Virus genome (UHGV): UHGV-0209657
DNA from: a virus
DNA: 55,055 bases
Direction: 5' to 3' (one strand)
Shown here: positions 1 to 55,055 of the stretch, in pieces
How positions within the stretch are numbered: position 1 is the stretch's first letter
Layout of the letters: every line of letters begins with the position of its first letter
Made by a program: the position numbers and the translations under genes
The notes under the pieces: generated by a model
Told to the model about the DNA's origin: nothing
Seen by the model: the letters and a program-made list of their open reading frames with translations, nothing else
Database searches by the model: none

Positions 1-3
1 ATT

Positions 4-207
4 TTAAACCTCGTCTATTACACCGTCTTTCACCCGCTCTTTTATATCCCATACATGAGGTTTGCATATTTCCTGATAATAGTGATCAGGCCTGCTGCCG
101 AAATACCATTTGCCTTCCATATAAAAGTAAACGCCCGAAAAGTTTCCGGGCGCTGCCTTTGTTGCTGCTTCTGGGATTTTCCACTCTTTATAGCGTTTAT
201 ACTTCAT
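4..207 (-). CDS. hypothetical protein (67 aa)
   Basis: Complete ORF in co-directional early-left gene string; no recognisable motif. Confidence 0.3.
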   Translation of the reverse strand: MKYKRYKEWKIPEAATKAAPGNFSGVYFYMEGKWYFGSRPDHYYQEICKPHVWDIKERVKDGVIDEV

Positions 208-388
208 ACATTTTTACCGCCTGTTTTAGATCTTTTAATGTGCAAGGCATCAAGCGAAAATGCTGAACGCCTTTAATGATGCAGATTAGGTAAATGTCAC
301 CGATTGAGTTGTAGTAATAACATCCGCAATAACCGACACCAGCTAATTTGGCGTTGTCCGGTAACTTATATTCTCCAACGCATTTCAT
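197..388 (-). CDS. hypothetical protein (63 aa, Cys-rich)
   Basis: ORF in same operon string; no motif recognised. Confidence 0.3.
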   Translation of the reverse strand: MKCVGEYKLPDNAKLAGVGYCGCYYYNSIGDIYLICIIKGVQHFRLMPCTLKDLKQAVKMYEV

Positions 389-486
389 ATATCACCTCAT
401 ATGGTATTCAATAAACCATCTGATAAACAGGCATAAGGCAATAAAACCCCAGCAACAGCACATATAAAACAATGTGTCGTCCATAA

Positions 487-705
487 TTAAGCCTCAATAA
501 CACCGTAATCAAACGCACCTAAATACCGTTCGATGCTTACAACCTCAATACCATCAATGCACCGTTTCCACACAGACACCTGGCTTTCATTTTCCCGGAA
601 GTGCATATTAGAAAGCACTTCATCGGCTGGATAGCTTTTCCCGGCGACGTAGGCATCATGGCCTACGCCACCCTCAACGCAATAAAGCATGTATTCGCGG
701 GCCAT
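487..705 (-). CDS. hypothetical protein (72 aa)
   Basis: ORF in early-left operon. Confidence 0.3.
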   Translation of the reverse strand: MAREYMLYCVEGGVGHDAYVAGKSYPADEVLSNMHFRENESQVSVWKRCIDGIEVVSIERYLGAFDYGVIEA

Positions 706-804
706 CTTGTTTTCCTCCGTGCCGTAAACCTTTTGATTTCGGTTTACAAAACGGATACGCGATCACAACACAAAATGTATATTTATGTGATCGCAATCAC
801 GCTG

Positions 805-1434
805 TTAATGCAGTACACGTTTTTCCGGTTCAGGCATTGGCTGTGAGTTTTTCCGTGCATCATTAAGCACAGCTATAGCCGCCTGCACGCCGAAATCATT
901 TGCACGCATATCAGTGCCAACCATTTCGCCGTAAAACAATGGCATAAGGTGTTTAACTTCTTCTTCTTCGTAACCGTCATCAACGAACTTCTCTAGCAAT
1001 TTAACTTCAAACAGTTTTTTCATCATGTCACGCATAGTATGCAGTGCAATGCTACCCATATGATTTTCATCCAGCGGGAAGATAACAGCACTTCCGAACG
1101 CCATCGGGTCAATCTCTTCCGGCACTGGCACTCGACCAAAATCCTCTTCCATGCGTTTTACGAAAGTAAGGCAGAAGACATAACGAGCTACAACCGTTTT
1201 TTCTTCAGCGTTTAAAGAAACATAATCGCGGATCGACGCGTCCATCACAATATCAACGATCTGCATAGCCAGGTTTAAATCAGCGTCATACGCGCCAGCT
1301 TCCATATCTTTTAATACTTCGTGATAATCCTTCGTTTCCACTTCATGAACACTTGCGTCTTCAGTGTAGCGAGTGATTAACATGCCATTGCCGCCAAGTG
1401 AATAAGCTGTTTTGATGTCGTTCATGATGTTCAT
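805..1434 (-). CDS. hypothetical acidic protein (209 aa)
   Basis: Long ORF, D/E-rich, co-directional with erf/ssb; function unknown. Confidence 0.4.
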   Translation of the reverse strand: MNIMNDIKTAYSLGGNGMLITRYTEDASVHEVETKDYHEVLKDMEAGAYDADLNLAMQIVDIVMDASIRDYVSLNAEEKTVVARYVFCLTFVKRMEEDFGRVPVPEEIDPMAFGSAVIFPLDENHMGSIALHTMRDMMKKLFEVKLLEKFVDDGYEEEEVKHLMPLFYGEMVGTDMRANDFGVQAAIAVLNDARKNSQPMPEPEKRVLH

Positions 1435-1438
1435 CCTT

Positions 1439-1771
1439 TTATAGTGGGTGATGCCATTTCATTTCAGTTTCTGGGTTGAACGGGTTTCCTTCACTTGAAA
1501 GGAATAAATCACGCGCCCGTTTTAGCTCTTCCTGGCCTATTTCTATTTCATCAATCTGACCGAACGATCCAGGCATCATCCGTTTTAAATCAGATAGCGG
1601 GCGCATAAGGCCGCAACCGCGCAACAACATGTCTAACGCGAACTGTCGCCGCCCTGCTGCATCATTAAAGCGACGCGCCCACGGTACACACACGATCCGG
1701 CGTTCGAACTCAATAAATAGTGATAGCTTATTTGTTTCGCTATCATAGGCCTTATGTAATTTAATTTTCAT
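1439..1771 (-). CDS. hypothetical protein (110 aa)
   Basis: ORF packed 4 nt after neighbouring gene. Confidence 0.35.
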   Translation of the reverse strand: MKIKLHKAYDSETNKLSLFIEFERRIVCVPWARRFNDAAGRRQFALDMLLRGCGLMRPLSDLKRMMPGSFGQIDEIEIGQEELKRARDLFLSSEGNPFNPETEMKWHHPL

Positions 1772-1952
1772 TTAACACCTCAACATATTGTTCAAGATGC
1801 CATTTACCCACCTCGTCGTCTTCTTCATCAAATAATGTTACTTGACCCCCTGACCCGAAAGAAAAGGCAGCGACAATAAATTTATAGCCATACCACGTGC
1901 GGATCTTTTCGCCGCCTTTCAGGTCTTTAACTTTCACTAATTTTATAGCCAT
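1761..1952 (-). CDS. hypothetical protein (63 aa)
   Basis: ORF overlapping neighbours by a few nt (operon-style coupling). Confidence 0.3.
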   Translation of the reverse strand: MAIKLVKVKDLKGGEKIRTWYGYKFIVAAFSFGSGGQVTLFDEEDDEVGKWHLEQYVEVLNEN

Positions 1953-2215
1953 ACGCCAAACATCCCATTCAGTCCGGCGAACAATTTCCGCCAGTGGTTT
2001 TCAACATAAGCACGGAACGGCTTAACGCGAACATTGTGGGCCTTTAGTTCAATCTCATCAAAGTAGCGCGGTTCTATGATTGTTCCGTCCAGGTATTTAA
2101 CCACTAGCGGGCGCTCGAGATCGTTATATATCTTATTCAGTACAACCAGGCCAGGGTCATCACGATATTCAGGCAACACAACAAGATCACCAGCCTTTGC
2201 ATCCCATGTTTTCAT
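1943..2215 (-). CDS. hypothetical protein (about 90 aa)
   Basis: ORF; listed start is GTG at 2216-2218, ATG at 2213-2215 taken instead. Confidence 0.35.
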   Translation of the reverse strand: MKTWDAKAGDLVVLPEYRDDPGLVVLNKIYNDLERPLVVKYLDGTIIEPRYFDEIELKAHNVRVKPFRAYVENHWRKLFAGLNGMFGVWL

Positions 2216-2334
2216 CACGGCAACCCTCTAAAAATAAAGCTAACCAACGCAGCAAATGCGCCACAAGAAACAACCACAAACAGGAAGCAAATAATGCAAA
2301 ACGCGACAGTCACAATATCCTTACCGACTTTCAT
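2215..2334 (-). CDS. small hydrophobic peptide (39 aa, MKVGKDIVTVAFCIICFLFVVVSCGAFAALVSFIFRGLP)
   Basis: ATG-initiated micro-ORF, stop overlaps next start (TGATG); single predicted TM helix; below 60-aa ORF-track cutoff. Confidence 0.3.
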   Translation of the reverse strand: MKVGKDIVTVAFCIICFLFVVVSCGAFAALVSFIFRGLP

Positions 2335-2342
2335 GATTGGCC

Positions 2343-2456
2343 TCACATGTTAGTAATGAGTTTAATGATCGCTACCGTGATATAAAGAGATACACTGAGA
2401 TACAGCACGGCGATAGATAAAGCCGCAAGCAATGCGGCAATTTTTGCAAAGCTCAT
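2343..2456 (-). CDS. small hydrophobic peptide (37 aa, MSFAKIAALLAALSIAVLYLSVSLYITVAIIKLITNM)
   Basis: Micro-ORF whose ATG overlaps stop of upstream gene (ATGA); hydrophobic helix. Confidence 0.3.
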   Translation of the reverse strand: MSFAKIAALLAALSIAVLYLSVSLYITVAIIKLITNM

Positions 2457-2677
2457 TTGCCACCCTCCGCAATTAACTTATCAAGCCATTTGTTATTAGC
2501 CAGCCGTTCGGCATCTTCGCCGAATGATTTACGGTCGCTTAATTCCTGGCGAGTAGGCTTAGGCCATTTATCGTGCCACCCTGCAGACGTTTCGAACTCA
2601 TACAGGCCGCCGTCAAAACAAATAAGCTCATCACAACCGTCAGGAATTTCCTTGTCTACTTCTTTTTCTTCAATCAT
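2453..2677 (-). CDS. hypothetical protein (74 aa)
   Basis: ORF in early-left operon. Confidence 0.35.
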   Translation of the reverse strand: MIEEKEVDKEIPDGCDELICFDGGLYEFETSAGWHDKWPKPTRQELSDRKSFGEDAERLANNKWLDKLIAEGGK

Positions 2678-2689
2678 GATAACACCTCA

Positions 2690-2968
2690 TTAATCGTTAA
2701 TGACCTGGCCCATACGCCCGCGATATTTGCGCATACGTGGATCGACATATTCAGGCCAGTGCATATCCGGTTTTCTTTGCAGCGGATAAAAACTTGCCTG
2801 CCAGTTGTCGAACCATATTTGTTTTGCGTACAGGTCACTAAATCTTTTTGCCATCCGTTCCGCTGCCGTGCCGCATAAAAAAAGCCCGCGATCGATTTGA
2901 TCACGGGCTTCTTTTAATACTTGCTCTTTTGTTCGTGGCGGTGGTGGCGGTTTTAGATAATCAACCAT
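2690..2968 (-). CDS. hypothetical protein (92 aa, poly-Pro near N-terminus)
   Basis: ORF immediately downstream of ssb. Confidence 0.35.
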   Translation of the reverse strand: MVDYLKPPPPPRTKEQVLKEARDQIDRGLFLCGTAAERMAKRFSDLYAKQIWFDNWQASFYPLQRKPDMHWPEYVDPRMRKYRGRMGQVIND

Positions 2969-2983
2969 CGCTAACCTATTGGA

Positions 2984-3388
2984 TCAAAACGGGATATCGT
3001 CATCAAAGTCCATCGGCGGATTATTCCCGTTATTATTCTGCTGCTGCGGAGGCGCTTTCTGCTGCTGGCCTTGTTGGTTAACGTTCATGAATTCAAATTC
3101 GTTAACCGCCACTTCTACCGCCGTTCCCTTCGTGCCGTCGTTCCGGTCATATTGCCGAACATCCAGGCGACCGCTTACCACTATTTTTCCACCCTTGCGG
3201 ATATGTGGCGCTAATTTTTCCGCACGCTCACCAAATACCAGGCAAGTGACCCACATTGTCCGCTTATTATCGCCGTAGCCATTCGTTACAGCTAACGGAA
3301 AACTACCAATCGCTTTCCCGTTTTGTGTGTAGCGAACCTCCATATCATTACCGATATTCCCGCCCAGCGTGATTGAATTTAAACTCAT
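2984..3388 (-). CDS. ssb: single-stranded DNA-binding protein
   Basis: OB-fold-like N-terminus, Gln/Pro-rich linker and acidic C-terminal tail DFDDDIPF typical of SSB; ATG confirmed at 3386-3388. Confidence 0.9.
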   Translation of the reverse strand: MSLNSITLGGNIGNDMEVRYTQNGKAIGSFPLAVTNGYGDNKRTMWVTCLVFGERAEKLAPHIRKGGKIVVSGRLDVRQYDRNDGTKGTAVEVAVNEFEFMNVNQQGQQQKAPPQQQNNNGNNPPMDFDDDIPF

Positions 3389-4032
3389 TAACCCATCTCC
3401 CCGTTAAGCTCTGCTACCCGGATGTCATAAACATCTTTTGCCTTGATTCGATGTTCCGATCCTTCCGGTAGTAATTTCCAGCATTTGCCAAATATTTCAC
3501 GCAGCTTGTTAGCGTCCTGCGCTTTCGCTGCTGCATCACAGAAACGTGCTAATACTTCATCAGGATTTGGCGGCGCTTTCTGCTGCTGTGGTTGTTGTTT
3601 TGGTGGGTTTTTCTGCTGGCGAGGCTGCTGGCCTGTCTGCTTAGCGTATGCGTCAGTATCAGGATCTCGCGCATCATCAATGCAGAATAAACCGTTCAAA
3701 GCATATTTTCGCGCGTAACTTGATGTCGCACCTGTTAGCTGGCTTGCGTCCATTCCCTTCTTGCTTTCTTCTTCCCTGGCGTAAGCCGTTACCGCTATTT
3801 CGTCTTCACCGTCGCTTAGCGTCGCCGTAGCTTTCACATAATAGCGATTGCCGATCAGGACAATTTCATCGCTTACAGTCAGCGTAATACTTTGAAGCAG
3901 TGGTTTAACCGCCTCTAAAATATCCTCCGCCGACCTGTAATTATATCCACCAAAATTATTACGCTGATTTTTCGGCGCGTTCAGCGTTTGCTGAATCGTC
4001 CATAGCTTTTTATGTAACTCTGTTTTCACCAT
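3388..4032 (-). CDS. erf: Erf-family single-strand annealing recombination protein
   Basis: Motif GATSSYARKYALNGLF recalled from ERF-type annealing proteins; translationally coupled to ssb; Q/P-rich C-terminus. Confidence 0.6.
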   Translation of the reverse strand: MVKTELHKKLWTIQQTLNAPKNQRNNFGGYNYRSAEDILEAVKPLLQSITLTVSDEIVLIGNRYYVKATATLSDGEDEIAVTAYAREEESKKGMDASQLTGATSSYARKYALNGLFCIDDARDPDTDAYAKQTGQQPRQQKNPPKQQPQQQKAPPNPDEVLARFCDAAAKAQDANKLREIFGKCWKLLPEGSEHRIKAKDVYDIRVAELNGEMG

Positions 4033-4178
4033 TTAATCTCCCGTGCTGTTAACACTATGTATAAGGCTTTATTCGCGGCGCTCCACATTTCGGCATCGTG
4101 AAGCATTTCCGCTACTGCCAGTTTGAATTGAAGCGCCTGAATAACCATAATGTCACCTCCGGATGTTTACATTTTGTA

Positions 4179-4469
4179 TTAATGGTAGCGGACTTTATCC
4201 AGGGGTTTTTCCCCTAAATGGCGTGGTTGCGTTGCGTGGTAGTAGCTGCCGCTTTCATTTTCCGTATACCATTTTACTGATCCTTTGCGACGTTCTTTAA
4301 TGCTATTTGGTTTGCATCTTTCCTCGTTTGCAAATCGAATAGCTTTATCCACATTGTCTGTTTTATTGATTGCAGGTGATGATTTTCTTTCGTTTTCTCT
4401 TTTTATTTTTCTGCGTTCCCTGGCATTCAGTTTACTGTCACATTTGCCATACATGATTGTAACGCTCAT
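4179..4469 (-). CDS. basic protein with N-terminal arginine-rich motif, possible N-like antiterminator
   Basis: First gene after candidate leftward promoter; NARERRKIKRENERK resembles an ARM; GGAG RBS before ATG. Confidence 0.3.
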   Translation of the reverse strand: MSVTIMYGKCDSKLNARERRKIKRENERKSSPAINKTDNVDKAIRFANEERCKPNSIKERRKGSVKWYTENESGSYYHATQPRHLGEKPLDKVRYH

Positions 4470-4807
4470 AATCTGATCTCCGTATATCCTTGATGATACT
4501 TAATAAAAAATCATCTTCGTTAATTGCCGCACTTCCAGCGGCTGACCAGATTGTTAATGAGCGGCTTAACATCTTTCAACTAATCCCGCAATCATCGCCG
4601 TTCCCGGCGTGACCTTGCTCACTCCAAGCAAGCTGACTCGTCGCCTTGCGTGCGGTTTCGTGGGGGATGTAACGCTTTAAACACCCCATGCGCCTTGTTA
4701 TCAGTGCCGCTTTCGGTCCCCCATCGGGGAGTTACTCCACGGTTGACAAGGTGTTAAGCCTGATTTTTAAAGTGCCAGGAAGTTGCTTTTGTTACCTGCG
4801 ACCTTCC

Positions 4808-4836
4808 TTTGACTCGCAATATACGCCCCGTAAAAC
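4808..4836 (-). promoter_or_regulatory. candidate leftward early promoter (TTGACT - 17 nt - TATATT)
   Basis: Read on minus strand: -35 at 4831-4836, -10 at 4808-4813, between cI and the leftward operon. Confidence 0.4.
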
Positions 4837-4935
4837 ATCGAGTCAATCCATTTTGTATACTTTTTTAAAATATTTTATATGCTATTGATATTTAAACAAT
4901 AAATAACGTTTTCTGTTTACGTTTTGGCGTTTTCC

Positions 4936-4965
4936 AGGCAAAGAAAAGCCGCCATCCGGCGGCTA
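4936..4965 (-). terminator. rho-independent terminator after cI
   Basis: Hairpin AGCCGCC-atcc-GGCGGCT followed on minus strand by TTTTCTTTG. Confidence 0.5.
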
Positions 4966-4969
4966 ATGT

Positions 4970-5617
4970 TTATGGCAGGTTTACGATCTTCGCATCAACC
5001 ACCACGCCTATAATTTTTGATTCTGGATTCATAGGGATTGGCGGATACAGCGGATTGAGCGAACGTAAAAGCCTTTGACCTCCATCAATAATCAACTGTT
5101 TAAACGTCGGTATCTGCCCTTCCTCAAGCTGGGCTATAACCAGTTTGCCGTCAATAGCTGGCGCGTGCGGGTCAACAAGTATCATCGTCCCCGCCGGGAT
5201 GCTCAACCCCTGCGGCGCGTTCATTGATTCACCTTTGGCAACCAGCCAGTAACTATCATCTGAACAAATAACGCTAGTCGTAACGTGTGGTAATGCTGAT
5301 CGCCTTGTGTCATCCATATTGTTTACTGTGTCCTTCCAGTCAATAACCGGGTAACTACCTAAATCACGCGGCGGTGCGGCCTGAAGTGTATTAGAAACAG
5401 AATCATCAATGACCATACCATCATGTGTAACAGTGAACTGCCGACGACCAAGCGCCCGCATAATCCGCGCAATATCTTCAAGATTTGGCTCGCGGCGACC
5501 GTTCAGCCAGTGTGACAGGCCGCCTTTAGTTATCCCCATGAGATCTGCGAGTGAATCCTGACTCATGCCCTGCGCCCGCATGAGCTGCTTTGCTAAGTCA
5601 TACCATTTTGTTTTCAT
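4970..5617 (-). CDS. cI: CI-like repressor (HTH plus S24 LexA-type autopeptidase domain)
   Basis: N-terminal HTH, C-terminal GESM Ser motif and downstream Lys; divergent from rightward operon. Confidence 0.85.
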   Translation of the reverse strand: MKTKWYDLAKQLMRAQGMSQDSLADLMGITKGGLSHWLNGRREPNLEDIARIMRALGRRQFTVTHDGMVIDDSVSNTLQAAPPRDLGSYPVIDWKDTVNNMDDTRRSALPHVTTSVICSDDSYWLVAKGESMNAPQGLSIPAGTMILVDPHAPAIDGKLVIAQLEEGQIPTFKQLIIDGGQRLLRSLNPLYPPIPMNPESKIIGVVVDAKIVNLP

Positions 5618-5676
5618 GTCGCTACCCTATAACCTCAAAAAGTTTGATGCAAGTCACAAAACGTGTATTTTAAGCC

Positions 5677-5704
5677 TTGATCTTAAAATTCCATTTTGTA
5701 AACT
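5677..5704 (+). promoter_or_regulatory. candidate rightward early promoter (TTGATC - 16 nt - TAAACT)
   Basis: Sigma70-like hexamers in cI-cro intergenic region; spacer ends with CCATTTTG. Confidence 0.4.
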
Positions 5705-5741
5705 TGCAGACAAGGTAAGGCCATACTTGCAAAGACGCAAG
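5703..5741. promoter_or_regulatory. candidate repressor operators
   Basis: Inverted repeats CTTG-N4-CAAG (5703-5714) and CTTGC-N6-GCAAG (5726-5741) overlapping the promoter -10/+1. Confidence 0.35.
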
Positions 5742-5922
5742 GAAAAAGATAACTGAAGGCACAAAAAGGCACTTACCTTATGCTCTTTAAAAATCCGGTG
5801 TCGCTGCGAAGCGAAAAACAAATATCACGCAACGGCGGGATCTGTTGAGCGGTCAGTCACTGCTATCTAATGCTAATGGGATGCCCGCCCGCGCGTTCAC
5901 TCTAACCATAGGAGAAAATGCG

Positions 5923-6180
5923 ATGAGTATGAACATGATTAGTAAAGCATGGAACGTAAAACTTAATAGCCCGATTCAAAAACTTGTCTTAATGGCTCTG
6001 GCTGAAAAGGCAGATAACAAAGGACGGGTACATGATGCATCACGCAAAGAAGTAGCCGCAATGTGTGAACTTCCTGTTCATACGGTACATGATGCCTTCG
6101 CCGCGTTAATGGATAAAGGATTTGTTTGTCGTCTTGATGCATTCAGTGATGTCTATGTAGTGATGTTGCCGGAGGGATGA
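5923..6180 (+). CDS. small HTH DNA-binding protein (Cro/CII position)
   Basis: ATG at 5923 with GGAG RBS (listed start 5845 is non-ATG); helix-turn-helix-like segment; first gene of rightward operon. Confidence 0.5.
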   Translation: MSMNMISKAWNVKLNSPIQKLVLMALAEKADNKGRVHDASRKEVAAMCELPVHTVHDAFAALMDKGFVCRLDAFSDVYVVMLPEG

Positions 6181-6183
6181 TCT

Positions 6184-7230
6184 ATGAAGTGGTTTAAGCA
6201 TGACAGCGATGCGAACCGCGATGAAAAACTTCAAAACGTTTTGTTAGATTATGGCCTGGAAGGGTACGGGCTTTATTGGTATTGCCTCGAACTAATAACT
6301 TATGACGTAGATCAGCACAATCTGAATTTTGACCTACGACATGACGCGAGAATCATTGCGCGAAACGTCGGATCTACTGAAAAACGTATAGAAGAAATGA
6401 TGAAATACTTCATCGAAATTGGTTTGTTCGAATGTTCTCAAGGCCACATAACTTGCCTAAAGTTATTAAAAAGGCTGGACCAATCAATGACTTCTAAGAG
6501 CGCTTATAGGGCTGCTATAAACACAGCGAAGGAGCAATTAAAATTAGAGAAGTTAATCAATCCAACACCAAAAGGTCATGATAGGGTCATGACCGGGTCA
6601 GGAAAGGGTCATGAATTAGAAGTAGAAGAAGAAAGAGAAAAAGATATATACACTTCGTGTATTAGCGAAAATGGACAAAAAACGGTCAATCAGGATGGCG
6701 TAAACGAAGCGGCATTGCGTTGCTTGGCCTTCTACAACGACAAAGCTGGATGCAAGTGTCGTGATGCTAAGCCATTTATCGAACTACTGACAGAAACAAA
6801 AACACGTAAGGCATACACGGAGGATGAGATCACATTAGTAATCGAATGGGCTTTGACGCAATGGCGCAGCCGTGGTGGAACACCTAAGCCTATCAACATT
6901 TGCCGGGTAACTAAATTCGATGGGTATCTGGCTGACGCTGAGCAATGGCGCAAGCTATCAGCTACTGTAAACGCTGCCGACGTGGTGGAAGCATTTAACA
7001 GCACGTTTGACGGCCTGTTACCACCTGCCGAACTGGATCGGGATCTTGAACGCAAGATCTATGCGTTCACTGACTACCTGAAAGACAAAAGCATTAACGG
7101 CTTTGTCGCCTACTTCGAAACGTTCAAAAACACGGCTTCAGATTTTTACTTCGGCAATGGCTTCACTGCGACACTTGATTTCCTGCTTAAACCAAAAACG
7201 CTACGTGATACGCGCGCTGGCGCTCTTTGA
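6184..7230 (+). CDS. replication initiation / replisome organiser protein
   Basis: N-terminus MKWFKHDSDANRDEKL...GLEGYGLYWYCLE matches recalled DUF4373 replication N-domain; GGAGGG RBS; upstream of helicase. Confidence 0.7.
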   Translation: MKWFKHDSDANRDEKLQNVLLDYGLEGYGLYWYCLELITYDVDQHNLNFDLRHDARIIARNVGSTEKRIEEMMKYFIEIGLFECSQGHITCLKLLKRLDQSMTSKSAYRAAINTAKEQLKLEKLINPTPKGHDRVMTGSGKGHELEVEEEREKDIYTSCISENGQKTVNQDGVNEAALRCLAFYNDKAGCKCRDAKPFIELLTETKTRKAYTEDEITLVIEWALTQWRSRGGTPKPINICRVTKFDGYLADAEQWRKLSATVNAADVVEAFNSTFDGLLPPAELDRDLERKIYAFTDYLKDKSINGFVAYFETFKNTASDFYFGNGFTATLDFLLKPKTLRDTRAGAL

Positions 7231-7363
7231 CCAACCACGATCCGCAAAAATCCAAAATTACCCACAAAACAACCTCACCAGCGAGCTAAATCGCATGTGG
7301 TGCTACACTTGCTTACCTTTTTGCGATTAGCTCGTTAGAGAGCGTTACAGAGAGGATTTTAAA

Positions 7364-7465
7364 ATGGATAGTAAACACGTTTTCGCCCTGGCTTTCGCCA
7401 TAGCTGCGGCAATAGATGTTAACGTCGTTTTGTTCGGCGGTTTGTACCTTCTCGTTAATCCATAA
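7364..7465 (+). CDS. small hydrophobic peptide (33 aa, MDSKHVFALAFAIAAAIDVNVVLFGGLYLLVNP)
   Basis: ATG micro-ORF with GAGAGGA RBS; below ORF-track cutoff. Confidence 0.25.
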   Translation: MDSKHVFALAFAIAAAIDVNVVLFGGLYLLVNP

Positions 7466-7618
7466 CCTACCTACCAGTCTGTAAACCGAAAATTAGCCAC
7501 CTGATAGCGTCTCTGGCGCAATAAGACACTGCAACCTGTGCAAACGGGTTACGCGGTGGGATTTTTGCGTTGTAGCGCGTCTGAGGCGTTATATAGAAAA
7601 TTAATAAAGGAGGTATAT

Positions 7619-8674
7619 GTGATTGCTACTTATCATATGAAACTCAATTGTAAGGACACGCAATTACTGTCTGTTAATAATCTGGTTTCTGAACTTGAAA
7701 TTGATAGACTTAAATCATTTGTTAAATACTCTGATCTTTACGGATTTGAGGAATACAAGGATTTTATTGTTGATGGTGATGATGTGTATATCACACCCAT
7801 AACGTTTATTAGATTCGTTACACCTGGTAAATATAGACATTATGAATATAATGAAAAATGGGTTAAGCCAGTTATTGAATCTTGTGGATTAGTTGACTTG
7901 CAAGATATCTTTAATAAATATTCAAATAACACCAAAAAAGATAGTCCTTATGCTTATAATTATATTTTATGGTGTAACAATTATGTTGAAACGAGTGATA
8001 CTCCTGGGCGATGTTCTGTGTATGTGTCAAAAGAAGATGCTGAAAAGTACAAAAAATGGTTGTTCGTCACTCGCGGAGTATCAATAGAAAAGCTATGGGT
8101 AAGGTTGTTCCATTCAAGCGATATTGCAGATCCAGATGCGTTTTTAACTGAACACCTCAATAATGATGAGTTTACCATTGATTTAAATATTGAATATTTT
8201 ATAGTTAAAACAAATTATGGGTATGAAAGATATATTAGCGATAAGATAGCAGAAAAGTATCATGCATGGGGTGAAAATAAAGGTCTTAATAATAATTTTG
8301 AATGCGGGAATTATAACGACATAGAAAACTTTATTGAATTAAAAAGCGATAAAAATGTAATTGAAGAAATAAAAAAGGAGTACGACTCGAAATTATCAGA
8401 AATGAGAGATAATTGTAAAAATATGATTAGGAAGCGTTATGAACATGCTGGCTTAACTATGTATGAAAAACTAAAAGGAGTTAAATTAATAAGGCAATAT
8501 CCTGTTGATGTTGCTGGCAATAAGTATTTTATTGATGGCTACGATCCTGTGAATAACGTTGCTGTAGAAATTGATGAGTCACATCACAAACGGCAAGTAA
8601 AAAGCGATGCGATAAGACAAAAACGCATTGAAGATTATTTGGGGTGCAAGTTTTTCCGTTGTGCTATATCCTAA
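7619..8674 (+). CDS. AT-rich hypothetical protein with C-terminal DUF559/Vsr-like endonuclease-fold domain
   Basis: GTG start 5 nt after AAGGAGG; markedly lower GC than flanks; C-terminus YFIDGYD..VAVEIDESHH..D..R..LGCKFFR matches recalled DUF559 pattern. Confidence 0.5.
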   Translation: MIATYHMKLNCKDTQLLSVNNLVSELEIDRLKSFVKYSDLYGFEEYKDFIVDGDDVYITPITFIRFVTPGKYRHYEYNEKWVKPVIESCGLVDLQDIFNKYSNNTKKDSPYAYNYILWCNNYVETSDTPGRCSVYVSKEDAEKYKKWLFVTRGVSIEKLWVRLFHSSDIADPDAFLTEHLNNDEFTIDLNIEYFIVKTNYGYERYISDKIAEKYHAWGENKGLNNNFECGNYNDIENFIELKSDKNVIEEIKKEYDSKLSEMRDNCKNMIRKRYEHAGLTMYEKLKGVKLIRQYPVDVAGNKYFIDGYDPVNNVAVEIDESHHKRQVKSDAIRQKRIEDYLGCKFFRCAIS

Positions 8675-8710
8675 TGTATACAAATTGTAAACCGCAATGT
8701 ATACGATTAG
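8671..8710. repeat. palindromic element at 3' end of AT-rich gene
   Basis: CTAATGTATAC (8671-8681) and inverted GTATACGATTAG (8699-8710); AATGTATAC direct repeat. Confidence 0.4.
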
Positions 8711-8851
8711 TTATTCATTAAGTGGTTATTTCAATTTGCATAAGTTGTTGATTAACCCTACTGGCATTTTTTGACACCGTGAAATCCATGTTAATAAAAA
8801 TTAGTTATTTATGAATAAATACTCATTCCGCGAACCGGAGGTAATAACGTT

Positions 8852-9970
8852 ATGTCACAAAGAAAGATCAGCGATGAGGAACTGATCGCCGAGTACAACA
8901 AGGGGAAAACTTACAAGCAAATAGCAGAAGAATATGGAATGGCAAAACGCAACGTCGAACGCCTGGGCGCACGGTTGGCGAAACGCGGTTTAATATCCAC
9001 GCGTCGCGCGCCGGGCTTTGGCGTCAATGGTGAGTCATTGCTCGTCGATAAGGATGGCAATGTGATTATGCGCTGGATTAAAACAGCCCGTGATCGCGAT
9101 GAAATGGAAAGGCTAATGCAAGCGGCTTGCGATGCTTTCACGGAAGACATGCCACGCGCGGAGGCCGTGCCAGTGCCGGAAATTGATTTCCAAAAAAGCC
9201 TGGCCCTTTATCCGGTATTCGATCTGCATATCGGGGCGCTTGCTCATAAAGCTGAATGCGGTGAGAGCTACGACACCGGGATCGCTGAACGCGTGCTAAA
9301 TGATTTCTTTGACTACGCGGTAGGCGCAGCGCCGATGTCTGAAAAAGCTGTATTGCTTCTCGGTGGGGATGTTCTTCACACTGATGGGCTGTTGCCAGTG
9401 ACGCCATCAAGCAATCACGTACTTGATTGCGATTCACGCTACGCAAAACTTGTTTATGTGGCGATCCGGTCAGTCCGCCGTGCTGTAGGAAAGATGTTGT
9501 TAAACCACAAAGAAATCGAAATCCAGGTATTATCAGGTAATCACGATCAGTCGGGGATGATTTGGCTACGTGCTGCGCTGGCGGCTTTTTACGAAGATGA
9601 ACCGCGCGTAACGGTTGACGTGTCACCTGCTATCGTACACCACACACAGTACGGCAAAACATTCCTTGCTTACCACCACGGACACACCATCAAAAAACCA
9701 GAAAATTTGTTGTCTGCCTGCGTCTCTGACTGGCGGGAAGATTTCGGTAAGTCTGCGGCGGTTTATGCTCATTGCGGGCACTGGCACCACCAACGGTTGA
9801 TTGAATCATCGTTAGGCGTTGTTGAGTATCACGGCACGTTAGCGGGCAAAGACGCTTATTCAACGAATGGCGGCTGGCGGTCGCGGCGTCTGGCGGCGGT
9901 AATAATTTACAGTCCTGATCACGGGGAAATCGGGCGCTTTGTTTATTACCCTGAATATTCCATTTTGTAA
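8852..9970 (+). CDS. HTH-domain protein fused to calcineurin-like metallophosphoesterase (GNHD type)
   Basis: N-terminal HTH; motifs DLHIG, GGDVLHTD, GNHD, GHWHH in canonical order; ATG at 8852 with GGAGG RBS. Confidence 0.55.
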   Translation: MSQRKISDEELIAEYNKGKTYKQIAEEYGMAKRNVERLGARLAKRGLISTRRAPGFGVNGESLLVDKDGNVIMRWIKTARDRDEMERLMQAACDAFTEDMPRAEAVPVPEIDFQKSLALYPVFDLHIGALAHKAECGESYDTGIAERVLNDFFDYAVGAAPMSEKAVLLLGGDVLHTDGLLPVTPSSNHVLDCDSRYAKLVYVAIRSVRRAVGKMLLNHKEIEIQVLSGNHDQSGMIWLRAALAAFYEDEPRVTVDVSPAIVHHTQYGKTFLAYHHGHTIKKPENLLSACVSDWREDFGKSAAVYAHCGHWHHQRLIESSLGVVEYHGTLAGKDAYSTNGGWRSRRLAAVIIYSPDHGEIGRFVYYPEYSIL

Positions 9971-9988
9971 ACCGGAGGTAATGCCATA

Positions 9989-11404
9989 ATGGATTCTGTT
10001 AACTCACTGCGACAAGAACGAGAGTCTGCTGTGATAGGCGGACTCCTGTTAGGCGGGCTTACACCTAACGCGCAAGACGTTCTTGCTACGCTCGATCCTG
10101 AAGTATTCACTATTCCGCTATATAAGCGGGCTTTTGAAATTATCCGGGCGCAAGCCAGAAACAGAAATCTTATCGACGCGTTACTGGTTGGTGATGAGAT
10201 TGGTAATGAAAACTTTGTACCGCTAATGCAAACGGCGCGATCGTGCCCTTCTGCTGCCAACCTGAAGGGATATGCACAGCTACTACGTGAAGAGCACCAG
10301 CGGCGGCAGATGTTGGAACTCATCGACGATATGCGCTACAAACTGGAAACTGGGACACTTGAGGTCGTCAAAGAGACGATGAAAGATTTTGATTCCCGGT
10401 ATTCAAAATTAAAGGTAACAAAAGATCAAATTATCCCGGTGCTGTTGCGCGATGCGGTCCAGGAATACACGGAAGTGCTAAGTAAACGCATGGAGTGTGG
10501 CGTGAACTCTGACAACATCAAAACAGGTATTGACCCACTCGACGAAATGTTAGGCGGCATTAATGCTACTGATCTGGTGCTTATCGCCGGACGCCCAGGG
10601 TCTGGTAAATCGGCGTTGGCGTTGGCAATTGCCCGCGCGGCGGCTGAACGTCCATACCCTGGCGGCGAAGGTCAGCGGGTCGGCGTTTTGCTGTTCACGC
10701 TTGAAATGTCGCTCGATCAGATGACTGAACGTGCTATCGCTGGCGCTGGGAACTTATCAACGGATTGCCTACGTAATCCGGTAAAACTGGATGACGAAGG
10801 TTGGGCGCACGTCACCCAGGGAATGAGTGCCCTTGCCGATCTCGATGTGTGGATTGTTGACGCATCGCAGTTAACGGTCGAGGAAATACGCGCCACCGTC
10901 GAACGGATGAAACAGGACCATCCTAACCTGGGGATGGTAATGATTGACTACATCGGGTTAATGAAGCTGGCTAAGGCCGAACGTCATGATCTCGCCGTAG
11001 GGCAATTGTCGTGGTCATTGAAAATGATGGCGAAAGAGTTGCGCGTGCCAGTGGCGGCGCTGGCGCAATTATCCCGCCGCGTTGAGGAACGACCGAACAA
11101 GCGCCCGAACAATTCTGATCTGCGTGATTCCGGTAATCTTGAGCAGGACGCAGACCGGATCATCATGGTCTACCGCGACGGCTACTACAACGAACAATCG
11201 GTTGCCCGCGAATATATGGAGATCATCGTTTCAAAAAACCGTCACGGGAAAACGGGGACTGTTTACCAGCGGTTTGACGATAACGGCAACATCATCCCAT
11301 GCGACCAGGCCCGCGCGGCGTCCGCTTGCATTCAGTCAATGCAACAACGTCCGGCGGCAAGTAGATTCTCCCCACGAAACAGCCAGAACAACGCATCTTT
11401 TTAA
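9989..11404 (+). CDS. dnaB: DnaB-family replicative DNA helicase
   Basis: Walker A GRPGSGKS and DnaB C-terminal domain layout; 471 aa. Confidence 0.9.
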   Translation: MDSVNSLRQERESAVIGGLLLGGLTPNAQDVLATLDPEVFTIPLYKRAFEIIRAQARNRNLIDALLVGDEIGNENFVPLMQTARSCPSAANLKGYAQLLREEHQRRQMLELIDDMRYKLETGTLEVVKETMKDFDSRYSKLKVTKDQIIPVLLRDAVQEYTEVLSKRMECGVNSDNIKTGIDPLDEMLGGINATDLVLIAGRPGSGKSALALAIARAAAERPYPGGEGQRVGVLLFTLEMSLDQMTERAIAGAGNLSTDCLRNPVKLDDEGWAHVTQGMSALADLDVWIVDASQLTVEEIRATVERMKQDHPNLGMVMIDYIGLMKLAKAERHDLAVGQLSWSLKMMAKELRVPVAALAQLSRRVEERPNKRPNNSDLRDSGNLEQDADRIIMVYRDGYYNEQSVAREYMEIIVSKNRHGKTGTVYQRFDDNGNIIPCDQARAASACIQSMQQRPAASRFSPRNSQNNASF

Positions 11405-11483
11405 TTAACTTGAGCAAACGGCTTACCGGAAAGTTGACCGCTTTCTGGTGGCTGTTTTCGCGCTTAAAACGAGGCGAAAAACA

Positions 11484-12041
11484 ATGAGCATTGAACTTGA
11501 AGCAAAAATTATCAATATCCTTGAACTTGATGGCATCGCAACAATGCACCAGCTACGCCAGAAAACCGGATTATCAGCGGAATACGACGAAGCCGGATGC
11601 TTGCCGGAAACAGTTAAACACCTGATCGACACTAATCTGGTTGAGCGGGTGTATACATATTTTGGCCCGCGCCGCCGCTTGCTGGGCTATCGAATTAAAT
11701 ATTTATACGAACAACGACGCGAGCGTGTAGCCGCGTTATTTACTGACTACAACGTTAGAAAGCGAATGAGAGATATTAGCGCGGAAACTGGTATTCCGTG
11801 GAATTACCTTTCGCGCACGCTGCGTTTAATGGTGCTGGATGAAACGCTTTGCATAGATACCAATAAACACGGCCTTAATTTTTACTCACTGTTTAAACCT
11901 GGTCGCTTTGGTCACGCTAATGATCTCGCGTTTGATTTTGACAGCCGCCTGAATGAATACCGGAAAAATAACGGACTGTTACCGGATAAACCAGTATTTG
12001 AGATCGAAAAACTTAACGGTGAAACGGGGTTAGAATTATGA
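11484..12041 (+). CDS. hypothetical protein with N-terminal winged-helix-like segment
   Basis: ATG at 11484 (listed 11448 is GTG); function unknown. Confidence 0.35.
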   Translation: MSIELEAKIINILELDGIATMHQLRQKTGLSAEYDEAGCLPETVKHLIDTNLVERVYTYFGPRRRLLGYRIKYLYEQRRERVAALFTDYNVRKRMRDISAETGIPWNYLSRTLRLMVLDETLCIDTNKHGLNFYSLFKPGRFGHANDLAFDFDSRLNEYRKNNGLLPDKPVFEIEKLNGETGLEL

Positions 12042-12244
12042 GACGGGTAATCTTTTATTCAGTTGAAACGTTTGTCGACGATACGCGTGTTTATTATCCG
12101 TGGGAAGTATACGACGCAAAGGTGTATACACCGCCACTGATGCGGAAATATAAACACGTAAAATTTAACCGGTTTTTTGTACCAATGCGTGATGCACTGC
12201 GGGTGCTGCGCGGTGAATTACGAAACACAATGCGTATTGTGTGA
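12038..12244 (+). CDS. hypothetical protein (68 aa)
   Basis: ORF overlapping upstream stop. Confidence 0.3.
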   Translation: MRRVIFYSVETFVDDTRVYYPWEVYDAKVYTPPLMRKYKHVKFNRFFVPMRDALRVLRGELRNTMRIV

Positions 12245-12253
12245 GGGGCGATC

Positions 12254-12451
12254 ATGAATAAGGAGTTAGATTTAACCATTGAAGACTTTAGCACTATTGC
12301 GGAATACATGCGCGGTGACGATCCTGATAAACCTGTTGTGGTTGATATGAGATACTTAAAAAGCGCTTTCATGACAAGCTCACGTCTAATTTCTTTGCAG
12401 GCGATCATGTATGCGCGGGCGCAGTGGAAAAACAGTAACGGTGTATTATGA
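12254..12451 (+). CDS. hypothetical protein (65 aa)
   Basis: ORF in operon string. Confidence 0.3.
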   Translation: MNKELDLTIEDFSTIAEYMRGDDPDKPVVVDMRYLKSAFMTSSRLISLQAIMYARAQWKNSNGVL

Positions 12452-12879
12452 GGCAAATTAGATTTGAAATAGTAAACGACGCCGTAAAAGAAAACGCTAT
12501 CAGGCAGATAAGAGAGATCCAGCCTGATAGCAAAAGCCCGATGATAATTACCATCCAGGAGAAAACCCGCTCGCTAAGCCAAAATAGCTTTCTATGGGCG
12601 TTGCTAACCGACATTAGTGATCAGGTTAATTGGTACGGTAAGAAGCTGTCGCCGGAAGACTGGAAAGCGGTATTCACCGCCGGGCTTAAAAAATATGGCG
12701 TCGTGCCTAATCTGGATAAATCCGGCTTCGTTGTATTGGGAACATCTACAAGTCGAATGAGTAAATCAGAATTCAGTGAACTAATCGAATTAATTTACTC
12801 GTTCGGTGCTGAACATGATGTTCAATGGTCGGGTGATACGAAATTAAACGAGGAATTCATAAAACGCTGGGGGCAATAA
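12448..12879 (+). CDS. ninB: NinB-family recombination protein
   Basis: Size and sequence pattern recalled from lambda NinB/Orf family. Confidence 0.65.
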   Translation: MRQIRFEIVNDAVKENAIRQIREIQPDSKSPMIITIQEKTRSLSQNSFLWALLTDISDQVNWYGKKLSPEDWKAVFTAGLKKYGVVPNLDKSGFVVLGTSTSRMSKSEFSELIELIYSFGAEHDVQWSGDTKLNEEFIKRWGQ

Positions 12880-13055
12880 TGGTTGAGTATTTTAAAGCTA
12901 AACCGACCGGGATTTATTACAAGGTAGAAAATGGTAATGTGTTTTATCTTAATCGCGCGGCTAATGAGTGGCGAGAGTGTCAATGCTACTACCTGAGAGA
13001 TATTAGAAATCATCCACATTATTTTATTAAAGTTGACGATGTACCAGTGGCATAA
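12879..13055 (+). CDS. hypothetical protein (58 aa)
   Basis: ATG overlapping ninB stop, RBS GGGGG; below ORF-track cutoff. Confidence 0.25.
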   Translation: MVEYFKAKPTGIYYKVENGNVFYLNRAANEWRECQCYYLRDIRNHPHYFIKVDDVPVA

Positions 13056-13069
13056 TTGAGGATAAACAA

Positions 13070-13729
13070 ATGAGTAAATCAAAAGCAATCGGTGTGATTA
13101 GCCATCGCACTAACCCTGAGTGTTACCCATCGTTTGAGGTAACAACATGCCGCACAGAATATAATTTTGGAACATACTATTTATTGGGTGTTCGCGCTGA
13201 CACTGGCGGCACTTATTCTGTTATGGCTGCGGGCTGGAAATTTGATAAATACGCTAATTTATCTAATAAGGATGATGATGGCATGAATAAAGAAAGTGAA
13301 ATCATTGATGAATTAATCGAAGATGAACGCCATGACTGCGAAACACAACCAGAAAAAACGGAATGGGCCGCAGGTGATAAACCTCCTGTTAATGTATGGC
13401 TTGATTGTGTGGGTCTTACGAGCGGAACGGTTCTCGATGTCGTTAAATTTAAATATGTTGGTGATAAATGGGCTATATGTGAAAGCAAGGAAGATTGCGG
13501 TGGCGAGAGGCCGCTATCATGGAAAACATGCTCTTTCAAGCTGTATATAGATCCGCGCAACCAGGCGTTGGGGAGAATAGCTAAATCTCTGGCTATTGTC
13601 GTTATTGGTAAAGATGCGGCAAAAGAGATTGATTTTTATCATGAAAACGAATGGTCGCATGATTATCGCAACATGGCCTGCGAGATCATTGATGGCAATA
13701 TCCCGTTCACTGAATACAAGGGGGAATAA
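13070..13729 (+). CDS. hypothetical protein (219 aa), accessory position next to alpA/int
   Basis: Long ORF, Cys-containing, lower GC than replication genes; no motif recognised. Confidence 0.4.
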   Translation: MSKSKAIGVISHRTNPECYPSFEVTTCRTEYNFGTYYLLGVRADTGGTYSVMAAGWKFDKYANLSNKDDDGMNKESEIIDELIEDERHDCETQPEKTEWAAGDKPPVNVWLDCVGLTSGTVLDVVKFKYVGDKWAICESKEDCGGERPLSWKTCSFKLYIDPRNQALGRIAKSLAIVVIGKDAAKEIDFYHENEWSHDYRNMACEIIDGNIPFTEYKGE

Positions 13730-13959
13730 TGGATAAAACCGGGACAATTCTTCTTAGTCGCCCTGCCATCTGCCGGATGCTGGGAGGAATTAGCAGGGGA
13801 ACGTTTTATTTATGGCGTAAAAAGTGGGAACGGAACGGAACTCCGTTCCCGGCCCCTGTTGATGTACTTGGTACCGGGCGTGGCGTTATGTACCGCTATC
13901 AGGACGTAATGCAGTTCTTTGATCAGATTGGTTTAACGTCAGCCAAAGATAATACATAA
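13729..13959 (+). CDS. AlpA-family phage transcriptional regulator / excisionase-like
   Basis: Small HTH protein (RPAICRMLGGISRGTFYLWRKK); 3' end overlaps integrase. Confidence 0.65.
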   Translation: MDKTGTILLSRPAICRMLGGISRGTFYLWRKKWERNGTPFPAPVDVLGTGRGVMYRYQDVMQFFDQIGLTSAKDNT

Positions 13960-15113
13960 TCCGCAAACTTATTTAGTGCCTCCTTTTGTTCATCAAGATA
14001 ATCATATTTATCGTACACCGCCAGTATCCCCCTTAATGAATGGCCTAAGACCTTTTCTGCAATATGTACCGGAACACCTATAGCTGAAAGGTGTGTCCGG
14101 CACGTCCTGCGGAGGTCGTGACAGGACCATGATTTACCGCCCATCCTTTTACGCACGAATATTGCAGCTACTTTTATCACTGATGCGTTTACTGGCCTGT
14201 TGCCGCCGTTAATCACTGGCGGGAATACATAATCATACTCATGGGAGGTTAAAACCTCCCTGAGCATTTTTATCGACAAGTCAGATAATCCCCGCCTGAT
14301 TTCACTTCTTGTCTTCGCCACCGCCGCCGGAACGGTCCACACACCGTTGTCCAGGTCTAGGTGTTCCCTTCTCATTTTCTGCAATTCACCAACCCTGCAC
14401 CCGGTTAGCAATAATAGCTTTAAGGCTATTTTGTTCTGCGGATAGATCTGCGAACTGTCTACCGTGCGCCAGAAGTGGCCTATCTCCTCACATGAAAGGT
14501 AACGCTCCCCCACCGCATAATGCTCGCCAACGTCAGCTACACGGATATTGTTTATCGCCGTGTTAGTCATTAGCCCGCGCCTGATTGCGCTGTTAACGAT
14601 GATTTTCATTCGCTTCAATATCAAACCAGCCGTAACCGCGTGACCCGCCGCAGTGATCTCGCCAAATATATCCATCCACTGTTTTGTCGTTACGTCGTCA
14701 GCTATGTAGTCGCCGTACTTGTTGACAACATGGCGCATCAATGCGCTTTTGACTTCTTTATATGCCACCAGCTTAATGATGTTCGGCAGGGATAGATAGT
14801 CTTCCACTACGTCTGTTATCGATCTCTTGCCCTGTTCAAAGGCTATGGCCTGCTTTACGCACAGTGCCGGATTCTTCCCTTTCGCAAGCAACTCCCTGTA
14901 TTCAGCCACCGCATAGCGGGCGTCTTTCAGACTCATTTTCCCGTACTCGCCGATCTTCATTCGCACTGGCTTGCCGTTGAATCTGTAACGGTACTGGAAA
15001 GTAATTTTCCCTTTTGGACTTATCCTGGCTGACAGACCGTCACGATCAGCTATCTCGCTTGGGCCGTCATATGGCTTGTTGGCAATAGTCCTTAACCTGG
15101 TATCCGTAAGCAT
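13923..15113 (-). CDS. int: tyrosine integrase (P4-type)
   Basis: N-terminal arm-binding-like domain, C-terminal HDLRRT box and catalytic Tyr region; ATG with GGGGGTG RBS. Confidence 0.9.
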   Translation of the reverse strand: MLTDTRLRTIANKPYDGPSEIADRDGLSARISPKGKITFQYRYRFNGKPVRMKIGEYGKMSLKDARYAVAEYRELLAKGKNPALCVKQAIAFEQGKRSITDVVEDYLSLPNIIKLVAYKEVKSALMRHVVNKYGDYIADDVTTKQWMDIFGEITAAGHAVTAGLILKRMKIIVNSAIRRGLMTNTAINNIRVADVGEHYAVGERYLSCEEIGHFWRTVDSSQIYPQNKIALKLLLLTGCRVGELQKMRREHLDLDNGVWTVPAAVAKTRSEIRRGLSDLSIKMLREVLTSHEYDYVFPPVINGGNRPVNASVIKVAAIFVRKRMGGKSWSCHDLRRTCRTHLSAIGVPVHIAEKVLGHSLRGILAVYDKYDYLDEQKEALNKFADYVLSLADVKPI

Positions 15114-15126
15114 GTTGCACCCCCAA

Positions 15127-15390
15127 TTTTGGTCACGTTTTGGTACACAGTTTTTGTTGTACGGATATTAACAGTATTGTACGGAATTAGAAACGCGATG
15201 CTGGGTTTTGGTTACAACAGGATGATTTTTAAGTAATTTTAGTGGAGAGATTGAACGGAGTTAAACACCTTTAAACATAGTGCGCTGGTCCTGTCTGGAA
15301 TGATTAGTGTAACGAATAATCATTTATAAAACATAATGTTATGTTGTTTTTGATTTTAGTTTTTGATATTTGGTCACTATTTGGTACACA
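15127..15390. other. candidate attP / integrase arm-site region
   Basis: 22-bp imperfect direct repeats TTTGGTCAC..TTTGGTACACA at 15127-15149 and 15369-15390; TTGTACGGA repeated twice; next to int. Confidence 0.35.
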
Positions 15391-15418
15391 AAAAGAAACG
15401 AGGCGTTAGCCTCGTTTC
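15385..15418 (-). terminator. terminator at end of late operon
   Basis: 10-bp stem GAAACGAGGC/GCCTCGTTTC with T-run on minus strand. Confidence 0.55.
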
Positions 15419-15461
15419 TCGGCGATGCTTTCAACATCACCATGCTATCACTGCCGCATCA

Positions 15462-15728
15462 TTAAGCCCATGCGCGGACGCCTGGATCTGGAACGATGAA
15501 AGGCTCAAGCTGAGAAATATCAACATCGTCACCAGTTATACGCACGTTGACGTAATAACCTTTTTTCCCAATAAGTACAGGTGTCTCGCTTTCTGGATCG
15601 TCGAATACAAGGACAAAACCGATATCATCAATAAACACGGTTGACCAATTGGCATCCAGCCAGCCGCTATTAATCACAATGTCGTTGTATTGCTGTTTGT
15701 CAGTAAATTGCAAGCTAACGTCTTTCAT
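15462..15728 (-). CDS. hypothetical protein downstream of tail fibre
   Basis: ATG at 15726-15728 with AAGGTGG RBS; last gene of late operon. Confidence 0.35.
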   Translation of the reverse strand: MKDVSLQFTDKQQYNDIVINSGWLDANWSTVFIDDIGFVLVFDDPESETPVLIGKKGYYVNVRITGDDVDISQLEPFIVPDPGVRAWA

Positions 15729-15738
15729 GTTAACCACC

Positions 15739-17535
15739 TTAAACAATTTCGCTTAATTGCGCATCAGTTAATGCCTTATGCCATACTCGAAAATTTCTAA
15801 CATGACCAAATAAATGACGTTGTCCTGTCGTTGTCTGACCACCGATACGAATAGTTGCGGAGCTTTGAATATAAGTCCAGGTTGTTTTTGTTTCGCTGCT
15901 TAACTTACCGTTACTGACTACACATGTGGACCGTTCGGACTTTACCCGCATACCAATAAGCATTTTTTCCAGCCCGGCATTTTCATTTATTCGTCGGTTT
16001 GAACCACCTATATCACAATACGGAAAACCGTCGTACCCACCTGATGAACCAAACCCCATTACGATCGCCGCTCCGGTTTGATGACCGCCGGTATCAAAAA
16101 CACGCGGCGCTGCATTTGGCGTTTTATACCAGTTCTTATGTACCTCACAAAGAACCGTAAAAGGAAGATTATAAAGGTTATTCTTGATTGGGACTGTCAC
16201 CATATCGCTTGCCCGCGTTGCTGGTGCCGACCCCGTAACAATAAAAGATGATGCGCCTGCACCAGCCTCAATCTGTGGAGTGGTTACATCGAGACAATCC
16301 CCTGATGCCACCATCTGACCTGTATCCGGAGAATACTGGACGAAACCACCAACCGTATTTTCTGTTGTATCTGCTTTTAATGTAGCCTCAAAAAATATCC
16401 AGCCAGTTGCATCATCCTTAACAGACCTTGCTGTAACACGGCTTGTCTGACCTGTCTTGCTAATTATGCGGGTGGTAAGGTTCAGGTTTGCTGCTCCTAT
16501 TGATGTCCTTACCTCCCCATCATAATGTTCAAATAAAATACGAACGGCGATATTATCAACTTCACTTTTTACCCGACAGGATATAGTTACATGCTTTTCG
16601 TCCCCTGAAGTATCAACCCCTCCGGCACTCGAATACAGTCCGATAATGGTATGCGCTTTACTTGTACCAACAATCGAATCCTGTACGACAAACCGGCCAT
16701 AATTAAACCCAAAACTATCTGTGCCTGTTTCTGTAACGTCCAGTGAAGTTGACTTATTCCACTTCGAAGGGTCTGTACTGTTTATTAACAGGTTTGTGCG
16801 CGTCCCCTCAATCAGTAATCCTTCGCGTTCAAAACGTGGCTCATTAATACCAGCCACAGTTAAAACACCTGATTTGTTAATGTAAGTAGCAGTGCTTGCG
16901 CGTGAGAAAGAAACAACTTTATCTGATGATATTGTTTTTTCTTCCCCATTAATGGTTACTTTTTTAGTACCAGGGCCGTAGCCCGTGATCATATCGAGAG
17001 AATCGTTAAACGGTATCCATACGTCCGGCAGCGGTTGCAAAACATACGCGTAAGGCTGTGCGGTCTGATTGGCGTATTCGTGGGCTTCGTCTCTGTATGT
17101 CTTAGCTGAATCGGCTGCGCTTGTCGCTGTTGTTGCAGCGTTGGTTGCAGTGGTAGCTGATTGTGATGCTAATTTTGAGGCTGAAATCACATCTTTGTTG
17201 TCGCTAAAAAATTCAACTGCGTCCGCTATTTCTGATTCTTTGCCCTGATAGTAACGCAGTGTTTCGGCGACATCCTGAGCAAGACCATCCACAGAGATCG
17301 AATCTGAAAGCAGGATGCTAAATTTAGTTCCAGCCGGAATAGCCGGACTTGCCGCAGGAGTTACCGACAAACTTGTTGCGCTTTTTACCTTTGTGATTGA
17401 AAAAATCTGCACCGGATCGCTAATGGCAATAAGAGTGCAACCCACTCTGATCAGAGATAATGCGGCGTTGAATTCAGTCCCTGCCCCGGTAACTGTGTTT
17501 CCGCTAACAGCTATAGTGCCTGTTGTGTAAATCAT
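15739..17535 (-). CDS. side tail fibre protein
   Basis: 598 aa, Ala/Thr/Ser-rich N-terminal shaft-like region, position after J. Confidence 0.55.
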   Translation of the reverse strand: MIYTTGTIAVSGNTVTGAGTEFNAALSLIRVGCTLIAISDPVQIFSITKVKSATSLSVTPAASPAIPAGTKFSILLSDSISVDGLAQDVAETLRYYQGKESEIADAVEFFSDNKDVISASKLASQSATTATNAATTATSAADSAKTYRDEAHEYANQTAQPYAYVLQPLPDVWIPFNDSLDMITGYGPGTKKVTINGEEKTISSDKVVSFSRASTATYINKSGVLTVAGINEPRFEREGLLIEGTRTNLLINSTDPSKWNKSTSLDVTETGTDSFGFNYGRFVVQDSIVGTSKAHTIIGLYSSAGGVDTSGDEKHVTISCRVKSEVDNIAVRILFEHYDGEVRTSIGAANLNLTTRIISKTGQTSRVTARSVKDDATGWIFFEATLKADTTENTVGGFVQYSPDTGQMVASGDCLDVTTPQIEAGAGASSFIVTGSAPATRASDMVTVPIKNNLYNLPFTVLCEVHKNWYKTPNAAPRVFDTGGHQTGAAIVMGFGSSGGYDGFPYCDIGGSNRRINENAGLEKMLIGMRVKSERSTCVVSNGKLSSETKTTWTYIQSSATIRIGGQTTTGQRHLFGHVRNFRVWHKALTDAQLSEIV

Positions 17536-17732
17536 CGCAATAACTCCGTTTTGTTAATTAACTAAACAATTCTACCATTTTGTGATCTGTGTTACACTTT
17601 GGGCTTATACATAATGTATTTTTTGATCTATATCAACATACGAAATGATAGCTTCTGCGGTGATTTGCTCATCGGATGGGTGGATCATCACGAACAACAA
17701 ATGACAGTAAAACAAACAGTAAGGTGAATACA

Positions 17733-17978
17733 ATGAAAAAACTAATTGTTGCTTGCATCTTATCAGCTCTGTCTTTTGGTGCTTTTGCTTCTGTAAATTC
17801 GACAGATAAGAGTGATGCTGGCACTGCTCAATATGGTGATACTGGCCTTGATAACCAACGTTCGAGTTATTTCAATACTGACTCATGGAAAGAAAAACAA
17901 CTACAAGGTAAAATTATTGACAGTGAATGTAATTTACCTATCCATTTTTCTGGTGTAAATGATGGGTGTAAAAAATAA
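17733..17978 (+). CDS. small secreted protein with signal peptide (opposite-strand moron)
   Basis: MKKLIVACILSALSFGAFA signal peptide; AAGGTGA RBS; between J and tail fibre on opposite strand. Confidence 0.5.
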   Translation: MKKLIVACILSALSFGAFASVNSTDKSDAGTAQYGDTGLDNQRSSYFNTDSWKEKQLQGKIIDSECNLPIHFSGVNDGCKK

Positions 17979-17989
17979 AAACAATGCAT

Positions 17990-18020
17990 AAAAAAAACGG
18001 GGCTTATGCCCCGTTTTTTA
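17990..18020. terminator. bidirectional hairpin terminator
   Basis: ACGGGGC-ttat-GCCCCGT flanked by A-run and T-run. Confidence 0.6.
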
Positions 18021-21000
18021 TGCTGTCGTTGATGTTCTAAATGATCCGGTGCCTCTTGCTACTATCATTGTTGGAGAATACAACGCGGTACAATATGCGT
18101 ATCCTTCAGATGATGATGTTTGAGGACAATATATTTTCCCGATAATATCTGATGCTTTTAAACCAGAAAAAGCGCATTGCACTGTTAATGTGCATCCACC
18201 ATAAGGCACGTAATATGAAATTGTTTTGTTTTTATCTCCGCAACTAAACGTTACGTTATAAGTGGATCTATATTCACCAGACATTAATGAAATAGTCGCC
18301 ATAAGCATAACTGATTTCGTCAATGCATTATCCGTGCTGTCTTTATATGTGATGGTTGCGCTATAACTTCCGTTATGCCCAAGCACTCGATCTGGACCAA
18401 CCCCCATGTTAGCAACGTCACCGACAAATGATTTTGCCTCTACTGTACCTTTAAACTTCCCGCTTGTGGCCTGAATCTCACCAGTGAATTTACCAGATGT
18501 TGCGTACACCGTACCGCGTACAGTGACGTTGTTGAACTCCGCATTGCCGTTTTTATTTAGCATCCAGCCAGCCGAACCAGCTTTATAGTTGGTTGACTGA
18601 ATTTGCTGCGCAATCTTCGCGGTAGTGATTGATGCGTCTCTGATCCACGCATCACGGATGTAGCAAGCACCGTTAGTAACATAGAACGGGGTCTGATAGG
18701 AGCCACCTGCCGCAGTCATAAGCACGAAACGGTCAACGAGGAAAATACACTGCGATTGAACGTTAGTCCCGCTACCAGTAAGGCCGAGCGACATTCCTGT
18801 AGCGTATTTCATACCGTTTTTATCAGTGGCAATCTTAATTGAATATGACGCATCAACGTTACCTTTGAAGTCAGTCAGTGCTTTTGATGTCGTTTCTATC
18901 GCCGTTGTGTTTCCGTTAATAGTTACTTTCAACTGGTCGATTCTGGTTGACAATGCCTCGTCTGCCGTTGCCATAGCCTGTGACCATTCCGTGATGCTTG
19001 AGTTTACATCGTCGAAAGATGCCGAGATCTGGCCAAATTTTTCCGCGCTTGATGTTTCATGCGTAGAAAGTGCAGTTGACACTTCGGATACTTTCGAATT
19101 AATCGTACTGGTAAGCGATGAGTTAAGGCTGCTGATTGCGTCAGTGCGTGCATTCTTCTCATCTGCGATCGCTTTATCCATCCTGGTTACGTTGCTTGTC
19201 ACCTTGCTATCGAGCGTGGAAATTGACGCATTAACCCCGCTAATAGCTTCTGCGCGTGCGCTCGCCTCATCTGCGATTGCTTTATCAAGACGGGAAACGC
19301 TCGCGTCGGTTTTGCTTTCAAGACTACTGACGCTGGCGTTAACGTTGCTAATAGCTTCTGCGCGTGCGCTCGCCTCATCTGCGATTGCTGTGTCTACCCT
19401 TGCTATTTCCGCTTTTGTTTTTGTTTGTCCTTTCCTGTATTTCGCCTCAATAACAGTGCTCATCTTGCTTTGCGCCATTGAGTTATTAATAAGCGCCAGA
19501 GATGCGTTTTGCAGACTTGCTTTCGCCTGTTCTATCTCGTCGCTGTTTTTATCAACCTCACTTTTAACGCCGCCAAGCGTCGCGCTGATACCTGATATCG
19601 CCTGAGCACGTGCGCTTGATTCATCAGCGATAGCTTGATCAAGACGGCTAACACTGGCATTTGTGTTATTTTCAAGCGTTGTTAAATCAGCTTTAACCAC
19701 TGTTATTGCGTCGCTTCTTGCCTGCGTTTCATCTGATATTGCATTATCGAGGCGCTTAACGCTGGCGTCAGTTTTCTTGTCAAGTGTTGAGATACTTGCG
19801 TTCACGTCGCTGATAGCCTGAGTACGCGCACTTGTTTCGTCTGCAATTGCCTGATCAAGACGGTTTACGCTGGCGTCAGTTTTCTTGTCAAGATTGCTTA
19901 TTGAGGCATTTACACCGTTAATAGCTTCAGCGCGGGCGCTGGCCTCGTCAGCTACTGCGCGTTGCACATTAGAGATCTGACCTTTAAGGTTTGTGTCCAT
20001 CACATTCATTTCTGCCGTGATGGTTTCCAGTGATTCCGCTGTCGCTTTTTTCTCTTCAGCGATAACGTTGTCAATGCGGTCAATTTCCGCTTTCGTCTCT
20101 GTCCTGCCTTTCTTGTACTGAGCGGTAAGAGTTACGCGAGTGTTAGTCTGTGCAAGCGAGTTATTAATAAGAGCAAGTGAGGCGTTTTGCAGACTTGCTT
20201 TTGCTTGCGCCAGTTCGCTGCCAACTTTTTCGCTAGACACCTCCAGCGAGTCGATTCTCGACTCATGCTGTCCAATATCATCGGCGTTTTCCTTAACTTT
20301 TTTATAAAGATCTTCCGTTTCTTTTTTGAGCGTATCAGTATCAGCTTTTATTGATCCTGTTTCTATGGTTAGGTTGTCAGTTTCAGTCCTTAAATCGTCA
20401 GTTATGTTGGTCAGATTATCAGTTGCAGTTTTGAGGTTGTCAGTAGCAGTTTTAAGGTCATTCGTAGCGCTTTCGATAAGATCAGTGCGGTCGCCTAGAT
20501 CTTTAATGTCACCAACCATTTCTTTAAATTGTTTGGAATTCATTACGTCTTTGGTGACGTAATCGGTAATTTCATCAAAGTTTTCTGTTGGCTTACCTGA
20601 CGCTTCCACAAAGTCAGACACACCAAAAGCGTTACGCGCGCGCACATAAACGTAATATGTGTGACCTGTATTCATGCCGCCAAACGTCCACTGATGACCA
20701 CGCCCGGTATATTGTGCTTTAGTGGTTATTGATGCCGGATCAGTGATCTGCGTTTCACCTGAGTAATAAAACTCGTAACTGGTATCAGTGGTGAGCGTTG
20801 TTCTGCTGATCGGGTAAACTGTAGCCTGGAATACACCGGGAACCCAATTAACGCCAACTGGGGCCGCTGGTGCGCCAATAACCAGATCGACAATGCTTTC
20901 CGCACCCTTCATGCCCGTGTCATTTCTGCCACGAATGCCTAATGAGTAGTTGCCAGCATCAATGCCATAAAAATCATAACTGTAATTCGTGGTTTCGTAG

Positions 21001-22988
21001 CTTTTAACTACAGCGCCTTCGGCGTTATACACGCGAATCTCAAAGGTCAGGCGACGCGTTGTCGTCTGTGTTTCCCATGTTGCGCGACATTGAACCGTTT
21101 CAGATCCAACGTTTAACACCTTCAGATTTTCAATGTTCGGCACGCGGAAGTGATTAAGCGTGTCGTTATTGATCTCGAAGATTGCGCCATTATCGACTAC
21201 GGCCTGCTTATGTGGATCATGCTGTGCGGCCTCGATGGTGTATACGCTGTTATTTTCTGTTTCTGCTACACTGGTGATTCGACATAAAACGGGTTTTGCT
21301 GCGTTGGTTGATACAGCAAAAACAGTGCCGTTACGAATCCACGCCGGGGCGGCTGCAAGGGTGATAATGTTCCCGTTAACTCCGATGATCTGGTGTTTTT
21401 TAAATTTACCATCGCTATCAAGTAAGCTGATGGTGTCGCCAGCCGCGATATATTCAGAATCAACCTTGTCGACCGTGATCGCTCTGCCATTGTTCGCCAC
21501 GATGCGACCGCCTAAACGAGCGCCTGCGCGATTATTATCGAGGATCTCGATTATATCCCCCGGCGTAAAGTGAATGGCGTCACGGGCCATTTTAAATGTG
21601 AATTTTGACGGCTCGCGTTTCGCTGTTTCGATCAGCCATTTACCAGCGCGGTGCGCTTGCCCGCGTGAAGTGCAACCGAACGCCTCCAACGTGGTTTCGT
21701 TATAACCATCACGGGCGATTAGTTTATCATCTGCGACATATTCTTTTGATTGCTCCCAGCCGTTTTCAGGGTCAGTCCAGGATACGATCACGGCGTTGTA
21801 GCATTCTGCGCGTGCGATACTTGAACGAGTAAACGCGCCATCAACGACGTTTGCATTTGTGATGGTGGCGATTGGATCTTGTGGCGCATCAATCATCACG
21901 GTAAGACGTTGTCCGTCCCATAACGCGATACCACGGAACATACCTGCGATGTTATCCAGTAGGTCGCGGGCGCTCATTTGCTCCGTAATGTAAGCGTTAA
22001 GCGTCATGCGAGGTTCAAGGCCACCATAGCCATCATCAACCAACTGATCGCAGTATTGAGAAAGCACGTACAAAGCGCCATCATCAACATCAATGTAACC
22101 AGCATGTCGAGCAAGTCCAAAGCGCTCGTTTTTAACCAGATACCGGAAAAGCCATGCAGGGTTATTGGTATACGCCTTTTTAAATCCACCAAGCCATAAA
22201 CCTGAATATGTGCGCGTTTCAGGGTTGTAATTGTCAGGCACATCAACAATCAGGCCGCGAAGGTGATAGGTGCGGGTAGGCGTATCAGTATACTGATCAT
22301 GGTCAATTACGGCGCCAGCTACAGCGGTATGAGGATAAGACAGATTATCATCTATTATTTCGCTGTAACTACTCCACCGCGTATCATTCCGCAATAGATC
22401 GCCGTTGCTGTCTGGTGTTATGCGACGAACGCGAATATCAAACGGTTTTTCATCCGGCGCTTTAATGATGTGAGCTTCCAGGTATTCACCGCTTTGTTTA
22501 CCAGGGCCAATGTGTATGTCTTTAATCAGCGACCACGTAGAAGATGATGACGGTTTAACATCAACCATCAACATGACGGATGTATTATATTGATTGCCCT
22601 TTTCATCTGACTGAACGAGAGCATCAACACCAAGATTCAACCTGACGCGGGTAACGTTTGGATCTGAAACAGTCCTGATTATTGGTGTGTCGTGAGTTAC
22701 CTTTGCGTTGACAATAACGGTTGACTCAATGGCGTTAAAACCATTAATCGGCGATTGGTCAGCCGTGCCGTTGCGCCAGGCTATACTAATCCCCGGAATT
22801 GATGTATTCCCGTTTGCGTCAGTAACAGGAGTGTCATTAAGCATCACGTCATTCAATGGCGCTTTCTGGTTTACCGGACCGTATATCGGCCCTTCGCTGA
22901 GAATATCTAAAACACGATAAAACTGTTTGTGATACAGGTTATCGTTCAATAATGTTGGTGTTTTGGCTTTGCCGCCGCCGCTACTCAT
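18018..22988 (-). CDS. J: host specificity protein J-like tail tip protein with expanded coiled-coil repeat region
   Basis: N-terminus GGKAKTPTLLNDNL..ILSEGPIYGP matches recalled lambda J; 1656 aa; central repeats. Confidence 0.85.
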   Translation of the reverse strand: MSSGGGKAKTPTLLNDNLYHKQFYRVLDILSEGPIYGPVNQKAPLNDVMLNDTPVTDANGNTSIPGISIAWRNGTADQSPINGFNAIESTVIVNAKVTHDTPIIRTVSDPNVTRVRLNLGVDALVQSDEKGNQYNTSVMLMVDVKPSSSSTWSLIKDIHIGPGKQSGEYLEAHIIKAPDEKPFDIRVRRITPDSNGDLLRNDTRWSSYSEIIDDNLSYPHTAVAGAVIDHDQYTDTPTRTYHLRGLIVDVPDNYNPETRTYSGLWLGGFKKAYTNNPAWLFRYLVKNERFGLARHAGYIDVDDGALYVLSQYCDQLVDDGYGGLEPRMTLNAYITEQMSARDLLDNIAGMFRGIALWDGQRLTVMIDAPQDPIATITNANVVDGAFTRSSIARAECYNAVIVSWTDPENGWEQSKEYVADDKLIARDGYNETTLEAFGCTSRGQAHRAGKWLIETAKREPSKFTFKMARDAIHFTPGDIIEILDNNRAGARLGGRIVANNGRAITVDKVDSEYIAAGDTISLLDSDGKFKKHQIIGVNGNIITLAAAPAWIRNGTVFAVSTNAAKPVLCRITSVAETENNSVYTIEAAQHDPHKQAVVDNGAIFEINNDTLNHFRVPNIENLKVLNVGSETVQCRATWETQTTTRRLTFEIRVYNAEGAVVKSYETTNYSYDFYGIDAGNYSLGIRGRNDTGMKGAESIVDLVIGAPAAPVGVNWVPGVFQATVYPISRTTLTTDTSYEFYYSGETQITDPASITTKAQYTGRGHQWTFGGMNTGHTYYVYVRARNAFGVSDFVEASGKPTENFDEITDYVTKDVMNSKQFKEMVGDIKDLGDRTDLIESATNDLKTATDNLKTATDNLTNITDDLRTETDNLTIETGSIKADTDTLKKETEDLYKKVKENADDIGQHESRIDSLEVSSEKVGSELAQAKASLQNASLALINNSLAQTNTRVTLTAQYKKGRTETKAEIDRIDNVIAEEKKATAESLETITAEMNVMDTNLKGQISNVQRAVADEASARAEAINGVNASISNLDKKTDASVNRLDQAIADETSARTQAISDVNASISTLDKKTDASVKRLDNAISDETQARSDAITVVKADLTTLENNTNASVSRLDQAIADESSARAQAISGISATLGGVKSEVDKNSDEIEQAKASLQNASLALINNSMAQSKMSTVIEAKYRKGQTKTKAEIARVDTAIADEASARAEAISNVNASVSSLESKTDASVSRLDKAIADEASARAEAISGVNASISTLDSKVTSNVTRMDKAIADEKNARTDAISSLNSSLTSTINSKVSEVSTALSTHETSSAEKFGQISASFDDVNSSITEWSQAMATADEALSTRIDQLKVTINGNTTAIETTSKALTDFKGNVDASYSIKIATDKNGMKYATGMSLGLTGSGTNVQSQCIFLVDRFVLMTAAGGSYQTPFYVTNGACYIRDAWIRDASITTAKIAQQIQSTNYKAGSAGWMLNKNGNAEFNNVTVRGTVYATSGKFTGEIQATSGKFKGTVEAKSFVGDVANMGVGPDRVLGHNGSYSATITYKDSTDNALTKSVMLMATISLMSGEYRSTYNVTFSCGDKNKTISYYVPYGGCTLTVQCAFSGLKASDIIGKIYCPQTSSSEGYAYCTALYSPTMIVARGTGSFRTSTTA
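19000..20560 (-). repeat. intragenic tandem repeats within J
   Basis: Near-identical DNA blocks (19240-19295 vs 19350-19400; 19480-19530 vs 20160-20210) encoding about 33-aa repeats ASVxRLDxAIADExSAR; boundaries approximate. Confidence 0.5.
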
Positions 22989-23001
22989 GGTTTTTCTCCT
23001 G

Positions 23002-23532
23002 TTAACTTACAACGTCTAAGGCGTCTCTATTGTTGCTTGTGTCTATGCCTAACGATCCGACGTTTGAACCTATTTTCATTTCACCTAATAGTATTGGCAC
23101 TGGTCTACCCTGGCCCACCTTGTTTTCAATGCTGGTGTAGGTGTTGTTCGTTATGGTGTTATCTTGTGCGCTTTCTGCCGATGTTTTTATCTTCATGTTG
23201 CGGGACATAAAGATTGAGAACGCAACGCTAACCACCGAAACACCAATCAGGATCCAGCCTACAACACCAATCCCAGCAATACCGCCTTCAACTACTGGCG
23301 CAATAATGACGGTAGTTCCGTCAGGGTATTTACTATTAACCGCTGCCGGGGCCGTCTTTTCGTTATAATCTTTCCCGGCAATCCGTAACCGCAAAGGTGT
23401 ATTTAAAAAAGCCTTCTTGAACTCCTGATTCTGCGCGGTCAATAGGCTAAGTCCTTGTGCTGGCGTATCAACGTTTAAACACACTTTGCCGTAATATCTT
23501 CGAAGATTGCCCGTAAATCTAAATTTGAGCAT
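23002..23532 (-). CDS. I: tail assembly protein I
   Basis: LLGEMKIGS and hydrophobic central segment as in lambda I; follows K. Confidence 0.65.
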   Translation of the reverse strand: MLKFRFTGNLRRYYGKVCLNVDTPAQGLSLLTAQNQEFKKAFLNTPLRLRIAGKDYNEKTAPAAVNSKYPDGTTVIIAPVVEGGIAGIGVVGWILIGVSVVSVAFSIFMSRNMKIKTSAESAQDNTITNNTYTSIENKVGQGRPVPILLGEMKIGSNVGSLGIDTSNNRDALDVVS

Positions 23533-24206
23533 TTGTCAGATCTCCATATTGAATGCGTTTGTCGAACATACGCGGGCCGCATTTGCTCGCGGCGGCTTAG
23601 CAGTCCGGCATTGTCATGATGCAAAACAGTGTTATCGCCCAGGTAAATCATCGCGTGACATGGGTCAGCACCCTTGAACGGCTGGCGAATAATCACGTCA
23701 CCAGGCTGAATGCTTTGCGCATCAACCATGAAAAACCCGTTCAATGGCAGGTTTTTTATGTACAGGTTTTCCCCACGCAGCCACCACCCATCGTGGCGTT
23801 CAAAGTCAGGCAGATCCACGCCGCAAAGGTGATAGGCGTCACGAAAAAGCGAGTAGCAATCTGTTTTCCCGTGTTCAAATTTACGGCCTAACAGGTGCGC
23901 CACCGGGCGGAATTTCCTCACCATGCCACCGGAACATAAAAACCACGGCAGGCCGGAAATAACCTGCTGTTGTCGATCCCGTGCCGACAATACCGGAATA
24001 TCTTCAACGTGAGAGTGGAAAACGGCTGTTATAACGCCCAATTCGTCAGCTTTGATATAATCGTCAGGCGAGATTTTAAAGCTGTTGTGCGGCGTTTCAG
24101 ACACGTTAGCGCACGGGTAAAAATAATCGTTATCTATCACCAGCCCGCACACTTCCTCGCGCGGGTGGGCTGCTGCATAGCGAATCATTTTATCTTCAAG
24201 TGCCAT
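23475..24206 (-). CDS. K: tail assembly protein K (JAB/MPN plus NlpC/P60-like)
   Basis: Strong recalled similarity to lambda K (EEVCGL, FEHGxTDCYxLFRDAYHL); ATG at 24204-24206. Confidence 0.8.
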   Translation of the reverse strand: MALEDKMIRYAAAHPREEVCGLVIDNDYFYPCANVSETPHNSFKISPDDYIKADELGVITAVFHSHVEDIPVLSARDRQQQVISGLPWFLCSGGMVRKFRPVAHLLGRKFEHGKTDCYSLFRDAYHLCGVDLPDFERHDGWWLRGENLYIKNLPLNGFFMVDAQSIQPGDVIIRQPFKGADPCHAMIYLGDNTVLHHDNAGLLSRREQMRPAYVRQTHSIWRSDKCSNLDLRAIFEDITAKCV

Positions 24207-24208
24207 AA

Positions 24209-24913
24209 TCAACCCACCTTGCTCGATCCTGGGAAACATGAAATTGGTAACGGATTCGGGCGCGGGAAACGTAAACGGCAACCGCTCAGGCGGTGGCTGC
24301 ATTTATCCAGCTTTGGATCGCTGGTCGATTCGTCTTTATCAGTAGCTACAGGGCCGCCACTGTATCCGCAACCGTCGCCGCGATATTGCCATTGGCAAAC
24401 GTCAGCAAGGATTGTGCGCCCTGGGATAACCGCCTTGTCAGCATCAATTGGCGTTGACAGCTCATATTGCACCTGGTCGGCTGTTTCTTCGCTCATCGCC
24501 TCAACGACGTAAAAAGACACCGCCTCGATAGACGGATCTGCATCCGGGTTGCCGTTGGGGAAGTTGATGGCGTCCAGGTATTTTACTTCCACCTGGCGGC
24601 GTGTAACTTTCATTCCTCGCAGGTCGTTGAAATCGTTATTCATCCCGGTGATTAGGCCGCCAATGTTGGCTACAACCATTTGCGGGCGTGAATAGACACC
24701 CTCGTTTTTCATTTCGAAGCCAGTGGCCTCGATAGGGTAGCTGTTGTAAGCCACCCCCTTCCAGATAACCGGGCCGTAATAGCCATTCACGCCGGAATGG
24801 AAGCGGATAACCTCGCCACCCAGGGGCGTGAGGTCTAATTCAAACAAGTCAATTACCGCGCCGACTCCGGCATCGACGGAATCAATAATCATTTCTCTCG
24901 GAATATTGCGCAT
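24209..24913 (-). CDS. L: minor tail protein L
   Basis: Recalled similarity to lambda L (TGFE, YLDAINFPNGN, CxxxLSGC). Confidence 0.85.
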   Translation of the reverse strand: MRNIPREMIIDSVDAGVGAVIDLFELDLTPLGGEVIRFHSGVNGYYGPVIWKGVAYNSYPIEATGFEMKNEGVYSRPQMVVANIGGLITGMNNDFNDLRGMKVTRRQVEVKYLDAINFPNGNPDADPSIEAVSFYVVEAMSEETADQVQYELSTPIDADKAVIPGRTILADVCQWQYRGDGCGYSGGPVATDKDESTSDPKLDKCSHRLSGCRLRFPRPNPLPISCFPGSSKVG

Positions 24914-25042
24914 TTTCTCACCTTGTCATTCTGTGATCTGCGTCACGCTAAATCATACCAAAATGGATTGATCGCGGTTTTTACAATATGTATATTTTAC
25001 TCAAACGGAAGCATAGTTAACAAAATGGCGCGGAGGTGCGTT

Positions 25043-25231
25043 ATGACTGAAAAGCTATGGAAGTTGACGGTATTCATGACAGACGGTAGGGAAAAGGTTA
25101 TCGCCCTGTATGACGACGAGGGTGAAGCATTGGTTGACGCGCTTTTACTTGCTGAGGATGACCGCCTTTTGGGATACCAGATCGAACCTGTCAAATATGA
25201 GGCTAACAAAAATGAAAAAATACAGTCTTGA
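25043..25231 (+). CDS. hypothetical protein (62 aa), moron cassette gene 1
   Basis: GGAGG RBS; opposite strand to flanking tail genes. Confidence 0.35.
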   Translation: MTEKLWKLTVFMTDGREKVIALYDDEGEALVDALLLAEDDRLLGYQIEPVKYEANKNEKIQS

Positions 25232-25559
25232 TGTGTGGTTAAGTGGTAGCAAGGAGTGTTTCGGATTATTTGATAGCGAAGAAGTAGCCCTGGAAGAAGG
25301 CAGGATTCTTGAATGTAGTTTAGGCCATCCAGTGAAATATGCTGCTAATCCGGTACAGATAGTTGATGAGGTGGAAGATATGAACCCGAAAGATATTAAT
25401 GGTAGCTTCACTGCTTATTATGCAGATTCTATGGACCAGTCTTGCCCTGGTGAAATACACGCAAAAGGTTTCCCGGCTGACGATCCAGAAGCAAAACGCG
25501 AATACGAAAAAGCGGCGAAAGATTTCTGTATCGATAACCTTTCAGCATTCGATAAATAA
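25212..25559 (+). CDS. hypothetical protein (115 aa), moron cassette gene 2
   Basis: ATG overlapping upstream gene end. Confidence 0.35.
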   Translation: MKKYSLDVWLSGSKECFGLFDSEEVALEEGRILECSLGHPVKYAANPVQIVDEVEDMNPKDINGSFTAYYADSMDQSCPGEIHAKGFPADDPEAKREYEKAAKDFCIDNLSAFDK

Positions 25560-25568
25560 GGCGGCAAC

Positions 25569-25817
25569 ATGGGGCGGCGCAATCACGGTGATTATGTGTA
25601 CACGTTGAAACAGGCCGCCCGCCTCATCGGTTATCATGAACACGAATTTATTGATTTGCTGATTGAGCGCGGGATACTGTACCAGGTCTGTTTAACGCTG
25701 TACCCGAAAGCGAAATACCTACATGAAAAGTTATTCATCATCATGACGGATGAAAACCAGGTTAACCATTCATTCGTCACTGATAAGGGCGTTAATTATC
25801 TGCGTGATAACTTATAG
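25569..25817 (+). CDS. hypothetical protein (82 aa), possible HTH, moron cassette gene 3
   Basis: Segment YTLKQAARLIGYHEHEFIDLLIERGIL looks HTH-like. Confidence 0.35.
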   Translation: MGRRNHGDYVYTLKQAARLIGYHEHEFIDLLIERGILYQVCLTLYPKAKYLHEKLFIIMTDENQVNHSFVTDKGVNYLRDNL

Positions 25818-25940
25818 GTGACTGATTATAAAAATAGAAGTTTTGGCGCTAATAATAATGGGGTTGATAGTATTTGGCGTTCATGCTGTAGATCTGGACT
25901 GGAAAACGATAGCAGAAAATATAGCATTAATGGAAATAGA

Positions 25941-25975
25941 ATAAAAATAACCCCGCTTCGCGCGGGGTCGTGTTT
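25941..25975. terminator. hairpin terminator between moron cassette and tail gene M
   Basis: CCCCGC-ttcgc-GCGGGG preceded by A-run. Confidence 0.45.
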
Positions 25976-26171
25976 ATACGCCATCAACCAAAAATAAAAC
26001 CTCCTTCCCTTCCCGGGATCTACACCCAACGTACCCATCACCAACGTCGTGAAGATACCATATATCGCCGTTGTCAGCTTTTACAGTAAGGTCGTTGATC
26101 TCATAGTCGTCAAACAATGTAAAAGCGTAAGTTTTGTCAACTACACAAGTCCCGTACATAACAACCCCCAT
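25974..26171 (-). CDS. hypothetical protein (65 aa) downstream of M
   Basis: ATG overlaps M stop; same strand as tail genes. Confidence 0.35.
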   Translation of the reverse strand: MGVVMYGTCVVDKTYAFTLFDDYEINDLTVKADNGDIWYLHDVGDGYVGCRSREGKEVLFLVDGV

Positions 26172-26524
26172 TAGCCAACAACTTGCTCAAACGTTGCGTT
26201 TAGCGTGTACAAAGGCCCGTCTTTAGTCATGCTCCATTGCCGACAGACAAAAAGCCTTTGCACGTTATCCATTGACGGCGACCAGTAAAAAGCCTCGACC
26301 GCGCCGCGCGCCCTCAAGAATGCTTCCGCCTGGATTGCTACGTTTCCACCATCACCACATCCGGCGCTACTGCCTTTAAACACCAGGGTGTAGCTATCAA
26401 GCAATGGATTGATACCTTTTACCTGTCTTTGCTCATAACCATCGCCCAGCTTAACAACAGATACGTCTGGCTTCCTGGTCACGCTGTAGCTTCTTTGCGG
26501 CGTCCATCTGAACACTTCCGGCAT
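26171..26524 (-). CDS. M: minor tail protein M
   Basis: 117 aa, position between H and L. Confidence 0.75.
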   Translation of the reverse strand: MPEVFRWTPQRSYSVTRKPDVSVVKLGDGYEQRQVKGINPLLDSYTLVFKGSSAGCGDGGNVAIQAEAFLRARGAVEAFYWSPSMDNVQRLFVCRQWSMTKDGPLYTLNATFEQVVG

Positions 26525-26622
26525 AAAACCCCCACAAGTTACATTTTGTATATATCTTTACGCGCTTCTACGCGAAAAATAAGATCATTGTCACAATGAT
26601 TATAGCTAGTTTACAAAATGGA

Positions 26623-26651
26623 TTCACATAGCACGCAACAAGATGTATATA
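26623..26651 (+). promoter_or_regulatory. candidate sigma70 promoter for moron cassette (TTCACA - 17 nt - TATATA)
   Basis: Hexamers with 17-nt spacer about 40 nt upstream of AAGGAGG RBS. Confidence 0.3.
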
Positions 26652-26691
26652 GAAAGCAAGAAGAAAGTAGTACCAACGAAGGAGGCCCAAA

Positions 26692-26847
26692 ATGAAACGC
26701 TATGTAGTAGTAATGCTAAATAACGCATTCGAACAAGTGGAAATAGCAATCGTTAAGGGTTTCGACGACGCATTCAAATACGGTCAATTCATGATGAATG
26801 CGAAAGAAGATGAATACCGGGACTTCTTCCTGAAGGCACTTAACTAA
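26692..26847 (+). CDS. hypothetical protein (51 aa), moron
   Basis: Strong AAGGAGG RBS; opposite strand within tail operon. Confidence 0.35.
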   Translation: MKRYVVVMLNNAFEQVEIAIVKGFDDAFKYGQFMMNAKEDEYRDFFLKALN

Positions 26848-26864
26848 GGATGATGGGGTGAGTT

Positions 26865-27119
26865 ATGAAACTGGTAGCGATTGACAGAAATCTGAAAGCA
26901 CAGAAAAACGCACAGGACCGGATCATCAAGAAAGGTAAGGAATTACTTAAAGCCTTTCTGAGAAAAGAAGTTTACCCCAAAAAGTTACGCGACGGTTACG
27001 GATACAAAATGGATATCAATCTTGATTGGAGGCTGTTTAGCGAAGATTTGAAGGTTTGGTTAATTGTTGAGCACCATGCCTATAACAAGTTATGTGGCGT
27101 GAAAGGCACTCATAAGTGA
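26865..27119 (+). CDS. hypothetical basic protein (84 aa), moron
   Basis: GGGTGAG RBS; followed by terminator. Confidence 0.35.
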   Translation: MKLVAIDRNLKAQKNAQDRIIKKGKELLKAFLRKEVYPKKLRDGYGYKMDINLDWRLFSEDLKVWLIVEHHAYNKLCGVKGTHK

Positions 27120-27174
27120 GTCGAGATATTCGAAAGGGGATATATCGCGCGGAATGGTCGTTTATAAATACGAA

Positions 27175-27212
27175 AAATAACCCCGGCATTGCACCGGGGT
27201 TTAGTTTATTTG
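27175..27212. terminator. bidirectional hairpin terminator
   Basis: CCCCGG-cattgca-CCGGGG flanked by A-rich and T-rich runs. Confidence 0.55.
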
Positions 27213-29548
27213 CGGCGAGGTTGCAACATTCCGCCTGGTCTTTGAGATTCCCTTGTTATCATTTTCATGGCTACACGTTCCATTGTTAATTCAAGTCTGC
27301 GGCTGTCTTCGTCGCTGAATCCGTTCGTGGTCTGAATGCTGATACTGACAGGCATACTAATACCGCCACCGCCGCCAATATCACGGCCCGGAATAACTCT
27401 GCCGTTCTCGCCAGGGATCATATATTGATTGCCGTTAGATGTCTGGAATAGCTCCGGCCTGTTGTGTTCCCCTACGCGGTACATATTACCACCAATGACG
27501 CTACCACCATTAAAGCGACCGCCGCCGAAAATTGACGTAGCCAGCGACATGATCGCAGTGAGCGCCGCCGAACCAGCCGCCGCCCAGCTACCGCCAGTTG
27601 ACGCCGCAGTTGCCGCCGCTGCTGGGGCCGCCGCCGCAGCAATGCTTCCCTGAGCTGCTACCGCGCTTGCTGTTGTACTTGTTTGCGTGGCCTTGCTTTG
27701 TGTCTCCATCATGATCTGATCTGCTATCCAGTTTGCAGCTATGTCTGAGAGTCTGTTACCGATATTGCCGAGTATATTGCTTCCTAAGTTAGCAAAAACA
27801 TCACTCAATGATTGAGTGCCGTTTAACAGGCCAACAAGTGCATTGCTCATACCACCTTTAAGGCCATTAACGCAATCACCGATAAGGCTGTTTGTGTCGC
27901 TTTGCGCCTGCCATTGCTCCCACTTCAGATCGCGGATCTGTTGCTCATAGGCTAACAGTTCCTGTTTCTGTTGCGCTTCCGTCACGCCCAGGTCGATAAG
28001 CATTTGCTTACGGACGGCCCATTCATTTTGAACCTGCTGAATAGGGTCTACTTCGCCCTTTAGCTGATCCATCGGGCTTACTATTTGCTCCCATTTGTCG
28101 CGCAATTCCTCTACCGGAATTTGTGCTAATTCTTCCTTTAGTTCCTTACCTATCCCTTTTTGCGCGGCGCGGTACTCAAGGAGAGTGATTTTACCCTGGG
28201 CGAATGCAGCATCAATGGCCTTGCCGCTCTCTAACGCTTTGCGCATAGCGGCGGCGTCTTTGTTGTACTGGTCAGAAACGCTTATACCTTTATCGCCAAG
28301 ACGATCAGCTTCAGATTTCTTCTCTTTTTTCTGTTTTTTCGGTTTGTCTACTGGCTTGTCGAATCCGGTAATCGCTCCGTCATTGGCGGCATTCTGTTCA
28401 TTTTTCCTTGCTTCTTCTGTAGCCTGGATTGCTGCGGTCAGATCATCCTGTAGTTGCATGACCTTGCCAACGGTCTTACCGTATTTCTTCTCGTAGTTGC
28501 TGTTATATTCGTCGGTTTGCTCTCCTACGACCTCCTTCATCCATTTGTAGGCATCCATTAGTGCCTTGATTGGCGTCACCATTGCGATGATCTTCTCGGC
28601 TACCTCGCCAGCCTTGATTCTGACATCTTCAAACATGTCGATGAATTCGCCACCAGCCGTCTTCAGGGTGTTAAAGCAGGTTTTAGCGAAATCAGCGCCT
28701 TCACCTAAAGCCTTAACACCTTTCGTTACAAGATCGATACCAGCAACAACCGTATCGGATACACCGAAAAGATCATCCAATTGCTCAATAAGTCCCATAA
28801 CCTCGACTTTAAGCTCATTCAGGGCCATGCCGGATGTGCGCGGCAACTGCGCAAACTTCTCGTTTGTTTCCTGCGTAGCCGCCTGGATTGCGTTAACCAT
28901 CCTTTCTGCCGTGATCTTACCGTCCAGCATTTCGGCGCGGAATTGGCCCATTGATAACCCCATCTGGCGTGCCATTGTCTGTACGATGGTCGGGGTGTTT
29001 TCTAACAGGCTGTTGAATTCTTCAGCACGCAACACGCCACCGTCGATAGACTGACGGAATTGACGCATTGAGTTTGACATCTGCTCCGCTGACGCGCCGC
29101 CCAACGCCCCCATTTTCTGAATCGTACCTACCAGGTTAAGCAATTGCCCTTCAGTGGCGGACGTGTTCTTCAGTGAGATAGCTAAGCCTTGCCACAGATC
29201 CCCGGTATCCTTCATGCTTTGGCCTGTTTCTTTTGATATTGCTTTCAGGCCATCAAAAACCCGTCCGGCGGACTCCGCATCGCCCGTAAGCATTTTGATT
29301 TTTACGCGAAGCATTTTTGCTTGCTCCGCCATATCCATAAATTGACGCACGGCCTCCGCAGCAATTAGCAAATGGATAACCCTGGTCAGTGCCTTGATGG
29401 ATGTTTTCAGGGTGTTTACCTGGCGGTCAGCCTGTTTTGCGCCGCGCTCTATACGCCCAAAGGCCTGGTCTGCCTGTCGTTGTGCAACGAGAAGTTGACC
29501 AGTTTTCGCATCAACTTCGTAATAAATTGTACCTACACTGGTAGCCAT
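27206..29548 (-). CDS. H: tail tape measure protein
   Basis: 780 aa, coiled-coil/Ala-Gly-rich, upstream of M-L-K-I-J. Confidence 0.85.
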   Translation of the reverse strand: MATSVGTIYYEVDAKTGQLLVAQRQADQAFGRIERGAKQADRQVNTLKTSIKALTRVIHLLIAAEAVRQFMDMAEQAKMLRVKIKMLTGDAESAGRVFDGLKAISKETGQSMKDTGDLWQGLAISLKNTSATEGQLLNLVGTIQKMGALGGASAEQMSNSMRQFRQSIDGGVLRAEEFNSLLENTPTIVQTMARQMGLSMGQFRAEMLDGKITAERMVNAIQAATQETNEKFAQLPRTSGMALNELKVEVMGLIEQLDDLFGVSDTVVAGIDLVTKGVKALGEGADFAKTCFNTLKTAGGEFIDMFEDVRIKAGEVAEKIIAMVTPIKALMDAYKWMKEVVGEQTDEYNSNYEKKYGKTVGKVMQLQDDLTAAIQATEEARKNEQNAANDGAITGFDKPVDKPKKQKKEKKSEADRLGDKGISVSDQYNKDAAAMRKALESGKAIDAAFAQGKITLLEYRAAQKGIGKELKEELAQIPVEELRDKWEQIVSPMDQLKGEVDPIQQVQNEWAVRKQMLIDLGVTEAQQKQELLAYEQQIRDLKWEQWQAQSDTNSLIGDCVNGLKGGMSNALVGLLNGTQSLSDVFANLGSNILGNIGNRLSDIAANWIADQIMMETQSKATQTSTTASAVAAQGSIAAAAAPAAAATAASTGGSWAAAGSAALTAIMSLATSIFGGGRFNGGSVIGGNMYRVGEHNRPELFQTSNGNQYMIPGENGRVIPGRDIGGGGGISMPVSISIQTTNGFSDEDSRRLELTMERVAMKMITRESQRPGGMLQPRRK

Positions 29549-29602
29549 GATTTAACCTCATGCAAAAATGTGATCTGTGTATCTATTTTATACAAAATGG
29601 CT

Positions 29603-29631
29603 TTACTTCAACGACTCCATTTTGTATAAAG
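29603..29631 (+). promoter_or_regulatory. candidate sigma70 promoter for lipoprotein moron (TTTACT - 17 nt - TATAAA)
   Basis: Hexamers with 17-nt spacer; inverted repeat TACAAAATGG/CCATTTTGTA overlaps; CRP-like half-site at 29569. Confidence 0.4.
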
Positions 29632-29675
29632 AAGCCAAAGGGAATGGTCAGTAAATCAAGTTAGCGTGGTGGGTT

Positions 29676-30335
29676 ATGAAACGGTTAGCAAAAGTGGCAA
29701 TGATTGCGGCGGTATTGGGTCTGGTTGGTTGCAATGAGGATAATGAAAAAGCGCCTATAGTGACCACTCAAGAACAACAAGCATTAGCAGAGAAAAATGC
29801 TAAATGGCTTGCAGAACAACAAGCAAAACAAGCCGCATATGAGGCACAGTTAGCAAAAGAAAAAGCTGGTAAACAGTGGCTTGTGGTCGAAAGAAAAGAT
29901 GATATGCAGGACACAAAAAACGTGTTCCTTTTCGTGAAAGCAGAACATTTCAGCGGAAGTCTTGATGCTTTCCCTACACTGAAAGCACGGGATGAAAACA
30001 AACCTGTATTAACAATCGCTTGCCAGGGTAATAAAACAAAAATGTTCGTAGCATGGTCAAACCATGTAACTGACGCTGGGGACACTACTTATATTAACTA
30101 CCGGATCGGCGATCACAAAGCTGTAGCTACTGAATGGAGTCGGTCAACTAACTATAAAGCTCTTGGATTATGGAACGGCAAAAAAGCCATTCCAATGATT
30201 AAAAAACTGGTTAACGAAAAACAATTTATCATTGAAGTAGTGCCGGAAGCTGGCGACATTGAGAAAGCAGTGTTTAACATTGATGGTCTTTATAACCACA
30301 TCGACAAAGTGAAAAACGCTTGCAACTGGAATTAA
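29676..30335 (+). CDS. lipoprotein (signal peptide plus lipobox LVGC)
   Basis: MKRLAKVAMIAAVLGLVGC N-terminus; opposite strand between tape measure and tail chaperone region. Confidence 0.6.
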   Translation: MKRLAKVAMIAAVLGLVGCNEDNEKAPIVTTQEQQALAEKNAKWLAEQQAKQAAYEAQLAKEKAGKQWLVVERKDDMQDTKNVFLFVKAEHFSGSLDAFPTLKARDENKPVLTIACQGNKTKMFVAWSNHVTDAGDTTYINYRIGDHKAVATEWSRSTNYKALGLWNGKKAIPMIKKLVNEKQFIIEVVPEAGDIEKAVFNIDGLYNHIDKVKNACNWN

Positions 30336-30344
30336 GGGTGAAAC

Positions 30345-30665
30345 ATGAAACGCGATGAATGGATGAGAAAATGGGAACATAAACAAGTAGCATATAATCG
30401 CAAGATGAACCGCGAATTTGACTTCGGTGTCGCAGAGCGTGATTGTGGGTATAAAGGAAATCTAAATGGTGCATATGTTCAACATGTTGGCGATAAACAG
30501 TATTATTACATTGTCAACTTCAACCATGTATTGCACGCAGATCTGGTTGTTATTGATGGGAAAACAAAAATAGTAGCGAATAAACGCATTAATAAGAACG
30601 CAGCAATCAATATATTAACAGTGATTCGCACCCAGATGAATGTGCTTTACAAAAAAATAGCATAA
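30345..30665 (+). CDS. hypothetical protein (106 aa), co-transcribed with lipoprotein
   Basis: 9 nt downstream of lipoprotein gene; followed by terminator. Confidence 0.4.
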   Translation: MKRDEWMRKWEHKQVAYNRKMNREFDFGVAERDCGYKGNLNGAYVQHVGDKQYYYIVNFNHVLHADLVVIDGKTKIVANKRINKNAAINILTVIRTQMNVLYKKIA

Positions 30666-30677
30666 GCGAACTTAACA

Positions 30678-30706
30678 AAAACGCCCGGATCTACCGGGCT
30701 TTTTCT
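30678..30706 (+). terminator. rho-independent terminator after moron pair
   Basis: GCCCGG-atcta-CCGGGC followed by TTTTTCTTG. Confidence 0.55.
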
Positions 30707-31368
30707 TGCTCGCGATTTTTCATTCTTTTTAGTATCTCCATAGCACCATTCATTCCATCGTCATAAGCCTTTTTATCCAGCAATACATTTGGGCGTTTTT
30801 GTTTGTTTCTTGCTTCTGGCGGCGTTTTAGCGCGTACAACGGCCCTATATCCGGTCATTGTCATATTCCATGCTTCTGATTCTGATAACCCCAGGTGAGC
30901 TACGGCAGAATAAACGAATTCCAGCACGTTAAAAGTCGGCTTATATTCCCCTTCCCGGATCTCTCCGGCGTCTTCTTCTGGCCCGTCACCGATTAAACCG
31001 TGGTACATGCAATGTTGTGCCAGCGTGATAACGTCACTGGTCGGCATCAGTCCGGGTTTTAGTCGTAACTTGCCGGAAGAAGTTAACCTACATTCACCCA
31101 ATAACGGGGCTATTTCGTCGTCTGAGCAACATTTCAGGATGCGCATTGACGTTTGTACTATCTCACCATAACACCGCGCCATAATGCGATTGCGGAGGCC
31201 TGGATCTGTAGGCAATCGTGATGGGTATTTGCTGCCGTGGATAAGTGCGAAATATTCGACAAGCTCACTATCGTTGCCGATTTTAGCCATCGCAGCAAAG
31301 CAAGGATTAAACTCATAGCGCTTACCGTTCACCACAGCCGCAAATTGTCCTGTACGAACATGGATCAT
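30691..31368 (-). CDS. putative tail assembly chaperone (positional)
   Basis: Between major tail protein and tape measure; ATG at 31366-31368 with AAGGTGA RBS. Confidence 0.35.
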   Translation of the reverse strand: MIHVRTGQFAAVVNGKRYEFNPCFAAMAKIGNDSELVEYFALIHGSKYPSRLPTDPGLRNRIMARCYGEIVQTSMRILKCCSDDEIAPLLGECRLTSSGKLRLKPGLMPTSDVITLAQHCMYHGLIGDGPEEDAGEIREGEYKPTFNVLEFVYSAVAHLGLSESEAWNMTMTGYRAVVRAKTPPEARNKQKRPNVLLDKKAYDDGMNGAMEILKRMKNREQEKAR

Positions 31369-31423
31369 AGTATTCACCTTAAAAGAAAAGGGGCCAAATG
31401 GCCCCGATTGTTAATATTGGCTG

Positions 31424-31900
31424 TTATGCTGGCGGAACGTCGCCTACCGTTACCTTGCCAGCGCTTTCGCACTCAATGGACCAGGTGGAAACATCATCGT
31501 GTGGATCTTCTTCTTTAAAGGAAGTGCAAAGGAATGGGCCTTCAGTTACGTCTACAGGAGAAACGATCTTCAGCCATACATAAGGTTGTGATCCGGTGGT
31601 TTCACCTGGCGTAATTACGTGGCGTTTCAGCGCTTTCTGATTATGGATTTCTTCAGTGCGGGACACACCGTCGCCGGAGAAAGAAACGGATTTGTAAGTA
31701 ACCATTGATTCTTTCGTGTAATCGGCTGATTTATCGGCGGTGGCGTCAGCGGTTTCCCATTCAACGGAAAGTGTTTTACCACGCATCATGCCTAACGCTT
31801 TGTACGCTCCAGTTTCCGGCTTCGCATTTGGACAAGCGATAGCGAAGAATACAGCAACGTCACGGCCTGTAAACGTGCCTTTTTCGCAAGTCTGAGACAT
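31424..31900 (-). CDS. major tail tube protein
   Basis: 158 aa, position and beta-rich composition. Confidence 0.55.
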   Translation of the reverse strand: MSQTCEKGTFTGRDVAVFFAIACPNAKPETGAYKALGMMRGKTLSVEWETADATADKSADYTKESMVTYKSVSFSGDGVSRTEEIHNQKALKRHVITPGETTGSQPYVWLKIVSPVDVTEGPFLCTSFKEEDPHDDVSTWSIECESAGKVTVGDVPPA

Positions 31901-31913
31901 GTTAATTTACCTC

Positions 31914-32300
31914 TTATCTTGATATGATGGTTTGAAAAGCTACGGTAAAAATAAAGCGCCCTTCTCTTGTCTGCATTGCAGGGATAGCGCCAACTGGCTT
32001 CATGTGTGTAATTTTATCAGTTTTATATTCTGTTAACATACTTTGACGGATGGCATCGGCAAGGTCTTCCACTTCACTGATATTTGTATCATTACGCGCT
32101 GAAATAACCAGAATGCGGAAATAATCACGGGTTATTGCTTCTTCACCAGCCGCGCCGCCGTTTTGCTGGATTACGATGTATCTGTCATTATTCGAATTGC
32201 TCCGCTCATTCCAGAAACGGGCCTGCAAAATATAGCCCTCATCGTATCCGTGGGATTGAATCCAATCCCTTATTTCGTCGTATACTTCGCTGCGCTTCAT
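31914..32300 (-). CDS. tail completion / terminator protein (positional)
   Basis: 128 aa ORF directly upstream of major tail gene. Confidence 0.35.
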   Translation of the reverse strand: MKRSEVYDEIRDWIQSHGYDEGYILQARFWNERSNSNNDRYIVIQQNGGAAGEEAITRDYFRILVISARNDTNISEVEDLADAIRQSMLTEYKTDKITHMKPVGAIPAMQTREGRFIFTVAFQTIISR

Positions 32301-32761
32301 GTTTTGTAACCTTCTACAATCTCTTTATAAATATCGTCGGCGTTGTTTGGATCTTCGAATGCCTTGCGCAAGAATTCCGGCTCCGCGTTTGGGTCCCAAT
32401 ATTTACCTTTGCCAGTACCGCCGCCGAACTCAATTACCTGTTTCGGCCCGAAATCTGAAAGGTTATTTGTTTTCCCGAAATGTTCACGCGGCTGGCCTTT
32501 TAATGTGCCTGGCATATTGTGCACCCATTCAGCGTAACGGGCTGTATATCCCAGCCGTAACTGCATACCCTCCGCCGTGTTACCTATATATTGAAATTGG
32601 CTGTTAATTAAAAAACCCGTATCAACTGGTGTCATGTTTGCCGCAAAGCCACCAGCCAGCATACCGACGCGCCATAAAACTTCGTGCGTCTTTTTATCGG
32701 TGATTTCCTTTAGCTCCTGCTTTAATCTCTCACGGACGCGTTTAACTCCCCTGATAGGCAT
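32297..32761 (-). CDS. HK97 gp10-like head-tail joining protein
   Basis: Size, position and recalled family pattern. Confidence 0.45.
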   Translation of the reverse strand: MPIRGVKRVRERLKQELKEITDKKTHEVLWRVGMLAGGFAANMTPVDTGFLINSQFQYIGNTAEGMQLRLGYTARYAEWVHNMPGTLKGQPREHFGKTNNLSDFGPKQVIEFGGGTGKGKYWDPNAEPEFLRKAFEDPNNADDIYKEIVEGYKT

Positions 32762-32763
32762 GA

Positions 32764-33153
32764 TTAACCCCCTGTCACGATCTTATAATCCGGCGTGTCG
32801 TTAAACATGCTCATATCCCATTCAACGATCCCGGTTATAACGTTGGCCCCAGCCGCAAGCGGGTCGGCAATAGCAGTAGTGTCACCAGTGGCAAGCATCC
32901 ATCCTTTTTCCGGGCGCTGTACTGGCTGCATCTTGTGAAGCAGTTCGGTATATACGGTTATTGTGTTGCTCACCTCGTTGCCGTTTGCGTCTGTTGCAGT
33001 TCCGTCAGTACGCTCCCATGCACAATCTACCAGGTATGGCGTACCGTATACATCGGAGTTTGTCCAGTCGTCACGCGTTACGGGGTAAATGGTGGCTAAC
33101 GCCTTGTAAGTAAATCTCGATAGCTTACTCATAGCCGTAACTCCATTTAACAA
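32764..33153 (-). CDS. head-tail adaptor protein (positional)
   Basis: ORF in connector module. Confidence 0.35.
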   Translation of the reverse strand: MLNGVTAMSKLSRFTYKALATIYPVTRDDWTNSDVYGTPYLVDCAWERTDGTATDANGNEVSNTITVYTELLHKMQPVQRPEKGWMLATGDTTAIADPLAAGANVITGIVEWDMSMFNDTPDYKIVTGG

Positions 33154-33316
33154 TTTTCGGATGAGTTTTCGCCACGCGCGGGCAAAGAATTACCCATAAG
33201 CCAGCATCATTGAGGTAGGCCGCCACCTGGCGTCCGCTATCCGTTTTAACCCACACGCGGGTAAATGGTTTCGGCAATACTGGATTTGGTAATGTCAGGT
33301 CGTTCCACATTGTCAC
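33125..33316 (-). CDS. hypothetical protein (63 aa)
   Basis: Small ORF in connector module. Confidence 0.3.
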   Translation of the reverse strand: MTMWNDLTLPNPVLPKPFTRVWVKTDSGRQVAAYLNDAGLWVILCPRVAKTHPKIVKWSYGYE

Positions 33317-33699
33317 ATCCTCCTGCTCTTACCAATCCACAGCCCGGCGTGCGCGGTGTTTTCTGGATCTGCTGGAATCAGTTCGGCTGTACAGTGATGT
33401 TTATCAATGGAGTAAAGCAACGAATAGGCCGCCTTCCATCGTTTGTTGAAATCGACATAGCGGTATGACTGACTCGCACCGTTCGGCCCAGTCTGCGAGG
33501 AAACGTATTTATCAGCCTGGCTTAGTCCTAACAGGCCAATCAGATAAAGCTGAATCAATGTTGCAGTGGAGGCCGGATAGTTGGCATCAAGGCATTCATT
33601 AACGCTATTTGCCTGCTCCACCAGCAAAGATAAGATAATGTCTGGCAGGTCAATACCCTGGCTTTCAAGATATTCCCGCGCCTGTTCTGTAGTGACCAT
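33313..33699 (-). CDS. head-tail connector protein (gp6-like)
   Basis: ATG at 33697-33699; first gene after capsid terminator. Confidence 0.4.
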   Translation of the reverse strand: MVTTEQAREYLESQGIDLPDIILSLLVEQANSVNECLDANYPASTATLIQLYLIGLLGLSQADKYVSSQTGPNGASQSYRYVDFNKRWKAAYSLLYSIDKHHCTAELIPADPENTAHAGLWIGKSRRM

Positions 33700-33711
33700 T
33701 TTGTTTGCTCC

Positions 33712-33746
33712 ACATACAAAAAAAATCCCCGGCATCGCGCCGGGGA
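33712..33746 (-). terminator. terminator after major capsid gene
   Basis: Perfect 8-bp stem TCCCCGGC/GCCGGGGA followed on minus strand by 9-T run. Confidence 0.65.
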
Positions 33747-33764
33747 GTTACAGGAAATACGAAA

Positions 33765-34817
33765 TTATTTGTGACCGTAAACAACACCGGAACGGCCCAG
33801 CATGTCGCAGGTGATTTGTAAGCCTTCGGCAGACATGATTTTGAAGTTGTAGTTATCGGTAGGCATGGTGCGCGGCAGAGGCACTACGCCAGTAGTCATA
33901 CCAACCAGCGGGGTAATGACGTTGCGGCGGCGTTGATAGGCAATGAACTCGTTGCCTTTCAGTGCATAGGTCTGACGGATTTCTTTAACCGGAATGAACG
34001 GTTTAACGATATTCAGAACACTGCCTACGACAGTCCCGTTTGCAATGTGCGGCGCTGCCAGGTTAGCCATAATTTCAGGTGACACCCACATGAGATCATA
34101 CTGGTCAACGCGGTTGTTGCGGGCCATAACACCGAATGCACCAGTGGTGAAGAATTTGATGAGAGCATCGAATCCGTCAGTGGTGAGATCTTCGGAGGTC
34201 ATGACTAGTTTCTGGGTATTGCGGTGATTTTTAATACCCTGGCCAGGTTTACCGTTGACGTTGATTTTTGCGTTACCGTTAAGGTAATAATCAACGCGGG
34301 CCTTGTTGAATTTTTGCAGTTTCAGGCGCTGGCTATCCAGTGCAAGGTCAATACCAACAGTTTTCAGACCTTCGGAATGACGCCAGCTGACACCGTAACC
34401 CGCTGCGAACATCGGGATCGGGTCGCCATCGCTGCCATATTCAGTGTGATCGAAGCCATGCGGGGCTTGACCATCGATACTAACGACAACTTCATCGTTA
34501 ATATCACCGGATACGCTGTACATTTTCTCGGTTTTACCGATTGGCAATACGGTTTGCACAGCCATCAAATCGTTTACGATTTCAATACCAGTCTCTTCGG
34601 TGCTCATTTCGATAATCTGGTTATCGACAGCTTTCCAGAACTCCTGATCGAAGCCGCCAACGGCATTACATGCCAGGATGTCAGCGGTCATGTTTGCCAT
34701 ATTTGCGGCAATAAGAGCGCCGTCCTGATCATTGAACATGTTGCGCTGCGCCCAAAGGTGATCCCACTGGGCACGAATGCGGCTGTTGGTAGCAAGGTTG
34801 TGTTTATTAAACAACAT
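33765..34817 (-). CDS. major capsid protein
   Basis: 350 aa, GAGGTGA RBS, followed by strong terminator, preceded by decoration and protease genes. Confidence 0.8.
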   Translation of the reverse strand: MLFNKHNLATNSRIRAQWDHLWAQRNMFNDQDGALIAANMANMTADILACNAVGGFDQEFWKAVDNQIIEMSTEETGIEIVNDLMAVQTVLPIGKTEKMYSVSGDINDEVVVSIDGQAPHGFDHTEYGSDGDPIPMFAAGYGVSWRHSEGLKTVGIDLALDSQRLKLQKFNKARVDYYLNGNAKINVNGKPGQGIKNHRNTQKLVMTSEDLTTDGFDALIKFFTTGAFGVMARNNRVDQYDLMWVSPEIMANLAAPHIANGTVVGSVLNIVKPFIPVKEIRQTYALKGNEFIAYQRRRNVITPLVGMTTGVVPLPRTMPTDNYNFKIMSAEGLQITCDMLGRSGVVYGHK

Positions 34818-34836
34818 AGTTTTTCACCTCTTATTA

Positions 34837-35238
34837 TTATGCAACGCGGACACGTACAAAATCAGCCGCTTCAAGGGTTACAGTTTCCTGGCAGAAAGCG
34901 AAAACAGGTTCATCAGATGTAACCAATTTAAAGCCACCTTCACCAATGGTGATGGCAGCGTCTTTGGTGTAAGCACCTTCAGGAAGCAGAATCGCAAATT
35001 CACGTCCTTCTTCTGCGTAGTCAGCAACCACGGAATGACCAACCGGGATCGCATCTTCAATGCCTAAACCTTCATGGTATGCCGGGTTAACAACATAAAT
35101 ACGTCCTGTGGTATCAGTTGCGGCAGCGAATTTACCAGACGCCATTTTTACCGGAGTACCCGGCTTAAGTGCTGCGGCAGATACTGCTGTTTCAGTAACG
35201 GATTTGCCGTCAATATTTACACGACGAAAACGGGCCAT
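34837..35238 (-). CDS. head decoration-like protein
   Basis: 133 aa ORF immediately upstream of capsid gene. Confidence 0.45.
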   Translation of the reverse strand: MARFRRVNIDGKSVTETAVSAAALKPGTPVKMASGKFAAATDTTGRIYVVNPAYHEGLGIEDAIPVGHSVVADYAEEGREFAILLPEGAYTKDAAITIGEGGFKLVTSDEPVFAFCQETVTLEAADFVRVRVA

Positions 35239-35248
35239 AATTCACCTC

Positions 35249-36535
35249 TTATGCGAAATAGTTGTTAATGTCAGGGGTGGCAGGTTTATTTCCACCAGCG
35301 GCTGAGTTTGCTGCCATTGGTGCTGCTTTACCCAGGGATTTAAACATTGCGTCTAACGCTTCACCACTTAATGCGTTAGCAACAATTTCGCCGTGTACTT
35401 TTGCTACTGCGGCGCGTTTTTCTGCTTCTTCTTTATTTGCGTTTGCTGCGATCTCTTCTTTAATCGCTTTCTGATTGGTCTGTAATTCTTCAACGCTTGC
35501 CTGTACTGGTTTTAATGCCTCTGCTACTGCATTAGCGATATTGGCGGATAAGCCTTCGTTAATTTCTTTTACCAGTTCGGCGCGTTCTTCTTTGGTCAAA
35601 GGCATGGGATCGTCCTCCGATTTATTGGCCTTAATTTTTTCATTCAGGGAGAAAAGATTAGAAAGGTGTTCAGCGAACTGCGTAAACCAGGATTTACTTT
35701 CCTCGTTGGTTGCAAGCTCGCCATTATTGAGAATAATTTTATCAGCCTGTTTTTCATATGCGCAAACTTGAGCACTTTCTGTATTAGTGGCGATCGTCAC
35801 TTCTTTATCAGTGAAGTCCACCACATACACGTAATCGGCATCAGGAAATAATTCACGCGCCGCGTCGGTTAATTGTTTCTCAAGCGTACGGTAACTGTTT
35901 TCTTTCATTGCCACCGCCATTAACGGTTTCGCCTGGTCAGTATTAACCATCAACCCTACACCCTGTTCAGGTGATGCGGCTGGCGGCTCATGCAGCAAAA
36001 TAGCGTCATGGTCGATCGACATAATTTTTACTACATGGTCAGCGCCCTGGGCTTTCATCTCTTCAGTAGCTGGCATACGCTGACGATATACAGCGACGGA
36101 CGACCAGATAGGATCTTTGCTTTCTCCTTTCTCCAGTGCTTCCAGTCGGGTTAATAATTCACGCCCCTGTTCTGAATGGCTGGCTGTTTCAATATCCACC
36201 CATTTTTCCACATAAACACGATTGCCGCGTAATTCAACGTTTCTGTTCCACGCTCCACAAAACCCGGTGTTCAATCCTTCCGGGCTAAATGCGGAAACAA
36301 ATTTACCGTCAACGGTAGGATGACCCAGCGGGGCGAGTGTCCCCTCCAGTGACTGGTAATTAGCGATAATTTCAGCTTCCGGGTAATATTCACGATTCAT
36401 AACGATATTGAATGGCAGCGTATATGATGGCACAACAATGTGCTCGCGTCCGTTATAAGTTTCCCGGCGTATGGTATTAGCGGTTAATTTGGTATTAACC
36501 TGAATCAGTTCTTTACTCACGGTTTTTACTCCCAA
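35249..36535 (-). CDS. prohead protease / scaffold-like protein
   Basis: 428 aa with coiled-coil Ala/Glu/Lys-rich C-terminal half; between head morphogenesis and decoration genes. Confidence 0.45.
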   Translation of the reverse strand: MGVKTVSKELIQVNTKLTANTIRRETYNGREHIVVPSYTLPFNIVMNREYYPEAEIIANYQSLEGTLAPLGHPTVDGKFVSAFSPEGLNTGFCGAWNRNVELRGNRVYVEKWVDIETASHSEQGRELLTRLEALEKGESKDPIWSSVAVYRQRMPATEEMKAQGADHVVKIMSIDHDAILLHEPPAASPEQGVGLMVNTDQAKPLMAVAMKENSYRTLEKQLTDAARELFPDADYVYVVDFTDKEVTIATNTESAQVCAYEKQADKIILNNGELATNEESKSWFTQFAEHLSNLFSLNEKIKANKSEDDPMPLTKEERAELVKEINEGLSANIANAVAEALKPVQASVEELQTNQKAIKEEIAANANKEEAEKRAAVAKVHGEIVANALSGEALDAMFKSLGKAAPMAANSAAGGNKPATPDINNYFA

Positions 36536-37467
36536 TCTTCGCCATATTTAGCGTGCGCAACTTTATAGTTTTCTTGCGCCCGATCTAATATTCGTTCGTT
36601 TAATATGTTACCGTCTTCGTCAACTAATACGGTAATCGTGCTACATTTGCAGTTAATTGAATTAGGGGATCTACTCCACCATTCGCGCTGCTCATCTATG
36701 GTGTATGTTTTACCGTGCCGCTGCGCGTGCGATAGCCTGGTAGTCGGTGATAATGCCGAAATGTGCATTTGCATAGTGCGCAGATTAAATTCTTCTGTCG
36801 CCGCTTCTGCCTCATCCATACGCGCTGTGCGTAACGCTGTGCATATTTCAGTTCGAGCAATACGTTTACACCTGTATAGCGGTAATTGCGTCTCCTGATT
36901 CAATGTGCGCGCTATTTCCAGTGGGTTTAAACCACGGGCCATGCCTTCAGTTAATCGCCGGGCCATATCCTTTTTGATCTGTGCGGTCAGCCCGCGCATT
37001 TCCTCAAATACACGGGTACGGACCAGAGCAAGGCGTGTTCGGTAAGTTGTACTGGATAACACGGCAGATACATCAGGGTAGGCGCTTGAGTACGTGACAG
37101 ACTGGTTAGCAAGGTTGGCATGTTCCTGTGCCGTGCCGCGCTGATAGGCCACCTTCACGTAATTCTGCCAGAACCAGAAGTTTTCCTGGTCTGTTAGCTC
37201 GAATATCTCATCAATCATGTCGCTGGCATCCTCCAGCATGTCGTGAAATTCATCCATGTAAATCTGAAAGGTGTATTTCTTATTAACAGCCAGGCTATAT
37301 TGTATCCTGTCCAATATGGCGATATATGGATCGGCTACTTTTTTCAGGCAGGATTTGAAACGCTTAATAGCGCCAGACCTCAACCTCCCTGTCATGGTCG
37401 GGTCTTCGGTGTTAGATGGCATTATCGCGGCTGGAGGTATTCGCCTGATTATTTTCTTCACCTTCAT
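36526..37467 (-). CDS. minor head morphogenesis protein (Mu F-like)
   Basis: 313 aa directly after portal; recalled F-like family pattern. Confidence 0.55.
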   Translation of the reverse strand: MKVKKIIRRIPPAAIMPSNTEDPTMTGRLRSGAIKRFKSCLKKVADPYIAILDRIQYSLAVNKKYTFQIYMDEFHDMLEDASDMIDEIFELTDQENFWFWQNYVKVAYQRGTAQEHANLANQSVTYSSAYPDVSAVLSSTTYRTRLALVRTRVFEEMRGLTAQIKKDMARRLTEGMARGLNPLEIARTLNQETQLPLYRCKRIARTEICTALRTARMDEAEAATEEFNLRTMQMHISALSPTTRLSHAQRHGKTYTIDEQREWWSRSPNSINCKCSTITVLVDEDGNILNERILDRAQENYKVAHAKYGEDWE

Positions 37468-38785
37468 TGTCGTTTTCCTCGTCGTCCAGTTCTACTTCCT
37501 GCGTTGGCCCTTCATACCCGGCAGCCTCGCGGATCTCGTCACCGTCGAATACTTGTTCACCTGTGGCGAGACATGCCTGATTGATTTGCGCCATTTTGTA
37601 TGCCGCGTCGAGTAGCTCGGCTTTCGTCATGGCGTTAAGGTCGTCCCACAGTACCGACACGTCGACTGGCATACTGATAAGGCGGAGATCTGCCATCTTG
37701 CGGAATAGTTCCTCAAGCTCGCCTCCTATTTCCTCCCGGCGGGTCATACAGCGGTTATTGAAGTAGCGGAGGTCTTCGGTTGATGCACGCTCACCCTGCT
37801 GATTCCCAACCAGGATACGCGTTGGAATGTCGATACCAGCGGCGGCGGTTTGCAGGTTGACGTCATAGGTAGCTGATGGATCCGCCACGGCAGTAACCAG
37901 CGGGCTAACGGTTGCTCCCTGTAATGCCATCATCACATCATTACCTTTATTTATATCCTCTGCCGCTTCATTGAATTTTTCGCGTAGCTCTGCAACGTCG
38001 CAACCGTATGTTGCAGCCAGGGAACGAAAATCAATCTCTTTGTCGAATGAGATAGCCAGTTGACGCGCTGCGTTTTTCAGAAAGGATTCACCGCTACCGC
38101 CTTCCACTTTCTCCAGCGATACAAAAGCGTTATAGGACGGCTCAAGGAAAGCGATGGCATCATCAGAATAATCACCGAAGATAAATATGCGATCTGGATG
38201 TATCTTTCTTGCTATGGTCTTACTGTTAATGCGCTCCTTGTATTCCCACCATGTCGGCAGGCCATAGCTTTCACTTTCCGGATCTTCTTCGAAGTCCTTC
38301 GGTGTAAGAGCACCAGCCCATACAGGGGTAAATTTGGCAATGCCTACACCTTTCGTCACTGGCTGATCCCACGGCTGGTTATCCCTGACGTGAATTAACA
38401 GGCCAGCATAACGACCAATGAGGCGGCGGCGATCGCATTCAGCTATGACGCGCCAGAAACGATTATCAAATCGTTTTTTGATTTCTCTTTCCCACGGCGT
38501 TTCCTTTTTTGCTTTCTCGTCTTCCGTACCTTCGATCAGCGTTGGCCTGGTGCGCCAGCACGTAGTGATGATCTTCTCAATAGCACCGTGAGCGATACCA
38601 CCGCGACGATACAGTTTGTATAAATCGGCATAGGTGATTTCTTCTTTGAATCCGTATTCACTCCACGCAGCATCACGTTTTGCATCAATACCCATTGAGA
38701 ATGGGTTAGCGGCTGCATAGCGGGCAAAGGCCGCCTGTCGTTGTGACAAGGCAGCATTAACCGCCAGTTCTACATTAGATGGCAT
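37412..38785 (-). CDS. portal protein
   Basis: About 457 aa after terminase large subunit; ATG at 38783-38785 with AGGAG RBS; acidic C-terminus. Confidence 0.7.
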   Translation of the reverse strand: MPSNVELAVNAALSQRQAAFARYAAANPFSMGIDAKRDAAWSEYGFKEEITYADLYKLYRRGGIAHGAIEKIITTCWRTRPTLIEGTEDEKAKKETPWEREIKKRFDNRFWRVIAECDRRRLIGRYAGLLIHVRDNQPWDQPVTKGVGIAKFTPVWAGALTPKDFEEDPESESYGLPTWWEYKERINSKTIARKIHPDRIFIFGDYSDDAIAFLEPSYNAFVSLEKVEGGSGESFLKNAARQLAISFDKEIDFRSLAATYGCDVAELREKFNEAAEDINKGNDVMMALQGATVSPLVTAVADPSATYDVNLQTAAAGIDIPTRILVGNQQGERASTEDLRYFNNRCMTRREEIGGELEELFRKMADLRLISMPVDVSVLWDDLNAMTKAELLDAAYKMAQINQACLATGEQVFDGDEIREAAGYEGPTQEVELDDEENDNEGEENNQANTSSRDNAI

Positions 38786-38933
38786 AATGTTTACTCCTGA
38801 ATACATGTTTACGCGTTGCTACGCGAAAAATAGAAAAACTTGCGGGGGATTGTGGGACAGATTTTATGTAGCCAATTGAGAATTATTCTTGTTCATCTTC
38901 GAAAATTTTTCGAAGTTGATAATAATCAATAAC

Positions 38934-40412
38934 TTAAAATCCGCGCAGGCGTTTAGGTAACATAAGACCCATCGCCTGTGGTTGGCTTAATTCAGTGATC
39001 CCCCATACCATCGCATCCATACGGTCAGGGGATTTTTTAGCGGTAGCTGGCACATATTCCATCATTTGATTTTCCAGCGTGTACAGGCTGCCTGTGTGGG
39101 CCACCCTTCCTTGTGCATACAGTGCTGATATTGGCTCGGCGCGGGCGAATTTACCTTTGCTTGCGTGCACCTTAACAATGCGGCCTTTGAATCCGGCATT
39201 ACGCAACGTGGCCTCTGCCATTTCCCCGCCCTGGTTGGTTTCGATAACTATCGCGTCAGCTTCATGGATGTCATATGCTTTCATTGATGCGTGCGCCCAG
39301 TCGTTAGGCGACATGCGGCCCGAATAGTCACCATCAACAGAATACTGAGCATTCTTACCGCCACCATAAGCGGAACACGCCACAATCCCGGTTTCGTCAG
39401 ATTCATCAGATGATGTTGTCGCCGGGTCAATAGCTATCACGGTGCGGATCTTGTCCTGCGTTATCTGCATCCGGTGCGCGGCGGTTATCATCGCTTCAGT
39501 CCATAACGCACCCTCTTCGTCGAATTTACGCGGGCGCTGCATGTACTGGGCTTCAAATGACCGTCTGTGTGCTTTCAGTCCAGCTTCATGGATGTCATTG
39601 TGCTTTTTAGGCCATAGCCAGCCATCTGGCAGGTTGTGAGGAATAGGGATAGCGAACTCGTTTTCAGGGTACAGATCCCAGTAGCCCAGGCTATTGTCTA
39701 TCTTCACTGGCAGGTTAAGGTGATGCCACTTCTCGCCACTGCCACCGCGTAGCAGGTAGCCGGACAAATCATCATAGTGGATGCGCTGCATGATGACGAT
39801 AACAGGCGTTGTTTGCACTGCCAGACGTGAAGCAAGCGTATCGTTATAGTTGGTGTTTACCTGCTTTCTCACCACGTCGGAGTAAGCGTCAGCGGGTTTT
39901 AATGGGTCGTCTATGATTAACGCGCCGTTAAATCCTGATTCCATGTACCCCGCACGGAACCCAGTCACCTGACCAAGTGATGACGTCGCATACACGCCGC
40001 CACCGTATTCGGTCCACCACATCGATTTTGAGTTTGCATCGTTGCGGATCTTCATGGGCCACATTGCCTGATAGTCAGGCGTACAGATCATGTTTCTTAC
40101 AGTAGAGGAATTGAGTAATGCCAGGTTGTTGGAATAGGAAACGTGAAGGAAGCGTGTGCGGGGATTTATTGCGAGGGACCGCGCCATCATGTTGATGGTT
40201 GCGATCATGGTTTTACCGTACCCTGGAGGAATGTTAATGATGAGTCGGGTTATCTCACCATTAATAACGCGTTGCAGTGCATCACGGATGGCTAAATGAT
40301 GGCCTGAGATTAACATCTTCGTTCCGTTCGCTTGCTTGTAGAAATAGCGATTGAAAAACAGGCCGTCGTTTTCACATTTGGACTGAATAACTCGTTCTTT
40401 GATTGTCAACAT
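38934..40412 (-). CDS. terL: terminase large subunit
   Basis: Walker-like ATPase N-domain and nuclease C-domain layout; ATG at 40410-40412. Confidence 0.9.
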   Translation of the reverse strand: MLTIKERVIQSKCENDGLFFNRYFYKQANGTKMLISGHHLAIRDALQRVINGEITRLIINIPPGYGKTMIATINMMARSLAINPRTRFLHVSYSNNLALLNSSTVRNMICTPDYQAMWPMKIRNDANSKSMWWTEYGGGVYATSSLGQVTGFRAGYMESGFNGALIIDDPLKPADAYSDVVRKQVNTNYNDTLASRLAVQTTPVIVIMQRIHYDDLSGYLLRGGSGEKWHHLNLPVKIDNSLGYWDLYPENEFAIPIPHNLPDGWLWPKKHNDIHEAGLKAHRRSFEAQYMQRPRKFDEEGALWTEAMITAAHRMQITQDKIRTVIAIDPATTSSDESDETGIVACSAYGGGKNAQYSVDGDYSGRMSPNDWAHASMKAYDIHEADAIVIETNQGGEMAEATLRNAGFKGRIVKVHASKGKFARAEPISALYAQGRVAHTGSLYTLENQMMEYVPATAKKSPDRMDAMVWGITELSQPQAMGLMLPKRLRGF

Positions 40413-40414
40413 AA

Positions 40415-40900
40415 TCACACCTCGTCTTCTACTTCCTGGACGATGCGGGCGATCTCTTCTTTTGTGACTTCTACCTGTACGGGCGCTTCCTCCCTGTTGC
40501 CGACGATCTCCTGTGTGACGCGTTCACCGTATTTACGCGGTTGCAGTTTTGCCAGTAACCATTTACGCGTTTCAATCATTAGTTGGTGGCGGCGTAATTC
40601 ATCTTTATCAATGTTCTCCGCCGCATCAGCTATATCGATGATCTCATCAGCTAATACCTCAAAACCTATTTCCTTCGCTCTCACATACATGTCCGAAAAT
40701 TCCGGCACATCACGGAACCACTTAAGGATTGTTGAACGTGTTGGCATACCTGGCATCTTCGAAATTTTATTAACGCTATGACCGTCCGCCACCAGTTCAC
40801 AGATCTCTAATGCCTTTTCTTCGGTATAACCATGCGGACGGCCCACCTTTCTAGCTGCTGGCTTTTTATCGTCAGCATTTGCCTTTTTAGTGCGGGCCAT
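40415..40900 (-). CDS. terS: terminase small subunit
   Basis: 161 aa with HTH-like segment, directly upstream of terL. Confidence 0.7.
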   Translation of the reverse strand: MARTKKANADDKKPAARKVGRPHGYTEEKALEICELVADGHSVNKISKMPGMPTRSTILKWFRDVPEFSDMYVRAKEIGFEVLADEIIDIADAAENIDKDELRRHQLMIETRKWLLAKLQPRKYGERVTQEIVGNREEAPVQVEVTKEEIARIVQEVEDEV

Positions 40901-40910
40901 ATTTCACCTC

Positions 40911-41057
40911 TCAATTATCTTTTTCAAATTTTAATTTAAATTCATCCATCATCTTTTCTACTTCCCGTTCGGAAAAGTAGACGGTTTCATTGTTTTCTGC
41001 CGCGTCAAGTGCCTTTCTGATTTCATCAGCCATTTTTAGTTCTTCATTGCTCACCAT
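40911..41057 (-). CDS. small acidic protein (48 aa)
   Basis: ATG with AAGGGGTGA RBS; last gene before terS. Confidence 0.35.
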   Translation of the reverse strand: MVSNEELKMADEIRKALDAAENNETVYFSEREVEKMMDEFKLKFEKDN

Positions 41058-41066
41058 GTCACCCCT

Positions 41067-41150
41067 TTAATATTTATTGATGATATATACGCAAGCCACA
41101 AAACTTGCGCAGTATGTTAATACTTCCAACCAGTCGAATAGCTCTTTCAT
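41067..41150 (-). CDS. micro-ORF peptide 1 (27 aa, MKELFDWLEVLTYCASFVACVYIINKY)
   Basis: ATG, AAGGG RBS, one hydrophobic helix; member of tandem array. Confidence 0.4.
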   Translation of the reverse strand: MKELFDWLEVLTYCASFVACVYIINKY

Positions 41151-41160
41151 TGTTTACCCT

Positions 41161-41241
41161 TCACATAATAGAAAGCGCCCAGGTAATAAGGACGATAGCC
41201 AAAACCATATAGATAAAATCTGACTCTCTCATGTTGTCCAT
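41161..41241 (-). CDS. micro-ORF peptide 2 (26 aa, MDNMRESDFIYMVLAIVLITWALSIM)
   Basis: ATG, AGGA RBS, hydrophobic helix. Confidence 0.4.
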   Translation of the reverse strand: MDNMRESDFIYMVLAIVLITWALSIM

Positions 41242-41246
41242 CCTGC

Positions 41247-41315
41247 TTACTCGAAGAAAACGATAACAACTAACAACGCGCTTATAGCCATAATTAAGAA
41301 ATCACGGTCAGACAT
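41247..41315 (-). CDS. micro-ORF peptide 3 (22 aa, MSDRDFLIMAISALLVVIVFFE)
   Basis: ATG overlaps stop of peptide 4 (ATGTCTGA). Confidence 0.4.
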   Translation of the reverse strand: MSDRDFLIMAISALLVVIVFFE

Positions 41316-41382
41316 TGATAATCACCCCAACGATAATTAACGCAGCGATGCATACGAATAATACGGCTTCGATAACATCCAT
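41308..41382 (-). CDS. micro-ORF peptide 4 (24 aa, MDVIEAVLFVCIAALIIVGVIINV)
   Basis: ATG, GGTGAG RBS, hydrophobic helix. Confidence 0.4.
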   Translation of the reverse strand: MDVIEAVLFVCIAALIIVGVIINV

Positions 41383-41390
41383 TCGCTCAC

Positions 41391-41459
41391 CTATTGAGTC
41401 AGCGCGGTCATGGTAAGAACAATCGCAACGATCAGGAAAAAGAAATCAAGCCATTTCAT
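41391..41459 (-). CDS. micro-ORF peptide 5 (22 aa, MKWLDFFFLIVAIVLTMTALTQ)
   Basis: ATG overlaps stop of peptide 6 (ATGA). Confidence 0.4.
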   Translation of the reverse strand: MKWLDFFFLIVAIVLTMTALTQ

Positions 41460-41536
41460 TTTTTAAACTCCCGATAAACATCTACGGCAATGACTACAAC
41501 TACAGCCACCAGCAATAGCATTTCGTATGCGTTCAT
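41456..41536 (-). CDS. micro-ORF peptide 6 (26 aa, MNAYEMLLLVAVVVVIAVDVYREFKK)
   Basis: ATG, AAGG RBS, hydrophobic helix. Confidence 0.4.
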   Translation of the reverse strand: MNAYEMLLLVAVVVVIAVDVYREFKK

Positions 41537-41547
41537 TGTGGATGCCT

Positions 41548-41622
41548 TCAGCTTTCAATGAATATCATGATCGCCAGCCATACAGCGACGCAGGCAGAAA
41601 GGATAATGAGCGGGTCAATCAT
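41548..41622 (-). CDS. micro-ORF peptide 7 (24 aa, MIDPLIILSACVAVWLAIMIFIES)
   Basis: ATG 1 nt after stop of peptide 8; GGAGGGG RBS. Confidence 0.4.
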   Translation of the reverse strand: MIDPLIILSACVAVWLAIMIFIES

Positions 41623-41623
41623 C

Positions 41624-41731
41624 TTACCCCTCCACCAAATACTTGATATATACGTTTATCAGCGCAACTATAATAGAACCCACCAGAAACACAGAGATAC
41701 CGATTAATCCGGCGATAATGTAATCATCCAT
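41624..41731 (-). CDS. micro-ORF peptide 8 (35 aa, MDDYIIAGLIGISVFLVGSIIVALINVYIKYLVEG)
   Basis: Codon-by-codon translation verified; AGGA RBS. Confidence 0.45.
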   Translation of the reverse strand: MDDYIIAGLIGISVFLVGSIIVALINVYIKYLVEG

Positions 41732-41733
41732 AA

Positions 41734-41823
41734 TCAATCCTGCTTAGACATAGCCACCAGAAACATGCAAAGAATGAATCCAGCCGCCATACCGCCTATA
41801 AACGTTAATATTGATGCAATCAT
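41734..41823 (-). CDS. micro-ORF peptide 9 (29 aa, MIASILTFIGGMAAGFILCMFLVAMSKQD)
   Basis: ATG 2 nt after stop of the HExxH gene. Confidence 0.4.
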   Translation of the reverse strand: MIASILTFIGGMAAGFILCMFLVAMSKQD

Positions 41824-41825
41824 AA

Positions 41826-42368
41826 TCAGCCTCGTTTAAAGCTCATTACACGCGGGACTAACGCATCTTTTTGCTTAGGCTTACGTTTACCTTTCTTCGC
41901 TGGCTTTTCTTCTTCCTTCGGCTGTTCTGCCTGTTCCAGCGCCTGATCGACGACTTCTGCCGCCTGCATTGCTGCAACCTGTGCTTCGTTTGATTCTGCT
42001 AGGATAGGGAAAAACGCATCGAAGATACGGCCTACCATGTAAGCGTAAGTCTCATTCGCCGGATGGGTAGGATCCGTGGTCGCCACGACGCCTACATCAC
42101 TTAAAACGTGGAATGTAGTGTGAGCGCATTCATGGACCAGCGTTCCAGTCTCATTGTTGAATACTGCGATCACGTAGAAATTACCGCCGGTCTCACCAGT
42201 ACAGGTTAACGTCAGACCGCCAGCTAGTTCGAAATCAGGTTCGATTGGTATTCCGGCCTTTTCGCAAAATTCATAGAACATCTCGCGGGTCGGGCAAAAG
42301 AAAACGGTTGTATGCTCAAAGAGCGGGACTTTGAATTGAGGCAACTTAATGCCTTTAGCCTTAGCCAT
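41826..42368 (-). CDS. HExxH-motif protein (putative zincin-like metallopeptidase) with Lys-rich C-terminal tail
   Basis: 180 aa; LVHECAHTTFH motif; between lysis cassette and micro-ORF array. Confidence 0.45.
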   Translation of the reverse strand: MAKAKGIKLPQFKVPLFEHTTVFFCPTREMFYEFCEKAGIPIEPDFELAGGLTLTCTGETGGNFYVIAVFNNETGTLVHECAHTTFHVLSDVGVVATTDPTHPANETYAYMVGRIFDAFFPILAESNEAQVAAMQAAEVVDQALEQAEQPKEEEKPAKKGKRKPKQKDALVPRVMSFKRG

Positions 42369-42636
42369 CAGAATAATCTCCTGTCTGGTTTGCTTTTACT
42401 TCCTGTTTATACAGCGGCAGGAATGACATAAAACACTGAGAACGGCGCTTCATCAGTACCGTTTCCAGAATTTTATAAAATTGGTGAATGGCGCTTTCTT
42501 CTACCCAGGTAGCGCCCGACCTGTTAATGGGACTGTTGATCCGGTATTACGTGTTTTTGAATTTCCGCCGTCGCTCGCGGGAAGGATTGGCCCGGTTATG
42601 GCTGGCTGGCGGAAACGGCGACACGTCCGCGCGCTG

Positions 42637-43107
42637 TTATTCTTTGCGTATGCACTGCGTTTTGATGTAGTCCTGTAATCCGGTGATCTTCGCGTCTTTC
42701 TCTTTTAGTTGTTCTCTGAGGGATAGATAATTTGATTGAGCACTGGCAGTAAGTCTACAGGTGGCTCCATTAATGCTGCTGGCGGTTCCGGTGGCGTCGT
42801 GCACGTACACTGGCTCGGCGTTGACGTGCAACCTGATAGCACCGCTATCAATGCCAGCGCGAAGATCGGCAATGTCAGATCTGATAGCTTTAATCTCATC
42901 GTGATACCTCTTATCAAGTTTTGACAGTTCGGCGTTTCGCTCCTTCATCTGCTGGATAGTGTTACTTGCTGTTTTTAGTGCGCCTTTCGTCACCGTGACT
43001 TCTTCCTGTAACCTTGCCGCCTCACCCTGGTAATAACACGTTACGGCGGTAAGCCCGGCAATAATGCAAACAACAACGGCGATGATTAACGTCTTCACCT
43101 TGTCCAT
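42637..43107 (-). CDS. Rz: i-spanin Rz
   Basis: N-terminal TM segment, coiled-coil periplasmic domain, directly after endolysin. Confidence 0.7.
42705..42899 (-). CDS. Rz1: o-spanin Rz1 (embedded in Rz, alternate frame)
   Basis: Embedded ORF with lipobox LSGC and Pro-rich mature region. Confidence 0.6.
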   Translation of the reverse strand: MRLKLSDLTLPIFALALIAVLSGCTSTPSQCTCTTPPEPPAALMEPPVDLLPVLNQIIYPSENN

Positions 43108-43586
43108 GTTTCACCCCATTCGCAAACGGCATACTCAACATCACGGCGATTAATTAACCCTTGCCACTGCTTACCGCCAGCATATATCCAGCGTTTAAGC
43201 TGTGCGCACGCCTCTGATTTCTTACCGTCATTGAGTAGTTTTAATAAGGTTGATGTCTTAAAGTTGGTAGCGCCTACGTTATAGGCGAATGAATAAAGCG
43301 CCGCGCGGGTAAAATCTGATATTTCGACTTTAATATATGGGTCAATCGCTTTTGCGGTTTTGTGAAGATCTTTGTTTAGTAACGCTTCACACTCTGCTGG
43401 TGTATAAGTTTTTCCCAGCATGATGTCTTTTCCGGTATGACCATAACATACAGTCCATACACCGATAACATCACGATACGGATCGTATTCCACGCCTTCC
43501 AATGGTTTAACCATCACAGCCGCAATAGCGATAGCCCCACCAGCCGCCGCAGCAATAATTTTATTCTTTAGCGATTGGCTAATCAT
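43095..43586 (-). CDS. SAR endolysin (T4-lysozyme-like)
   Basis: N-terminal weakly hydrophobic Ala/Gly-rich segment then E..D..T lysozyme core; ATG at 43584-43586 overlaps holin stop. Confidence 0.75.
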
Positions 43587-43587
43587 G

Positions 43588-43788
43588 TTACTTATTCCCC
43601 ATTCGCGCGTCATGTTCCTCTTGCGCTCGCTTGTTCTCCTGTGATTTGAAGTAATAGTTGACGGCAAATGTGCCTATGGTTGATAAGATACCCACAAATA
43701 CAGCAACATCATTAATGGTTATCGCACCAAAAAAGGCCGTTACGACCCCTACTGCATACGCACATGCCTCCCGTATTTTGTCGAACAT
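43588..43788 (-). CDS. holin (pinholin-like, two TM segments)
   Basis: 66 aa, two hydrophobic helices, charged C-terminus, directly upstream of endolysin. Confidence 0.7.
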
Positions 43789-43804
43789 AGATTTTCCTCC
43801 AACA

Positions 43805-43830
43805 AAGCAAAAACCCGGCGCGGGGCCGGG
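43805..43830 (-). terminator. hairpin terminator upstream of holin (tR'-like)
   Basis: CCCGGC-gcggg-GCCGGG then T-run on minus strand, about 25 nt before holin RBS. Confidence 0.45.
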
Positions 43831-44067
43831 TAATTACAATTTCGCATTGTTAGGAAATATTTTAATCTGTTTGTTTACGCTCTACAAATACGGCTTACGC
43901 AGTTTTGTATATCAGGCCATTATCAAACAACATTTGCATATGCCACCGATCCATGTCGCTTGATTCCCAATGTGGATCGTCATCAGGTCTTATCATCACC
44001 TTATTACCTTTAAGTAAATAGACGATGTTAAATACCTTATGCAAATAGATGCCGTCTTCGATCTCGT

Positions 44068-44250
44068 TCACAGGTCGCTAACCTTCACCACGTCGCCGTT
44101 ATAAAGCATGATTTCAATTATTTCCCGCGTCATATCCATGAATGGCTCTTTCCACTCGCCACCATCGATACTGATACGAATATCATTACCCTCCACGCGG
44201 TAAAACATTTCATCAATGAGGTTCACGGCGTATATACCATCTTCAATCAT
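44068..44250 (-). CDS. island ORF (60 aa), paralogue of adjacent ORF
   Basis: FYRVEGNDIRI/EPF pattern shared with 44251-44475. Confidence 0.35.
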   Translation of the reverse strand: MIEDGIYAVNLIDEMFYRVEGNDIRISIDGGEWKEPFMDMTREIIEIMLYNGDVVKVSDL

Positions 44251-44475
44251 TTAACCGCCCTCTTTAAACATCCTGAACTTAATATCGCCAATCTTGCTCC
44301 AATGTCCGTGATTAAACATCATGATAACTTCTTTCGCTGTCACAGGTAAAACCGTTTCATGCCACGGTTCAAACTGGCGTGATCGCATCATTACGTGTTC
44401 ACCTTCAAGGCGATAATAAGCGCGTGACACCAATGACTGATAAACGCCGTCATATTGATGGTCGCTATTTCCCAT
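44251..44475 (-). CDS. island ORF (74 aa), paralogue of adjacent ORF
   Basis: YYRLEGEHVMM/EPW pattern shared with 44068-44250. Confidence 0.35.
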   Translation of the reverse strand: MGNSDHQYDGVYQSLVSRAYYRLEGEHVMMRSRQFEPWHETVLPVTAKEVIMMFNHGHWSKIGDIKFRMFKEGG

Positions 44476-44665
44476 TTTTACGCTCCTTAATGGCTCGCTT
44501 AATCTGCACTAGCGTTGCATCGAAGAAAGCGATAAACACCGCTACAGGCCAGAAAGGAATCTCAAGGCCACCACGATCGAGATCGTTACATTTGATGAAA
44601 CAAGACATCAGGATAGCGCCAGCGATATAAAGGAGAAATACAGCAAAGATAAGACATTCAATCAT
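44465..44665 (-). CDS. island ORF, small membrane protein (66 aa)
   Basis: Two hydrophobic segments. Confidence 0.35.
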   Translation of the reverse strand: MIECLIFAVFLLYIAGAILMSCFIKCNDLDRGGLEIPFWPVAVFIAFFDATLVQIKRAIKERKNGK

Positions 44666-44798
44666 CCTCTTTCTCCCCGCCTAAATATTGATAGATTTCT
44701 TCAGCATTTTCCCCGCGCTCAAAACAATAATGTTCAAACATGCGCCAGTTCTCACTAAGAAACATAACAATAAAATTTTTAACGTATTCGTCATTCAT
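44658..44798 (-). CDS. island micro-ORF (46 aa)
   Basis: ATG 2 nt after upstream stop; below ORF-track cutoff. Confidence 0.25.
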   Translation of the reverse strand: MNDEYVKNFIVMFLSENWRMFEHYCFERGENAEEIYQYLGGEKEDD

Positions 44799-44800
44799 AG

Positions 44801-45097
44801 TTAATCATCCTCTTCATCGTCTTCATGTTCAGCCAGGAAATCATCAACGACGCGGTAAGTTACTGGCGGTACGTATTCGAAATCATCAGAATCAAGATCG
44901 AGCGTCCTGCTGTCGCCGTCGTCGTCCATCGTATTCATTCCAAGTTCACCGAAAGGGCCGTACCCAATATGGCCCAGGTATTCGCAACCAACCGTAAAGC
45001 CAGGATATTCACCTTTACACCTGACTTTATACAGCTTGTTTGATGCGCTCAATTTCCGCCACTCCGTTTTCTCCTTCAGTGATTTTGTATTCCACAA
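44801..45097 (-). CDS. island ORF with strongly acidic C-terminus
   Basis: Ends DDFLAEHEDDEEDD; listed start is TTG, internal ATG at 44936-44938 may be the true start. Confidence 0.3.
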   Translation of the reverse strand: MWNTKSLKEKTEWRKLSASNKLYKVRCKGEYPGFTVGCEYLGHIGYGPFGELGMNTMDDDGDSRTLDLDSDDFEYVPPVTYRVVDDFLAEHEDDEEDD

Positions 45098-45368
45098 CCA
45101 GTTCAGCGCCGATCAAATCCACTTCGTTTTTAGATGTTTTATGGCTAGAATCAAACATCAGCGAGGCAAAAACGAAGTGTTTAACGTGATTTTCATCTTC
45201 AAGGTGTTTCACATCGAAAGGCGGTTCAGATACATGGAAGCACTTGATGTGAGCGTCGTTATCAGTAGCTACGCGGAAACATGCGCCAGGTTGCCCGGCG
45301 TACTGTCCCAATCTTTCTTCGTTCGGTAAAGTACCACGGAAAACTTTAACGCTGACAAAACTAGACAT
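45027..45368 (-). CDS. island ORF (113 aa)
   Basis: Co-directional packed ORF; start unverified. Confidence 0.3.
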   Translation of the reverse strand: MSSFVSVKVFRGTLPNEERLGQYAGQPGACFRVATDNDAHIKCFHVSEPPFDVKHLEDENHVKHFVFASLMFDSSHKTSKNEVDLIGAELVVEYKITEGENGVAEIERIKQAV

Positions 45369-45371
45369 TGA

Positions 45372-45629
45372 TTATTCCCCTTCGTAAAGAATTGCCACCA
45401 GTTCGGCATCTGTTAGCGTGTTGTGATCTTTATAAGTCCCATAGCGAGCAACGAAAGCTATTTCACCAGCTATCTTCCGCCACATAGGGATTGACTCATC
45501 AAAATAGGTATTCTCCATTCCCTCCCTGTATGCCAGTTCATAAAAACGCCCACGGTTAACATCTTCAATCACGCGGCTATATGTGCCATCAATCTTACTT
45601 ACGCCGCGCCATAGTCTGAACACAACCAT
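45372..45629 (-). CDS. island ORF (85 aa)
   Basis: Co-directional packed ORF. Confidence 0.3.
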   Translation of the reverse strand: MVVFRLWRGVSKIDGTYSRVIEDVNRGRFYELAYREGMENTYFDESIPMWRKIAGEIAFVARYGTYKDHNTLTDAELVAILYEGE

Positions 45630-45631
45630 AA

Positions 45632-45931
45632 TTAAAACTCCGCACCAGATAAGCTACGCGCTTTATTCACCGCGTCATGCTTTAAACATAGGCAGGCGTG
45701 GTAGTTCATAATCCCCATATTGCCTACAGGTATTTCATTATTTTCTGCCTTTATTCTGAATAACTGGTTTTTGGTGAAGATCCTGTCACCATCAGTGATA
45801 TATAACCAGTCTCCGCGCTTACCAACAACAACATGAGATCTGCCTAAACTGTCTTTAAATTCATAATTGCAGAAAACATCACCTTTAGGCACTTCAACAA
45901 AACAGCACGCAATGAATTTATCGCTTTTCAT
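45632..45931 (-). CDS. island ORF (99 aa)
   Basis: First gene after internal promoter-like region. Confidence 0.3.
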   Translation of the reverse strand: MKSDKFIACCFVEVPKGDVFCNYEFKDSLGRSHVVVGKRGDWLYITDGDRIFTKNQLFRIKAENNEIPVGNMGIMNYHACLCLKHDAVNKARSLSGAEF

Positions 45932-45960
45932 GATTTTGCCATCCGTCTTTCAGTGGCTTA

Positions 45961-46022
45961 TATATAACAAAATGGCACTACCGAAACAATGCCATTTCGT
46001 AAACATTGTGATACAGATCACA
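45961..46022 (-). promoter_or_regulatory. candidate CRP-dependent class I promoter inside island
   Basis: Perfect TGTGA-N6-TCACA at 46007-46022; -35 TTGTTT (45984-45989) and -10 TATATA (45961-45966) on minus strand; CRP centre about 61 nt from inferred start. Confidence 0.35.
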
Positions 46023-46023
46023 T

Positions 46024-46248
46024 TTACGTTTCTTCAGTAAAAGTAACCTTCATCGCCCCATCCGAACTACGGACAACATAGCGACCAGCTCCCCGGCGCG
46101 GCTCTGCATACCATAAGTGACCGTAAGTGTCAGTAACGACGATAAACGGCAATTTAGGAGACAATCCCATCGGTTTTTCAGCCGTATACTGTGCGCCTTC
46201 TTCAAAACAGCCTAATTTCGATTCGTTACACGTTAAAATCATTTTCAT
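46024..46248 (-). CDS. island ORF (74 aa)
   Basis: Shares F..G..Y...D..W pattern with neighbours. Confidence 0.3.
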   Translation of the reverse strand: MKMILTCNESKLGCFEEGAQYTAEKPMGLSPKLPFIVVTDTYGHLWYAEPRRGAGRYVVRSSDGAMKVTFTEET

Positions 46249-46481
46249 ACCCCTACATACGAAAACGCAGCAAAAGCACCACCAGCACGCGCATAAACAA
46301 GTGCCGTGCCATACCCCATCTTATAAAATCGCCATAACTGACCCTGGTCGTCAGTAATGGCATGAATATATTCCTGATCCTTTGCGTCAACCAATGCCGC
46401 GTCAACCTCGTAGATCTTGCCATTCTTAAAAAACGCGCTGCATCGTGAGTATGTGCACTGGTATCTATGTTTCCGATTCAT
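46245..46481 (-). CDS. island ORF (78 aa)
   Basis: Putative paralogue family (FKNGKIY...LWRFY). Confidence 0.3.
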   Translation of the reverse strand: MNRKHRYQCTYSRCSAFFKNGKIYEVDAALVDAKDQEYIHAITDDQGQLWRFYKMGYGTALVYARAGGAFAAFSYVGV

Positions 46482-46491
46482 AGCACCTCAC

Positions 46492-46785
46492 TTATTCCGG
46501 TTTACTGCCTTCGCGGGCGCAAAACTCCGCGATCTCACGGAAATCATGCACTATGCGATAAATATACAAACCAGCGGCGTTATTGATATGGCTAACATAA
46601 GCGAAATAAACTTTATCATCATCGCCAGTTATCGCCATTGCACCATCACCGCCCGGTGCGCCGTGGAGTTGAACGCCGCAATAGATCTTCCCTTCTTCAA
46701 AAATATTGCGGTCGCGCGTCTGCAATACCTCAAAATATAAATGTTTCATTGTTGCCCCTTTAATAACGTTCAAAGCTGGCAGCAA
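46492..46785 (-). CDS. island ORF (97 aa)
   Basis: Putative paralogue family (FEEGKIY...VYFAY). Confidence 0.3.
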   Translation of the reverse strand: MLPALNVIKGATMKHLYFEVLQTRDRNIFEEGKIYCGVQLHGAPGGDGAMAITGDDDKVYFAYVSHINNAAGLYIYRIVHDFREIAEFCAREGSKPE

Positions 46786-46972
46786 AACCTACACCGGATA
46801 TTTCACCGCCTTCATAGCTCGGCCTGAATACCCATATTTCGTCATGATTATCAATCAAGGCAAGGCAATTACTCATTGTGTGTGCTTCATTGCCATAAAC
46901 GATGTGAACGTCATAAATACTCCCAATCGTGAAAACACTGTCATTGCTTGAGTATGAGCATTTAACTTGCAT
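46760..46972 (-). CDS. island ORF (70 aa)
   Basis: Putative paralogue family (GSIYDV...IWVF). Confidence 0.3.
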   Translation of the reverse strand: MQVKCSYSSNDSVFTIGSIYDVHIVYGNEAHTMSNCLALIDNHDEIWVFRPSYEGGEISGVGFAASFERY

Positions 46973-47217
46973 CAGAAAACCCCTTTATAATCGACCGTGT
47001 ATTTTGCTATCAGATTCCAGTCGCAGTAATTAAGCATGTCGCGAGGCTGCCAGCCTTTCATCCCGACCGCCCGCCGCGCAGCGTGACGGCGATAATCATC
47101 GTTATAGTCAGCTATGCACCACGGCTGGAGAACAAACATATAATTTGCTTCATTAACCAGGATAGCCACCCGCTTTCCTGTTGCCTTGTCTTTTGCCCTG
47201 AAATAATTCACTTTCAT
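46972..47217 (-). CDS. island ORF (81 aa)
   Basis: Packed ORF. Confidence 0.3.
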   Translation of the reverse strand: MKVNYFRAKDKATGKRVAILVNEANYMFVLQPWCIADYNDDYRRHAARRAVGMKGWQPRDMLNYCDWNLIAKYTVDYKGVF

Positions 47218-47429
47218 TTTAATACCTCGTCGATCAGCATTTCTTCTTCCAGGTTAGCCGGACGTTTACGGAATATCCCGGCAAAAACCAGGTCATCAAG
47301 TAGGTCTTTGCGTTTAAATAGCCACTCTTTCATTATTACCCCGTCATCGCTGCGATATACGACGCCGTTTTTCAAAAAATAAAAAGTGCTGGTATTTGTT
47401 TGAAGGTATAAATCTTCGTAAACGTCCAT
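47214..47429 (-). CDS. island ORF (71 aa)
   Basis: Packed ORF. Confidence 0.3.
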   Translation of the reverse strand: MDVYEDLYLQTNTSTFYFLKNGVVYRSDDGVIMKEWLFKRKDLLDDLVFAGIFRKRPANLEEEMLIDEVLK

Positions 47430-47433
47430 GATA

Positions 47434-47661
47434 TTAACCCTCGACTACTTGCAAGCCGCGCCCCTTATCGCCTACGAAGTCGCCCAGGCTAAACGTATAT
47501 GACCACGCCGGGTTAATGTAGTAATCATCAGCACCGTGAGCGATAAGGTCTTTACCCAAAATGACGCAGGTCACATCATCAGAATGAACAACGTCTACCG
47601 TTTCCCCTACCACGCGTTTTAATGATGGGTAGCCGTGATCGTGCAAGAATTTAACTTTCAT
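47434..47661 (-). CDS. island ORF (75 aa)
   Basis: Packed ORF. Confidence 0.3.
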   Translation of the reverse strand: MKVKFLHDHGYPSLKRVVGETVDVVHSDDVTCVILGKDLIAHGADDYYINPAWSYTFSLGDFVGDKGRGLQVVEG

Positions 47662-47945
47662 ATTTCTTTCCCTTTATAAGTAACAGCATCAGCGATCAAC
47701 AATACCGCCAGCAATTCACCGTCATGTAACGGGTCTGGAATAGCAAAAAATATGTCGCTGTTTTTGTCCGGCACTACTACGCGCATATTTCCCTGTTTGT
47801 CTTCATGCACGAACCACGGCTTTTCGTGTGGCTCAAACATGCCGAAAAGTAATTTAAGATCTATTTCTTCACCCTTCGTGAATAACGACACATCAGTTGT
47901 AGTGATAACTAACGCTTTCTGATCTGCTGTTTTCTTCGCTCTCAT
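47658..47945 (-). CDS. island ORF (95 aa)
   Basis: Packed ORF. Confidence 0.3.
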   Translation of the reverse strand: MRAKKTADQKALVITTTDVSLFTKGEEIDLKLLFGMFEPHEKPWFVHEDKQGNMRVVVPDKNSDIFFAIPDPLHDGELLAVLLIADAVTYKGKEI

Positions 47946-48220
47946 TCCTCTGTCTCCCAGCGGTCTATGCTGATTAAAAAGTCCCGGATAGCGTGTCGCT
48001 CGTCGCGCGTCGGTTTACGCTTCCGGTAAATCTTGAAATCAAACCATTCTTTTTCTTGTTCGAAATCCAGATCGTAAGCAAGCGCCTCGATATATCCGCA
48101 GTCGTGATACTGGTAAGCCACGCCAGCACGAACAAAAAAGCGGGTTTTATCCCGCTTGTGTTCATAGATACACATATTTGCCCCACTATGCAGTTGTGTA
48201 ACTATCAACCAGCTTTTCAT
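47942..48220 (-). CDS. island ORF (92 aa)
   Basis: Packed ORF; preferred over overlapping 47974-48186 frame. Confidence 0.3.
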   Translation of the reverse strand: MKSWLIVTQLHSGANMCIYEHKRDKTRFFVRAGVAYQYHDCGYIEALAYDLDFEQEKEWFDFKIYRKRKPTRDERHAIRDFLISIDRWETEE

Positions 48221-48416
48221 CCTTCATTCTGGAAAGCTGCATGATATTCATCGTGTAGCCGTTGTCAGAGAAAAGCCACTCCGCAGCCTTGCGACGAAAA
48301 ACAATATCATCATGGTTATGCGTCCATGTAGCGATAACCACGCGCTTTCCGTCAGTGGCAAACATTGTTAATTCATTATCAACTACGTCGATAGCCTGCC
48401 AGATTTTTAGCTCCAT
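48186..48416 (-). CDS. island ORF (76 aa)
   Basis: Packed ORF. Confidence 0.3.
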   Translation of the reverse strand: MELKIWQAIDVVDNELTMFATDGKRVVIATWTHNHDDIVFRRKAAEWLFSDNGYTMNIMQLSRMKDEKLVDSYTTA

Positions 48417-48772
48417 GATTTACCCCCGTAAATTTTGAATAATTCCCGTGCCTCCTGATCTCCAAATATCTTCATATGCAGGTCATGCAGTCGTCGCATT
48501 GTGCGGAAGCGCGGTCTAAATTCCTGACTTCGTTTAATGTATTTACCGCCAATTGAATAAATATGCCCGTATGCATACCATCTGTTTCCTACCCATATGT
48601 CATATTCTTTGCCTTCGTAATTAAATTTGATTGTTAGCTCCCCGAATTCCATTATTAACCCTTTGTCGAGGATGTCATTAAGCATTTCGTCCCATTCTTT
48701 CAGGAATGGTTGCTGATAAAAACCGAAAAGCGTATTTGCAGCGTGGCAAAGGTAATCAATGATTATTTGCAT
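48407..48772 (-). CDS. island ORF (121 aa)
   Basis: Packed ORF. Confidence 0.3.
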   Translation of the reverse strand: MQIIIDYLCHAANTLFGFYQQPFLKEWDEMLNDILDKGLIMEFGELTIKFNYEGKEYDIWVGNRWYAYGHIYSIGGKYIKRSQEFRPRFRTMRRLHDLHMKIFGDQEARELFKIYGGKSWS

Positions 48773-48776
48773 ATTA

Positions 48777-48992
48777 TCACCACATCATATAATAAACGTT
48801 ATCGTTAGCTACTTTGTCGGCTCGTTCTTGTGTTAATAGCGGCGCACTTTCCATAAAAGCATCAAAATAATGCCACTTATAAACAAGCATACGCGCCCAT
48901 TTGCGGCGCTGGCGCTTATTGTGTCGCAGATCATCAAAAGCCTTTAACGCTTTGTCATACGCCCTTACCAGGCGTTTACGGTTACTTTTCAT
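48777..48992 (-). CDS. island ORF, basic protein (71 aa)
   Basis: Packed ORF. Confidence 0.3.
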   Translation of the reverse strand: MKSNRKRLVRAYDKALKAFDDLRHNKRQRRKWARMLVYKWHYFDAFMESAPLLTQERADKVANDNVYYMMW

Positions 48993-49197
48993 TTTTCACC
49001 CTTCCTATTTCCTTGATCTCAATATTGCGCAACCGGACGTCGCACGGCGTTTCAGATTTACCAGTAAGCGCCAGCGTCAGGTTTTCAGGTGTCGTGTAAA
49101 GAATTATCTCTTTACCAGTGCTAAATTTAATTTCTATGCGGATCTCGTTTTCATCACCGCACAATACGCGGCTAATTGACAGGCCAGCTTTTTTCAT
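48982..49197 (-). CDS. island ORF (71 aa)
   Basis: Packed ORF. Confidence 0.3.
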   Translation of the reverse strand: MKKAGLSISRVLCGDENEIRIEIKFSTGKEIILYTTPENLTLALTGKSETPCDVRLRNIEIKEIGRVKNEK

Positions 49198-49210
49198 TGC
49201 TCAACAAACC

Positions 49211-49510
49211 TTAAAATCTGTATTGCCAGTAAATATCACACTTTATTGCGAATACCTTCACCGGATCAGGGCCGAATAGTGGATGTTGAATCAACTTGAT
49301 TTCGTACCCCATGTAAGGCAATACGATAATCCGGTCTTTCTCATCATCCGATGGATAACCCCATTTAATGATTAATCTTGTGTACTCCCGCCCCTCCAGG
49401 CGTTTACGCCAGTATTCATTGTAAAGCCGGTATTCTTCCACCTTCTTTCCCGCCCGGATGGCGTGGAAGTATTCACCTTTTAAATTCAAATGTAAGTGTT
49501 TATTTGCCAT
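49211..49510 (-). CDS. island ORF, ASCH/DUF3850-like (PUA-fold) protein
   Basis: LHLNLKGEYFHAIRAGKKVEEYR resembles recalled ASCH-like N-terminus. Confidence 0.35.
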   Translation of the reverse strand: MANKHLHLNLKGEYFHAIRAGKKVEEYRLYNEYWRKRLEGREYTRLIIKWGYPSDDEKDRIIVLPYMGYEIKLIQHPLFGPDPVKVFAIKCDIYWQYRF

Positions 49511-49961
49511 CGCTATGATCCTGTAAACAGTCGTTATAGCCTTCGATGTATCCGGTTAATCCGGTATTACTTACTGACCATTCAGCCGTCCGGCGCTCGA
49601 TGGCCTTATCAACCGTCATTTCGTCACCAGGCCCGCCAGGCTCAATATATTTTTTCAAATCCCTTGCTATCCACGCCAGTAATTGTTGTGTATCACCACA
49701 CAACCGCGCTGATAACGTCAGGTCATTAACAAGTTTTGCAAAAAGATGTTCTTTTAATTTAGGCTTCATTGTCGTTACCCGCCCATAAATATGAACAGGC
49801 TTAATAGGTACGGCGGGCAATTCGCCATCGTTTAATGCGCTTGCCATTCCCAATATTAAACGCGCTTCAGCACCAGTGACTTTCTTACACCATGCACCGC
49901 CTGTTTTATCCTCGAACAAGATAACAGCAAACTGATCGTTTATTTCCAGTTTATCCATCAT
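49500..49961 (-). CDS. island ORF (153 aa), first gene after Q
   Basis: Start overlaps Q stop. Confidence 0.3.
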   Translation of the reverse strand: MMDKLEINDQFAVILFEDKTGGAWCKKVTGAEARLILGMASALNDGELPAVPIKPVHIYGRVTTMKPKLKEHLFAKLVNDLTLSARLCGDTQQLLAWIARDLKKYIEPGGPGDEMTVDKAIERRTAEWSVSNTGLTGYIEGYNDCLQDHSDGK

Positions 49962-50680
49962 TCACCTCGCGTCACTCGTTTAATTTCGTTATCAGCCCGC
50001 GCCTCTTCTTTGAACAATTCAGCGATGGCGTCTTCATAGAAAACCCGGTATTTTTTCCACCATGTTGATCGGCTTACCGGAAATACAAGCTGATTAACCG
50101 CACGCCGGACAAGATCTACAGGGAAACGCGAGTACCCGCGCCCGCCGCAATGCTGGCACGTTTTGAACACTGGCATTTCCGCTGCTTCACTGGCTGCTTT
50201 ATCCGGTATCTCGCCGCGCCCTTTGCATCGTTTACAATGATTGCGAACTTTTCCATGCCCCTTGCATTTTTTGCAAAGGTGTTTTTCTCCGTAGTCGTCA
50301 AACGTAAATTTATATCCGCCGCAATCCATACAAGTTTTTTCTGTCGCGGCACTCTGGCAGTAATCCCGAAACGCGAAAACGGCAACAAGAATAATAAGAT
50401 CATTGCGTTGTTCTTCATTTAATTCCATCACGTATTCGTAATCTTTCGCCATAACCCTTAAACGCTCTGTAAGCAAAATTACAGCCCTGTGTTTTTCAGC
50501 TTGCGATAGCTCCATTTTCCCTAAAAAAGCACTATAGCCAAGCTCTACGCGCGATTGCGCCATACCAGCGGCGGTAAGCGCATCCGTCGTATTAAGTGCA
50601 TCCGGGGATGTTCCCCGGCTTTCGCCTGATAATCGCGGTGATTTGGGAAAGTGGAATTTCAGAATGGATTCTAAATTCAT
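49958..50680 (-). CDS. Q: late-gene antiterminator Q (lambda type)
   Basis: LESILKFHFPKSP, AAGMAQS, ELSQAEK, FAFRDYCQSAAT, CGGRGYSRFP match recalled lambda Q; Cys-rich zinc-binding centre. Confidence 0.85.
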   Translation of the reverse strand: MNLESILKFHFPKSPRLSGESRGTSPDALNTTDALTAAGMAQSRVELGYSAFLGKMELSQAEKHRAVILLTERLRVMAKDYEYVMELNEEQRNDLIILVAVFAFRDYCQSAATEKTCMDCGGYKFTFDDYGEKHLCKKCKGHGKVRNHCKRCKGRGEIPDKAASEAAEMPVFKTCQHCGGRGYSRFPVDLVRRAVNQLVFPVSRSTWWKKYRVFYEDAIAELFKEEARADNEIKRVTRGE

Positions 50681-50862
50681 TATTTGCCCCCATAGCGAGC
50701 AATAAGGCGTTTGCGATCAGAAATGGTTTGCACCAGTTTTCTTTCAAGCTCTTTCAGCGCAAGTAATTCCTGCATGTGAAAAGCCTGGATTCGTCTGACT
50801 GTCGCTAAATCATGCTCGTCACGTTGAACATCTATTTGCAGATCTTTAATTTCGTTTTTCAT
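50680..50862 (-). CDS. hypothetical coiled-coil protein (60 aa)
   Basis: ORF between rusA-side genes and Q. Confidence 0.3.
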   Translation of the reverse strand: MKNEIKDLQIDVQRDEHDLATVRRIQAFHMQELLALKELERKLVQTISDRKRLIARYGGK

Positions 50863-51107
50863 TTCTCTACCACCTTAAACCGAGTTTTAAAATGACCCTG
50901 CAAAAAATACTCATTTTTTGACGGGAAATACTGGACTAATCGCCATGCGTCGGCGTCGTCGAAATCAGATACAAGATCGTCTTGTAGAATGAAAGCAAAG
51001 CACCCATGCTTTATAAAACCTGAATATTTTTTACCTTCAGTGAAAAAATCGACGCTTGATTGAGTGCATTTAACAACAATGTTTATTAGCTCCATTGTCA
51101 CCCCCAC
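50859..51107 (-). CDS. hypothetical protein (82 aa)
   Basis: ORF in nin-like region. Confidence 0.3.
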   Translation of the reverse strand: MGVTMELINIVVKCTQSSVDFFTEGKKYSGFIKHGCFAFILQDDLVSDFDDADAWRLVQYFPSKNEYFLQGHFKTRFKVVEK

Positions 51108-51499
51108 ATATTCGTCGCGTATTCGTCAATATCCGGTAGCAGGTCGCCGCGTTCGCGGATCTTAATAAACAAGCGTCCGCCTTTTACCTTCCGGCAGCGG
51201 ACAATTTTTATTGAGTCAATTTGCCCGTCATCCTTCCAAAATCCGGCATAGGTAAGGCTATCAAAAAGGCATTTAGGGATATTATCCAGATCTCTGATCC
51301 GGTTATCCGGCGGCGCGGCATAGATGGCGATTGCCAGTCGGCAAGGTAGGTTAATGTTTAAATTTAATAGCTCGATGATGTCTCTTACTTGTTCCCGATA
51401 TTCCTTCCCCACTTTGCTTATATAGTGAAAACCGCGCGAATGTCGGTAATAGCGATTGTTCGATGGCGGGTAAGGCAGGCTAAAAGAATATTCATTCAT
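51098..51499 (-). CDS. rusA: RusA-family Holliday junction resolvase
   Basis: N-terminal LPYPPSNNRYY motif and size; nin-region context. Confidence 0.75.
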   Translation of the reverse strand: MNEYSFSLPYPPSNNRYYRHSRGFHYISKVGKEYREQVRDIIELLNLNINLPCRLAIAIYAAPPDNRIRDLDNIPKCLFDSLTYAGFWKDDGQIDSIKIVRCRKVKGGRLFIKIRERGDLLPDIDEYATNMWG

Positions 51500-52101
51500 G
51501 CTGCCTTTCTCCTTAAGGCGTCCAATTTCGCCTGATAGATGTTTATTAGCTCCTTACATTCTGCAATCGTCCATTTGTGAGTTTCGTTGTTGTTCTCCAG
51601 AGCTACCACCCTGGCGAGGCCAATTTTTCGAATCAGCGCCGGGCGATACCCTCCGATGTTGCCGTCTAGTGTCTGGTTGCAGTGCCTGCATTGCTTGTGA
51701 CAATTATCCTCGTTGAAGCGAAGGTGTCCGGCGGCTGCTACCGTCCTGTAATGGCCTGCATCCCACCCGCATTGCTCACCGTAGTAAGTCCCGCATGATA
51801 TGCACGGCAATCGCGCGTCACGCTCGCGTATATAAGCGTTAAAAACGTTTTGCGCCTGTTTAATCCAGTAGCTGCGCGGATTTAACTGCTTCCGCTTCCG
51901 GTTGCGTTCTTCCCGCTGGCTATCACGGTGTTTCTTTCGTTCCATAGCCTTCATAGCCTTTTCACGATCGCGGCATAGCTGATCAAACTTCAGTTCTTCC
52001 AGACATTCATCGCTGCACCACGTTTGATTGTGATATTTAGGCTCAAAAAAAACGCCGCAGCATTTGCAACGGCGTCTTATGGGTTTTTTAGGGTTCTGCA
52101 T
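51496..52101 (-). CDS. ninG: NinG/Rap-family recombination protein
   Basis: Basic N-terminus then Cys-cluster (RRRCKCCG...WCSDEC...CISCG...CRHC); ATG at 52099-52101 with GGGGTGG RBS (listed start is GTG). Confidence 0.7.
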   Translation of the reverse strand: MQNPKKPIRRRCKCCGVFFEPKYHNQTWCSDECLEELKFDQLCRDREKAMKAMERKKHRDSQREERNRKRKQLNPRSYWIKQAQNVFNAYIRERDARLPCISCGTYYGEQCGWDAGHYRTVAAAGHLRFNEDNCHKQCRHCNQTLDGNIGGYRPALIRKIGLARVVALENNNETHKWTIAECKELINIYQAKLDALRRKAA

Positions 52102-52115
52102 AAAAACCACCCCGA

Positions 52116-52292
52116 TTATTTTTGATTCTCTGTTTCGTTCAGCCTTTCGGCGTGTCCGGCCATTAGCCAATGATCTAGGCATTCGTTGCACTCGTTACAG
52201 CCTCCTTTCTTTGTGCTGCATACATTGCACATTGCACGCATGACGCTCTCTCGTTCATAGTCGTCATGCCATTGGTAATCATCAAAAGACAT
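52116..52292 (-). CDS. small Cys-rich zinc-ribbon-like protein (58 aa)
   Basis: ATG with AGGAG RBS; translation verified; CNVC..x8..CNECNEC; below ORF-track cutoff. Confidence 0.4.
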   Translation of the reverse strand: MSFDDYQWHDDYERESVMRAMCNVCSTKKGGCNECNECLDHWLMAGHAERLNETENQK

Positions 52293-52368
52293 AATGCTCT
52301 CTCCTTTTCAGGTGATTTCTACGCATTTCAGCGCTGCCGGATTTTTAAAGAGCATTTCGTTTGCTTGA

Positions 52369-52429
52369 AGTATACAAAATGGATACACCAGAACAAGGTG
52401 AATAGCGCCATTATGTGATCCACATCACG
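52369..52429 (-). promoter_or_regulatory. candidate promoter with CRP-like site upstream of nin genes
   Basis: -10 TATACT (52369-52374), -35 TTGTTC (52391-52396), TGTGA-N6-TCACg at 52414-52429, within nested inverted repeats. Confidence 0.35.
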
Positions 52430-52451
52430 CAATGGCGCCATTTTGTAAATT

Positions 52452-53240
52452 TCAGTCCGGTAAAACGCGGTTAAGCGTAGTGCGATTGATGGCCCGGTCG
52501 TTAGCCAGGAATACAGCACGGGCAAAGCCGCGCGGCGTTAGTGAGCGGATCATCTTAGTGCGTTTCGACTTTCCTCCTAACTTAGCGTGCTGCTTACTGT
52601 CTTCCCATTCATCAGGCATTGGCACAGGCCGGAATAGCGGCTGCTTAAATCCATTCCCGCACCAGATACAAGTTTTCTTCGTGTATGCGTCGCGGGCCGC
52701 TATGTATTCAGGGAAAGCAGGGTGTTTATCGTCTTCCGGCAGGTAGCCACCGTAAGCGCACGGGTTGAAGATAAAATCAGGTTTGCGCCATAACGTTGAC
52801 AGTGCGCCCACCGGATTTTCCACCATCCACGGCACGTTATACATATTCGCCAGTTTTTCTACCAGTTTTGCGTTATACGCCGCCTTTACCTGGAAGGCAG
52901 GATCTTTTTCCCGTTTACCAGCGAACCAGCGAGCGCCTGAAACGGCGAGATCGTCGCACGGCGGAAAGCCCAATATAATGTCAGGTGCTGGATAAGAAGA
53001 CAATTCAGGCGAGAACATTACCAGGAAATGGCTGTCAATCCACACGTTAACGTATTCAATATTAGGATGAATGATTTTAACGCCTTCATAATCGCCGTGA
53101 TTTGCACCGTCATAATTGAAGCAATAGCACTTATATCCCGCTTCCGCCCAATCTTTAACGGCGTACCCGCTGCCGTCGTACAGCGACCACACCACCCAAC
53201 TTCTAAGCCAATTATTTAACCAATGTTTGCCCTTGCTCAT
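52452..53240 (-). CDS. C5-cytosine DNA methyltransferase-like protein (compact)
   Basis: Motif I-like LYDGSG, motif IV-like GFPPC, motif VI-like ENPVG in canonical order; 262 aa. Confidence 0.5.
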   Translation of the reverse strand: MSKGKHWLNNWLRSWVVWSLYDGSGYAVKDWAEAGYKCYCFNYDGANHGDYEGVKIIHPNIEYVNVWIDSHFLVMFSPELSSYPAPDIILGFPPCDDLAVSGARWFAGKREKDPAFQVKAAYNAKLVEKLANMYNVPWMVENPVGALSTLWRKPDFIFNPCAYGGYLPEDDKHPAFPEYIAARDAYTKKTCIWCGNGFKQPLFRPVPMPDEWEDSKQHAKLGGKSKRTKMIRSLTPRGFARAVFLANDRAINRTTLNRVLPD

Positions 53241-53740
53241 TTTCTTCCCTCAAACGTGAAATAGCGGCGCATGATGATAGTGATCACCGTTACCGCTGCC
53301 ATTTTTGAGATGAATTGCATCGCTGATATTTCCGGCATAAACGCCATAAACGATAGTGTAGGGAAAATCAACGCATCGCCTATGGCTGACGCTATATTTG
53401 CAGGCCAGCGTTTCGAATCGAAATCACCAGGTAAAACCCGGTAAACGCCGCCAGAAATAAGCGCACCGGAAACAACCGCGACGAATGAGGCGATCGCCAC
53501 CATTCCGGCGTCGTAATTTATCAGCACCGTGATTGCGCCAGCGGCGGCGCATGTTGTAGCCGACCATTTAAGGCCGCCGTCATATAACAGAAAATCACGA
53601 ATCATCATATTGACACACACGGCGGCTACCGTGGTGATCGGAATTACCCACGGGCCACAGTGGTTAACAATAAGATTGATGATAACGAAAACGGCGACAT
53701 AAACGCAGGCTAATAACCTGTCAATTGCCACCATCTTCAT
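53237..53740 (-). CDS. integral membrane protein, possibly VUT/YhhQ-like transporter
   Basis: 4-5 hydrophobic helices; segment ASFVAVVSG..RVL..W.ANIASAIGDALIF resembles recalled YhhQ. Confidence 0.35.
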   Translation of the reverse strand: MKMVAIDRLLACVYVAVFVIINLIVNHCGPWVIPITTVAAVCVNMMIRDFLLYDGGLKWSATTCAAAGAITVLINYDAGMVAIASFVAVVSGALISGGVYRVLPGDFDSKRWPANIASAIGDALIFPTLSFMAFMPEISAMQFISKMAAVTVITIIMRRYFTFEGRK

Positions 53741-54059
53741 TTAGCTCTTCCTCCCGATACGCTAATATCTGTTCGGCCTTAAGCGCGTTATAAGCAATAA
53801 GGTCTATAAGAGTGTCGAGCGGATCAGTTCCATTAGCGAGAATAGCCCCTAAACGCGCTTCCTTGAGGCAAATCATTAGATCCCATACATCAAGTGGGGT
53901 TAAATTCGCATTCATCTTAGCGTTGAAAATAGTGGCTATTTTTGGCGCTGATTTTTCTTCTTTTCGATCGTATCCGTTTTGCTCCCCTCTTGCCTCGATA
54001 GTTTCAGCCGCAAGTCTCAGCAATTCAGCCGCTTTATTCATTTTCTGCACCTCTTGCAT
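53721..54059 (-). CDS. hypothetical protein (112 aa)
   Basis: ORF between membrane protein and Dam. Confidence 0.3.
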   Translation of the reverse strand: MQEVQKMNKAAELLRLAAETIEARGEQNGYDRKEEKSAPKIATIFNAKMNANLTPLDVWDLMICLKEARLGAILANGTDPLDTLIDLIAYNALKAEQILAYREEELNEDGGN

Positions 54060-54585
54060 ATAGCTCTTTACGTGTTATCTGCGTGAAAATACATTCATGT
54101 CTGCACCGTGGATGCCAGATCAAGAACAAGCTACCCTTATTGTTTCCGCTTGCTGGCTTACCAGTAGCGGCATTGATAAACGCCAGACGCCCGCGCGTGA
54201 TTAATCGGCATTCGTTTGCCGTCTCCACGCCGTTCATAAACCAGCTAACAGAAATGTCAGCGGGCAATAGCATTACACAGCCAATATGATTTCGTTTATG
54301 TTCAAGCGCCGCCTTATCAACGAATGGCCCAGGATTAGAATATGGTGGATTAAGCCAAACATACTCACCAGGCATTGCCACCGCTCCCCACGGATAATGC
54401 AACGTGTCCATTTCTTCGGTTATATATCGCGGAACTAGCGCGTTTGCTTTGTTTGCCGCCACGTCCGCGACAAATTCAAATTCGCGGTCCATTCCTCTGA
54501 AAACTGGTTTAGGCGTCTGCCATAGATCTTTAATTTCCTTTGGAGTGTGACTACCTCCAAAATCATTTTTCATCATGACCCCCAT
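54034..54585 (-). CDS. dam: phage Dam-type N6-adenine DNA methyltransferase
   Basis: NPPY catalytic motif (LNPPYSNPGPF) and size; ATG at 54583-54585. Confidence 0.8.
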   Translation of the reverse strand: MGVMMKNDFGGSHTPKEIKDLWQTPKPVFRGMDREFEFVADVAANKANALVPRYITEEMDTLHYPWGAVAMPGEYVWLNPPYSNPGPFVDKAALEHKRNHIGCVMLLPADISVSWFMNGVETANECRLITRGRLAFINAATGKPASGNNKGSLFLIWHPRCRHECIFTQITRKELYARGAENE

Positions 54586-54833
54586 CAGAAATAATCCTGA
54601 TCAGTACCCCACCGATTATTTAGATACCCAACCAACCACACAAAACGCTCAATGCTGATTAGTGGGGCAACCTTGCGATAATGCTTCTCTAATATCAGCC
54701 GCGTGGCTTTATCGCTGTAGCCGTTCTTCTCTACCTCCGCTTTGCAGGCCGAAAGCGCGGCGCGGGCGGCAGTCTTTACGGCGTTAAATTGCGGCTCTGA
54801 CATATTGAATAAAGCCATAGGATCACCATTCAT
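54585..54833 (-). CDS. hypothetical protein
   Basis: Listed start is TTG at 54950; internal ATG at 54833 chosen; stop overlaps Dam start. Confidence 0.25.
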   Translation of the reverse strand: MNGDPMALFNMSEPQFNAVKTAARAALSACKAEVEKNGYSDKATRLILEKHYRKVAPLISIERFVWLVGYLNNRWGTDQDYF

Positions 54834-55055
54834 CCTAATCACGCGAAACAGTAAAGCAAAAACCGATGAATGCGCTACCAGCCAATAAAGCGCGTACAGT
54901 AAAAAGAATGCTTTCAATGTCGTTAAATTCAGGTACTGACCATGTAACAAAAATCATACCCAGCGTAAATATGACGATAGCGCCACTGAACACCAAAAAA
55001 AACAAAAAGCGTAACCAAAAGCCACGCCTTTAACCAGTTTAAAAAGCTCTTAACC

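Follow-up and report, generated by a model that had tools for sequence, protein, structure and literature searches.

A Gp17-type, lambda-N-like antiterminator gene, its nut-bearing leader and an optional structured RNA block in a genome of the mEpimmI coliphage group

The closest described system to the locus analysed here is the Gp17/nut system of the mEpimmI phage group, which is reported by Valencia-Toxqui et al. 2023 (Arch Virol 168:92) and Negrete-Mendez et al. 2025 (PMC11893012). According to section 3.5 of PMC11893012, which cites Valencia-Toxqui 2023, Gp17 has been experimentally shown to be an N-lambda-like early antiterminator of coliphage mEp021, and three nut sites are named there as its targets, one upstream of gp17 itself (nutR1), a second downstream of a gene for a cytosine methyltransferase (nutR2) and a third upstream of the repressor gene (nutL). 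The same source reports Nus dependence for the mEpimmI phage group, gives terminators t1, t2 and t5 as demonstrated, and describes the phage as non-lambdoid outside its antitermination module. It also records that arginines 17, 19, 20 and 24 of Gp17 are conserved in 48 of 48 mEpimmI genomes and that position 21 is Arg in 45 of these 48 (PMC11893012). As the protein and its nut system have already been published for this phage group (2023 and 2025), our main finding is a re-discovery and holds no new biology, and the only new item is a folded RNA block of 214 nt, optional among relatives, in the leader of the gp17 transcript.

The window, that is, the whole stretch of 55,055 nt from virus genome UHGV-0209657, is the genome of a coliphage of the mEpimmI group (mEp021, mEp010, MagusPhagus), with 92-98% nucleotide identity and in circularly permuted form. 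Alignment to the mEp021 record, relative to which the window is a circular permutation, showed that mEp021 14800-21500 is colinear with window positions 2520->1 and then 55045->51095. Between positions 4000 and 5000 the window shows 92-98% nt identity to mEp010, mEp515, MagusPhagus, mEp021, mEp013, mEp044 and mEp554. We regard it as highly probable that region 4179-4836 forms the promoter-proximal end of the early operon in a temperate mEp021-like coliphage (mEpimmI group) with a Gp17/nut system of the lambda N type. Compared with the mEp021 system, the locus has the same neighbours, promoter hexamers, boxA, boxB, 214-nt block, three nut sites and terminators, and the differences are only allelic, such as a lysine at position 21 of the arginine-rich motif (ARM) and a start-codon context of ATGAGCG in the window rather than ATGACAG.

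The first gene of this early operon, located beside the CI-type repressor gene, is an ORF of the minus strand at 4179..4469, which homology, the family profile and the literature identify as a Gp17-type N-like antiterminator gene. Its product of 96 aa has a pI of 9.9, and residues 9-29 (NARERRKIKRENERK) carry 10 K/R, in agreement with the basic 96-aa protein with an ARM-like N-terminus described in the initial annotation. The ORF is the counterpart of locus tag mEp021_17, and its orthologs share 92-97% aa identity with it (94% to mEp021 Gp17 and up to 97% to mEp010 and MagusPhagus); the MagusPhagus ortholog is annotated as 'anti-termination protein N-like'. The ARM extends over approximately residues 13-29, and the 14 alleles compared all have N15, A16, R17 and R20, while R19 and R24 are almost without variation. 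All four arginines R17, R19, R20 and R24 are present in the window protein.

We also compared the protein with the N family at large, as had been suggested from the sequence. The window protein matches phrog_271 ('anti-termination protein N-like') with E=1.1e-11 over residues 1-95, and lambda N (from NC_001416) matches the same family with E=4e-23, so that a family in common stands; a direct resemblance did not emerge, since pairwise BLASTP between lambda N and Gp17 was not significant. Against the Pfam family N_peptide (PF25694) Gp17 scored below the cutoff (15.8 vs 27.9 bits), and lambda N was sub-threshold as well. A sequence search with the Gp17 family profile for a relative of solved structure matched no PDB chain. 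Taken with the 92-97% identity to Gp17, an antiterminator shown as such, the phrog_271 family shared with lambda N and the nut site found in the leader support the identification of the protein at 4179-4469(-) as a lambda-N-like antiterminator, so that the reading offered in the initial annotation is upheld.

The AlphaFold (AF2) model, built on a 14-sequence alignment that is shallow and makes low confidence ambiguous, showed no globular fold, with a mean pLDDT of 58 and a pTM of 0.25, and its highest-confidence part is a helix over residues 16-30, corresponding to the ARM. The lack of a globular fold together with an ARM helix would fit a disordered protein of the N type, and the shallow alignment makes this weak evidence. 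The family is narrow: a search of 5.8 billion proteins returned 32 clusters, all from E. coli or from gut samples and metagenomes, of which nearly all full-length ones show >=63% identity. None of these 32 clusters formed a bridge from the Gp17 family to other N proteins, and no Gp17 relatives were found in the GTDB representatives (one genome per species). Among the alleles the N-terminal ARM region differs (e.g. RERRKIKRENERK vs RARRRMKRAAEQD) and the C-terminal half is nearly invariant, as would be anticipated for an N-terminus that follows the RNA and a C-terminus in contact with conserved host machinery.

The early promoter of the gp17 operon is located at 4818..4846 on the minus strand and consists of a -35 hexamer TTGACT (4846-4841), a 17-nt spacer and a -10 hexamer TATATT (4823-4818). 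It is the leftward promoter pointed out in the initial annotation, its -35 hexamer lying just beyond position 4836, where that annotation had ended the region. The sequence agrees with the consensus at 10/12 positions, and the match alone is not significant, as a promoter scan found 5 promoter-like sites vs 5.1 expected. In all relatives examined the two hexamers are retained and the spacer varies (TTGACA-17-TATAGT in L095, TTGACA-17-TATATT in L096), which argues that the promoter is real. Its position is equivalent to that of lambda PL, and in the orientation of the mEp021 record it heads the 'rightward' operon. Directly upstream is the CI-like repressor gene (4970..5617, minus strand; HTH_3 + Peptidase_S24), whose transcription is separated from the gp17 promoter by a terminator at 4947..4964 on the minus strand, equal to mEp021 TERM_1. 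The gene order is as in lambda: repressor, terminator, promoter, nut (in the leader), gp17, Kil-like ORF, Erf and SSB.

Abutting the -35 hexamer, at 4848..4860 on the plus strand, is one of the 13 genome copies of the motif CCATTTTGTATAC, a candidate regulator-binding site for which 0.25 sites were expected in the genome. A promoter-like site was also seen on the plus strand at 4444-4472, antisense to the gp17 start, and in the alignment its mEp021 equivalent has a weaker -10 (CATGAT). ARAGORN detected no tRNA or tmRNA in the window.

The leader runs for ~340 nt between the predicted start (~4811) and the ATG (4469), close to the 330 nt estimated in the initial annotation. It has a minimum free energy of -119.8 kcal/mol and z = -5.0, and 0/100 shuffles folded as well. 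Approximately 250 nt into the leader we found the boxA and boxB elements expected of an N/nut arrangement. The boxA (4551..4563, minus strand; CGCTCATTAACAA), which belongs to the presumed mEp021 'nutR1', is an exact 13-mer, near-canonical and close to the rrn/lambda type, and an 8-nt spacer separates it from the boxB hairpin (4526..4542, minus strand; GCCGC-UGGAAGU-GCGGC). Across nearly all relatives boxA reads (C/T)GCTC(A/T)TTAA(C/A/T)AA, with minor variants that begin TTCTC or CATTC. The boxB alleles have five different stems, all of which pair, with GAAA-type loops: GCCGC/GCGGC with loop UGGAAGU in the window, GCUAC/GUAGC with UGAAAU in STEC308 and RM9245, UGCAC/GUGCA with UGAAAU in L051, GCACU/AGUGC with GAAA in L095, and UCGC/GCGA with UGAAAU in L096. 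Since the stems compensate across alleles, the boxA and boxB of the leader are supported as a nut site; furthermore, variation in boxB goes along with variation in the ARM from allele to allele.

The distal leader (4470..4525, minus strand) contains a hairpin GAUGAU..AUCAUC at 4515-4492 and a Shine-Dalgarno GGAG at 4481-4478, and its stretch GAUCAGAUUAUGAGCG is complementary to boxA and the spacer. BoxA and spacer could likewise pair with the region of the gp17 start (CGCUCAU opposite AUGAGCG, and AAUCUGGUC opposite GAUCAGAUU), and in other alleles the Shine-Dalgarno sequence offers a pairing partner for boxA. Among unique contexts, the variant of boxA and the context of the start codon go together 17:1 and 1:11, the two sites being 90 nt apart and hence linked. 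A translational coupling through this complementarity may be taken as a lead only, as boxA resembles an anti-Shine-Dalgarno sequence anyway.

Two further nut sites were detected in the window. The second, presumed to be mEp021 'nutL', is located in the divergent replication operon at 5781..5814 on the plus strand, with boxA TGCTCTTTAAAAA and boxB UCGC-UGCGAA-GCGA. The third, presumed to be 'nutR2', lies at 52321..52354 on the minus strand, with boxA TGCTCTTTAAAAA and boxB GCGC-UGAAAU-GCGU, and sits after methyltransferase genes, as published for nutR2. The colinearity with mEp021 across the window ends places this third site far downstream in the same leftward operon as gp17. On the minus strand, an intrinsic terminator downstream of gp17 (2422..2438), a putative read-through target, has the gene-order position of mEp021 TERM_2, and a terminator-like hairpin of the leftward operon (130..154) has the position of TERM_3.

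The likenesses to lambda are several. N and Gp17 are small, basic proteins whose N-terminal ARM contains R-E-R-R, N being largely disordered and Gp17 perhaps so; each is encoded by the first gene of an early operon beside a cI-type repressor, and they share phrog_271 membership and, according to the literature, Nus-factor dependence. The lambda nut site (boxA CGCUCUUA, boxB GCCCU-GAAAA-AGGGC) resembles the sites described here in the succession of a boxA, approximately 8 nt and a short GC hairpin whose loop is purine-rich and GNRA-like. The differences are that lambda has two nut sites and this phage three, that the boxB loops here are U-GAAA-U, U-GGAAG-U or U-GCGA-A whereas that of lambda is a U-A-closed pentaloop, and that the leader nut site is ~250 nt from the start here, owing to the block, and 34 nt from it in lambda. 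The lambda N leader is also said, in work by Wilson and colleagues in 1997, to be processed by RNase III and to allow autoregulation of N through nutL. Both N-gene leaders carry a long structured element, and the boxA and spacer complementary to the SD-AUG region suggest that here, too, the nut RNA could contact the translation start; the two differ in that lambda has its processed hairpin between nutL and N, and the block precedes nut.

The mechanism that we propose starts with RNA polymerase at the sigma-70 promoter 4846-4818(-), which would make the ~340-nt leader, so that the nut RNA (boxA 4563-4551, boxB 4542-4526) would be transcribed first and the coding region of the 96-aa Gp17-type protein after it. 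If the contacts are as in lambda N, the GNRA-like boxB loop on the nascent RNA would be bound by the arginine-rich helix (residues ~13-29) of Gp17, host NusB/NusE would occupy boxA, and the complex with NusA/NusG would render RNA polymerase termination-resistant. Modified in this way, the polymerase would pass two terminators (2438-2422 and 154-130), reload on reaching the third nut site (52354-52321) and read through the terminators of the nin-like region, and Gp17 would likewise serve the divergent replication operon through its nut site (5781-5814). Behind this scheme, sequence anatomy, homology and boxB covariation are observations of the present analysis; the antitermination activity and the action at three nut sites come from the literature on the mEp021 ortholog and the Nus dependence from that on the phage group, and the molecular contacts would be those of lambda N.

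Between the promoter and the nut site is the optional structured block of 214 nt (4564..4777, minus strand). A closing stem of ~20 bp is formed by GGCUUAACAC.. (4760-4739) with ..GUUAAGCC (4583-4564). The GC hairpins cited in the initial annotation lie within this block: TCCCCGATGGGGGA (UCCCC-GAUG-GGGGA) is present at 4717..4730 on the minus strand, and it is not boxB or any other part of the nut site. The CTTGC/GCAAG repeat noticed there likewise exists, as the hairpin CUUGCUU-GGAGU-GAGCAAG at 4614..4632 on the minus strand, and its likeness to operators did not hold, since it is not enriched and behaves as an RNA hairpin kept by compensatory changes. In relatives of the STEC308/RM9245 type it is replaced by AUCACUU-GGAUU-GAGUGGU, which amounts to 3 compensatory pairs, a covariation limited to one hairpin and 2/15 unique variants and possibly due to a single event. 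Elsewhere in the block, U-A/U-G, G-U/G-C and C-G/U-G variation is compatible with pairing only on the gp17-sense strand. RNAalifold on the 15 unique variants gave a closed multi-branch fold with 61 pairs, and the block alone folds modestly better than shuffles (z = -2.2). No Rfam 15 family matched within 4564-4777 at E<=10, either in a 4-kb scan (3500-7500) or in a 346-nt scan (4470-4815).

Approximately three quarters of the relatives contain the block and one quarter do not. Alignment of the leaders showed that mEp013, mEp554, E. coli PAR, L051, L095, L096 and others without it keep the promoter, boxA, boxB and ribosome-binding site, and the nut site retained in these relatives indicates that N/nut function can dispense with the block. 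When metagenomes were scanned with the promoter-flank motif, 101 stretches were returned, of which 16 were mEp-like, with leaders, measured from that motif, of 156 nt, of 180-184 nt (no block) and of 393-394 nt (block); beyond these three lengths the 16 stretches contained no new block diversity. Where present, the block has the lowest diversity of the region: the mean pairwise difference in 32 unique block-containing sequences is 0.020, against 0.045 for the nut site, 0.07-0.08 for the promoter and flanking leader and 0.086 for gp17. In the STEC308/RM9245 type a 94% identical block stands beside a gp17 allele that is only 75% identical. The block is single-copy and restricted to this locus in 31/5426 E. 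coli genomes, where it is unannotated, and in 4 phage records, and a 17-mer scan of IMG/VR found it in the mEp group only, plus 5 chance matches in high-GC contigs.

At its 5' edge the block carries a sequence resembling boxA and its spacer (4759..4775, minus strand; GCACTTTAAAAATCAGG), so that it is bracketed by an imperfect boxA direct repeat formed by this site and the real boxA and spacer (4562-4546). At <=1 mismatch GCWCTTTAAMAATCNGG matches only the three nut sites and the GCACTTTAAAAATCAGG site. The block also has terminal inverted repeats (GGCTTAACA/TGTTAAGCC). We rejected a MITE or insertion element in spite of these inverted repeats and the flanking direct repeats, as there is one copy per genome and always at this locus.

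Judged from the sequences, the block is probably an accessory structured RNA on the gp17 transcript that antitermination does not require. Most likely it would modulate the gp17 message in cis, in its processing, stability or timing, and it could for instance be a substrate of the RNase III type through the closing stem. We hold only tentatively, at somewhat less than even chances, that the block is a previously undescribed structured RNA module that either tunes Gp17 production or the assembly of the antitermination complex (by RNase III processing, or by a second boxA shown to NusB/NusE) or acts in trans as an early phage non-coding RNA.

The main alternative to the cis role is that the block is a non-coding RNA with a trans-acting or anti-defence function, made abundantly from the first early promoter before antitermination, and thus an acquired module unrelated to the control of gp17. 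We consider this unlikely, while recognising that it would agree with the presence/absence polymorphism of the block, with its standing as the most conserved segment of the region even beside the 75%-identical gp17 alleles, with its transcription first after infection and with the lack of a match to any known RNA family. However, the block has no terminator or 3' end signal of its own, transcription continuing straight into boxA, no copies were found outside this locus, and we identified no target or partner.

Slightly less probable still is that the block is a small protein-coding insertion (moron) whose RNA structure is incidental. Its 37-codon ORF 'gp16' (4576..4689, minus strand) is called in the annotations of mEp021, mEp010 and MagusPhagus, is intact from 4689 to 4576 at 37 codons in 14/15 unique variants and has a weak AAGG 4 nt upstream of the ATG. 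In the STEC308/RM9245 type, however, 6/6 codon changes are non-synonymous (Q->W, G->C and S->I among them), and the same nucleotide changes are pairwise compensatory in the hairpin; we consider gp16 unlikely as a coding gene. In addition, the stop codon is lost in one variant, PGAP annotates no gene there in 31 E. coli genomes, and the conservation spans the whole 214 nt rather than the 114-nt ORF.

Far less probable than either is a reading that concerns the protein itself, according to which it would be an exclusion factor of the Nun type: located at the N position and equipped with an ARM, it would end the transcription of a competing phage, as in HK022, with the antitermination of the phage itself being RNA-based (put-like) and residing in the leader. 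The locus does resemble HK022 Nun/put in combining an ARM protein at the N position with structured RNA in a PL-type leader, which here is unusually long and significantly structured (z = -5.0), and the pairwise similarity to lambda N is undetectable. It differs from HK022 in that this phage has nut sites of its own and a protein-dependent system, with three boxA+boxB sites in its own early operons and a boxB that co-varies with the ARM among alleles, and in that the structured block is missing from about a quarter of the relatives, which retain the nut site. Moreover, no Rfam match was found in the leader, and PMC11893012 reports Gp17-dependent antitermination.

Equally improbable is that the CTTGC/GCAAG repeats of the leader are distal operators of the CI-like repressor that loop the DNA to operators between the repressor and replication genes, and we rejected it: a similar inverted repeat, CTTGC-N6-GCAAG, does occur in the divergent control region (5726-5741), but the window holds just two such repeats, of different spacing (N9 vs N6), a number reached or exceeded in 15/100 shuffles, relatives swap CTTGC/GCAAG for ATCAC/GTGGT with the pairing kept, which is the signature of an RNA structure and not of a protein-recognised sequence, and phages without the block belong to the same immunity group.

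These data show a lambda-N-like Gp17/nut system in a further genome of the mEpimmI coliphages, which are non-lambdoid and common in the human gut, yet use lambda-style Nus-dependent antitermination. Of modest use are the explicit coordinates, in this genome, of the three presumed nut sites, the comparative backing of the boxB hairpin by five compensating stems across alleles, and the recognition that the conspicuous structure of the leader is a dispensable but highly conserved RNA block. If this block controls the dosage or timing of Gp17, it would add a new level of regulation to an N-type system, in an E. coli phage that is tractable.

Alignment with the mEp021 genome showed that the window holds an mEp021-type genome in circularly permuted form, with positions 14800-21500 of mEp021 mapping to 2520->1 and continuing at 55045->51095. 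Because this mapping runs on across the window ends (1/55055), the early operon headed by gp17, the gene of the N-like antiterminator (4179-4469(-)), crosses the window boundary. Directly downstream of gp17 lies a 40-aa ORF (4026-4148(-)) whose match to lambda Kil is weak (E=2e-4 to Pfam PF06301, under the cutoff); in PHROGs it matches phrog_34942 (E=4e-32) and phrog_2055 (E=1e-3). The match extends a lambda-like arrangement of N, kil and recombination genes, the last being Erf (3388-4032) and SSB (2984-3388) here.

The gp17 start (4455-4480(-)) is complementary to boxA and the spacer of the leader nut site (4546-4563(-)), where CGCUCAU could pair with AUGAGCG and AAUCUGGUC with GAUCAGAUU; other gp17 alleles carry a Shine-Dalgarno sequence able to pair with boxA. 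The two sites also vary together, since the ATGAGCG start context occurs with the boxA variant CAT at 17:1 and ATGACxG with CTT-type boxA at 11:1. This complementarity may reflect a lambda-like autoregulation of N translation via nut, although the sites are linked and boxA is anti-Shine-Dalgarno-like in any case. Antisense to the gp17 start codon is a promoter-like site, TTGCCA-17-CATAAT (4444-4472(+), 10/12 consensus match), from which transcription would run back over the nut site and the optional structured leader block (4777-4564(-)). Its mEp021 counterpart has a weaker -10 (CATGAT), and the site may be a chance occurrence.

The 13-mer CCATTTTGTAWAC is present in 13 copies in the window (one mismatch at most), versus 0.25 expected, at 4848, 5691, 9960, 29617, 37591, 45992 and 52438 on the (+) strand and at 742, 25016, 26609, 27000, 29588 and 52370 on the (-) strand. 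Most copies lie in intergenic or divergent-promoter gaps. One adjoins the -35 of the gp17 promoter (4846-4818(-)), another falls in the control region of the repressor and replication genes, and a further two border the third nut site (52354-52321(-)). The copies at 29588(-) and 29617(+) are arranged as an inverted repeat with a 16-nt gap, and the copy at 45992(+) has a looser partner upstream at the same spacing. The repressor or another regulator may bind this motif throughout the genome, and as a candidate operator the motif ranks above the CTTGC/GCAAG inverted repeats noted in the initial annotation. A 34-nt inverted repeat, GGCGCCATT...AATGGCGC (52435-52468(-)), closely precedes the third nut site, at the position of mEp021 TERM_4; a simple terminator scan made no call for it.

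Comparison of relatives (L006, L007, L051, L095 and L096) revealed at least four Gp17 alleles, differing in the arginine-rich motif and in the boxB stem. The surrounding immunity regions are otherwise similar, and the repressor gene has the same length (215 aa) at every locus inspected. These sequence comparisons suggest that antitermination specificity was exchanged modularly or diverged within one immunity group.

Follow-up and report, generated by a model that had tools for sequence, protein, structure and literature searches.

The window analysed here, the whole stretch of 55,055 nucleotides, is an mEp021-like (mEpimmI) temperate coliphage. Its control regions carry a 13-bp quasi-palindrome, (A/T)T(C/A)CA-TTT-TGTA(T/A), which, as judged from sequence comparisons, is most likely the operator of the phage's own lambda-CI-type repressor. 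The sites are not limited to the OL/OR immunity region; about 24 conserved copies are distributed over roughly ten control regions from position 744 to 52448. Most of the phage promoters may be under the control of a single repressor, probably acting with host cAMP-CRP.

The core of the 13-mer, CCATTTTGTA, is the top 10-mer of the window by both frequency and over-representation, with ten copies against 0.25 expected. The preliminary description had reported a recurring, promoter-associated motif and proposed its comparison with shuffled sequence; CCATTTTG was counted 16 times where 3.7 +/- 1.9 copies were expected, a number that none of 100 shuffles reached, and the sites are both kept in relatives and positioned at inferred promoters. 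The motif positions listed there hold to within 1-6 nt, with 4842 corrected to 4848 (the copy covering the PL -35 hexamer), 9961 to 9960, 29618 to 29617 and 52439 to 52438, and the site listed at 26542 is present at 26541 as ACATTTTGTAT, which has one mismatch and is not an exact copy. Matches at 27005, 37591 and 5603 were absent from that list. The matches at 27005 and 37591 lie in coding sequences and drift in relatives, and are therefore attributed to chance. The 5603 match codes for K-W in MKTKWYDL, the N-terminus of the repressor, and its conservation in relatives is accounted for by the coding and start-codon context; the 33696 match, which was on the list, is likewise a start-codon context. 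The listed 25021 match is conserved in relatives and is not attributed to chance.

In the 13-mer, the arms (C/A)CA and TGTA flank a 3-bp centre, and the TGTA(T/A) arm overlaps the initial bases of the -10 hexamer. Positions 3-13 vary by 2-10%, as opposed to 10-25% in the flanks (21 sites, up to 89 orthologous matches). The element is asymmetric, with a left arm that lacks conservation at positions 1-2 and is mostly CCA instead of the ACA predicted from the right arm. The central T-tract is conserved like the arms, whereas a spacer that makes no contact with the protein would usually vary more. The window has six operator pairs with a spacing of 24-25.5 bp and three with one of 34-35 bp, matching the spacings annotated for HK620 and those at 79 related loci, where maxima are seen at 25-26 bp (102 cases) and at 32-34 bp (66 cases). 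The copy at 52372 is identical to OL2 at 17 of 17 bases (17-mer ATCCATTTTGTATACTT).

Beside the repressor gene, the operators overlap the -10 and -35 hexamers of the inferred divergent early promoters PL and PR (Table 1). The repressor, Rep, is 96% identical to Rep021 of mEp021, with an identical HTH region; its closest solved structure is that of lambda CI (3BDN, E=1e-19), and it has no VQAG cleavage segment. Rep021 confers immunity and blocks infection by six mEpimmI phages, and is thus a functional immunity repressor, the operators of which were not defined in that study (PMC11893012). The OL2-like operator, which corresponds to the previously listed 4842-4854 site, has a core that is invariant in 85 orthologous matches, and the innermost arm positions of OL1 deviate in being G/C rather than A/T. 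OR consists of two sites only, and OR2, which is TCACAAAATGTAT in many relatives, is weak in the window. The TCACA of the CRP/FNR-like site at 5643, nearly invariant in 87 matches, is shared with the OR2 operator. No cro gene was found in the window.

Relatives contain homologous sites in equivalent places. Rep and the L192 repressor share 45% identity overall and are closely similar in the HTH region, and the PR region of the window is homologous to that of L192 and L265. In L192, three ATACA-N3-TGTAT sites lie between cI and cro, with two more at the PL-like region; tripartite arrays of this type are located between cI and cro in L192, L094-096 and L265-343. At 49 loci from a family of at least 600 members, the sites are positioned 0.8-2.8 kb downstream as well as at -87, -54 and -28 relative to the start of cI. 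In classical relatives, ATACA-N3-TGTAT sites occur almost nowhere besides OR and OL. The HK620 record (NC_002730) has OR1-3 and OL1-3, at the level of annotation, as AATAC-N5-GTATT 17-mers spaced by 22-25 bp; the N-terminal domain of the HK620 repressor is more distant than the overall identity implies.

Table 1. Positions of operators, inferred promoters and CRP-like sites in the window. Promoter hexamers are given as -35, spacer length, -10; CRP-like centres are relative to inferred starts.
Feature	Position	Strand	Remarks
P745 cassette (TTGTGA-16-TAAACC)	744-801	-	inferred promoter
P745 operators	744-756 (-), 768-780 (+)		24 bp apart
P745 CRP-like TGTGATCGCAATCACG	786-801		centre -59.5
Single site TTACATTTTGTAT	4167-4179		N-like gene end; invariant in 88 orthologous matches
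OL1-like operator TTACGGGGCGTAT	4821-4833	-	overlaps PL -10 (TATATT, 4823-4818)
PL (TTGACT-17-TATATT)		-	inferred promoter; near-consensus
OL2-like operator ATCCATTTTGTAT	4846-4858	+	25 bp from OL1; over PL -35
CI-type repressor gene (Rep)	4970-5617	-	proposed motif binder, by homology
CRP/FNR-like TTTGATGCAAGTCACA	5643-5658		centre -60.5 (PR)
OR2-like operator TCACAAAACGTGT	5654-5666	+	about -51 of PR
OR1-like operator TTCCATTTTGTAA	5689-5701	+	in PR spacer/-10
PR (TTGATC-16-TAAACT)		+	inferred promoter; OR2 35 bp upstream of OR1
Single site TACCAGTCTGTAA	7472-7484	+	intergenic, before 7538-8674 gene; mostly conserved
Single site TTCCATTTTGTAA	9958-9970	+	over stop codon of 8852-9970 gene
Cassette of ambiguous polarity	17573-17619		operator TACCATTTTGTGA at 17573-17585
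CRP-like TGTGATCTGTGTTACA	17581-17596		overlaps operator 17573-17585
Perfect-arm palindrome ATACATAATGTAT	17607-17619		34 bp from operator 17573-17585
P24991 cassette (TTGATC-17-TATATT)	24932-25030	+	would drive island with KilAC-like gene
P24991 CRP-like TGTGATCTGCGTCACG	24932-24947		centre -63.5
P24991 operators	24955-24968 (-, ATCCATTTTGGTAT), 24981-24993 (+), 25018-25030 (-)		last copy at about +21
P26646 cassette (TTCACA-17-TATATA)	26580-26651	+	would drive ParE-like island
P26646 CRP-like half-site	26580-26595		centre -70.5
P26646 operators	26611-26623 (-), 26636-26648 (+)		25 bp apart
P29617 cassette (TTTACT-17-TATAAA)	29569-29630	+	would drive VasI-like gene
P29617 CRP-like half-site TGTGATCTGTGTATCT	29569-29584		centre -60.5
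P29617 operators	29590-29602 (-), 29615-29627 (+)		25 bp apart
P45966 cassette (TTGTTT-17-TATATA)	45961-46022	-	inferred promoter
P45966 operators	45965-45977 (-), 45990-46002 (+)		25 bp apart
P45966 CRP-like TGTGATACAGATCACA	46007-46022		best site; centre -60.5; 18/22 to consensus
P52373 OR-like triple-operator cassette (TTGTTC-16-TATACT)	52340-52448	-	inferred promoter
P52373 operators	52372-52384 (-), 52406-52418 (+), 52436-52448 (+)		about -16, -50, -80
P52373 CRP-like TGTGATCCACATCACG	52414-52429		centre -59.5; overlaps middle operator

Transcription starts were placed 7 nt past the -10 hexamer. Eight inferred sigma-70-type promoters, namely PL, PR, P52373, P745, P45966 and three of opposite-strand accessory islands among the tail genes, each combine an operator centred near -16 with another one near -41, at a distance of 25 bp, or near -51, at a distance of 34-35 bp. 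The -35 hexamers are present in only one orientation of each cassette and are conserved across relatives, where the spacers vary. The -10-like hexamer noted previously as abutting the motif is a TAnAnn directly after TG. The TG adjoins the hexamer (-14/-13) in all copies except those at 24959 and 45966, which have canonical TGn spacing, and only these two have the TG at -15/-14 of an extended -10 element. Several exact copies were rejected as promoters in their own orientation, as they face away from the real promoter and have no -35 hexamer; such outward-facing copies make more sense as the operator at -41 of the divergent promoter. The (-) operator copy of P29617 is oriented toward the tape-measure gene. 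A boxA of a nut site follows PL (nut-like, 4775, - strand), PR (5782) and P52373, where the boxA of a third nut site begins at 52353, just downstream of the promoter, and runs down the - strand. The position of nutR2 has been described (PMC11893012). NinG is encoded downstream of P52373. The site at 9958 immediately precedes the ribosome-binding site of the helicase gene, and a role as an elongation roadblock is possible only for the single sites at 4167, 7472, 9958 and 25018.

Sites resembling TGTGA-N6-TCACA with at most one mismatch are located at 17581, 24932 (24933 in the preliminary description), 46007 and 52414, all on the list of that description, and at 786 and 5643, which it had overlooked; 29569, also on its list, is only a half-site, as is 26580. 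There are seven CRP-like sites against 1.7 +/- 1.3 expected, a number reached in one of 300 simulations, and six of the seven have a motif copy no more than 25 bp away. The resemblance to CRP sites holds over the 22-bp consensus, with 13-18 matching positions across the sites (18 at 46007, the best), although three sites have one weak half. Across relatives the half-sites are conserved and the spacer is variable. In this phage group the density of CRP-like sites is 1.41 per 10 kb, compared with 0.32 for unrelated phages and 0.19 for classical relatives. For seven of the eight promoters, such a site lies upstream at a spacing from the inferred start that resembles class I geometry (near -61.5, -71.5 and so on), with centres at -59.5, -59.5, -60.5, -60.5, -60.5, -63.5 and -70.5, distances that are uncertain by +/- 1-2 bp because the starts were placed by rule. 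The previously proposed geometry of about 60 nt from the start is thus reproduced with rule-placed starts. The palindrome can be read as an activator site for these seven promoters, but not for the outward-facing copies, relative to which it is positioned at about +3 to +13 and would therefore not activate.

It is moderately probable, from the arrangement of these elements, that promoter cassettes silenced by the repressor and assisted by CRP are spread genome-wide. Rep dimers would bind cooperatively and cover the -10 and -35 hexamers, so that all cassette promoters would be silent in the prophage. When Rep is absent, cAMP-CRP would stimulate the promoters through the putative class I site at about -60 or -70. 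At PR and P52373, Rep bound to the upstream operator would also exclude CRP, because that operator overlaps the CRP site. For the opposite orientation of a cassette, the palindrome lies over the start region and could block transcription that way. The motif had been taken for a generic promoter element and the palindrome for the possible target of a phage regulator; homology suggests instead that the motif is a CI-like repressor operator and places the regulator on it. The idea of a shared promoter family for moron expression fares poorly, since under the operator model those promoters would be controlled by the repressor, which is a poor fit with genes expressed from a prophage. Repression of the accessory islands also runs counter to the expected expression of such genes in lysogens, which speaks against the model. 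Further points against it are the asymmetry of the 13-mer with its conserved T-tract, the deviating arms of OL1, the two-site OR with a weak OR2, the distant N-terminal domain of HK620 and the weak halves of three CRP-like sites.

A stronger version, that in this temperate coliphage of lambda size one CI-type repressor guards essentially every transcription unit and that each cassette is wired to host cAMP-CRP, is tentative. If true, it would account for two unusual traits of mEpimmI phages, the third nut site and the single immunity group. The third nut site would be explained by a third repressor-controlled early promoter, and the immunity module would not be swappable as a cassette because of about two dozen dispersed operators. 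The mEpimmI phages form one immunity group although they represent about half of the isolates.

It is unlikely that a different phage regulator, for example a small early protein, binds the motif as an activator or shut-off factor for middle and accessory promoters, with Rep binding only PL and PR, where it might recognise different sequences, for example the ACTTGCA repeats close to PR. Such a protein would suit the asymmetry of the 13-mer and the several copies without a -35 hexamer, which are compatible with activator dependence; most of the small proteins have no known function, and ACTTGCA-like repeats lie immediately downstream of PR. However, the motif occupies canonical OL/OR positions both in this phage and in those relatives whose repressors are homologous, the pair spacings equal those of the relatives, a second protein would need to share the sites of Rep, the ACTTGC at the PR start region of relatives coincides with the -35 hexamer of a downstream promoter, and no other candidate DNA-binding regulator was detected among the 40 proteins scanned. 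Recognition by host RNA polymerase is very unlikely to explain the motif. The T-tract and TG would then form an extended -10-like module replacing the -35 hexamer, and the repeats would be one strong promoter design reused without a dedicated repressor. The copies resemble galP2-type extended -10 promoters in that TG precedes the TAnAnn hexamer, with TGn spacing at 24959 and 45966, but the TG of most copies is one position off, hexamer positions 5 and 6 (-8, -7) are about 15% variable across orthologues, and polymerase is not known to contact the CCA at -20 to -18. Furthermore, inverted exact copies without their own -35 hexamer lie over the -35 hexamers of PL, P24991 and P26646, classical relatives have the element at OR/OL and not at other promoters, and the part-palindromic arms and fixed spacings of 25 and 34 bp are left unexplained.

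The assignment of the TGTGA-N6-TCACA palindromes to CRP has a competitor that is doubtful but possible, namely that they bind a phage protein or are RNA hairpins or terminators. Their density is specific to this phage group, they share an extended TGTGATC and often TCACG, three overlap operator arms, and for one orientation they are at +3 to +13. In mEp021, the homologous region carries the annotation of a predicted terminator, t4, and 52404-52437 forms a long hairpin that corresponds to TERM_4 of MH706966; however, no T-run follows this hairpin, and a stem is a poor fit because the spacer varies while the half-sites are kept. TGTGATCT is an ideal CRP half-site, and the consensus matches of 13-18 compare with about 15 for the lac site. 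Seven sites are near class I distances from inferred starts, and direct control of several coliphage promoters by cAMP-CRP has a precedent in T1 (PMC6737242). It is barely credible that the repeats are non-regulatory scars or junctions of accessory-cassette insertion, or recombination hot spots at mosaic boundaries. Several cassettes do flank accessory islands bounded by bidirectional terminators, in flanks that are highly mosaic among relatives, but copies at PL, at PR and before the third nut site are not next to any island, purifying selection acts at the base level inside the variable flanks, and the distances to the -35/-10 hexamers and CRP-like sites are fixed.

The operator arrangement proposed here shares with the lambdoid OL/OR systems (lambda; HK620, by the annotation of NC_002730; ENT1/L265-type) a quasi-palindrome with ATAC/GTAT-type arms, a distance of about 25 or about 33 bp between neighbouring copies (about 2.3-3.3 helical turns), operators that cover -10/-35 hexamers of PL and PR beside the repressor gene, and a homologous HTH + S24 repressor. 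By contrast, the lambdoid systems have 5-6 copies in two regions, whereas the 55 kb genome of the window has about 24 in roughly ten. The left arm in the window is cut to CCA, there is no cro, the repressor has no autocleavage segment, and the cassettes carry CRP-like sites that are absent from classical relatives. In phage P1, the C1 repressor has many operators dispersed genome-wide that overlap promoters of separate operons, as in the window; P1 differs in having an asymmetric 17-mer as operator and a repressor outside the CI/LexA type. The stoperators of cluster A mycobacteriophages (L5 gp71, Bxb1, TipsytheTRex) likewise combine one immunity repressor with many genome-wide sites, mostly in short intergenic gaps (PMC9283540). 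They are asymmetric sites of a monomeric two-domain repressor that stop elongating polymerase (PMC9283540), whereas the sites in the window are part-symmetric and paired, mostly lie over promoter -10/-35 hexamers and have a CI-type, presumably dimeric, repressor, and thus do not qualify as stoperators. Class I CRP promoters of the lac type resemble the cassettes in combining a weak -35 hexamer with a TGTGA-N6-TCACA site some 60 or 70 bp before the start. In T1, the pir promoter is a direct target of cAMP-CRP, the dam and recE promoters are affected as well, and CRP represses (PMC6737242), whereas activation is predicted for the window from geometry alone. Unlike those of class I promoters and T1, the CRP-like sites of the window are built into repressor-operator cassettes, in part overlapping the operators.

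The octamer CCATTTTG occurs 16 times in the window, compared to 3.7 expected occurrences, and the decamer CCATTTTGTA, the most over-represented 10-mer of the window, occurs ten times compared to 0.25 expected. The recurrence of this motif noted in the preliminary description is real, and the coordinates given there are right to within a few bases. Two of the 16 exact octamers, at 27005 and 37591, are located inside coding sequences and drift in relatives; those at 5603 and 33696 are in start-codon or N-terminal coding contexts, and the remaining 12 are conserved with variable flanks (up to 89 orthologous hits). The density of the motif in 130 loci of the mEp021 group is approximately 3 per 10 kb. 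In unrelated phages whose only link to the group is a distant NinG homologue, the density approaches zero, and those loci lack the motif. Alignment of the copies on the adjacent hexamer, followed by relaxation of the pattern, placed the decamer at the core of a quasi-palindrome of 13 bp, (A/T)T(C/A)CA-NNN-TGTA(T/A). For the pattern MCANNNTGTAW, the window has 29 occurrences, compared to 7.8 expected, and positions 3–13 of the 13-mer form a footprint with 2–10% variation over 21 sites, compared to 10–25% in the flanks. The element is asymmetric, with an unconserved outer left arm and CCA in place of ACA, and its central T-tract is conserved. Approximately 24 conserved copies are distributed from 744 to 52448. 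An exact copy in the 9958–9990 region extends across the stop codon of the 8852–9970 gene as far as the ribosome-binding site of the helicase. Relatives retain this copy, including those in which the gene that follows encodes an HNH endonuclease instead of the helicase.

The lambda-CI-type repressor of the window (Rep; 4970–5617, minus strand) is 96% identical to Rep021, its counterpart in mEp021, with an identical HTH region, and its nearest solved relative is lambda CI. Plasmid-expressed Rep021 blocks six phages of the group (PMC11893012). Rep lacks the segment around VQAG(A/S)W that forms the LexA/CI-type cleavage region of its homologues, in keeping with published work in which UV inducibility was lacking. 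A scan of IMG/VR for the inverted pair returned only mEpimmI (mEp021-like) contigs, unrelated AT-rich chance matches, and contig IMGVR_UViG_3300023280_000099 (L192), the repressor of which is 45% identical to that of the window and closely similar in the HTH region. L192 is an unrelated small contig with a textbook tripartite operator array; each site of the array abuts a −10-like hexamer, and one faces the repressor gene (PRM-like, TATGAT). Its repressor, which is 98% identical to that of Enterobacter phage ENT1, 65% to HK620 cI, and 43% to P22 c2, represents a very large lambdoid family with at least 600 matches in IMG/VR. Across 49 family loci, the sites have positions of −87, −54, and −28 relative to the start codon of the repressor gene, with others 0.8–2.8 kb downstream and almost none elsewhere; this is a textbook OR/OL layout. 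The GenBank record of HK620 lists OR1–3 and OL1–3 as AATAC-N5-GTATT 17-mers spaced 22–25 bp apart, as annotations rather than checked measurements, and in a more distant relative, with 38% identity, the interval from the repressor gene to the cro-like gene again contains three sites, of the form GTATACA-N3-nGTnT. The motif had previously been described as promoter-associated, and its copies do lie beside inferred promoters; however, because homologous repressors carry such sites at OR and OL, the motif itself would by homology be the operator type of the L192/ENT1/HK620 repressor family.

Inferred promoters, operators, and islands of the window, and operator regions of contig L192. Promoters are named by position or, where they flank the repressor gene, PL and PR.
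Feature	Coordinates	Strand	Sequence	Remarks
PL		−	TTGACT-17-TATATT	near-consensus, inferred
OL1			TTACGGGGCGTAT	weak operator over −10 of PL
OL2	4846–4858		ATCCATTTTGTAT	over −35 of PL, 25 bp from TTACGGGGCGTAT; 4842 in the preliminary description
PR		+	TTGATC-16-TAAACT	operator TTCCATTTTGTAA in spacer/−10
Second PR operator			TCACAAAATGTAT in many relatives	35 bp upstream of TTCCATTTTGTAA
P745		−	TTGTGA-16-TAAACC
P24991		+	TTGATC-17-TATATT
P26646		+	TTCACA-17-TATATA
P29617		+	TTTACT-17-TATAAA
P45966		−	TTGTTT-17-TATATA
P52373		−	TTGTTC-16-TATACT
Island	25569–25817	+		KilAC-domain fragment
Island	26865–27119	+		ParE-like toxin domain protein
Island	29676–30335	+		VasI (type VI secretion)-like protein
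L192 OR-like array	2440–2545		ATACA-N3-TGTAT	three sites in ~110 bp between repressor gene and XRE-type cro gene
L192 PL-like region	4741–4777		ATACA-N3-TGTAT	two perfect copies, 2.2 kb from array

The organization of the immunity region fits the operator reading of the motif. OL1 departs from the consensus, OR has two sites only, and the PR region is visibly homologous to that of classical relatives. An 8-bp inverted repeat, TTGACTCG and CGAGTCAA 22 nt apart, surrounds the PL core at 4809–4846; one arm is the −35 TTGACT of PL, and the other is at the PL start site. The 17-mer comprising the −10 and operator of P52373 (52340–52384 region, minus strand) is identical to the OL2 site. Sequences resembling the boxA of nut sites are present downstream of PL, PR, and a third promoter. 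The boxA of the third nut site, GCTCTTTAAAAATCCGG, starts at 52353 and runs down the minus strand, approximately 10 nt downstream of the inferred start of P52373 at ~52362. The window yielded no cro-like gene, and the first gene of PR, in the cro position (5926–6180, plus strand), matches replication initiators over their N-terminal winged-helix portion (phrog_4617, E = 5.5e-22).

Six pairs of operators are spaced 24–25.5 bp apart and three pairs 34–35 bp; the same two spacings dominate in 79 loci of classical relatives (25–26 bp in 102 cases and 32–34 bp in 66 cases). The −35 hexamers were sought 16–18 bp from each candidate −10, and TTGnnn or TTnACn was found for eight orientations. The opposite orientations split off cleanly, since none of 4848+, 24959−, 26612−, 29591−, 45992+, and 52438+ has a −35 at this distance. 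All eight inferred promoters have one operator at approximately −16 and a second at approximately −41 or −51. In relatives, conservation extends to the −35 hexamers, to the operators together with their −10 hexamers, and to the half-sites of the upstream palindromes, and the sequence between them varies. The reading of each exact copy as a promoter directed at the downstream gene was dropped, because a −35 is present in only one orientation per cassette of promoter and paired operators. Given these operator positions and the one-sided −35 hexamers, many exact decamers apparently facing a tail gene are better read as putative −41 operators of a divergent promoter.

P52373, with operators at approximately −16, −50, and −80 in an OR-like array, directly precedes the third nut site, ninG, and Q. 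The short distance from its inferred start to boxA, and the 17-mer identical to OL2, suggest that this nut site belongs to an immediate-early operon of its own, the third, and is not located in mid-operon. The inferred promoters P24991, P26646, and P29617 head opposite-strand islands embedded among tail genes, all three of which are bounded by bidirectional terminators; repressor control of accessory islands is unexpected. Single conserved sites without an obvious promoter, at 4167, 7472, 9958, and 25018, could, speculatively, be roadblocks. A row of approximately 17 consecutive small ORFs (60–150 residues) at 46024–49961 on the minus strand separates the Q-like gene from the P45966 cassette; the ones scanned either lack a known function or match no family at all.

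Palindromes of the form TGTGA-N6-TCACA with at most one mismatch occur at seven sites, compared to 1.7 ± 1.3 expected, and seven were reached in one of 300 simulations. Six of them adjoin operators, as do two further half-sites at 29569 and 26580. Their density per 10 kb is 1.41 in mEp021-group loci, compared to 0.19 in classical relatives and 0.32 in unrelated phages. The sites match the 22-bp CRP consensus at 13–18 positions; the half-sites are kept in relatives, and the six-base spacer changes freely. With the unmapped starts placed 7 nt after the −10 hexamer, the palindrome centers are at −59.5 (P745, P52373), −60.5 (PR, P29617, P45966), −63.5 (P24991), and −70.5 (P26646); the distance of about 60 nt that the preliminary description gave for the 46007 and 52414 sites is reproduced. 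PL has no CRP-like palindrome. Within the uncertainty of the unmapped starts, these positions would correspond to class I geometry; for the opposite orientations the palindrome is at +2.5 to +13.5. At PR, P52373, and the 17573 cassette, TGTGA or TCACA of the palindrome is common to an operator arm, and because of the shared bases Rep and CRP would compete there. Direct action of cAMP-CRP on several promoters of coliphage T1 provides a published precedent (PMC6737242). A long inverted repeat at 52404–52437, GCGCCATT...AATGGCGC, surrounds a CRP-like palindrome; in mEp021 the homologous sequence carries the annotation TERM_4, a predicted terminator, but in the window no T-run follows it. A perfect 17-bp palindrome, ATCATTGTGACAATGAT, is located at 26583–26599, with the 26611 operator on one side and the start of the minor-tail gene on the other; its conservation in relatives is limited to the TTGTGA core.

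Several other explanations of the repeated motif were considered and rejected. A generic sigma-70 scan did not pick up the motif copies. In the aligned copies, the sigma-32 elements CTTGAAA/CCCCAT fit only at the wrong spacing, sigma-S would require C at −13, and sigma-28, sigma-54, and sigma-E do not match. Recognition by a phage RNA polymerase or phage sigma factor would need a gene that was not found among the proteins scanned. Against a Q-binding element with a sigma-dependent pause, a second −10-like element accompanies only part of the sites, and PL, PR, and the third promoter linked to a nut site are implausible targets of Q. Boxes of the host factors IHF, Fis, OmpR, TyrR, PurR, Fur, and LexA are not consistent across sites, and neither is a mini-ORF starting at ACAAAATGG conserved across them.

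A search of 40 proteins against Pfam and PHROGs found no candidate DNA-binding regulator other than Rep; many small proteins are uncharacterised. Because of this result, and of the homology and immunity function of Rep, Rep is the obvious candidate binder of the 13-mer and host CRP that of the palindrome. The preliminary description had offered CRP or a phage regulator for the palindrome; CRP retains that place as a candidate, whereas the phage regulator fits the 13-mer. The repressor-operator reading of the motif is considered somewhat probable, and the identification of the palindromes as CRP sites about evenly balanced, because binding and starts are inferred, the operator is asymmetric with a T-tract, OL1 and OR deviate, the HK620 sites are annotations, and control would extend to islands.

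The window is a complete or near-complete 55-kb genome of an mEp021-like temperate coliphage, 84–88% identical to MagusPhagus, mEp021, and related phages; MH706966 has the reverse orientation. In E. coli of the human gut, such phages are reportedly no less common than lambdoid ones, and the study that identified Rep021, an N-like antiterminator, a Q-like protein, and three nut sites for the group describes none of its promoters or operators, nor the motif (PMC11893012). If the model is true, it provides the Rep021 operator sequence, a transcription map with eight repressor-guarded promoters, and a reason for the existence of the third nut site, which has been puzzling. It would also predict that carbon status, via CRP, affects prophage gene expression and the lytic programme, and suggest a mechanistic reason for the evolutionarily frozen immunity of the mEp021 group. 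The system would then be a Gram-negative CI-type counterpart of the dispersed-operator immunity of P1 and mycobacteriophage L5.

The component parts, CI-type operators and class I CRP sites, are of known kinds. As far as could be checked, the arrangement is new: putative CI-type operator pairs have been copied to about ten control regions in a coliphage of lambda size, and a CRP-like site is attached to each. In classical lambdoid relatives, operators are positioned at OR and OL and almost nowhere else, whereas the window has approximately 24 copies in about ten control regions. Phage P1 has dispersed C1 operators. These are among the closest analogues in logic, and differ from the operators of the window in repressor type, site symmetry, and mechanism. 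The same likeness and the same differences apply to the stoperators of cluster A mycobacteriophages (PMC9283540).

Follow-up and report, generated by a model that had tools for sequence, protein, structure and literature searches.

A Vsr/DUF559-type nuclease cassette in a variable slot of the mEpimmI coliphage replication operon: a candidate free-standing homing endonuclease

The replication operon of the phage genome analysed here (a stretch of 55,055 nucleotides, UHGV-0209657, referred to as the window) carries an AT-rich cassette that encodes a 351-aa protein with a C-terminal nuclease domain of the Vsr/DUF559 type and an orphan N-terminal region. We put the chance that the gene product is a free-standing homing-type endonuclease at about even. 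Vsr-like free-standing phage endonucleases are already known. What is new here is the 255-aa orphan N-terminal module, and that one fixed slot of mEpimmI phages holds the same nuclease domain on three N-terminal modules.

The 55-kb window is the genome of a member of the mEpimmI group, temperate siphoviruses of E. coli that were described as Nus-dependent and non-lambdoid (PMC11893012). These coliphages are a prevalent group in the human gut. In the replication region, identity is 93% with MagusPhagus and about 87% with mEp515, mEp010, mEp554, mEp044, mEp021 and mEp013, and E. coli M15 carries a near-identical prophage. The genes around the cassette in the window are:

4970-5617, minus strand: LexA/cI-type repressor
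5845-6180: HTH protein
6184-7230: Lin1244_N replication initiator
7619-8674, plus strand: ORF of the nuclease cassette, 351 aa
8852-9970: metallophosphoesterase-type 'DNA repair exonuclease' (phrog_704)
9989-11404: DnaB helicase

An AT-rich gene inserted into the replication module had been predicted from the sequence of the window, and both the GC profile and the cassette-free relatives bear this out. The GC content is 0.27-0.35 over positions 7600-8950 (about 0.31 for the island) against 0.46-0.55 in the flanks, which makes this the lowest-GC island of the whole window (mean 0.456). As the original prediction had proposed, the limits of the insert were set by alignment with relatives that lack it. 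In the cassette-free MagusPhagus the counterparts of window positions 7000-7580 and 8814-9100 are only 9 bp apart, and the insert therefore spans about 7581-8813 (approximately 1.23 kb); it is missing from MagusPhagus, mEp010 and five prophages. The predicted 351-aa ORF with its ribosome binding site (RBS) and GTG start was likewise confirmed, the start codon lying 5 nt 3' of AAGGAGG (7607-7613). All relatives have ATG at the equivalent position; the start codon at 7619-7621 is GTG in the window versus ATG, at the same position, in M15 and in loci L010 and L037-L041. Owing to this single A-to-G change the nuclease may be translated less in this genome. The parts of the cassette and of the adjoining DNA are:

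7581-7618, plus strand: cassette leader CTGAGGCGTTATATAGAAAATTAATAAAGGAGGTATAT with the AAGGAGG RBS; homology with all relatives stops at 7580-7593
7619-8383, plus strand: orphan N-terminal region (aa 1-255), a presumed DNA-recognition module
8351-8476, plus strand: long alpha-helix linking the two parts (aa ~245-286), from the AF2 model of the C-terminal construct
8477-8674, plus strand: nuclease core, Vsr/DUF559-type PD-(D/E)xK (aa 287-351, beta-beta-beta-alpha-beta), with the stop codon
8675-8697, plus strand: linker copy ATGTATACAAATTGTAAACCGC, arm 1 of the palindrome
8698-8840, no strand assigned: AT-rich element of 143 bp without ORF, within the linker and separate from the nuclease cassette

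The C-terminus belongs to the Vsr/DUF559 branch of the PD-(D/E)xK superfamily, as predicted; motifs, Pfam, PADLOC and the modelled fold agree on this, and a placement outside the fold was not found. The motifs YFIDGYD, VAVEIDESHH, D..R and LGCKFFR are all present between aa 303 and 347. The Pfam DUF559 model matches aa 282-339 with 21.7 bits, a small margin over the cut-off of 20.6 (E 1.9e-4), and the PADLOC model mREase_II, which describes type II methyl-directed restriction enzymes, gives 1.2e-8 and covers the nuclease part only (profile positions 37-101 of 294). RefSeq already names the M15 copy a DUF559 protein. When the profile of the domain family was compared with solved structures it reached the nuclease domain of AbaSI (5e-5, 30% identity) and PvuRts1I (1.4e-3); the structure of I-Bth0305I (3r3p) was not reached by this sequence profile. 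The AF2 model of aa 245-351 (pLDDT 94) has a helix of 41 residues (construct residues 2-42) followed by beta-beta-beta-alpha-beta. The core fold alpha-beta-beta-beta-alpha-beta is present, and the C-terminal end of the long helix, where the near-invariant E283 is found, is helix alpha-1 of the nuclease core. In structure the catalytic domain resembles the C-terminal catalytic domain of I-Bth0305I.

No variation at D306, E317 or H323 was seen among 35-39 family members, and conservation is at least 90% at E283, D319, E320, D330 and R333. We take D306, E317, D319, E320, H323 and D330 as candidate catalytic residues; the invariance of the catalytic residues makes an active nuclease probable. The order and spacing of E283/D306/E317/H323/D330 parallel those of E170/D196/N208/H213/D222 in I-Bth0305I (PMC3239194), a pairing inferred from spacing and not from superposition.

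The remainder of the protein had been called unrecognised, and it stayed an orphan in all searches. Residues 1-255 gave no match in Pfam, PHROGs, NCBIfam or PDB sequences, and a HMMER scan of 1.84e9 representative proteins with the N-terminal region retrieved its own cluster only; no NUMOD or HTH signature was seen in any of the Pfam, PHROGs, NCBIfam and HMMER results. The whole protein had no PHROGs match and a single NCBIfam match far below threshold (TumA, 12 bits versus a cut-off of 100). AF2 modelled the N-terminal region with pLDDT below 50, and the fold search with the full-length model returned nothing informative outside the C-terminus because aa 1-244 are of low confidence. The resemblance of KDFIVDGDDVYI to KYFIDGYDPVNN, together with the DNA repeat D1, raised the idea that the N-terminus is a degenerate second copy of the nuclease. 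This was rejected, as the profile score of -0.0 bits lies within the shuffle distribution. A divergent Bro-N or Rha domain, as found in sister cassettes, was rejected as well (hhalign probability at most 0.2%). There is a possible internal repeat, YVSKEDAEKYKKW versus YISDKIAEKYHAW, at aa 135-147 and 205-217 (nt ~8021-8059 and 8231-8269), which is marginal (z = 2.7, 11 of 500 shuffles as good). Comparison with the 78%-identical allele of other prophages (P0002, locus L010) gave a dN/dS of 0.086 in aa 2-255 and of 0.079 in aa 256-351, and synonymous sites are almost saturated between the two alleles (dS ~1.5). These ratios point to a real, constrained polypeptide in the N-terminal region and, by purifying selection in both halves, to a functional protein.

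The cassette occupies a variable slot whose limits are identical in at least 22 genomes, 7 of them with an empty slot. The left limit is directly 3' of the conserved ...GTTGTAGCGCGT, and the right limit, common to all relatives, is just 5' of the RBS of the exonuclease gene. Between these fixed boundaries the mEpimmI phages have at least seven types of cassette. In the phages and prophages examined, the contents of the slot and their carriers are:

Empty: MagusPhagus, mEp010, five E. coli prophages
Bro-N and KilAC/ANT: mEp515, mEp554, WCHEC025970
Ant or Rha proteins: UMNK88, strain 190
Bro-N with the same nuclease domain (mEp044_12), then Rha and ANT: mEp044
Rha-like with the same nuclease domain (P0016): L016-L018
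Zn-finger repeats with T5orf172/MUG113 (GIY-YIG-like): mEp013, mEp021, two prophages
Orphan N-terminus with the nuclease domain: the window, M15, L009-L013, five IMG/VR contigs

The neighbouring exonuclease gene is found in 35 of 5426 complete E. coli genomes and the cassette in only two of these 35, so the gene is neither syntenic nor conserved in related replication modules, as its description as an insertion had implied. None of the seven sequenced phages has the cassette with the orphan N-terminus; intact alleles were found in at least 78 database members and 5 viral contigs. Carriers differ in their replication initiator, Lin1244_N in the window and M15 versus HTH_36 in L010-L013, and the exonuclease gene of the window is 91.9% identical to that of a cassette-free prophage versus 87.9% to that of the other DUF559 carrier. 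The cassette is thus patchy relative to the backbone. A second polymorphic endonuclease site within the same operon is the gap between the exonuclease and helicase genes (window 9970-9989). It is without a homing endonuclease gene of the HNH_3-AP2 type in the window, and such a gene is present in four relatives, namely mEp515, mEp021, mEp010 and one metagenomic relative (L002 4787-5341, L003 5040-5543, L006 3489-4079 and L017 6329-6823).

The right limit of the slot is marked by a short linker, TATACAnnnTGTAAACCGGAGG, that recurs 5' of the exonuclease gene, the helicase gene and mEp044_11. Copies are located in the window at 8677-8697, 8816-8841 and 9957-9978, and also at position 3002 of L005 and elsewhere. 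In L010 and L038-L041 the stop codon of the gene runs straight into the linker and the exonuclease RBS. Since the linker coincides with the right limit of every cassette, it is likely the joint where cassettes swap. At the other side of the slot, the leader has its first ~13 nt in common with those of the Zn-finger/T5orf172 cassettes (mEp021, mEp013, L022).

In the window the linker encloses the 143-bp element, which ends in a second, mutated linker copy and has linker-like direct repeats at both ends; internal direct repeats of 16 nt are located at 8706 and 8800. The element was found, 91-94% identical, in L022 (E. coli LP-26-E1-261) and MLI107, where it lies 3' of a Zn-ribbon cassette unrelated to this one, and it is missing after the DUF559 alleles of L010 and L038-L041. 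It had no match in Rfam or in the phage collection. As it is confined to this slot, with occurrence in 4 of 5426 genomes and none in the phage collection, a widespread mobile element was rejected.

The original prediction also included a palindromic element at 8671-8710, seen as a possible substrate of the nuclease. The sequence is there, in the form of an imperfect hairpin (5+6 bp, one bulged nt), but its role as an element or substrate did not hold: it is not conserved elsewhere among carriers of the gene or of the neighbouring 143-bp element, and folding of 8660-8860 is no better than that of shuffled sequence (z = -0.85). With no T-run and no Rfam match in addition, a terminator, a target and an RNA element were all rejected. 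Arm 1 consists of the stop codon and the start of the linker, and arm 2 is the start of the 143-bp element. Because the linker and an independent element supply the two arms, the palindrome is a junction, formed by chance, that is real as sequence and has no meaning as an element.

The gene had further been labelled a moron, and in the sense of an independently transcribed unit this label is not upheld. The terminator scan of the cassette found none on the plus strand, and promoter-like sites (12 versus 7.7 +/- 3.1 in shuffled sequence) were not in excess, a consensus scan being weak evidence. The unique leader 5' of the start codon is only 36 nt long, and the gene is co-directional with the early replication operon. 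Elsewhere in the window a second AT-rich island (17676-17978, plus strand, GC 0.35) contains an ORF of 100 aa whose N-terminus resembles a signal peptide or that of a lipoprotein. The tail-fibre and tail-tip genes on either side run on the other strand, the classic layout of a moron, and the ORF may be the Lpp-type exclusion gene that has been studied in mEpimmI phages (PMC11893012).

The profile search collected 75 proteins in the family of the nuclease domain, mostly short (60-146 aa) and phage-borne, that stand alone or are fused to Rha, Bro-N, NUMOD3 or a Zn-finger; NUMOD3 is restricted to the distant relatives P0064 and P0067. Two members, P0007 (41% identical over the domain) and P0052, are each located between the N- and C-terminal halves of a terminase large-subunit gene in metagenomic phages (L019 3122-5889 and L031 2132-5067, respectively). 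The downstream terminase half of the P0007 locus has a weak intein-splicing match, and inteins are present in the portal gene adjacent to the P0052 locus. This 'fractured gene' arrangement defined the Vsr-like homing endonuclease family (PMC2677866), and the two split terminases match its layout and are new examples of it. A closer relative, P0024 (70% identical), adjoins the lysis genes of a phage with two HNH endonuclease insertions.

Of the functions named in the original prediction we favour the free-standing homing endonuclease, on account of the split terminases, the nuclease cassettes in the slot and the HNH genes in the next gap. The protein would be a modular site-specific DNA endonuclease, in which the lineage-specific N-terminal region of 255 aa binds DNA and the long helix (aa 245-286), which may mediate dimerisation, joins it to the Vsr-type domain of ~80 aa. 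The catalytic domain would cut DNA with Mg2+ via D306, E317, H323 and D330, plus E283 on helix alpha-1. The gene would be co-transcribed with the early replication operon, in the way that phage free-standing endonuclease genes often run with the operon in which they reside (PMC2988022). During mixed infection, or upon induction in a cell with a related prophage, cassette-free relatives would be cut at or near the slot and repair from the cassette-bearing genome would copy the cassette in. For related genomes that lack the gene the outcome could be gene conversion or local marker exclusion, as with the seg, mob and hef genes of T-even phages (PMC2988022).

Several observations are in line with homing. 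The cassette shows a presence/absence polymorphism at a precise site, it is patchily distributed relative to the backbone and across two initiator types, and it runs with the operon, with no independent promoter or terminator found in the scans. The relatives of its nuclease domain in split terminases, and others with NUMOD3, point the same way, and the purifying selection on both halves marks the protein as functional. The slot also holds Bro-N, Rha and Zn-finger proteins with nuclease domains (Vsr-type in the former two, T5orf172 in the latter), and the next gap has HNH-AP2 genes in four relatives. Other points argue against it. By sequence the domain matches DUF559 and PvuRts1I/AbaSI rather than I-Bth0305I, and its N-terminus has no NUMOD or HTH signature. 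Non-nuclease Bro/Rha-ANT cassettes share the slot, and the recurrent linker alone could allow cassette exchange by ordinary recombination without an endonuclease. No cluster of carrier-specific substitutions, as expected for an immune target, was found in the 680 bp to the left and 860 bp to the right of the slot. The two main alleles (dS ~1.5) are far more diverged than their flanks, which fits long residence as well as recent homing.

A role in phage-versus-phage competition or defence is the main rival, which we consider rather unlikely. The orphan N-terminus would then recognise some property of foreign DNA, such as a base modification, in the manner of the SRA domain of PvuRts1I and AbaSI, and the Vsr-like domain would destroy competing phage DNA to the benefit of the carrier rather than only for its own spread. 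The closest matches among solved structures are indeed the nuclease domains of the 5hmC-dependent AbaSI and PvuRts1I, and the PADLOC mREase_II match points in the same direction, as do the strongly purifying selection, the position of an AT-rich accessory gene in a hypervariable slot of a temperate phage, and the antirepressor-type (Bro/Rha-ANT) genes, tools of inter-phage conflict, that the slot also houses. However, for the abortive-infection or defence function of the original prediction the evidence comes down to how closely the nuclease domain resembles PvuRts1I and AbaSI, a match limited to a nuclease core of ~65 residues. No SRA-like or other reader domain was detected, the domain order is reversed, no own promoter was found that would allow expression from a repressed prophage, and domain relatives occupy classic homing contexts. 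A wider version, in which the orphan N-terminus is a new reader of DNA or DNA modifications, the protein a phage-borne exclusion nuclease and the slot a dedicated locus of inter-phage conflict, seems to us improbable. One Vsr-type 'warhead' could in that case be re-armed with swappable targeting modules (Bro-N, Rha, the orphan region), and GIY-YIG-like warheads and antirepressors could share the locus.

The position of the gene inside the replication operon, directly 5' of the exonuclease and helicase genes, would also suit an accessory replication or recombination factor that acts on the phage's own DNA, for instance one that nicks or processes replication intermediates together with the metallophosphoesterase-type exonuclease and the DnaB helicase. 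Vsr is itself a nicking repair enzyme. Alternatively the protein could regulate by binding DNA, its nuclease fold being of secondary importance, in keeping with the Bro/Rha/ANT regulator-type proteins among the other occupants of the slot. Either role is quite improbable. The phages can do without the gene: 7 genomes, among them those of the plaque-forming MagusPhagus and mEp010, have nothing in the slot, and elsewhere unrelated genes fill it. Viable phages with an empty slot make a housekeeping role in replication unlikely, and the invariant catalytic residues, which imply a probably active nuclease, also speak against these roles. Finally, the orphan N-terminus of 255 aa and its poor AF2 model might be explained by a decaying remnant or a mis-called ORF in AT-rich junk DNA. 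This is hardly credible, since a dN/dS of about 0.086 over both halves at dS ~1.5 effectively refutes it, and the strong RBS, the conserved start position and the number of intact alleles (at least 78 database members plus 5 viral contigs) weigh against it as well.

The closest known systems help to place the homing-type endonuclease that we favour. The Vsr-like ('EDxHD') homing endonucleases, which comprise I-Bth0305I, Hef of phage U5 and the 'fractured gene' ORFs (PMC2677866, PMC3239194, PMC2988022), share with it the free-standing site between conserved genes and the presence/absence polymorphism. They differ in that the N-terminus here has neither NUMOD or HTH signatures nor any homologues in the searches above, in that profiles reach DUF559 and PvuRts1I/AbaSI instead of 3r3p, and in the host, here a temperate E. 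coli siphovirus rather than T4-like or marine phages. PvuRts1I and AbaSI are the best sequence matches to the nuclease core and share its D...E-x-D-E-x-x-H...D..R motif, but in these enzymes the nuclease is N-terminal and the SRA-like reader C-terminal, whereas the nuclease here is at the extreme C-terminus, no SRA-like domain was matched and positions 102-294 of the mREase_II profile remained unmatched. They are also cellular defence genes, unlike this phage operon cassette. Compared with DUF559 (PF04480) and the Vsr very-short-patch repair endonuclease, the core is far smaller at ~65-80 aa, neither a Zn site nor intercalating Trp residues were identified, and a 255-aa orphan fusion in a phage cassette takes the place of cellular repair. 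The Bro-N, Rha, KilAC (ANT) and T5orf172 proteins occupy the same slot in sister phages and follow the same logic of a DNA-binding module plus an effector module, and the identical nuclease domain is carried on Bro-N (mEp044_12) and Rha (P0016). The N-terminus of the window protein is nevertheless unrelated to Bro-N and Rha by profile-profile comparison.

Should it prove to be an active endonuclease with site specificity, the protein would represent a compact (~80 aa) Vsr-type cutter on a wholly new recognition region. Such architectures are of interest both in nuclease engineering and in explaining how homing endonucleases gain new specificities. The slot is a tractable natural system in which to study domain shuffling and cassette exchange in temperate phages, as isolated sister phages with an empty slot (mEp010, MagusPhagus) and with an occupied slot (mEp044, mEp013, mEp021) can be crossed directly.

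Follow-up and report, generated by a model that had tools for sequence, protein, structure and literature searches.

The gene at 8852-9970 on the plus strand of the viral genome UHGV-0209657 (55,055 nucleotides, the whole of which is called the window here) encodes an N-terminal HTH joined to a metallophosphoesterase (MPE) domain, and it stands directly ahead of a gene for a DnaB-type replicative helicase. Does its product serve the neighbouring helicase, or does it act as an enzyme on its own account? An earlier note on the locus had left both answers open, as an unusual helicase loader or an inserted nuclease or phosphoesterase. By DNA comparison, the window is an mEp021-like (mEpimmI) temperate coliphage, and the region is 85-93% identical to the mEp021 group (mEpimmI) and to Escherichia phage MagusPhagus. 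The mEpimmI phages were described as Nus-dependent 'non-lambdoid' phages, in a paper that discusses neither the HTH-MPE gene nor the 13-mer presented below (PMC11893012). From the left, the genes encode a repressor (minus strand), a small HTH protein, the Rep initiator at 6184-7230, the AT-rich insert at 7538-8674 and the HTH-MPE protein, followed by DnaB, a winged-HTH protein, NinB and then an integrase on the opposite strand. The features around the gene are as follows.

6184-7230 (+): replication initiator Rep, Lin1244_N with an O-like C-terminus (Lin1244_N, E 5e-11; PHROGs 428 and 345, 'replication initiation', E about 1e-20)
7538-8674 (+): AT-rich inserted gene, 378 aa, with a C-terminal DUF559/Vsr-like endonuclease fold, in a variable slot upstream of the MPE gene
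8837-8841 (+): ribosome-binding site GGAGG of the HTH-MPE gene, read from the sequence; the same CCGGAGGTAAT block also precedes dnaB
8852-9970 (+): HTH-MPE gene, 372 aa, homologue of mEp021 gp11 and member of PHROG 704 (ORF list, PHROG match)
9989-11404 (+): DnaB-type replicative helicase (DnaB_C, E 8.6e-76; DnaB N-terminal domain, E 6.3e-12)

The reading frame is real, with an ATG start and 372 codons confirmed both in the ORF list and by direct reading of the letters. It ends 18 nt before the start of the helicase gene, whose DnaB_C match bore out the earlier statement that a DnaB helicase follows directly. The origin-binding role in this module is held by Rep. Several side observations were made on the flanks. 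The GC content of 7538-8674 is about 0.32, compared with about 0.50 in its neighbours, and PADLOC likens the C-terminus of its product to a methyl-directed type II restriction enzyme (mREase_II, E 1.5e-8); in relatives the same slot holds a zinc-ribbon protein (mEp021), small ORFs (MagusPhagus) or Rha-like genes (prophages). Candidate identities for this gene are a homing endonuclease and a moron for exclusion or defence. Just past dnaB, a terminator-like hairpin with a 12-bp stem (11423-11451, plus strand) overlaps the start of the ORF at 11448-12041, which encodes the MarR/Ren-like winged-HTH protein.

An AlphaFold2 model of the HTH-MPE protein, built from 18 homologues (pLDDT 74.8), showed three parts, namely an N-terminal bundle of three helices (residues 8-44), a linker of hairpin and helix modelled with low confidence, and an MPE core that runs to the C-terminus. 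The parts map to the gene as listed below.

8867-8989 (+): N-terminal HTH of the sigma-70 region 4 / LuxR-GerE type, residues 6-46 (family-level HTH matches and model helices)
9017-9181 (+): linker module, residues about 56-110, beta-hairpin and long helix (AlphaFold2 secondary structure, low pLDDT)
9191-9955 (+): binuclear MPE domain, residues about 114-368, without an Mre11-type capping domain

In the window's sequence alone the HTH is weak (Pfam, E about 0.02; the NCBIfam HTH match is also marginal), and it is evident at the level of the family. Of 40 diverse PHROG 704 members, 9 matched Sigma70_r4_2 (best E 1.5e-9); the best GerE match had E 2.4e-8, and HTH_8 and HTH_28 were among the other matches of these 40. 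The family profile searched against PDB sequences gave a GerE match as well. The model places helices at 8-16, 21-28 and 32-44. Segment 1-55 is basic (pI about 10), while the linker is acidic (pI 4.5) and carries a tryptophan, W75, that is almost invariant in the family.

The MPE domain holds the whole motif set of the superfamily. Conservation was counted in 148 representatives of at least 300 aa and in a set of 40 diverse members.

9221-9235 (+): MPE motif I, DLHIG, residues 124-128 (D124, H126), invariant in 40/40 and 147/148 members
9362-9385 (+): MPE motif II, GGDVLHTD, residues 171-178 (D173, metal ligand, 148/148; H176, at D+3, 143/148)
9398-9439 (+): family-specific loop VTPSSNHVLDCDSR (T184 in 147, D192 in 143, D194 in 139 and R196 in 143, each of 148)
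9536-9547 (+): MPE motif III, GNHD, residues 229-232 (N230, ligand, and H231, candidate general acid, each 147/148)
9674-9688 (+): MPE motif IV, HHGHT, residues 275-279 (H276, 147/148)
9776-9790 (+): MPE motif V, GHWHH, residues 309-313 (H310, 141/148; H312, 147/148)

All five elements of the superfamily set (DxH, GD, GNH[DE], H and GHxH) occur in order, including motif IV, which was absent from the earlier motif list. The seven predicted metal ligands (D124/H126, D173, N230, H276 and H310/H312) are kept in 141-148 of the 148 representatives, and 143 of them have an N-terminal extension of at least 90 aa ahead of motif I. Because both the ligands and the extension are conserved across this set, the fusion and the active site are ancestral and under selection. 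The retention of the ligands likewise indicates that the protein is predicted to be an active enzyme and not a degenerate, decayed scaffold. The family-specific loop was poorly modelled (pLDDT below 50 at residues 181-191 in the AlphaFold2 model), and we infer that it may bind substrate. Taken by its sequence, the gene is real and encodes an HTH domain fused to an intact, predicted two-metal phosphoesterase.

The protein belongs to a large and widely annotated phage family. Its residues 4-368, nearly the whole protein, aligned with positions 2-387 of the 390-position profile of PHROG 704 ('DNA repair exonuclease') at E 8.7e-137, and the N-terminal HTH and ordered motif series that the earlier note had read from the letters were recovered where it had placed them. 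The same note had allowed that the motifs might be fortuitous; the full-length PHROG 704 match, the invariant or near-invariant residues in the family and the predicted MPE fold, obtained by profile and structure searches, spoke against this. Homologues were found by tblastn in 2,045 of 50,697 phage records, with phages of Escherichia, Klebsiella, Salmonella, Vibrio, Campylobacter, Rhodobacter and Ruegeria among them, and an exhaustive phmmer search over 1.84 billion cluster representatives matched 4,303 of these 50%-identity clusters with E <= 1e-3, of which 922 passed E <= 1e-30. The product is 96% identical to MagusPhagus CDS0008, annotated 'DNA repair exonuclease', and its mEp021 homologue gp11 (mEp021_11) is annotated 'hypothetical'. 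Searches with the window protein gave no Pfam Metallophos match at E <= 0.1, and Pfam, NCBIfam and the single-sequence PDB search returned marginal HTH matches and no MPE match; among the 40 diverse members, 11 matched Pfam Metallophos and 11 matched Metallophos_2. The superfamily assignment thus rests on the motifs, the PHROGs, the matches of other family members and the predicted fold, and not on single-sequence Pfam.

PHROG 704 / VOG9929 ('DNA repair exonuclease' / 'putative phosphoesterase') has members in T1-like Drexlerviridae, Jersey-like phages, Dhillonvirus, Jedunavirus, Vibrio phages and roseophages, with the same order of HTH, linker and MPE domain and the same motifs, and the window protein is 56-66% identical to the Drexlerviridae members. 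What differs is position, since the gene lies between Rep and DnaB in the mEpimmI group and beside lysis, terminase or nin genes in the others. The protein is therefore a typical member of a known family, and its place in the replication module of the mEpimmI group is its sole unusual aspect. Existing annotations are similarity-based and contradictory ('DNA repair exonuclease', 'phosphoesterase', 'DNA polymerase II small subunit', 'Rrf2 regulator' and 'winged HTH protein'), our literature searches found no experimental functional study of the PHROG 704 / VOG9929 family, and the PHROG name itself is a prediction. A homologous 'phosphoesterase' of Drexlerviridae, gp38 of Pantoea phage AAS23, was identified by LC-MS/MS among the proteins of purified virions (PMC8004638), where it may be either a virion-associated protein or a contaminant. 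For mEp021, the out-of-place virion proteins named in the accessible part of its description are others and not the gp11 homologue (PMC11893012).

Within the superfamily, the predicted fold places the protein on the side of the phosphodiesterases and nucleases. The model has the beta-sandwich MPE fold and is nearest to MJ0936, Mre11, SbcD and PolD-DP1 and remote from protein phosphatases, with Rv0805 and GpdQ also among the matches; a fold search of BFVD returned uncharacterised phage relatives only. A PPP-type Ser/Thr phosphatase, such as lambda NinI, was considered and rejected, as the combination of GDxVDRG, GNHE and close fold likeness was not found. Mre11 carries GDLFH and GNHD at the positions of motifs II and III, and the earlier note had taken GNHD as the mark of an Mre11/SbcD-type enzyme. 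GNHD alone is not diagnostic, and the similarity in sequence was not significant. When the family profile was searched against PDB sequences, the only MPE chains listed were Mre11/SbcD (E 0.25-0.74) and the Pseudomonas putida 'Nuclease MPE' (E 1.6), none of them significant, and the best Mre11/SbcD match (E 0.25) spanned motifs I-II only. No SbcD or Mre11 model was among the NCBIfam families listed for the members. Mre11 and SbcD have a capping domain and a Rad50/SbcC partner, whereas the HTH-MPE protein has an HTH instead. Its MPE core ends at residue about 368 of 372 in the model with no Mre11-type cap, and Rad50/SbcC was not among the 25 most frequent PHROG families in same-strand genes up to three positions away at about 100 loci. 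Their size, and the tail fibre annotated beyond the integrase in relatives, lead us to regard the window's own long ORFs (598-1656 aa), which sit in the half with other large minus-strand ORFs, as tail or structural genes. The protein therefore stands on the phosphodiesterase/nuclease side of the superfamily, yet forms a family of its own. It also differs from the single-domain MJ0936 / YfcE / Vps29 proteins (Metallophos_2; about 165-185 aa), which have no known natural substrate and have neither the HTH nor the TPxSxHxLDxDxR loop that are both present here.

There is also a likeness to P. putida MPE / PdeM (TIGR04123), an Mn-dependent ssDNA endonuclease of an Lhr-ligase repair operon, which likewise is stand-alone and capless, has no SMC partner and carries both of the histidines considered here. 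Its metal ligands are D33, H35, D78, N112, H124, H146 and H158, and two further histidines, H81 (D78+3) and H113 (beside N112), are essential for ssDNA cleavage and not for bis-pNPP hydrolysis (PMC7826289). The HTH-MPE family has the matching layout in D173-x-x-H176 and N230-H231, an equivalence drawn from spacing and not from structural superposition. With H176 and H231 as the presumed counterparts of H81 and H113, the arrangement supports a nucleic acid as substrate, without proving it. Membership of the PdeM clade itself was tried and rejected: 12 of the 40 members matched PdeM weakly in NCBIfam, with scores of 13-18 bits where the curated cut-off is 150, and the aligned part was a stretch of about 30 residues at GNHD (profile positions 87-118 of 207). 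This is resemblance only, and the window protein gave no match to TIGR04123.

A precedent for an MPE in phage replication comes from the cluster A mycobacteriophages. A10ZJ24 gp48 is expressed early and needed for phage DNA replication in M. tuberculosis; it is a phosphodiesterase that breaks down DNA in vitro, whether linear, plasmid or genomic, and mutation of its motifs abolishes activity (PMC12287305). Bxb1 gp47 was reported, according to a paper citing the original, to be needed for DNA replication and excision (Savinov 2012), and its gene is located among polymerase, primase and DnaB-like genes. The cluster A proteins (Bxb1 gp47, L5 gp54 and A10ZJ24 gp48) likewise belong to an early replication module near a primase and a DnaB-like helicase. 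They are about 255 aa long, have no HTH and belong to another MPE subfamily, while the HTH-MPE protein has 372 aa with an HTH; moreover, Bxb1 gp47 is the recombination directionality factor for a serine integrase, whereas the window phage has a tyrosine integrase. As a close homologue Bxb1 gp47 was rejected (hhalign probability 3-10%) and kept as a functional precedent. The cluster A MPE is best read as an analogy, with no apparent homology beyond the superfamily level.

Across the family, no partner gene and no genomic position is conserved. In Drexlerviridae the gene lies ahead of a holin-endolysin-spanin cassette; in Webervirus the genes that come next are those of a HAD-type PNKP phosphatase and a product annotated dNMP kinase, and then those for lysis; in Dhillonvirus and Jedunavirus it stands immediately ahead of the terminase genes; in Jerseyvirus it belongs to an island that interrupts the tail genes, and a Rha/ANT gene lies two positions from it; and in a Vibrio phage and RcPescado it is found by the lysis genes. 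Salmonella phage ST44 has it two positions after a DUF3987 helicase. When the PNKP and kinase proteins of Webervirus and Jedunavirus were compared with neighbour genes from IMG/VR, there was one weak match only, so the kinase linkage is limited to certain lineages. We sampled neighbourhoods at 97 IMG/VR loci from three distant sub-lineages. The commonest same-strand upstream neighbours were NinG/Rap, NinB, RusA and nucleotide kinases, and those downstream were endolysins, Q-like antiterminators, HNH endonucleases and terminases; the position in these loci is that of a lambda nin-region gene. DnaB was present in 10 of the 97, always 4-12 genes upstream and never adjacent, with NinB between and Q after the MPE gene. 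Adjacency to DnaB was confined to the mEpimmI group, and elsewhere the two genes were 4-12 genes apart or DnaB was absent. In phage herni (Drexlerviridae), the two helicases tested were an SF2 helicase and a DUF3987 protein, not DnaB_C.

Within the mEpimmI group the order Rep-MPE-DnaB is constant, and in the window the MPE gene and dnaB have similar GC contents. The pair is nevertheless split in some relatives by an HNH endonuclease gene, at 5702-6205 in mEp021 (L109) and at about 6115-6645 in two prophages (L113 and L114). The block '...CCCTGAAT(A/T)TTCCATTTTGTAAACCGGAGGTAAT' that ends the MPE gene in the window sits after the HNH gene in these relatives, which suggests that the putative insertion occurred at the extreme 3' end of the MPE gene. 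Compared across the module 6184-11404 with four relatives (L001, L109, L110 and L113), DnaB was 88-97% identical, MPE 60-96% and Rep 28-97%. One prophage combines a DnaB 94.5% identical to the window's with an MPE of 60.1% and a Rep of 29.7%, so the helicase is not co-inherited with a given MPE allele. There are at least two MPE allele types in mEpimmI-like prophages, the second no nearer to any other homologue listed than to the window's. From these identities the replication module is strongly mosaic, and MPE alleles are swapped independently of the helicase.

The end of the gene also carries a short repeat that the earlier note had recognized from elsewhere in the genome.

9960-9972 (+): copy of the 13-mer CCATTTTGTAAAC, spanning the MPE stop codon and followed by the dnaB ribosome-binding site (CCGGAGGTAAT) (sequence search)

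The recurrence was confirmed, and its coordinates, given before as 9961-9973, were corrected to 9960-9972. Exact copies of CCATTTTGTAAAC also occur at 5691-5703 (+) and 26609-26621 (-), and sites with up to two mismatches number 17 genome-wide compared with 2.3 expected by chance. Copies of this asymmetric 13-mer lie at 742, 4848, 5691, 9960, 25016, 26609, 45992, 52370 and 52438. Because the copies other than that at 9960 are nearly all intergenic and oriented toward the next gene, CCATTTTGTAAAC may be a promoter-associated or regulator-binding element, as its placement suggests, and is a candidate operator. It is conserved directly ahead of dnaB in MagusPhagus and mEp021, in the latter after the inserted HNH gene; among the replication-region loci compared, copies at matching positions were found for 4848, 5691 and 9960 in mEp021 and for 5691 and 9960 in MagusPhagus. 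The copy at 5691 had been placed in 'the early promoter', and this was not supported, as a promoter/terminator scan of 4400-12100 was not above shuffled expectation and gave no sigma-70 promoter support at the CCATTTTGTAAAC copies in that range. As a separate observation, TGTGATC...GATCACA-type palindromes, which may be operators, lie beside several CCATTTTGTAAAC copies in divergent intergenic regions (about 715-770, 45990-46030 and 52330-52460).

Between the two answers that the earlier note had offered, the nuclease or phosphodiesterase was favoured by the intact motifs, the fold and the family, and the loader lost ground for want of a conserved linkage to a helicase. A loader or replisome organiser would bring the phage DnaB to the origin or load it there, its MPE fold serving as a scaffold like the B-subunits of archaeal and eukaryotic polymerases. 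The constant gene order in the mEpimmI group, the similar GC content of the MPE gene and dnaB, the nearby DUF3987 helicase gene of ST44 and, by analogy, the need for an MPE in mycobacteriophage DNA replication all speak for some link with replication. For loading as such, the 97 viral loci, with DnaB adjacent in none and 4-12 genes upstream in the ten that have it, argue otherwise, as do the gene's places next to lysis, terminase or tail genes in such groups as Drexlerviridae, Dhillonvirus, Jedunavirus and Jerseyvirus, the helicases of phage herni, the HNH gene that parts the pair and the coexistence of a nearly identical DnaB with divergent MPE and Rep alleles. The catalytic residues are all conserved, unlike those of scaffold-type MPEs, neither sequence nor fold similarity to known loaders (lambda P, DnaC/DnaI, SPP1 G39P and DciA) was found, and no conserved linkage of the gene to a helicase gene was seen. 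We consider a loader very improbable, and a DNA nuclease is likelier because the family usually sits nowhere near a helicase. Just as improbable, in our estimate, is a form of the idea restricted to the mEpimmI phages, where the protein would be an integral replication factor, either a DNA-tethered nuclease or a B-subunit-like adaptor working with Rep and DnaB at the origin. If true, a metallophosphoesterase fold would here underlie a new kind of protein for helicase loading or origin processing, and this would parallel the unexplained need for the Bxb1 gp47-type MPE in mycobacteriophage DNA replication.

Other functions were weighed on the same evidence. An end-healing or small-substrate phosphoesterase (a 2',3'-cyclic or 3'-phosphate esterase, or a nucleotide phosphodiesterase) would partner the polynucleotide kinase/phosphatase and the dNMP kinase in nucleotide salvage or in RNA or DNA end repair. 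We regard this as unlikely, since the kinases are adjacent in a minority of lineages and absent from the window, and it is difficult to see why a small-molecule enzyme should carry an HTH, fused in about 143 of 148 members; conservation also extends to the GDxxH and GNH histidines, which P. putida MPE does not need for small-diester hydrolysis (PMC7826289). An accessory, horizontally mobile gene in the variable early regions of many unrelated phages might instead encode a counter-defence enzyme that degrades nucleotide second messengers of host immunity (cyclic oligonucleotides or similar), and some MPEs are cyclic-nucleotide phosphodiesterases, with Rv0805 and GpdQ among the fold matches. However, the protein matches no PADLOC model, the HTH fusion is left unexplained, and conservation in whole virulent families such as Drexlerviridae looks more like housekeeping, which makes this reading quite improbable; we know of no anti-defence phosphodiesterase with HTH-MPE architecture. 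Scarcely probable at all is a role as transcription factor, in which the HTH would control late or lysis genes and the MPE domain would be a sensor or an accessory module. The sigma-r4/LuxR type of the HTH, the place just ahead of lysis or terminase operons in several lineages, which is lambda's Q position, and the 13-mer at the 3' end, shared with promoter-proximal intergenic regions, speak for this. Against it, a bona fide Q antiterminator directly follows the MPE gene in lambdoid-type loci, where the role of late regulator is thus taken, the strictly conserved catalytic centre suggests an enzymatic function, and the window gene sits in the middle of an early operon.

The reading that we prefer, and to which we give about an even chance, is that of an Mn-dependent DNA nuclease or phosphodiesterase, tethered by its HTH, that takes part in early phage DNA metabolism. 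The protein would be expressed from the early rightward operon, together with replication and recombination genes, and its N-terminal sigma-region-4/LuxR-type HTH would tether the MPE domain to DNA. That domain would be a catalytically active two-metal phosphodiesterase, probably with Mn2+, and its likeliest activity would be DNA cleavage independent of Rad50/SbcC, of the kind carried out by Mre11/SbcD or P. putida MPE. In early development its target might be phage replication or recombination intermediates, or the host chromosome. The gene would then be a self-contained, horizontally exchanged accessory unit, and its product no dedicated loader of the neighbouring DnaB.

These results suggested that the locus holds an ordinary member of its family and not a new type of helicase loader. 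Of the phage proteins that have no tested function, PHROG 704 is one of the more widespread, and whole virulent groups, such as the T1-like phages, seem to have kept it. The mEp021-type phages are genetically tractable phages of E. coli K-12 and offer a convenient system for the role of the enzyme, one in which to learn if an HTH-guided MPE nuclease that works without Rad50 contributes to phage replication, to recombination or to the takeover of the host.

Follow-up and report, generated by a model that had tools for sequence, protein, structure and literature searches.

Why a phage integrase gene should lie where a replication operon and a late operon run into each other, and whether such an arrangement indicates a complete genome or a mosaic of modules, is the question raised by positions 13729-15420 of the window, the whole 55,055-bp stretch of DNA that was analysed. 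The answer that we favour, at a probability of roughly 80%, is that a temperate siphophage of the mEpimmI (mEp021-like) group has its cassette for site-specific recombination here, a reading that includes the proposals made below for its excisionase (RDF) and for the regulation of int. The mEpimmI group, its layout and its ydaM/dgcM target have already been published; the feature is therefore a known one and its description is correct. Members of the group are the phages mEp021, mEp515, mEp554, mEp010, mEp013 and mEp044 as well as E. coli prophages such as M1/5, and four integrase types are distinguished among them, with M1/5 placed in type Ia (PMC11893012).

The integrase and its attachment site

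The integrase gene and the attachment site next to it comprise the following elements:

13923-15113, − strand: P4-like heterobivalent tyrosine integrase of mEpimmI type Ia, 396 aa
15128-15390: whole attP, ~263 bp, made up of arm pair, core and arm pair
15128-15149, + strand: int-proximal tandem arm-type pair, TTTGGTCACgt TTTGGTACACA, 15-36 bp ahead of the int ATG
15157-15185, + strand: two copies of TTGTACGGA with 20 bp spacing, the only copies in the window
15288-15299: attP core (crossover region), GTCCTGTCTGGA, 12 bp, unique in the window
15369-15390, + strand: distal tandem arm-type pair, TTTGGTCACta TTTGGTACACA, 70-91 bp past the core

The first-pass annotation had called the enzyme a P4-type integrase, and this is confirmed both by its domain make-up, with an N-terminal Arm-DNA-bind_3 domain (PF13356, DUF4102; E 2.4e-20) and a C-terminal Phage_integrase domain (PF00589; E 1e-20), and by its full-length similarity to P4 Int (23% identity, E 4e-15). 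By alignment only, residues R240, H332, R335, H358 and Y367 correspond to the catalytic R..H-x-x-R..H..Y positions of P4 Int. The protein also matches the phrog_1 integrase (E 4e-68), and the int region and its counterpart in the M1/5 prophage have 99.6% DNA identity. A scan of IMG/VR with Int returned close relatives (contigs of 9-55 kb, most of them ~52-55 kb) and one match at 31% identity, with no new contexts.

The same annotation had proposed to look for att duplications and for the attB core, and it had placed attP near the repeats at 15127-15390, correctly: the core lies between the two arm repeats and represents the only 12 bp common to both junctions of the M1/5 prophage, a ~55.2-kb element of E. 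coli that is bounded on both sides by the identical core within the 5' end of dgcM/ydaM. As read from these aligned junctions, the 12-bp core is shown to recombine with its exact copy within codons 14-17 of dgcM/ydaM in E. coli. An intact copy of attB, as rebuilt from the host flanks of M1/5, is present inside dgcM in 5367 of the 5426 E. coli genomes. Integration of mEp021 at ydaM has been confirmed by PCR (PMC11893012), and ydaM/dgcM is the target of integrase types Ia and Ib. The target is thus a protein-coding gene; integration into a tRNA gene was ruled out, as dgcM encodes a protein and no tRNA gene was found within the window. Lysogeny truncates dgcM, a curli and biofilm regulator gene, and leaves int and the helix-turn-helix gene that overlaps it at one end of the prophage, with the tail-fibre genes and their terminator at the other.

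The core is flanked by a 22-nt direct repeat, TTTGGTCACnnTTTGGTACACA, that is present in exactly two copies in the 55 kb, at 15128-15149 and 15369-15390, while none of 100 shuffles gave a match. The TTTGGTMAC repeats within it form tandem arm-type sites arranged as in P4, whose annotated arm repeats (NC_001609) are equally placed. The distance from the int ATG to the core is 174 bp with arm sites inside it, and a Shine-Dalgarno-like GGGGG is found between the proximal arm pair and the ATG. The proximal pair is kept in types Ia and Ib, and in type II as well despite an unrelated core region; the distal pair is 100% conserved in type II phages. In parallel, the best-conserved part of Int across the types is its N-terminal arm-binding domain. 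The two TTGTACGGA copies, whose ACGGA cores are shared by types Ia and Ib, are candidate accessory sites that may bind the RDF or another factor.

The 76-aa protein and the control of recombination

The gene that converges on int and the transcription signals around the two genes are located as follows:

13729-13959, + strand: 76-aa winged-helix protein, probable RDF (excisionase-like), final gene of the early replication operon
13923-13959: 37 bp shared by the 3' ends of the converging RDF-like gene and int
13850-13826, − strand: hairpin and T run, possible int terminator, 11 pairs, ~75 nt past the int stop and within the RDF codons (KKW..GTPFP)
15264-15236, − strand: candidate int promoter, sigma-70-like TTAACT-17-TAAAAT, 9/12 consensus, between the core and the arm sites
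15420-15393, − strand: rho-independent terminator at the end of the late (tail fibre) operon, 12-pair stem with 6 G-C, T run

The overlap of a small helix-turn-helix gene with the 3' end of int, in convergent orientation, had been recognised from the start and stands as described (13729-13959 on the + strand and 13923-15113 on the − strand). At its other end, the ATG of the gene overlaps the stop codon of the preceding ORF (TAATG), so that the two are translationally coupled. Its product is probably the excisionase (RDF), as suggested by structure modelling. In particular, a single-sequence prediction (pLDDT 79) gives a winged helix of the MerR/Xis type, and the closest structural neighbours are excisionases and RDFs, with weak Foldseek E-values. 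The initial label "AlpA-like" is thus appropriate for the predicted fold but not for the family, as Pfam AlpA (PF05930) does not match the window protein and reaches only E 0.2 with the type II homologue. Among other families, Pfam HTH_17 remained at E 0.11 (13.2 bits, cut-off 27), NCBIfam gave nothing significant (Xis_Gifsy_1, E 0.047, was far under the cut-off) and a sequence search of the PDB returned spurious matches only.

It is rather improbable that the protein instead regulates transcription, whether as a repressor or, on the pattern of CP4-57, as an AlpA-type activator of int, with excision left to another factor or to none. The generic HTH_23 is the sole Pfam match above threshold, NCBIfam is silent and the PHROG label is only "DNA binding protein", all of which would suit a regulator, and P4 Vis and KplE1 TorI are each both regulator and RDF (PMC2951348). 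The two roles are compatible, however, and besides the structural neighbours named above no other Xis-like ORF adjoins attP. Moreover, the protein co-diverges with Int, which supports the RDF assignment at the level of sequence: identity to types Ib, II and III is 92, 51 and 58% for the RDF and 90, 51 and 48% for Int, while the neighbouring NinB is 96-98% identical. An RDF-like gene also adjoins and overlaps int in all six of the six lineages compared, with an overlap of 61 nt in type Ib, 43 in type II, 61 in type III, 55 in phage Oslo and 25 in phage Pm34.

In other records the gene is annotated only as "helix-turn-helix"; it is unannotated in LSU61 and appears as a short call of 183 nt in M1/5 and STEC308.

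Being convergent, int and the gene of the probable RDF have no common promoter, and the region upstream of int lies inside the attachment site, as in modules of the KplE1/P4 type. By analogy with these, int is probably controlled by its own autoregulated promoter in attP. Transcription of int would start from a weak promoter in the int-proximal arm, and Int would repress int by occupying the arm sites that separate this promoter from the ATG, after the example of KplE1 IntS and P4 Int. The RDF, in turn, would be made only when the N-antiterminated early operon is transcribed to its end, that is, upon induction or during lytic growth. A nutL site has been described in the operon that ends with the helix-turn-helix gene (PMC11893012), which supports this reading; the failure of UV to induce mEpimmI lysogens, reported in the same paper, speaks against it. 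With the expression of int and RDF uncoupled in this way, the direction of recombination would be set by the supply of RDF. In addition, early transcription should continue antisense across int, since the RDF gene has no terminator downstream; a search 3' of 13959 found no convincing terminator on the + strand. Both the autoregulation and the antisense effects are proposed on the strength of analogy.

Several candidate signals were not retained. The match at 15264-15236 stays with int in the prophage, but it was rejected as a firm int promoter, being weak and absent from type Ib, and the count of such sites in the region is not above chance. The hairpin at 13850-13826 was dropped as a conserved int terminator inside the RDF gene: its counterpart has 10 pairs in MagusPhagus and 5 in mEp021, is degraded in PAR and KKa019 and is absent from LSU61. 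A promoter-like site on the + strand within the RDF/int overlap, a candidate antisense promoter, is present in the window, mEp021 and MagusPhagus but absent from the type III prophage LSU61, and such sites are no more numerous than expected by chance; it survives as no more than an idea.

That int has no promoter of its own, and is served on the circular genome by a Q-modified polymerase reading from the late operon through the terminator at 15420-15393, is very unlikely. In the prophage, int would then be silent or transcribed from host DNA. In favour of this reading, int lies directly downstream of the late operon and in the same direction, and its sole promoter-like match is weak and not conserved; yet Int is required early in lysogenisation, ahead of late transcription, and excision requires Int from a prophage in which int is separated from the late operon. 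The position of arm sites between the core and the ATG is moreover P4-like, and the int genes of P4 and KplE1, similarly placed at the attachment site, use their own autoregulated promoters (PMC2951348).

A further step can be put forward, although we consider it unlikely to be correct: a full-length antisense int RNA reaching into attP could act as a built-in switch of directionality and timing that replaces the PI/sib logic of lambda. During RDF synthesis, such a switch would keep int silent and the arm sites clear. The idea derives from the overlap, kept at 25-61 nt across six lineages whose Int proteins are 43-90% identical, together with the lack of a terminator after the RDF gene. It would be a mechanism without prior description for an RDF-int-attP cassette, and a literature search on convergent, overlapping int/xis genes yielded nothing relevant.

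Genome order and group membership

On the side of attP that faces away from int, the late operon ends with two genes:

15739-17535, − strand: tail fibre gene
15462-15746, − strand: tail fibre gene, end of the late operon

As the first-pass annotation had stated, this operon runs from Q to the tail fibre in the same direction as int and is terminated just before the attP repeats by the hairpin at 15420-15393, which is also found in mEp021 and MagusPhagus. It includes on the − strand a Q-like gene (49958-50680), endolysin, Rz, TerS, TerL, portal, capsid, tape measure and J (18018-22988), and is interrupted by ORFs of the + strand at 17676-17978, 25110-25817 and 29676-30665. The replication genes do read toward int, since the O-like (5845-6180), Lin1244-type (6184-7230) and DnaB (9989-11404) genes are all on the + strand. 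NinB (12448-12879) is on this strand too, so that the assignment of erf, ssb, nin-type genes and Q to the late strand is right for Erf, SSB, NinG and Q but not for NinB. The − strand further carries the cI-like repressor, the N-like protein, methyltransferases and RusA. In particular, a CI-like repressor (phrog_4) is encoded at 4970-5617 and an N-like antiterminator (phrog_271, the counterpart of Gp17) at 4179-4469, and both stretches can be aligned to genes labelled "cI repressor" in mEpimmI phages.

The departure from lambda order is therefore real: int and the RDF gene occupy opposite strands, NinG, RusA and Q share the strand of N and erf, and the window does not follow the lambdoid order of int-xis at the PL end and nin/Q after replication. 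Simple inversion of a lambda-like ancestor, reasoned through on paper, fails to give the observed strands of int and RDF.

This order is not peculiar to the window, in contrast to the initial impression of an unusual architecture, as mEp021, mEp554, mEp010, MagusPhagus and the M1/5 prophage are annotated with the same order and orientation. The window is 86-90% identical in nucleotides to mEp021 and its relatives across 42-90% of each window half, with order and strands the same, and the passage from its end to its start is covered by a single unbroken alignment to mEp515. Since the ends are continuous in relatives, the window is a complete, circularly permuted genome, one of the two possibilities originally raised. 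The other, in the form of a chimera, of two adjacent elements (one with replication genes and int, one with late genes) or of an assembly artefact, could be suspected from the non-lambda order and from an integrase module that varies among otherwise similar phages, but it is almost certainly wrong, as the order recurs in six phage isolates, in MagusPhagus and in a large number of prophages, 48 mEpimmI genomes have been published with a "conserved genome organization" and "high synteny" (PMC11893012, Front Microbiol 2025), the junction is continuous in mEp515, the M1/5 prophage is bounded by the core on both sides and no host DNA was found in the window. Mosaicism is thus refuted for the window as a recent event and holds only narrowly, in that the cassette has four sequence types in the group and recurs in Oslo and Pm34. 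The 55,055-bp genome is itself distinct from published members, with variable small genes of its own, such as 54818-392; an Rfam search of the whole window gave no match.

Beyond correct annotation, the importance of these results is small. The text of PMC11893012 contains neither "attP" nor "excisionase", and arm sites and the gene overlap are also not named there. What is added to published work is a base-level map of attP, an argued RDF assignment, the observation that integrase types differ in the core and the core-binding domain but keep the arm sites and the arm-binding domain of Int, and the recognition of the cassette as common to Oslo and Pm34. These may be of use in predicting prophage boundaries and in engineering mEpimmI gut coliphages.

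Comparison with known recombination modules

Within the mEpimmI group, the window shares gene order, strands and the overlap of int with the helix-turn-helix gene with the other members, and the type Ia integrase with M1/5; no architectural difference is seen. P4 likewise has an Arm-DNA-bind_3 integrase read away from attP and a small winged-helix RDF of the AlpA/Vis type. The spacing is alike: one tandem pair precedes the ATG by 15-40 bp, the core precedes it by ~150-185 bp and a second pair lies 55-90 bp past the core. However, vis is read in the direction of int from a position 4.8 kb away, across attP, and P4 integrates into a tRNA gene whereas the target of the window phage is a protein-coding gene.

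The IntS-TorI modules of KplE1, HK620 and Sf6 also have int and RDF without a joint promoter, and there the int promoter overlaps the attachment site. The model put forward for them is negative autoregulation by Int and RDF (PMC2951348, Panis et al. 2010). In Sf6, attP separates two genes of like orientation, torI and int, while in the window the RDF gene is downstream of int, convergent and overlapping.

As in lambda, attP of the window lies where N-antiterminated early and late operons converge, and the RDF gene is distal in an N-dependent early operon. In lambda, a joint transcript from PL carries int and xis in the direction of attP, with the nin genes and Q located after those for replication; in the window, int is inverted, the RDF gene belongs to the replication operon, and the recombination genes are followed on the N/cI strand by NinG, RusA and Q.

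Outside the group, a similar cassette is found in Salmonella phage vB_SosS_Oslo and Proteus phage vB_PvuS_Pm34, whose RDF and Int are homologous to those of the window (41-44% identity for RDF, 46% and 43% for Int) and are encoded by genes that converge with a 3' overlap, whose int is co-directional with tail-fibre genes and in which tandem arm pairs of the GTACAC type flank the core. Their RDF gene, like lambda xis, ends a recombination (erf, or exo-recT) early operon, whereas that of the window ends the replication operon, and their backbones are otherwise unrelated to the window at the DNA level. Collectively, the cassette, consisting of an RDF gene converging on int followed by attP, is common to mEpimmI, Oslo and Pm34, and within mEpimmI it exists in four sequence types.

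Genome organization and group membership

Over most of its length, the window shares 86-90% identity with mEp515, mEp554, mEp021, mEp010, mEp044, mEp013 and MagusPhagus, which belong to the mEpimmI group (Front Microbiol 2025; PMC11893012). Its last 600 and first 600 bases, once joined, align to mEp515 in one unbroken block. Thus, the window is a complete, circularly permuted genome without host flanks, one of the two readings that the first-pass annotation had offered. A stretch of about 630 bp of small genes (54818-55055 plus 1-392), which aligns to mEp515, has no megablast match to the prophage of E. coli M1/5, where a different segment of equal size (622 bp) occupies the equivalent spot.

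The features around the integrase gene and at the limits of the late genes are as follows.

13729-13959, + strand: 76-aa ORF, helix-turn-helix (HTH) protein, candidate recombination directionality factor (RDF)
13923-15113, - strand: 396-aa ORF, integrase (Int)
15420-15393, - strand: hairpin of 12 pairs plus T run, end of the late-gene run
15462-15746, - strand: small ORF, last of the late run
15739-17535, - strand: tail fibre, late gene
18018-22988, - strand: J, late gene
49958-50680, - strand: Q-like antiterminator, first in the late-gene order

The ORF listing bears out the convergent overlap of the small HTH gene with the 3' end of the P4-type int, the two having 37 bp in common. The late genes (Q-like, endolysin, Rz, small and large terminase, portal, capsid protein, tape measure, J, tail fibre and the small ORF) do run with int on the - strand and end at a terminator, represented by the hairpin. 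The + strand carries the O-like initiator, a Lin1244-type protein, DnaB, NinB and the 76-aa gene, while the - strand encodes a cI-like repressor, an N-like protein, Erf and SSB (2984-5617), followed past the window ends by methyltransferases, NinG, RusA and Q. The placement of nin-type genes on the late strand is thus correct for NinG and incorrect for NinB, which lies on the replication strand. Such a layout had been read as unusual or mosaic. Across 48 mEpimmI genomes, a "conserved genome organization" and "high synteny" have been described, with four integrase types, three mapped target genes (ydaM, abgT, mppA), a type IV site that was unmappable, and PCR-confirmed integration of mEp021 at ydaM (PMC11893012). 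The annotated mEp021, mEp554, mEp010 and MagusPhagus records also place the HTH/int overlap between replication and tail-fibre genes. Membership in this published group, which has exactly this layout, together with a shared P4-like cassette, explains the apparent oddity.

Other loci deserve mention. Two DNA methyltransferase genes (52452-53240 and 54034-54585, -; phrog_757 and phrog_111) precede NinG, RusA and Q in the N/recombination operon. Within the replication operon, a 378-aa ORF of low GC (7538-8674, +; 35-40% vs about 46%) weakly matches a DUF559/PvuRts1I-like endonuclease at its C-terminus; the corresponding position in mEp021 is occupied by an HNH endonuclease, which suggests a variable slot for selfish nucleases. 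Between J and the tail fibre, an ORF on the opposite strand (17676-17978, +), for which no PHROG match was found, has an internal Met opening a signal-peptide-like segment, MKKLIVACILSALSFGAFA, and might represent a moron, either a lipoprotein or a superinfection-exclusion gene, like those studied in the mEpimmI paper. Two + strand ORF pairs within the - strand tail-gene block (25110-25817 and 29676-30665), assigned to PHROG families of unknown function (phrog_38567, 5689, 1848), also look like morons. The tail fibre gene shows a receptor-binding-domain exchange: its C-terminal two thirds (15758-17079) share 80-89% identity with tail fibre genes (lateral or side) from virulent coliphages and Salmonella phages unrelated to this one (ev243, KurtStettler, T5-like phages).

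Integrase, attachment site and dgcM

The 396-aa protein contains Arm-DNA-bind_3 (E 2.4e-20) and Phage_integrase (E 1e-20) domains and can be aligned to P4 Int over its whole length (23% identity, E 4e-15), with R240, H332, R335, H358 and Y367 located in the catalytic motifs. Its attachment site comprises the following elements.

15128-15149 and 15369-15390: 22-nt repeat units TTTGGTCACnnTTTGGTACACA, each a tandem half-site pair with 11 bp spacing
15288-15299: attP core GTCCTGTCTGGA, 12 bp, single occurrence in the window

The int region matches 36 chromosomes among complete E. coli genomes, the best being M1/5 (99.6% identity), where the match ends at window position 15299 and then enters dgcM; the tail-fibre end of the prophage lies 55.2 kb away, adjoining ynaN/zntB. 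One M1/5 junction corresponds to window 15001-15299 and the other to 15288-15700, both at 100%, and the core is the sequence common to them, located between the repeats in which attP had been anticipated. As for attB, the site rebuilt by joining both M1/5 host flanks is intact inside dgcM in 5367/5426 complete E. coli genomes, intact meaning that at least 80% of it is covered in one place (21 of the 5388 matching genomes fail).

The core spans dgcM codons 14-17. In M1/5, a TAG lies in frame just upstream on the phage side and no in-frame start for dgcM is provided from that side, so that the gene loses its promoter and first 13 or more codons. Truncation of E. coli dgcM/ydaM, a diguanylate cyclase and curli regulator, occurs after codon 13-17 (15288-15299; M1/5 sequence L003, 7580-7640; L004, 6775-6786); PGAP nonetheless annotates a shortened DgcM in M1/5.

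Beyond these two copies, the 22-nt repeat matches nowhere else in the 55 kb, and 100 shuffles yielded no match. The repeats are kept in type Ib phages and present in type II, where the distal pair is 100% identical and the intervening sequence, including the core, is unrelated; variants of the motif are found in type III and in phages Oslo and Pm34. In parallel, the arm-binding N-terminal domain is the most conserved part of Int (87/68/63% identity to types Ib/II/III) and the core-binding domain the least (80/35/42%), a pattern that fits constant arm sites and a changing core. The annotated attP spacing of P4 is reproduced: the first arm pair lies 15-36 bp upstream of the int ATG (16-39 in P4), the core 175-186 bp upstream (152-171), and the second arm pair 70-91 bp beyond the core (54-77).

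The small HTH protein and its convergence on int

The 76-aa protein had been called AlpA-like. Its HTH nature is upheld by Pfam HTH_23, the only model reached, with HTH_17, AlpA and the NCBIfam Xis models all below threshold, so that it is not assignable to the AlpA family by sequence. Its identity to types Ib/II/III (92/51/58%) follows that of Int (90/51/48%), while NinB, encoded 850 bp away, remains at 96-98%; this co-variation provides independent support for an RDF role, and we infer that the protein is most likely the RDF. Through a TAATG overlap between its start codon and the stop codon of the preceding gene, the HTH gene is tied to the + strand operon. Annotation of its homologues is uneven: wholly absent in E. 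coli O157:H7 LSU61 (L016, 3376-3606), with a late start in M1/5 (L003, 6070-6252) and STEC308 (L012, 671-853), giving 183 nt instead of 231, and in mEp554 limited at this position to a 129-nt "hypothetical protein".

The convergent 3' overlap is found in every lineage examined, measuring 37 nt in type Ia, 61 nt in type Ib, 43 nt in type II, 61 nt in type III (where PGAP missed the RDF gene), 55 nt in Salmonella phage Oslo and 25 nt in Proteus phage Pm34. Both Oslo and Pm34 have the RDF homologue at the end of a recombination early operon (erf, or exo-recT), with int running in the direction of the tail-fibre genes, as in the window. The cassette, an RDF gene converging on int followed by attP, is therefore a mobile module of several siphophage backbones. 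The only mEpimmI-specific point is that the replication operon is the early operon reaching it, because the N/cI strand is the one that carries the recombination genes, NinG, RusA and Q. Oslo (L028, 5370-5870) and Pm34 (L029, 5376-5810) also share a near-identical stretch, TATACGCAAGATCACAT(A/G)CAAA, between the arm-site pairs, probably a common att core and hence one host target despite their differing hosts.

Likely regulation of the cassette

In mEpimmI phages, nutL has been placed within the replication-side operon, and two further sites, nutR1 and nutR2, on the N-to-Q side (PMC11893012), which makes the RDF gene distal in an N-dependent operon, a position like that of xis in lambda. Since no convincing + strand terminator was found after the RDF gene, early transcription should continue past it, antisense through int. 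Two candidate elements, an antisense promoter in the overlap and a hairpin within the RDF gene that could terminate int transcription, were set aside, as neither is conserved in all types. What remains as a novel possibility is that the two genes are regulated through their convergent, overlapping transcription.

The region upstream of int lies within attP, and the RDF gene and int have no possible shared promoter. This arrangement corresponds to the "unusual organization" of KplE1, HK620, Sf6 and P4, in which the int promoter overlaps the attachment site and both Int and the RDF repress int (PMC2951348). In the window, the sole promoter-like match upstream of int (15264-15236) is weak, and an arm pair lies between it and the ATG, making it plausible that int would be repressed by its own product bound there.
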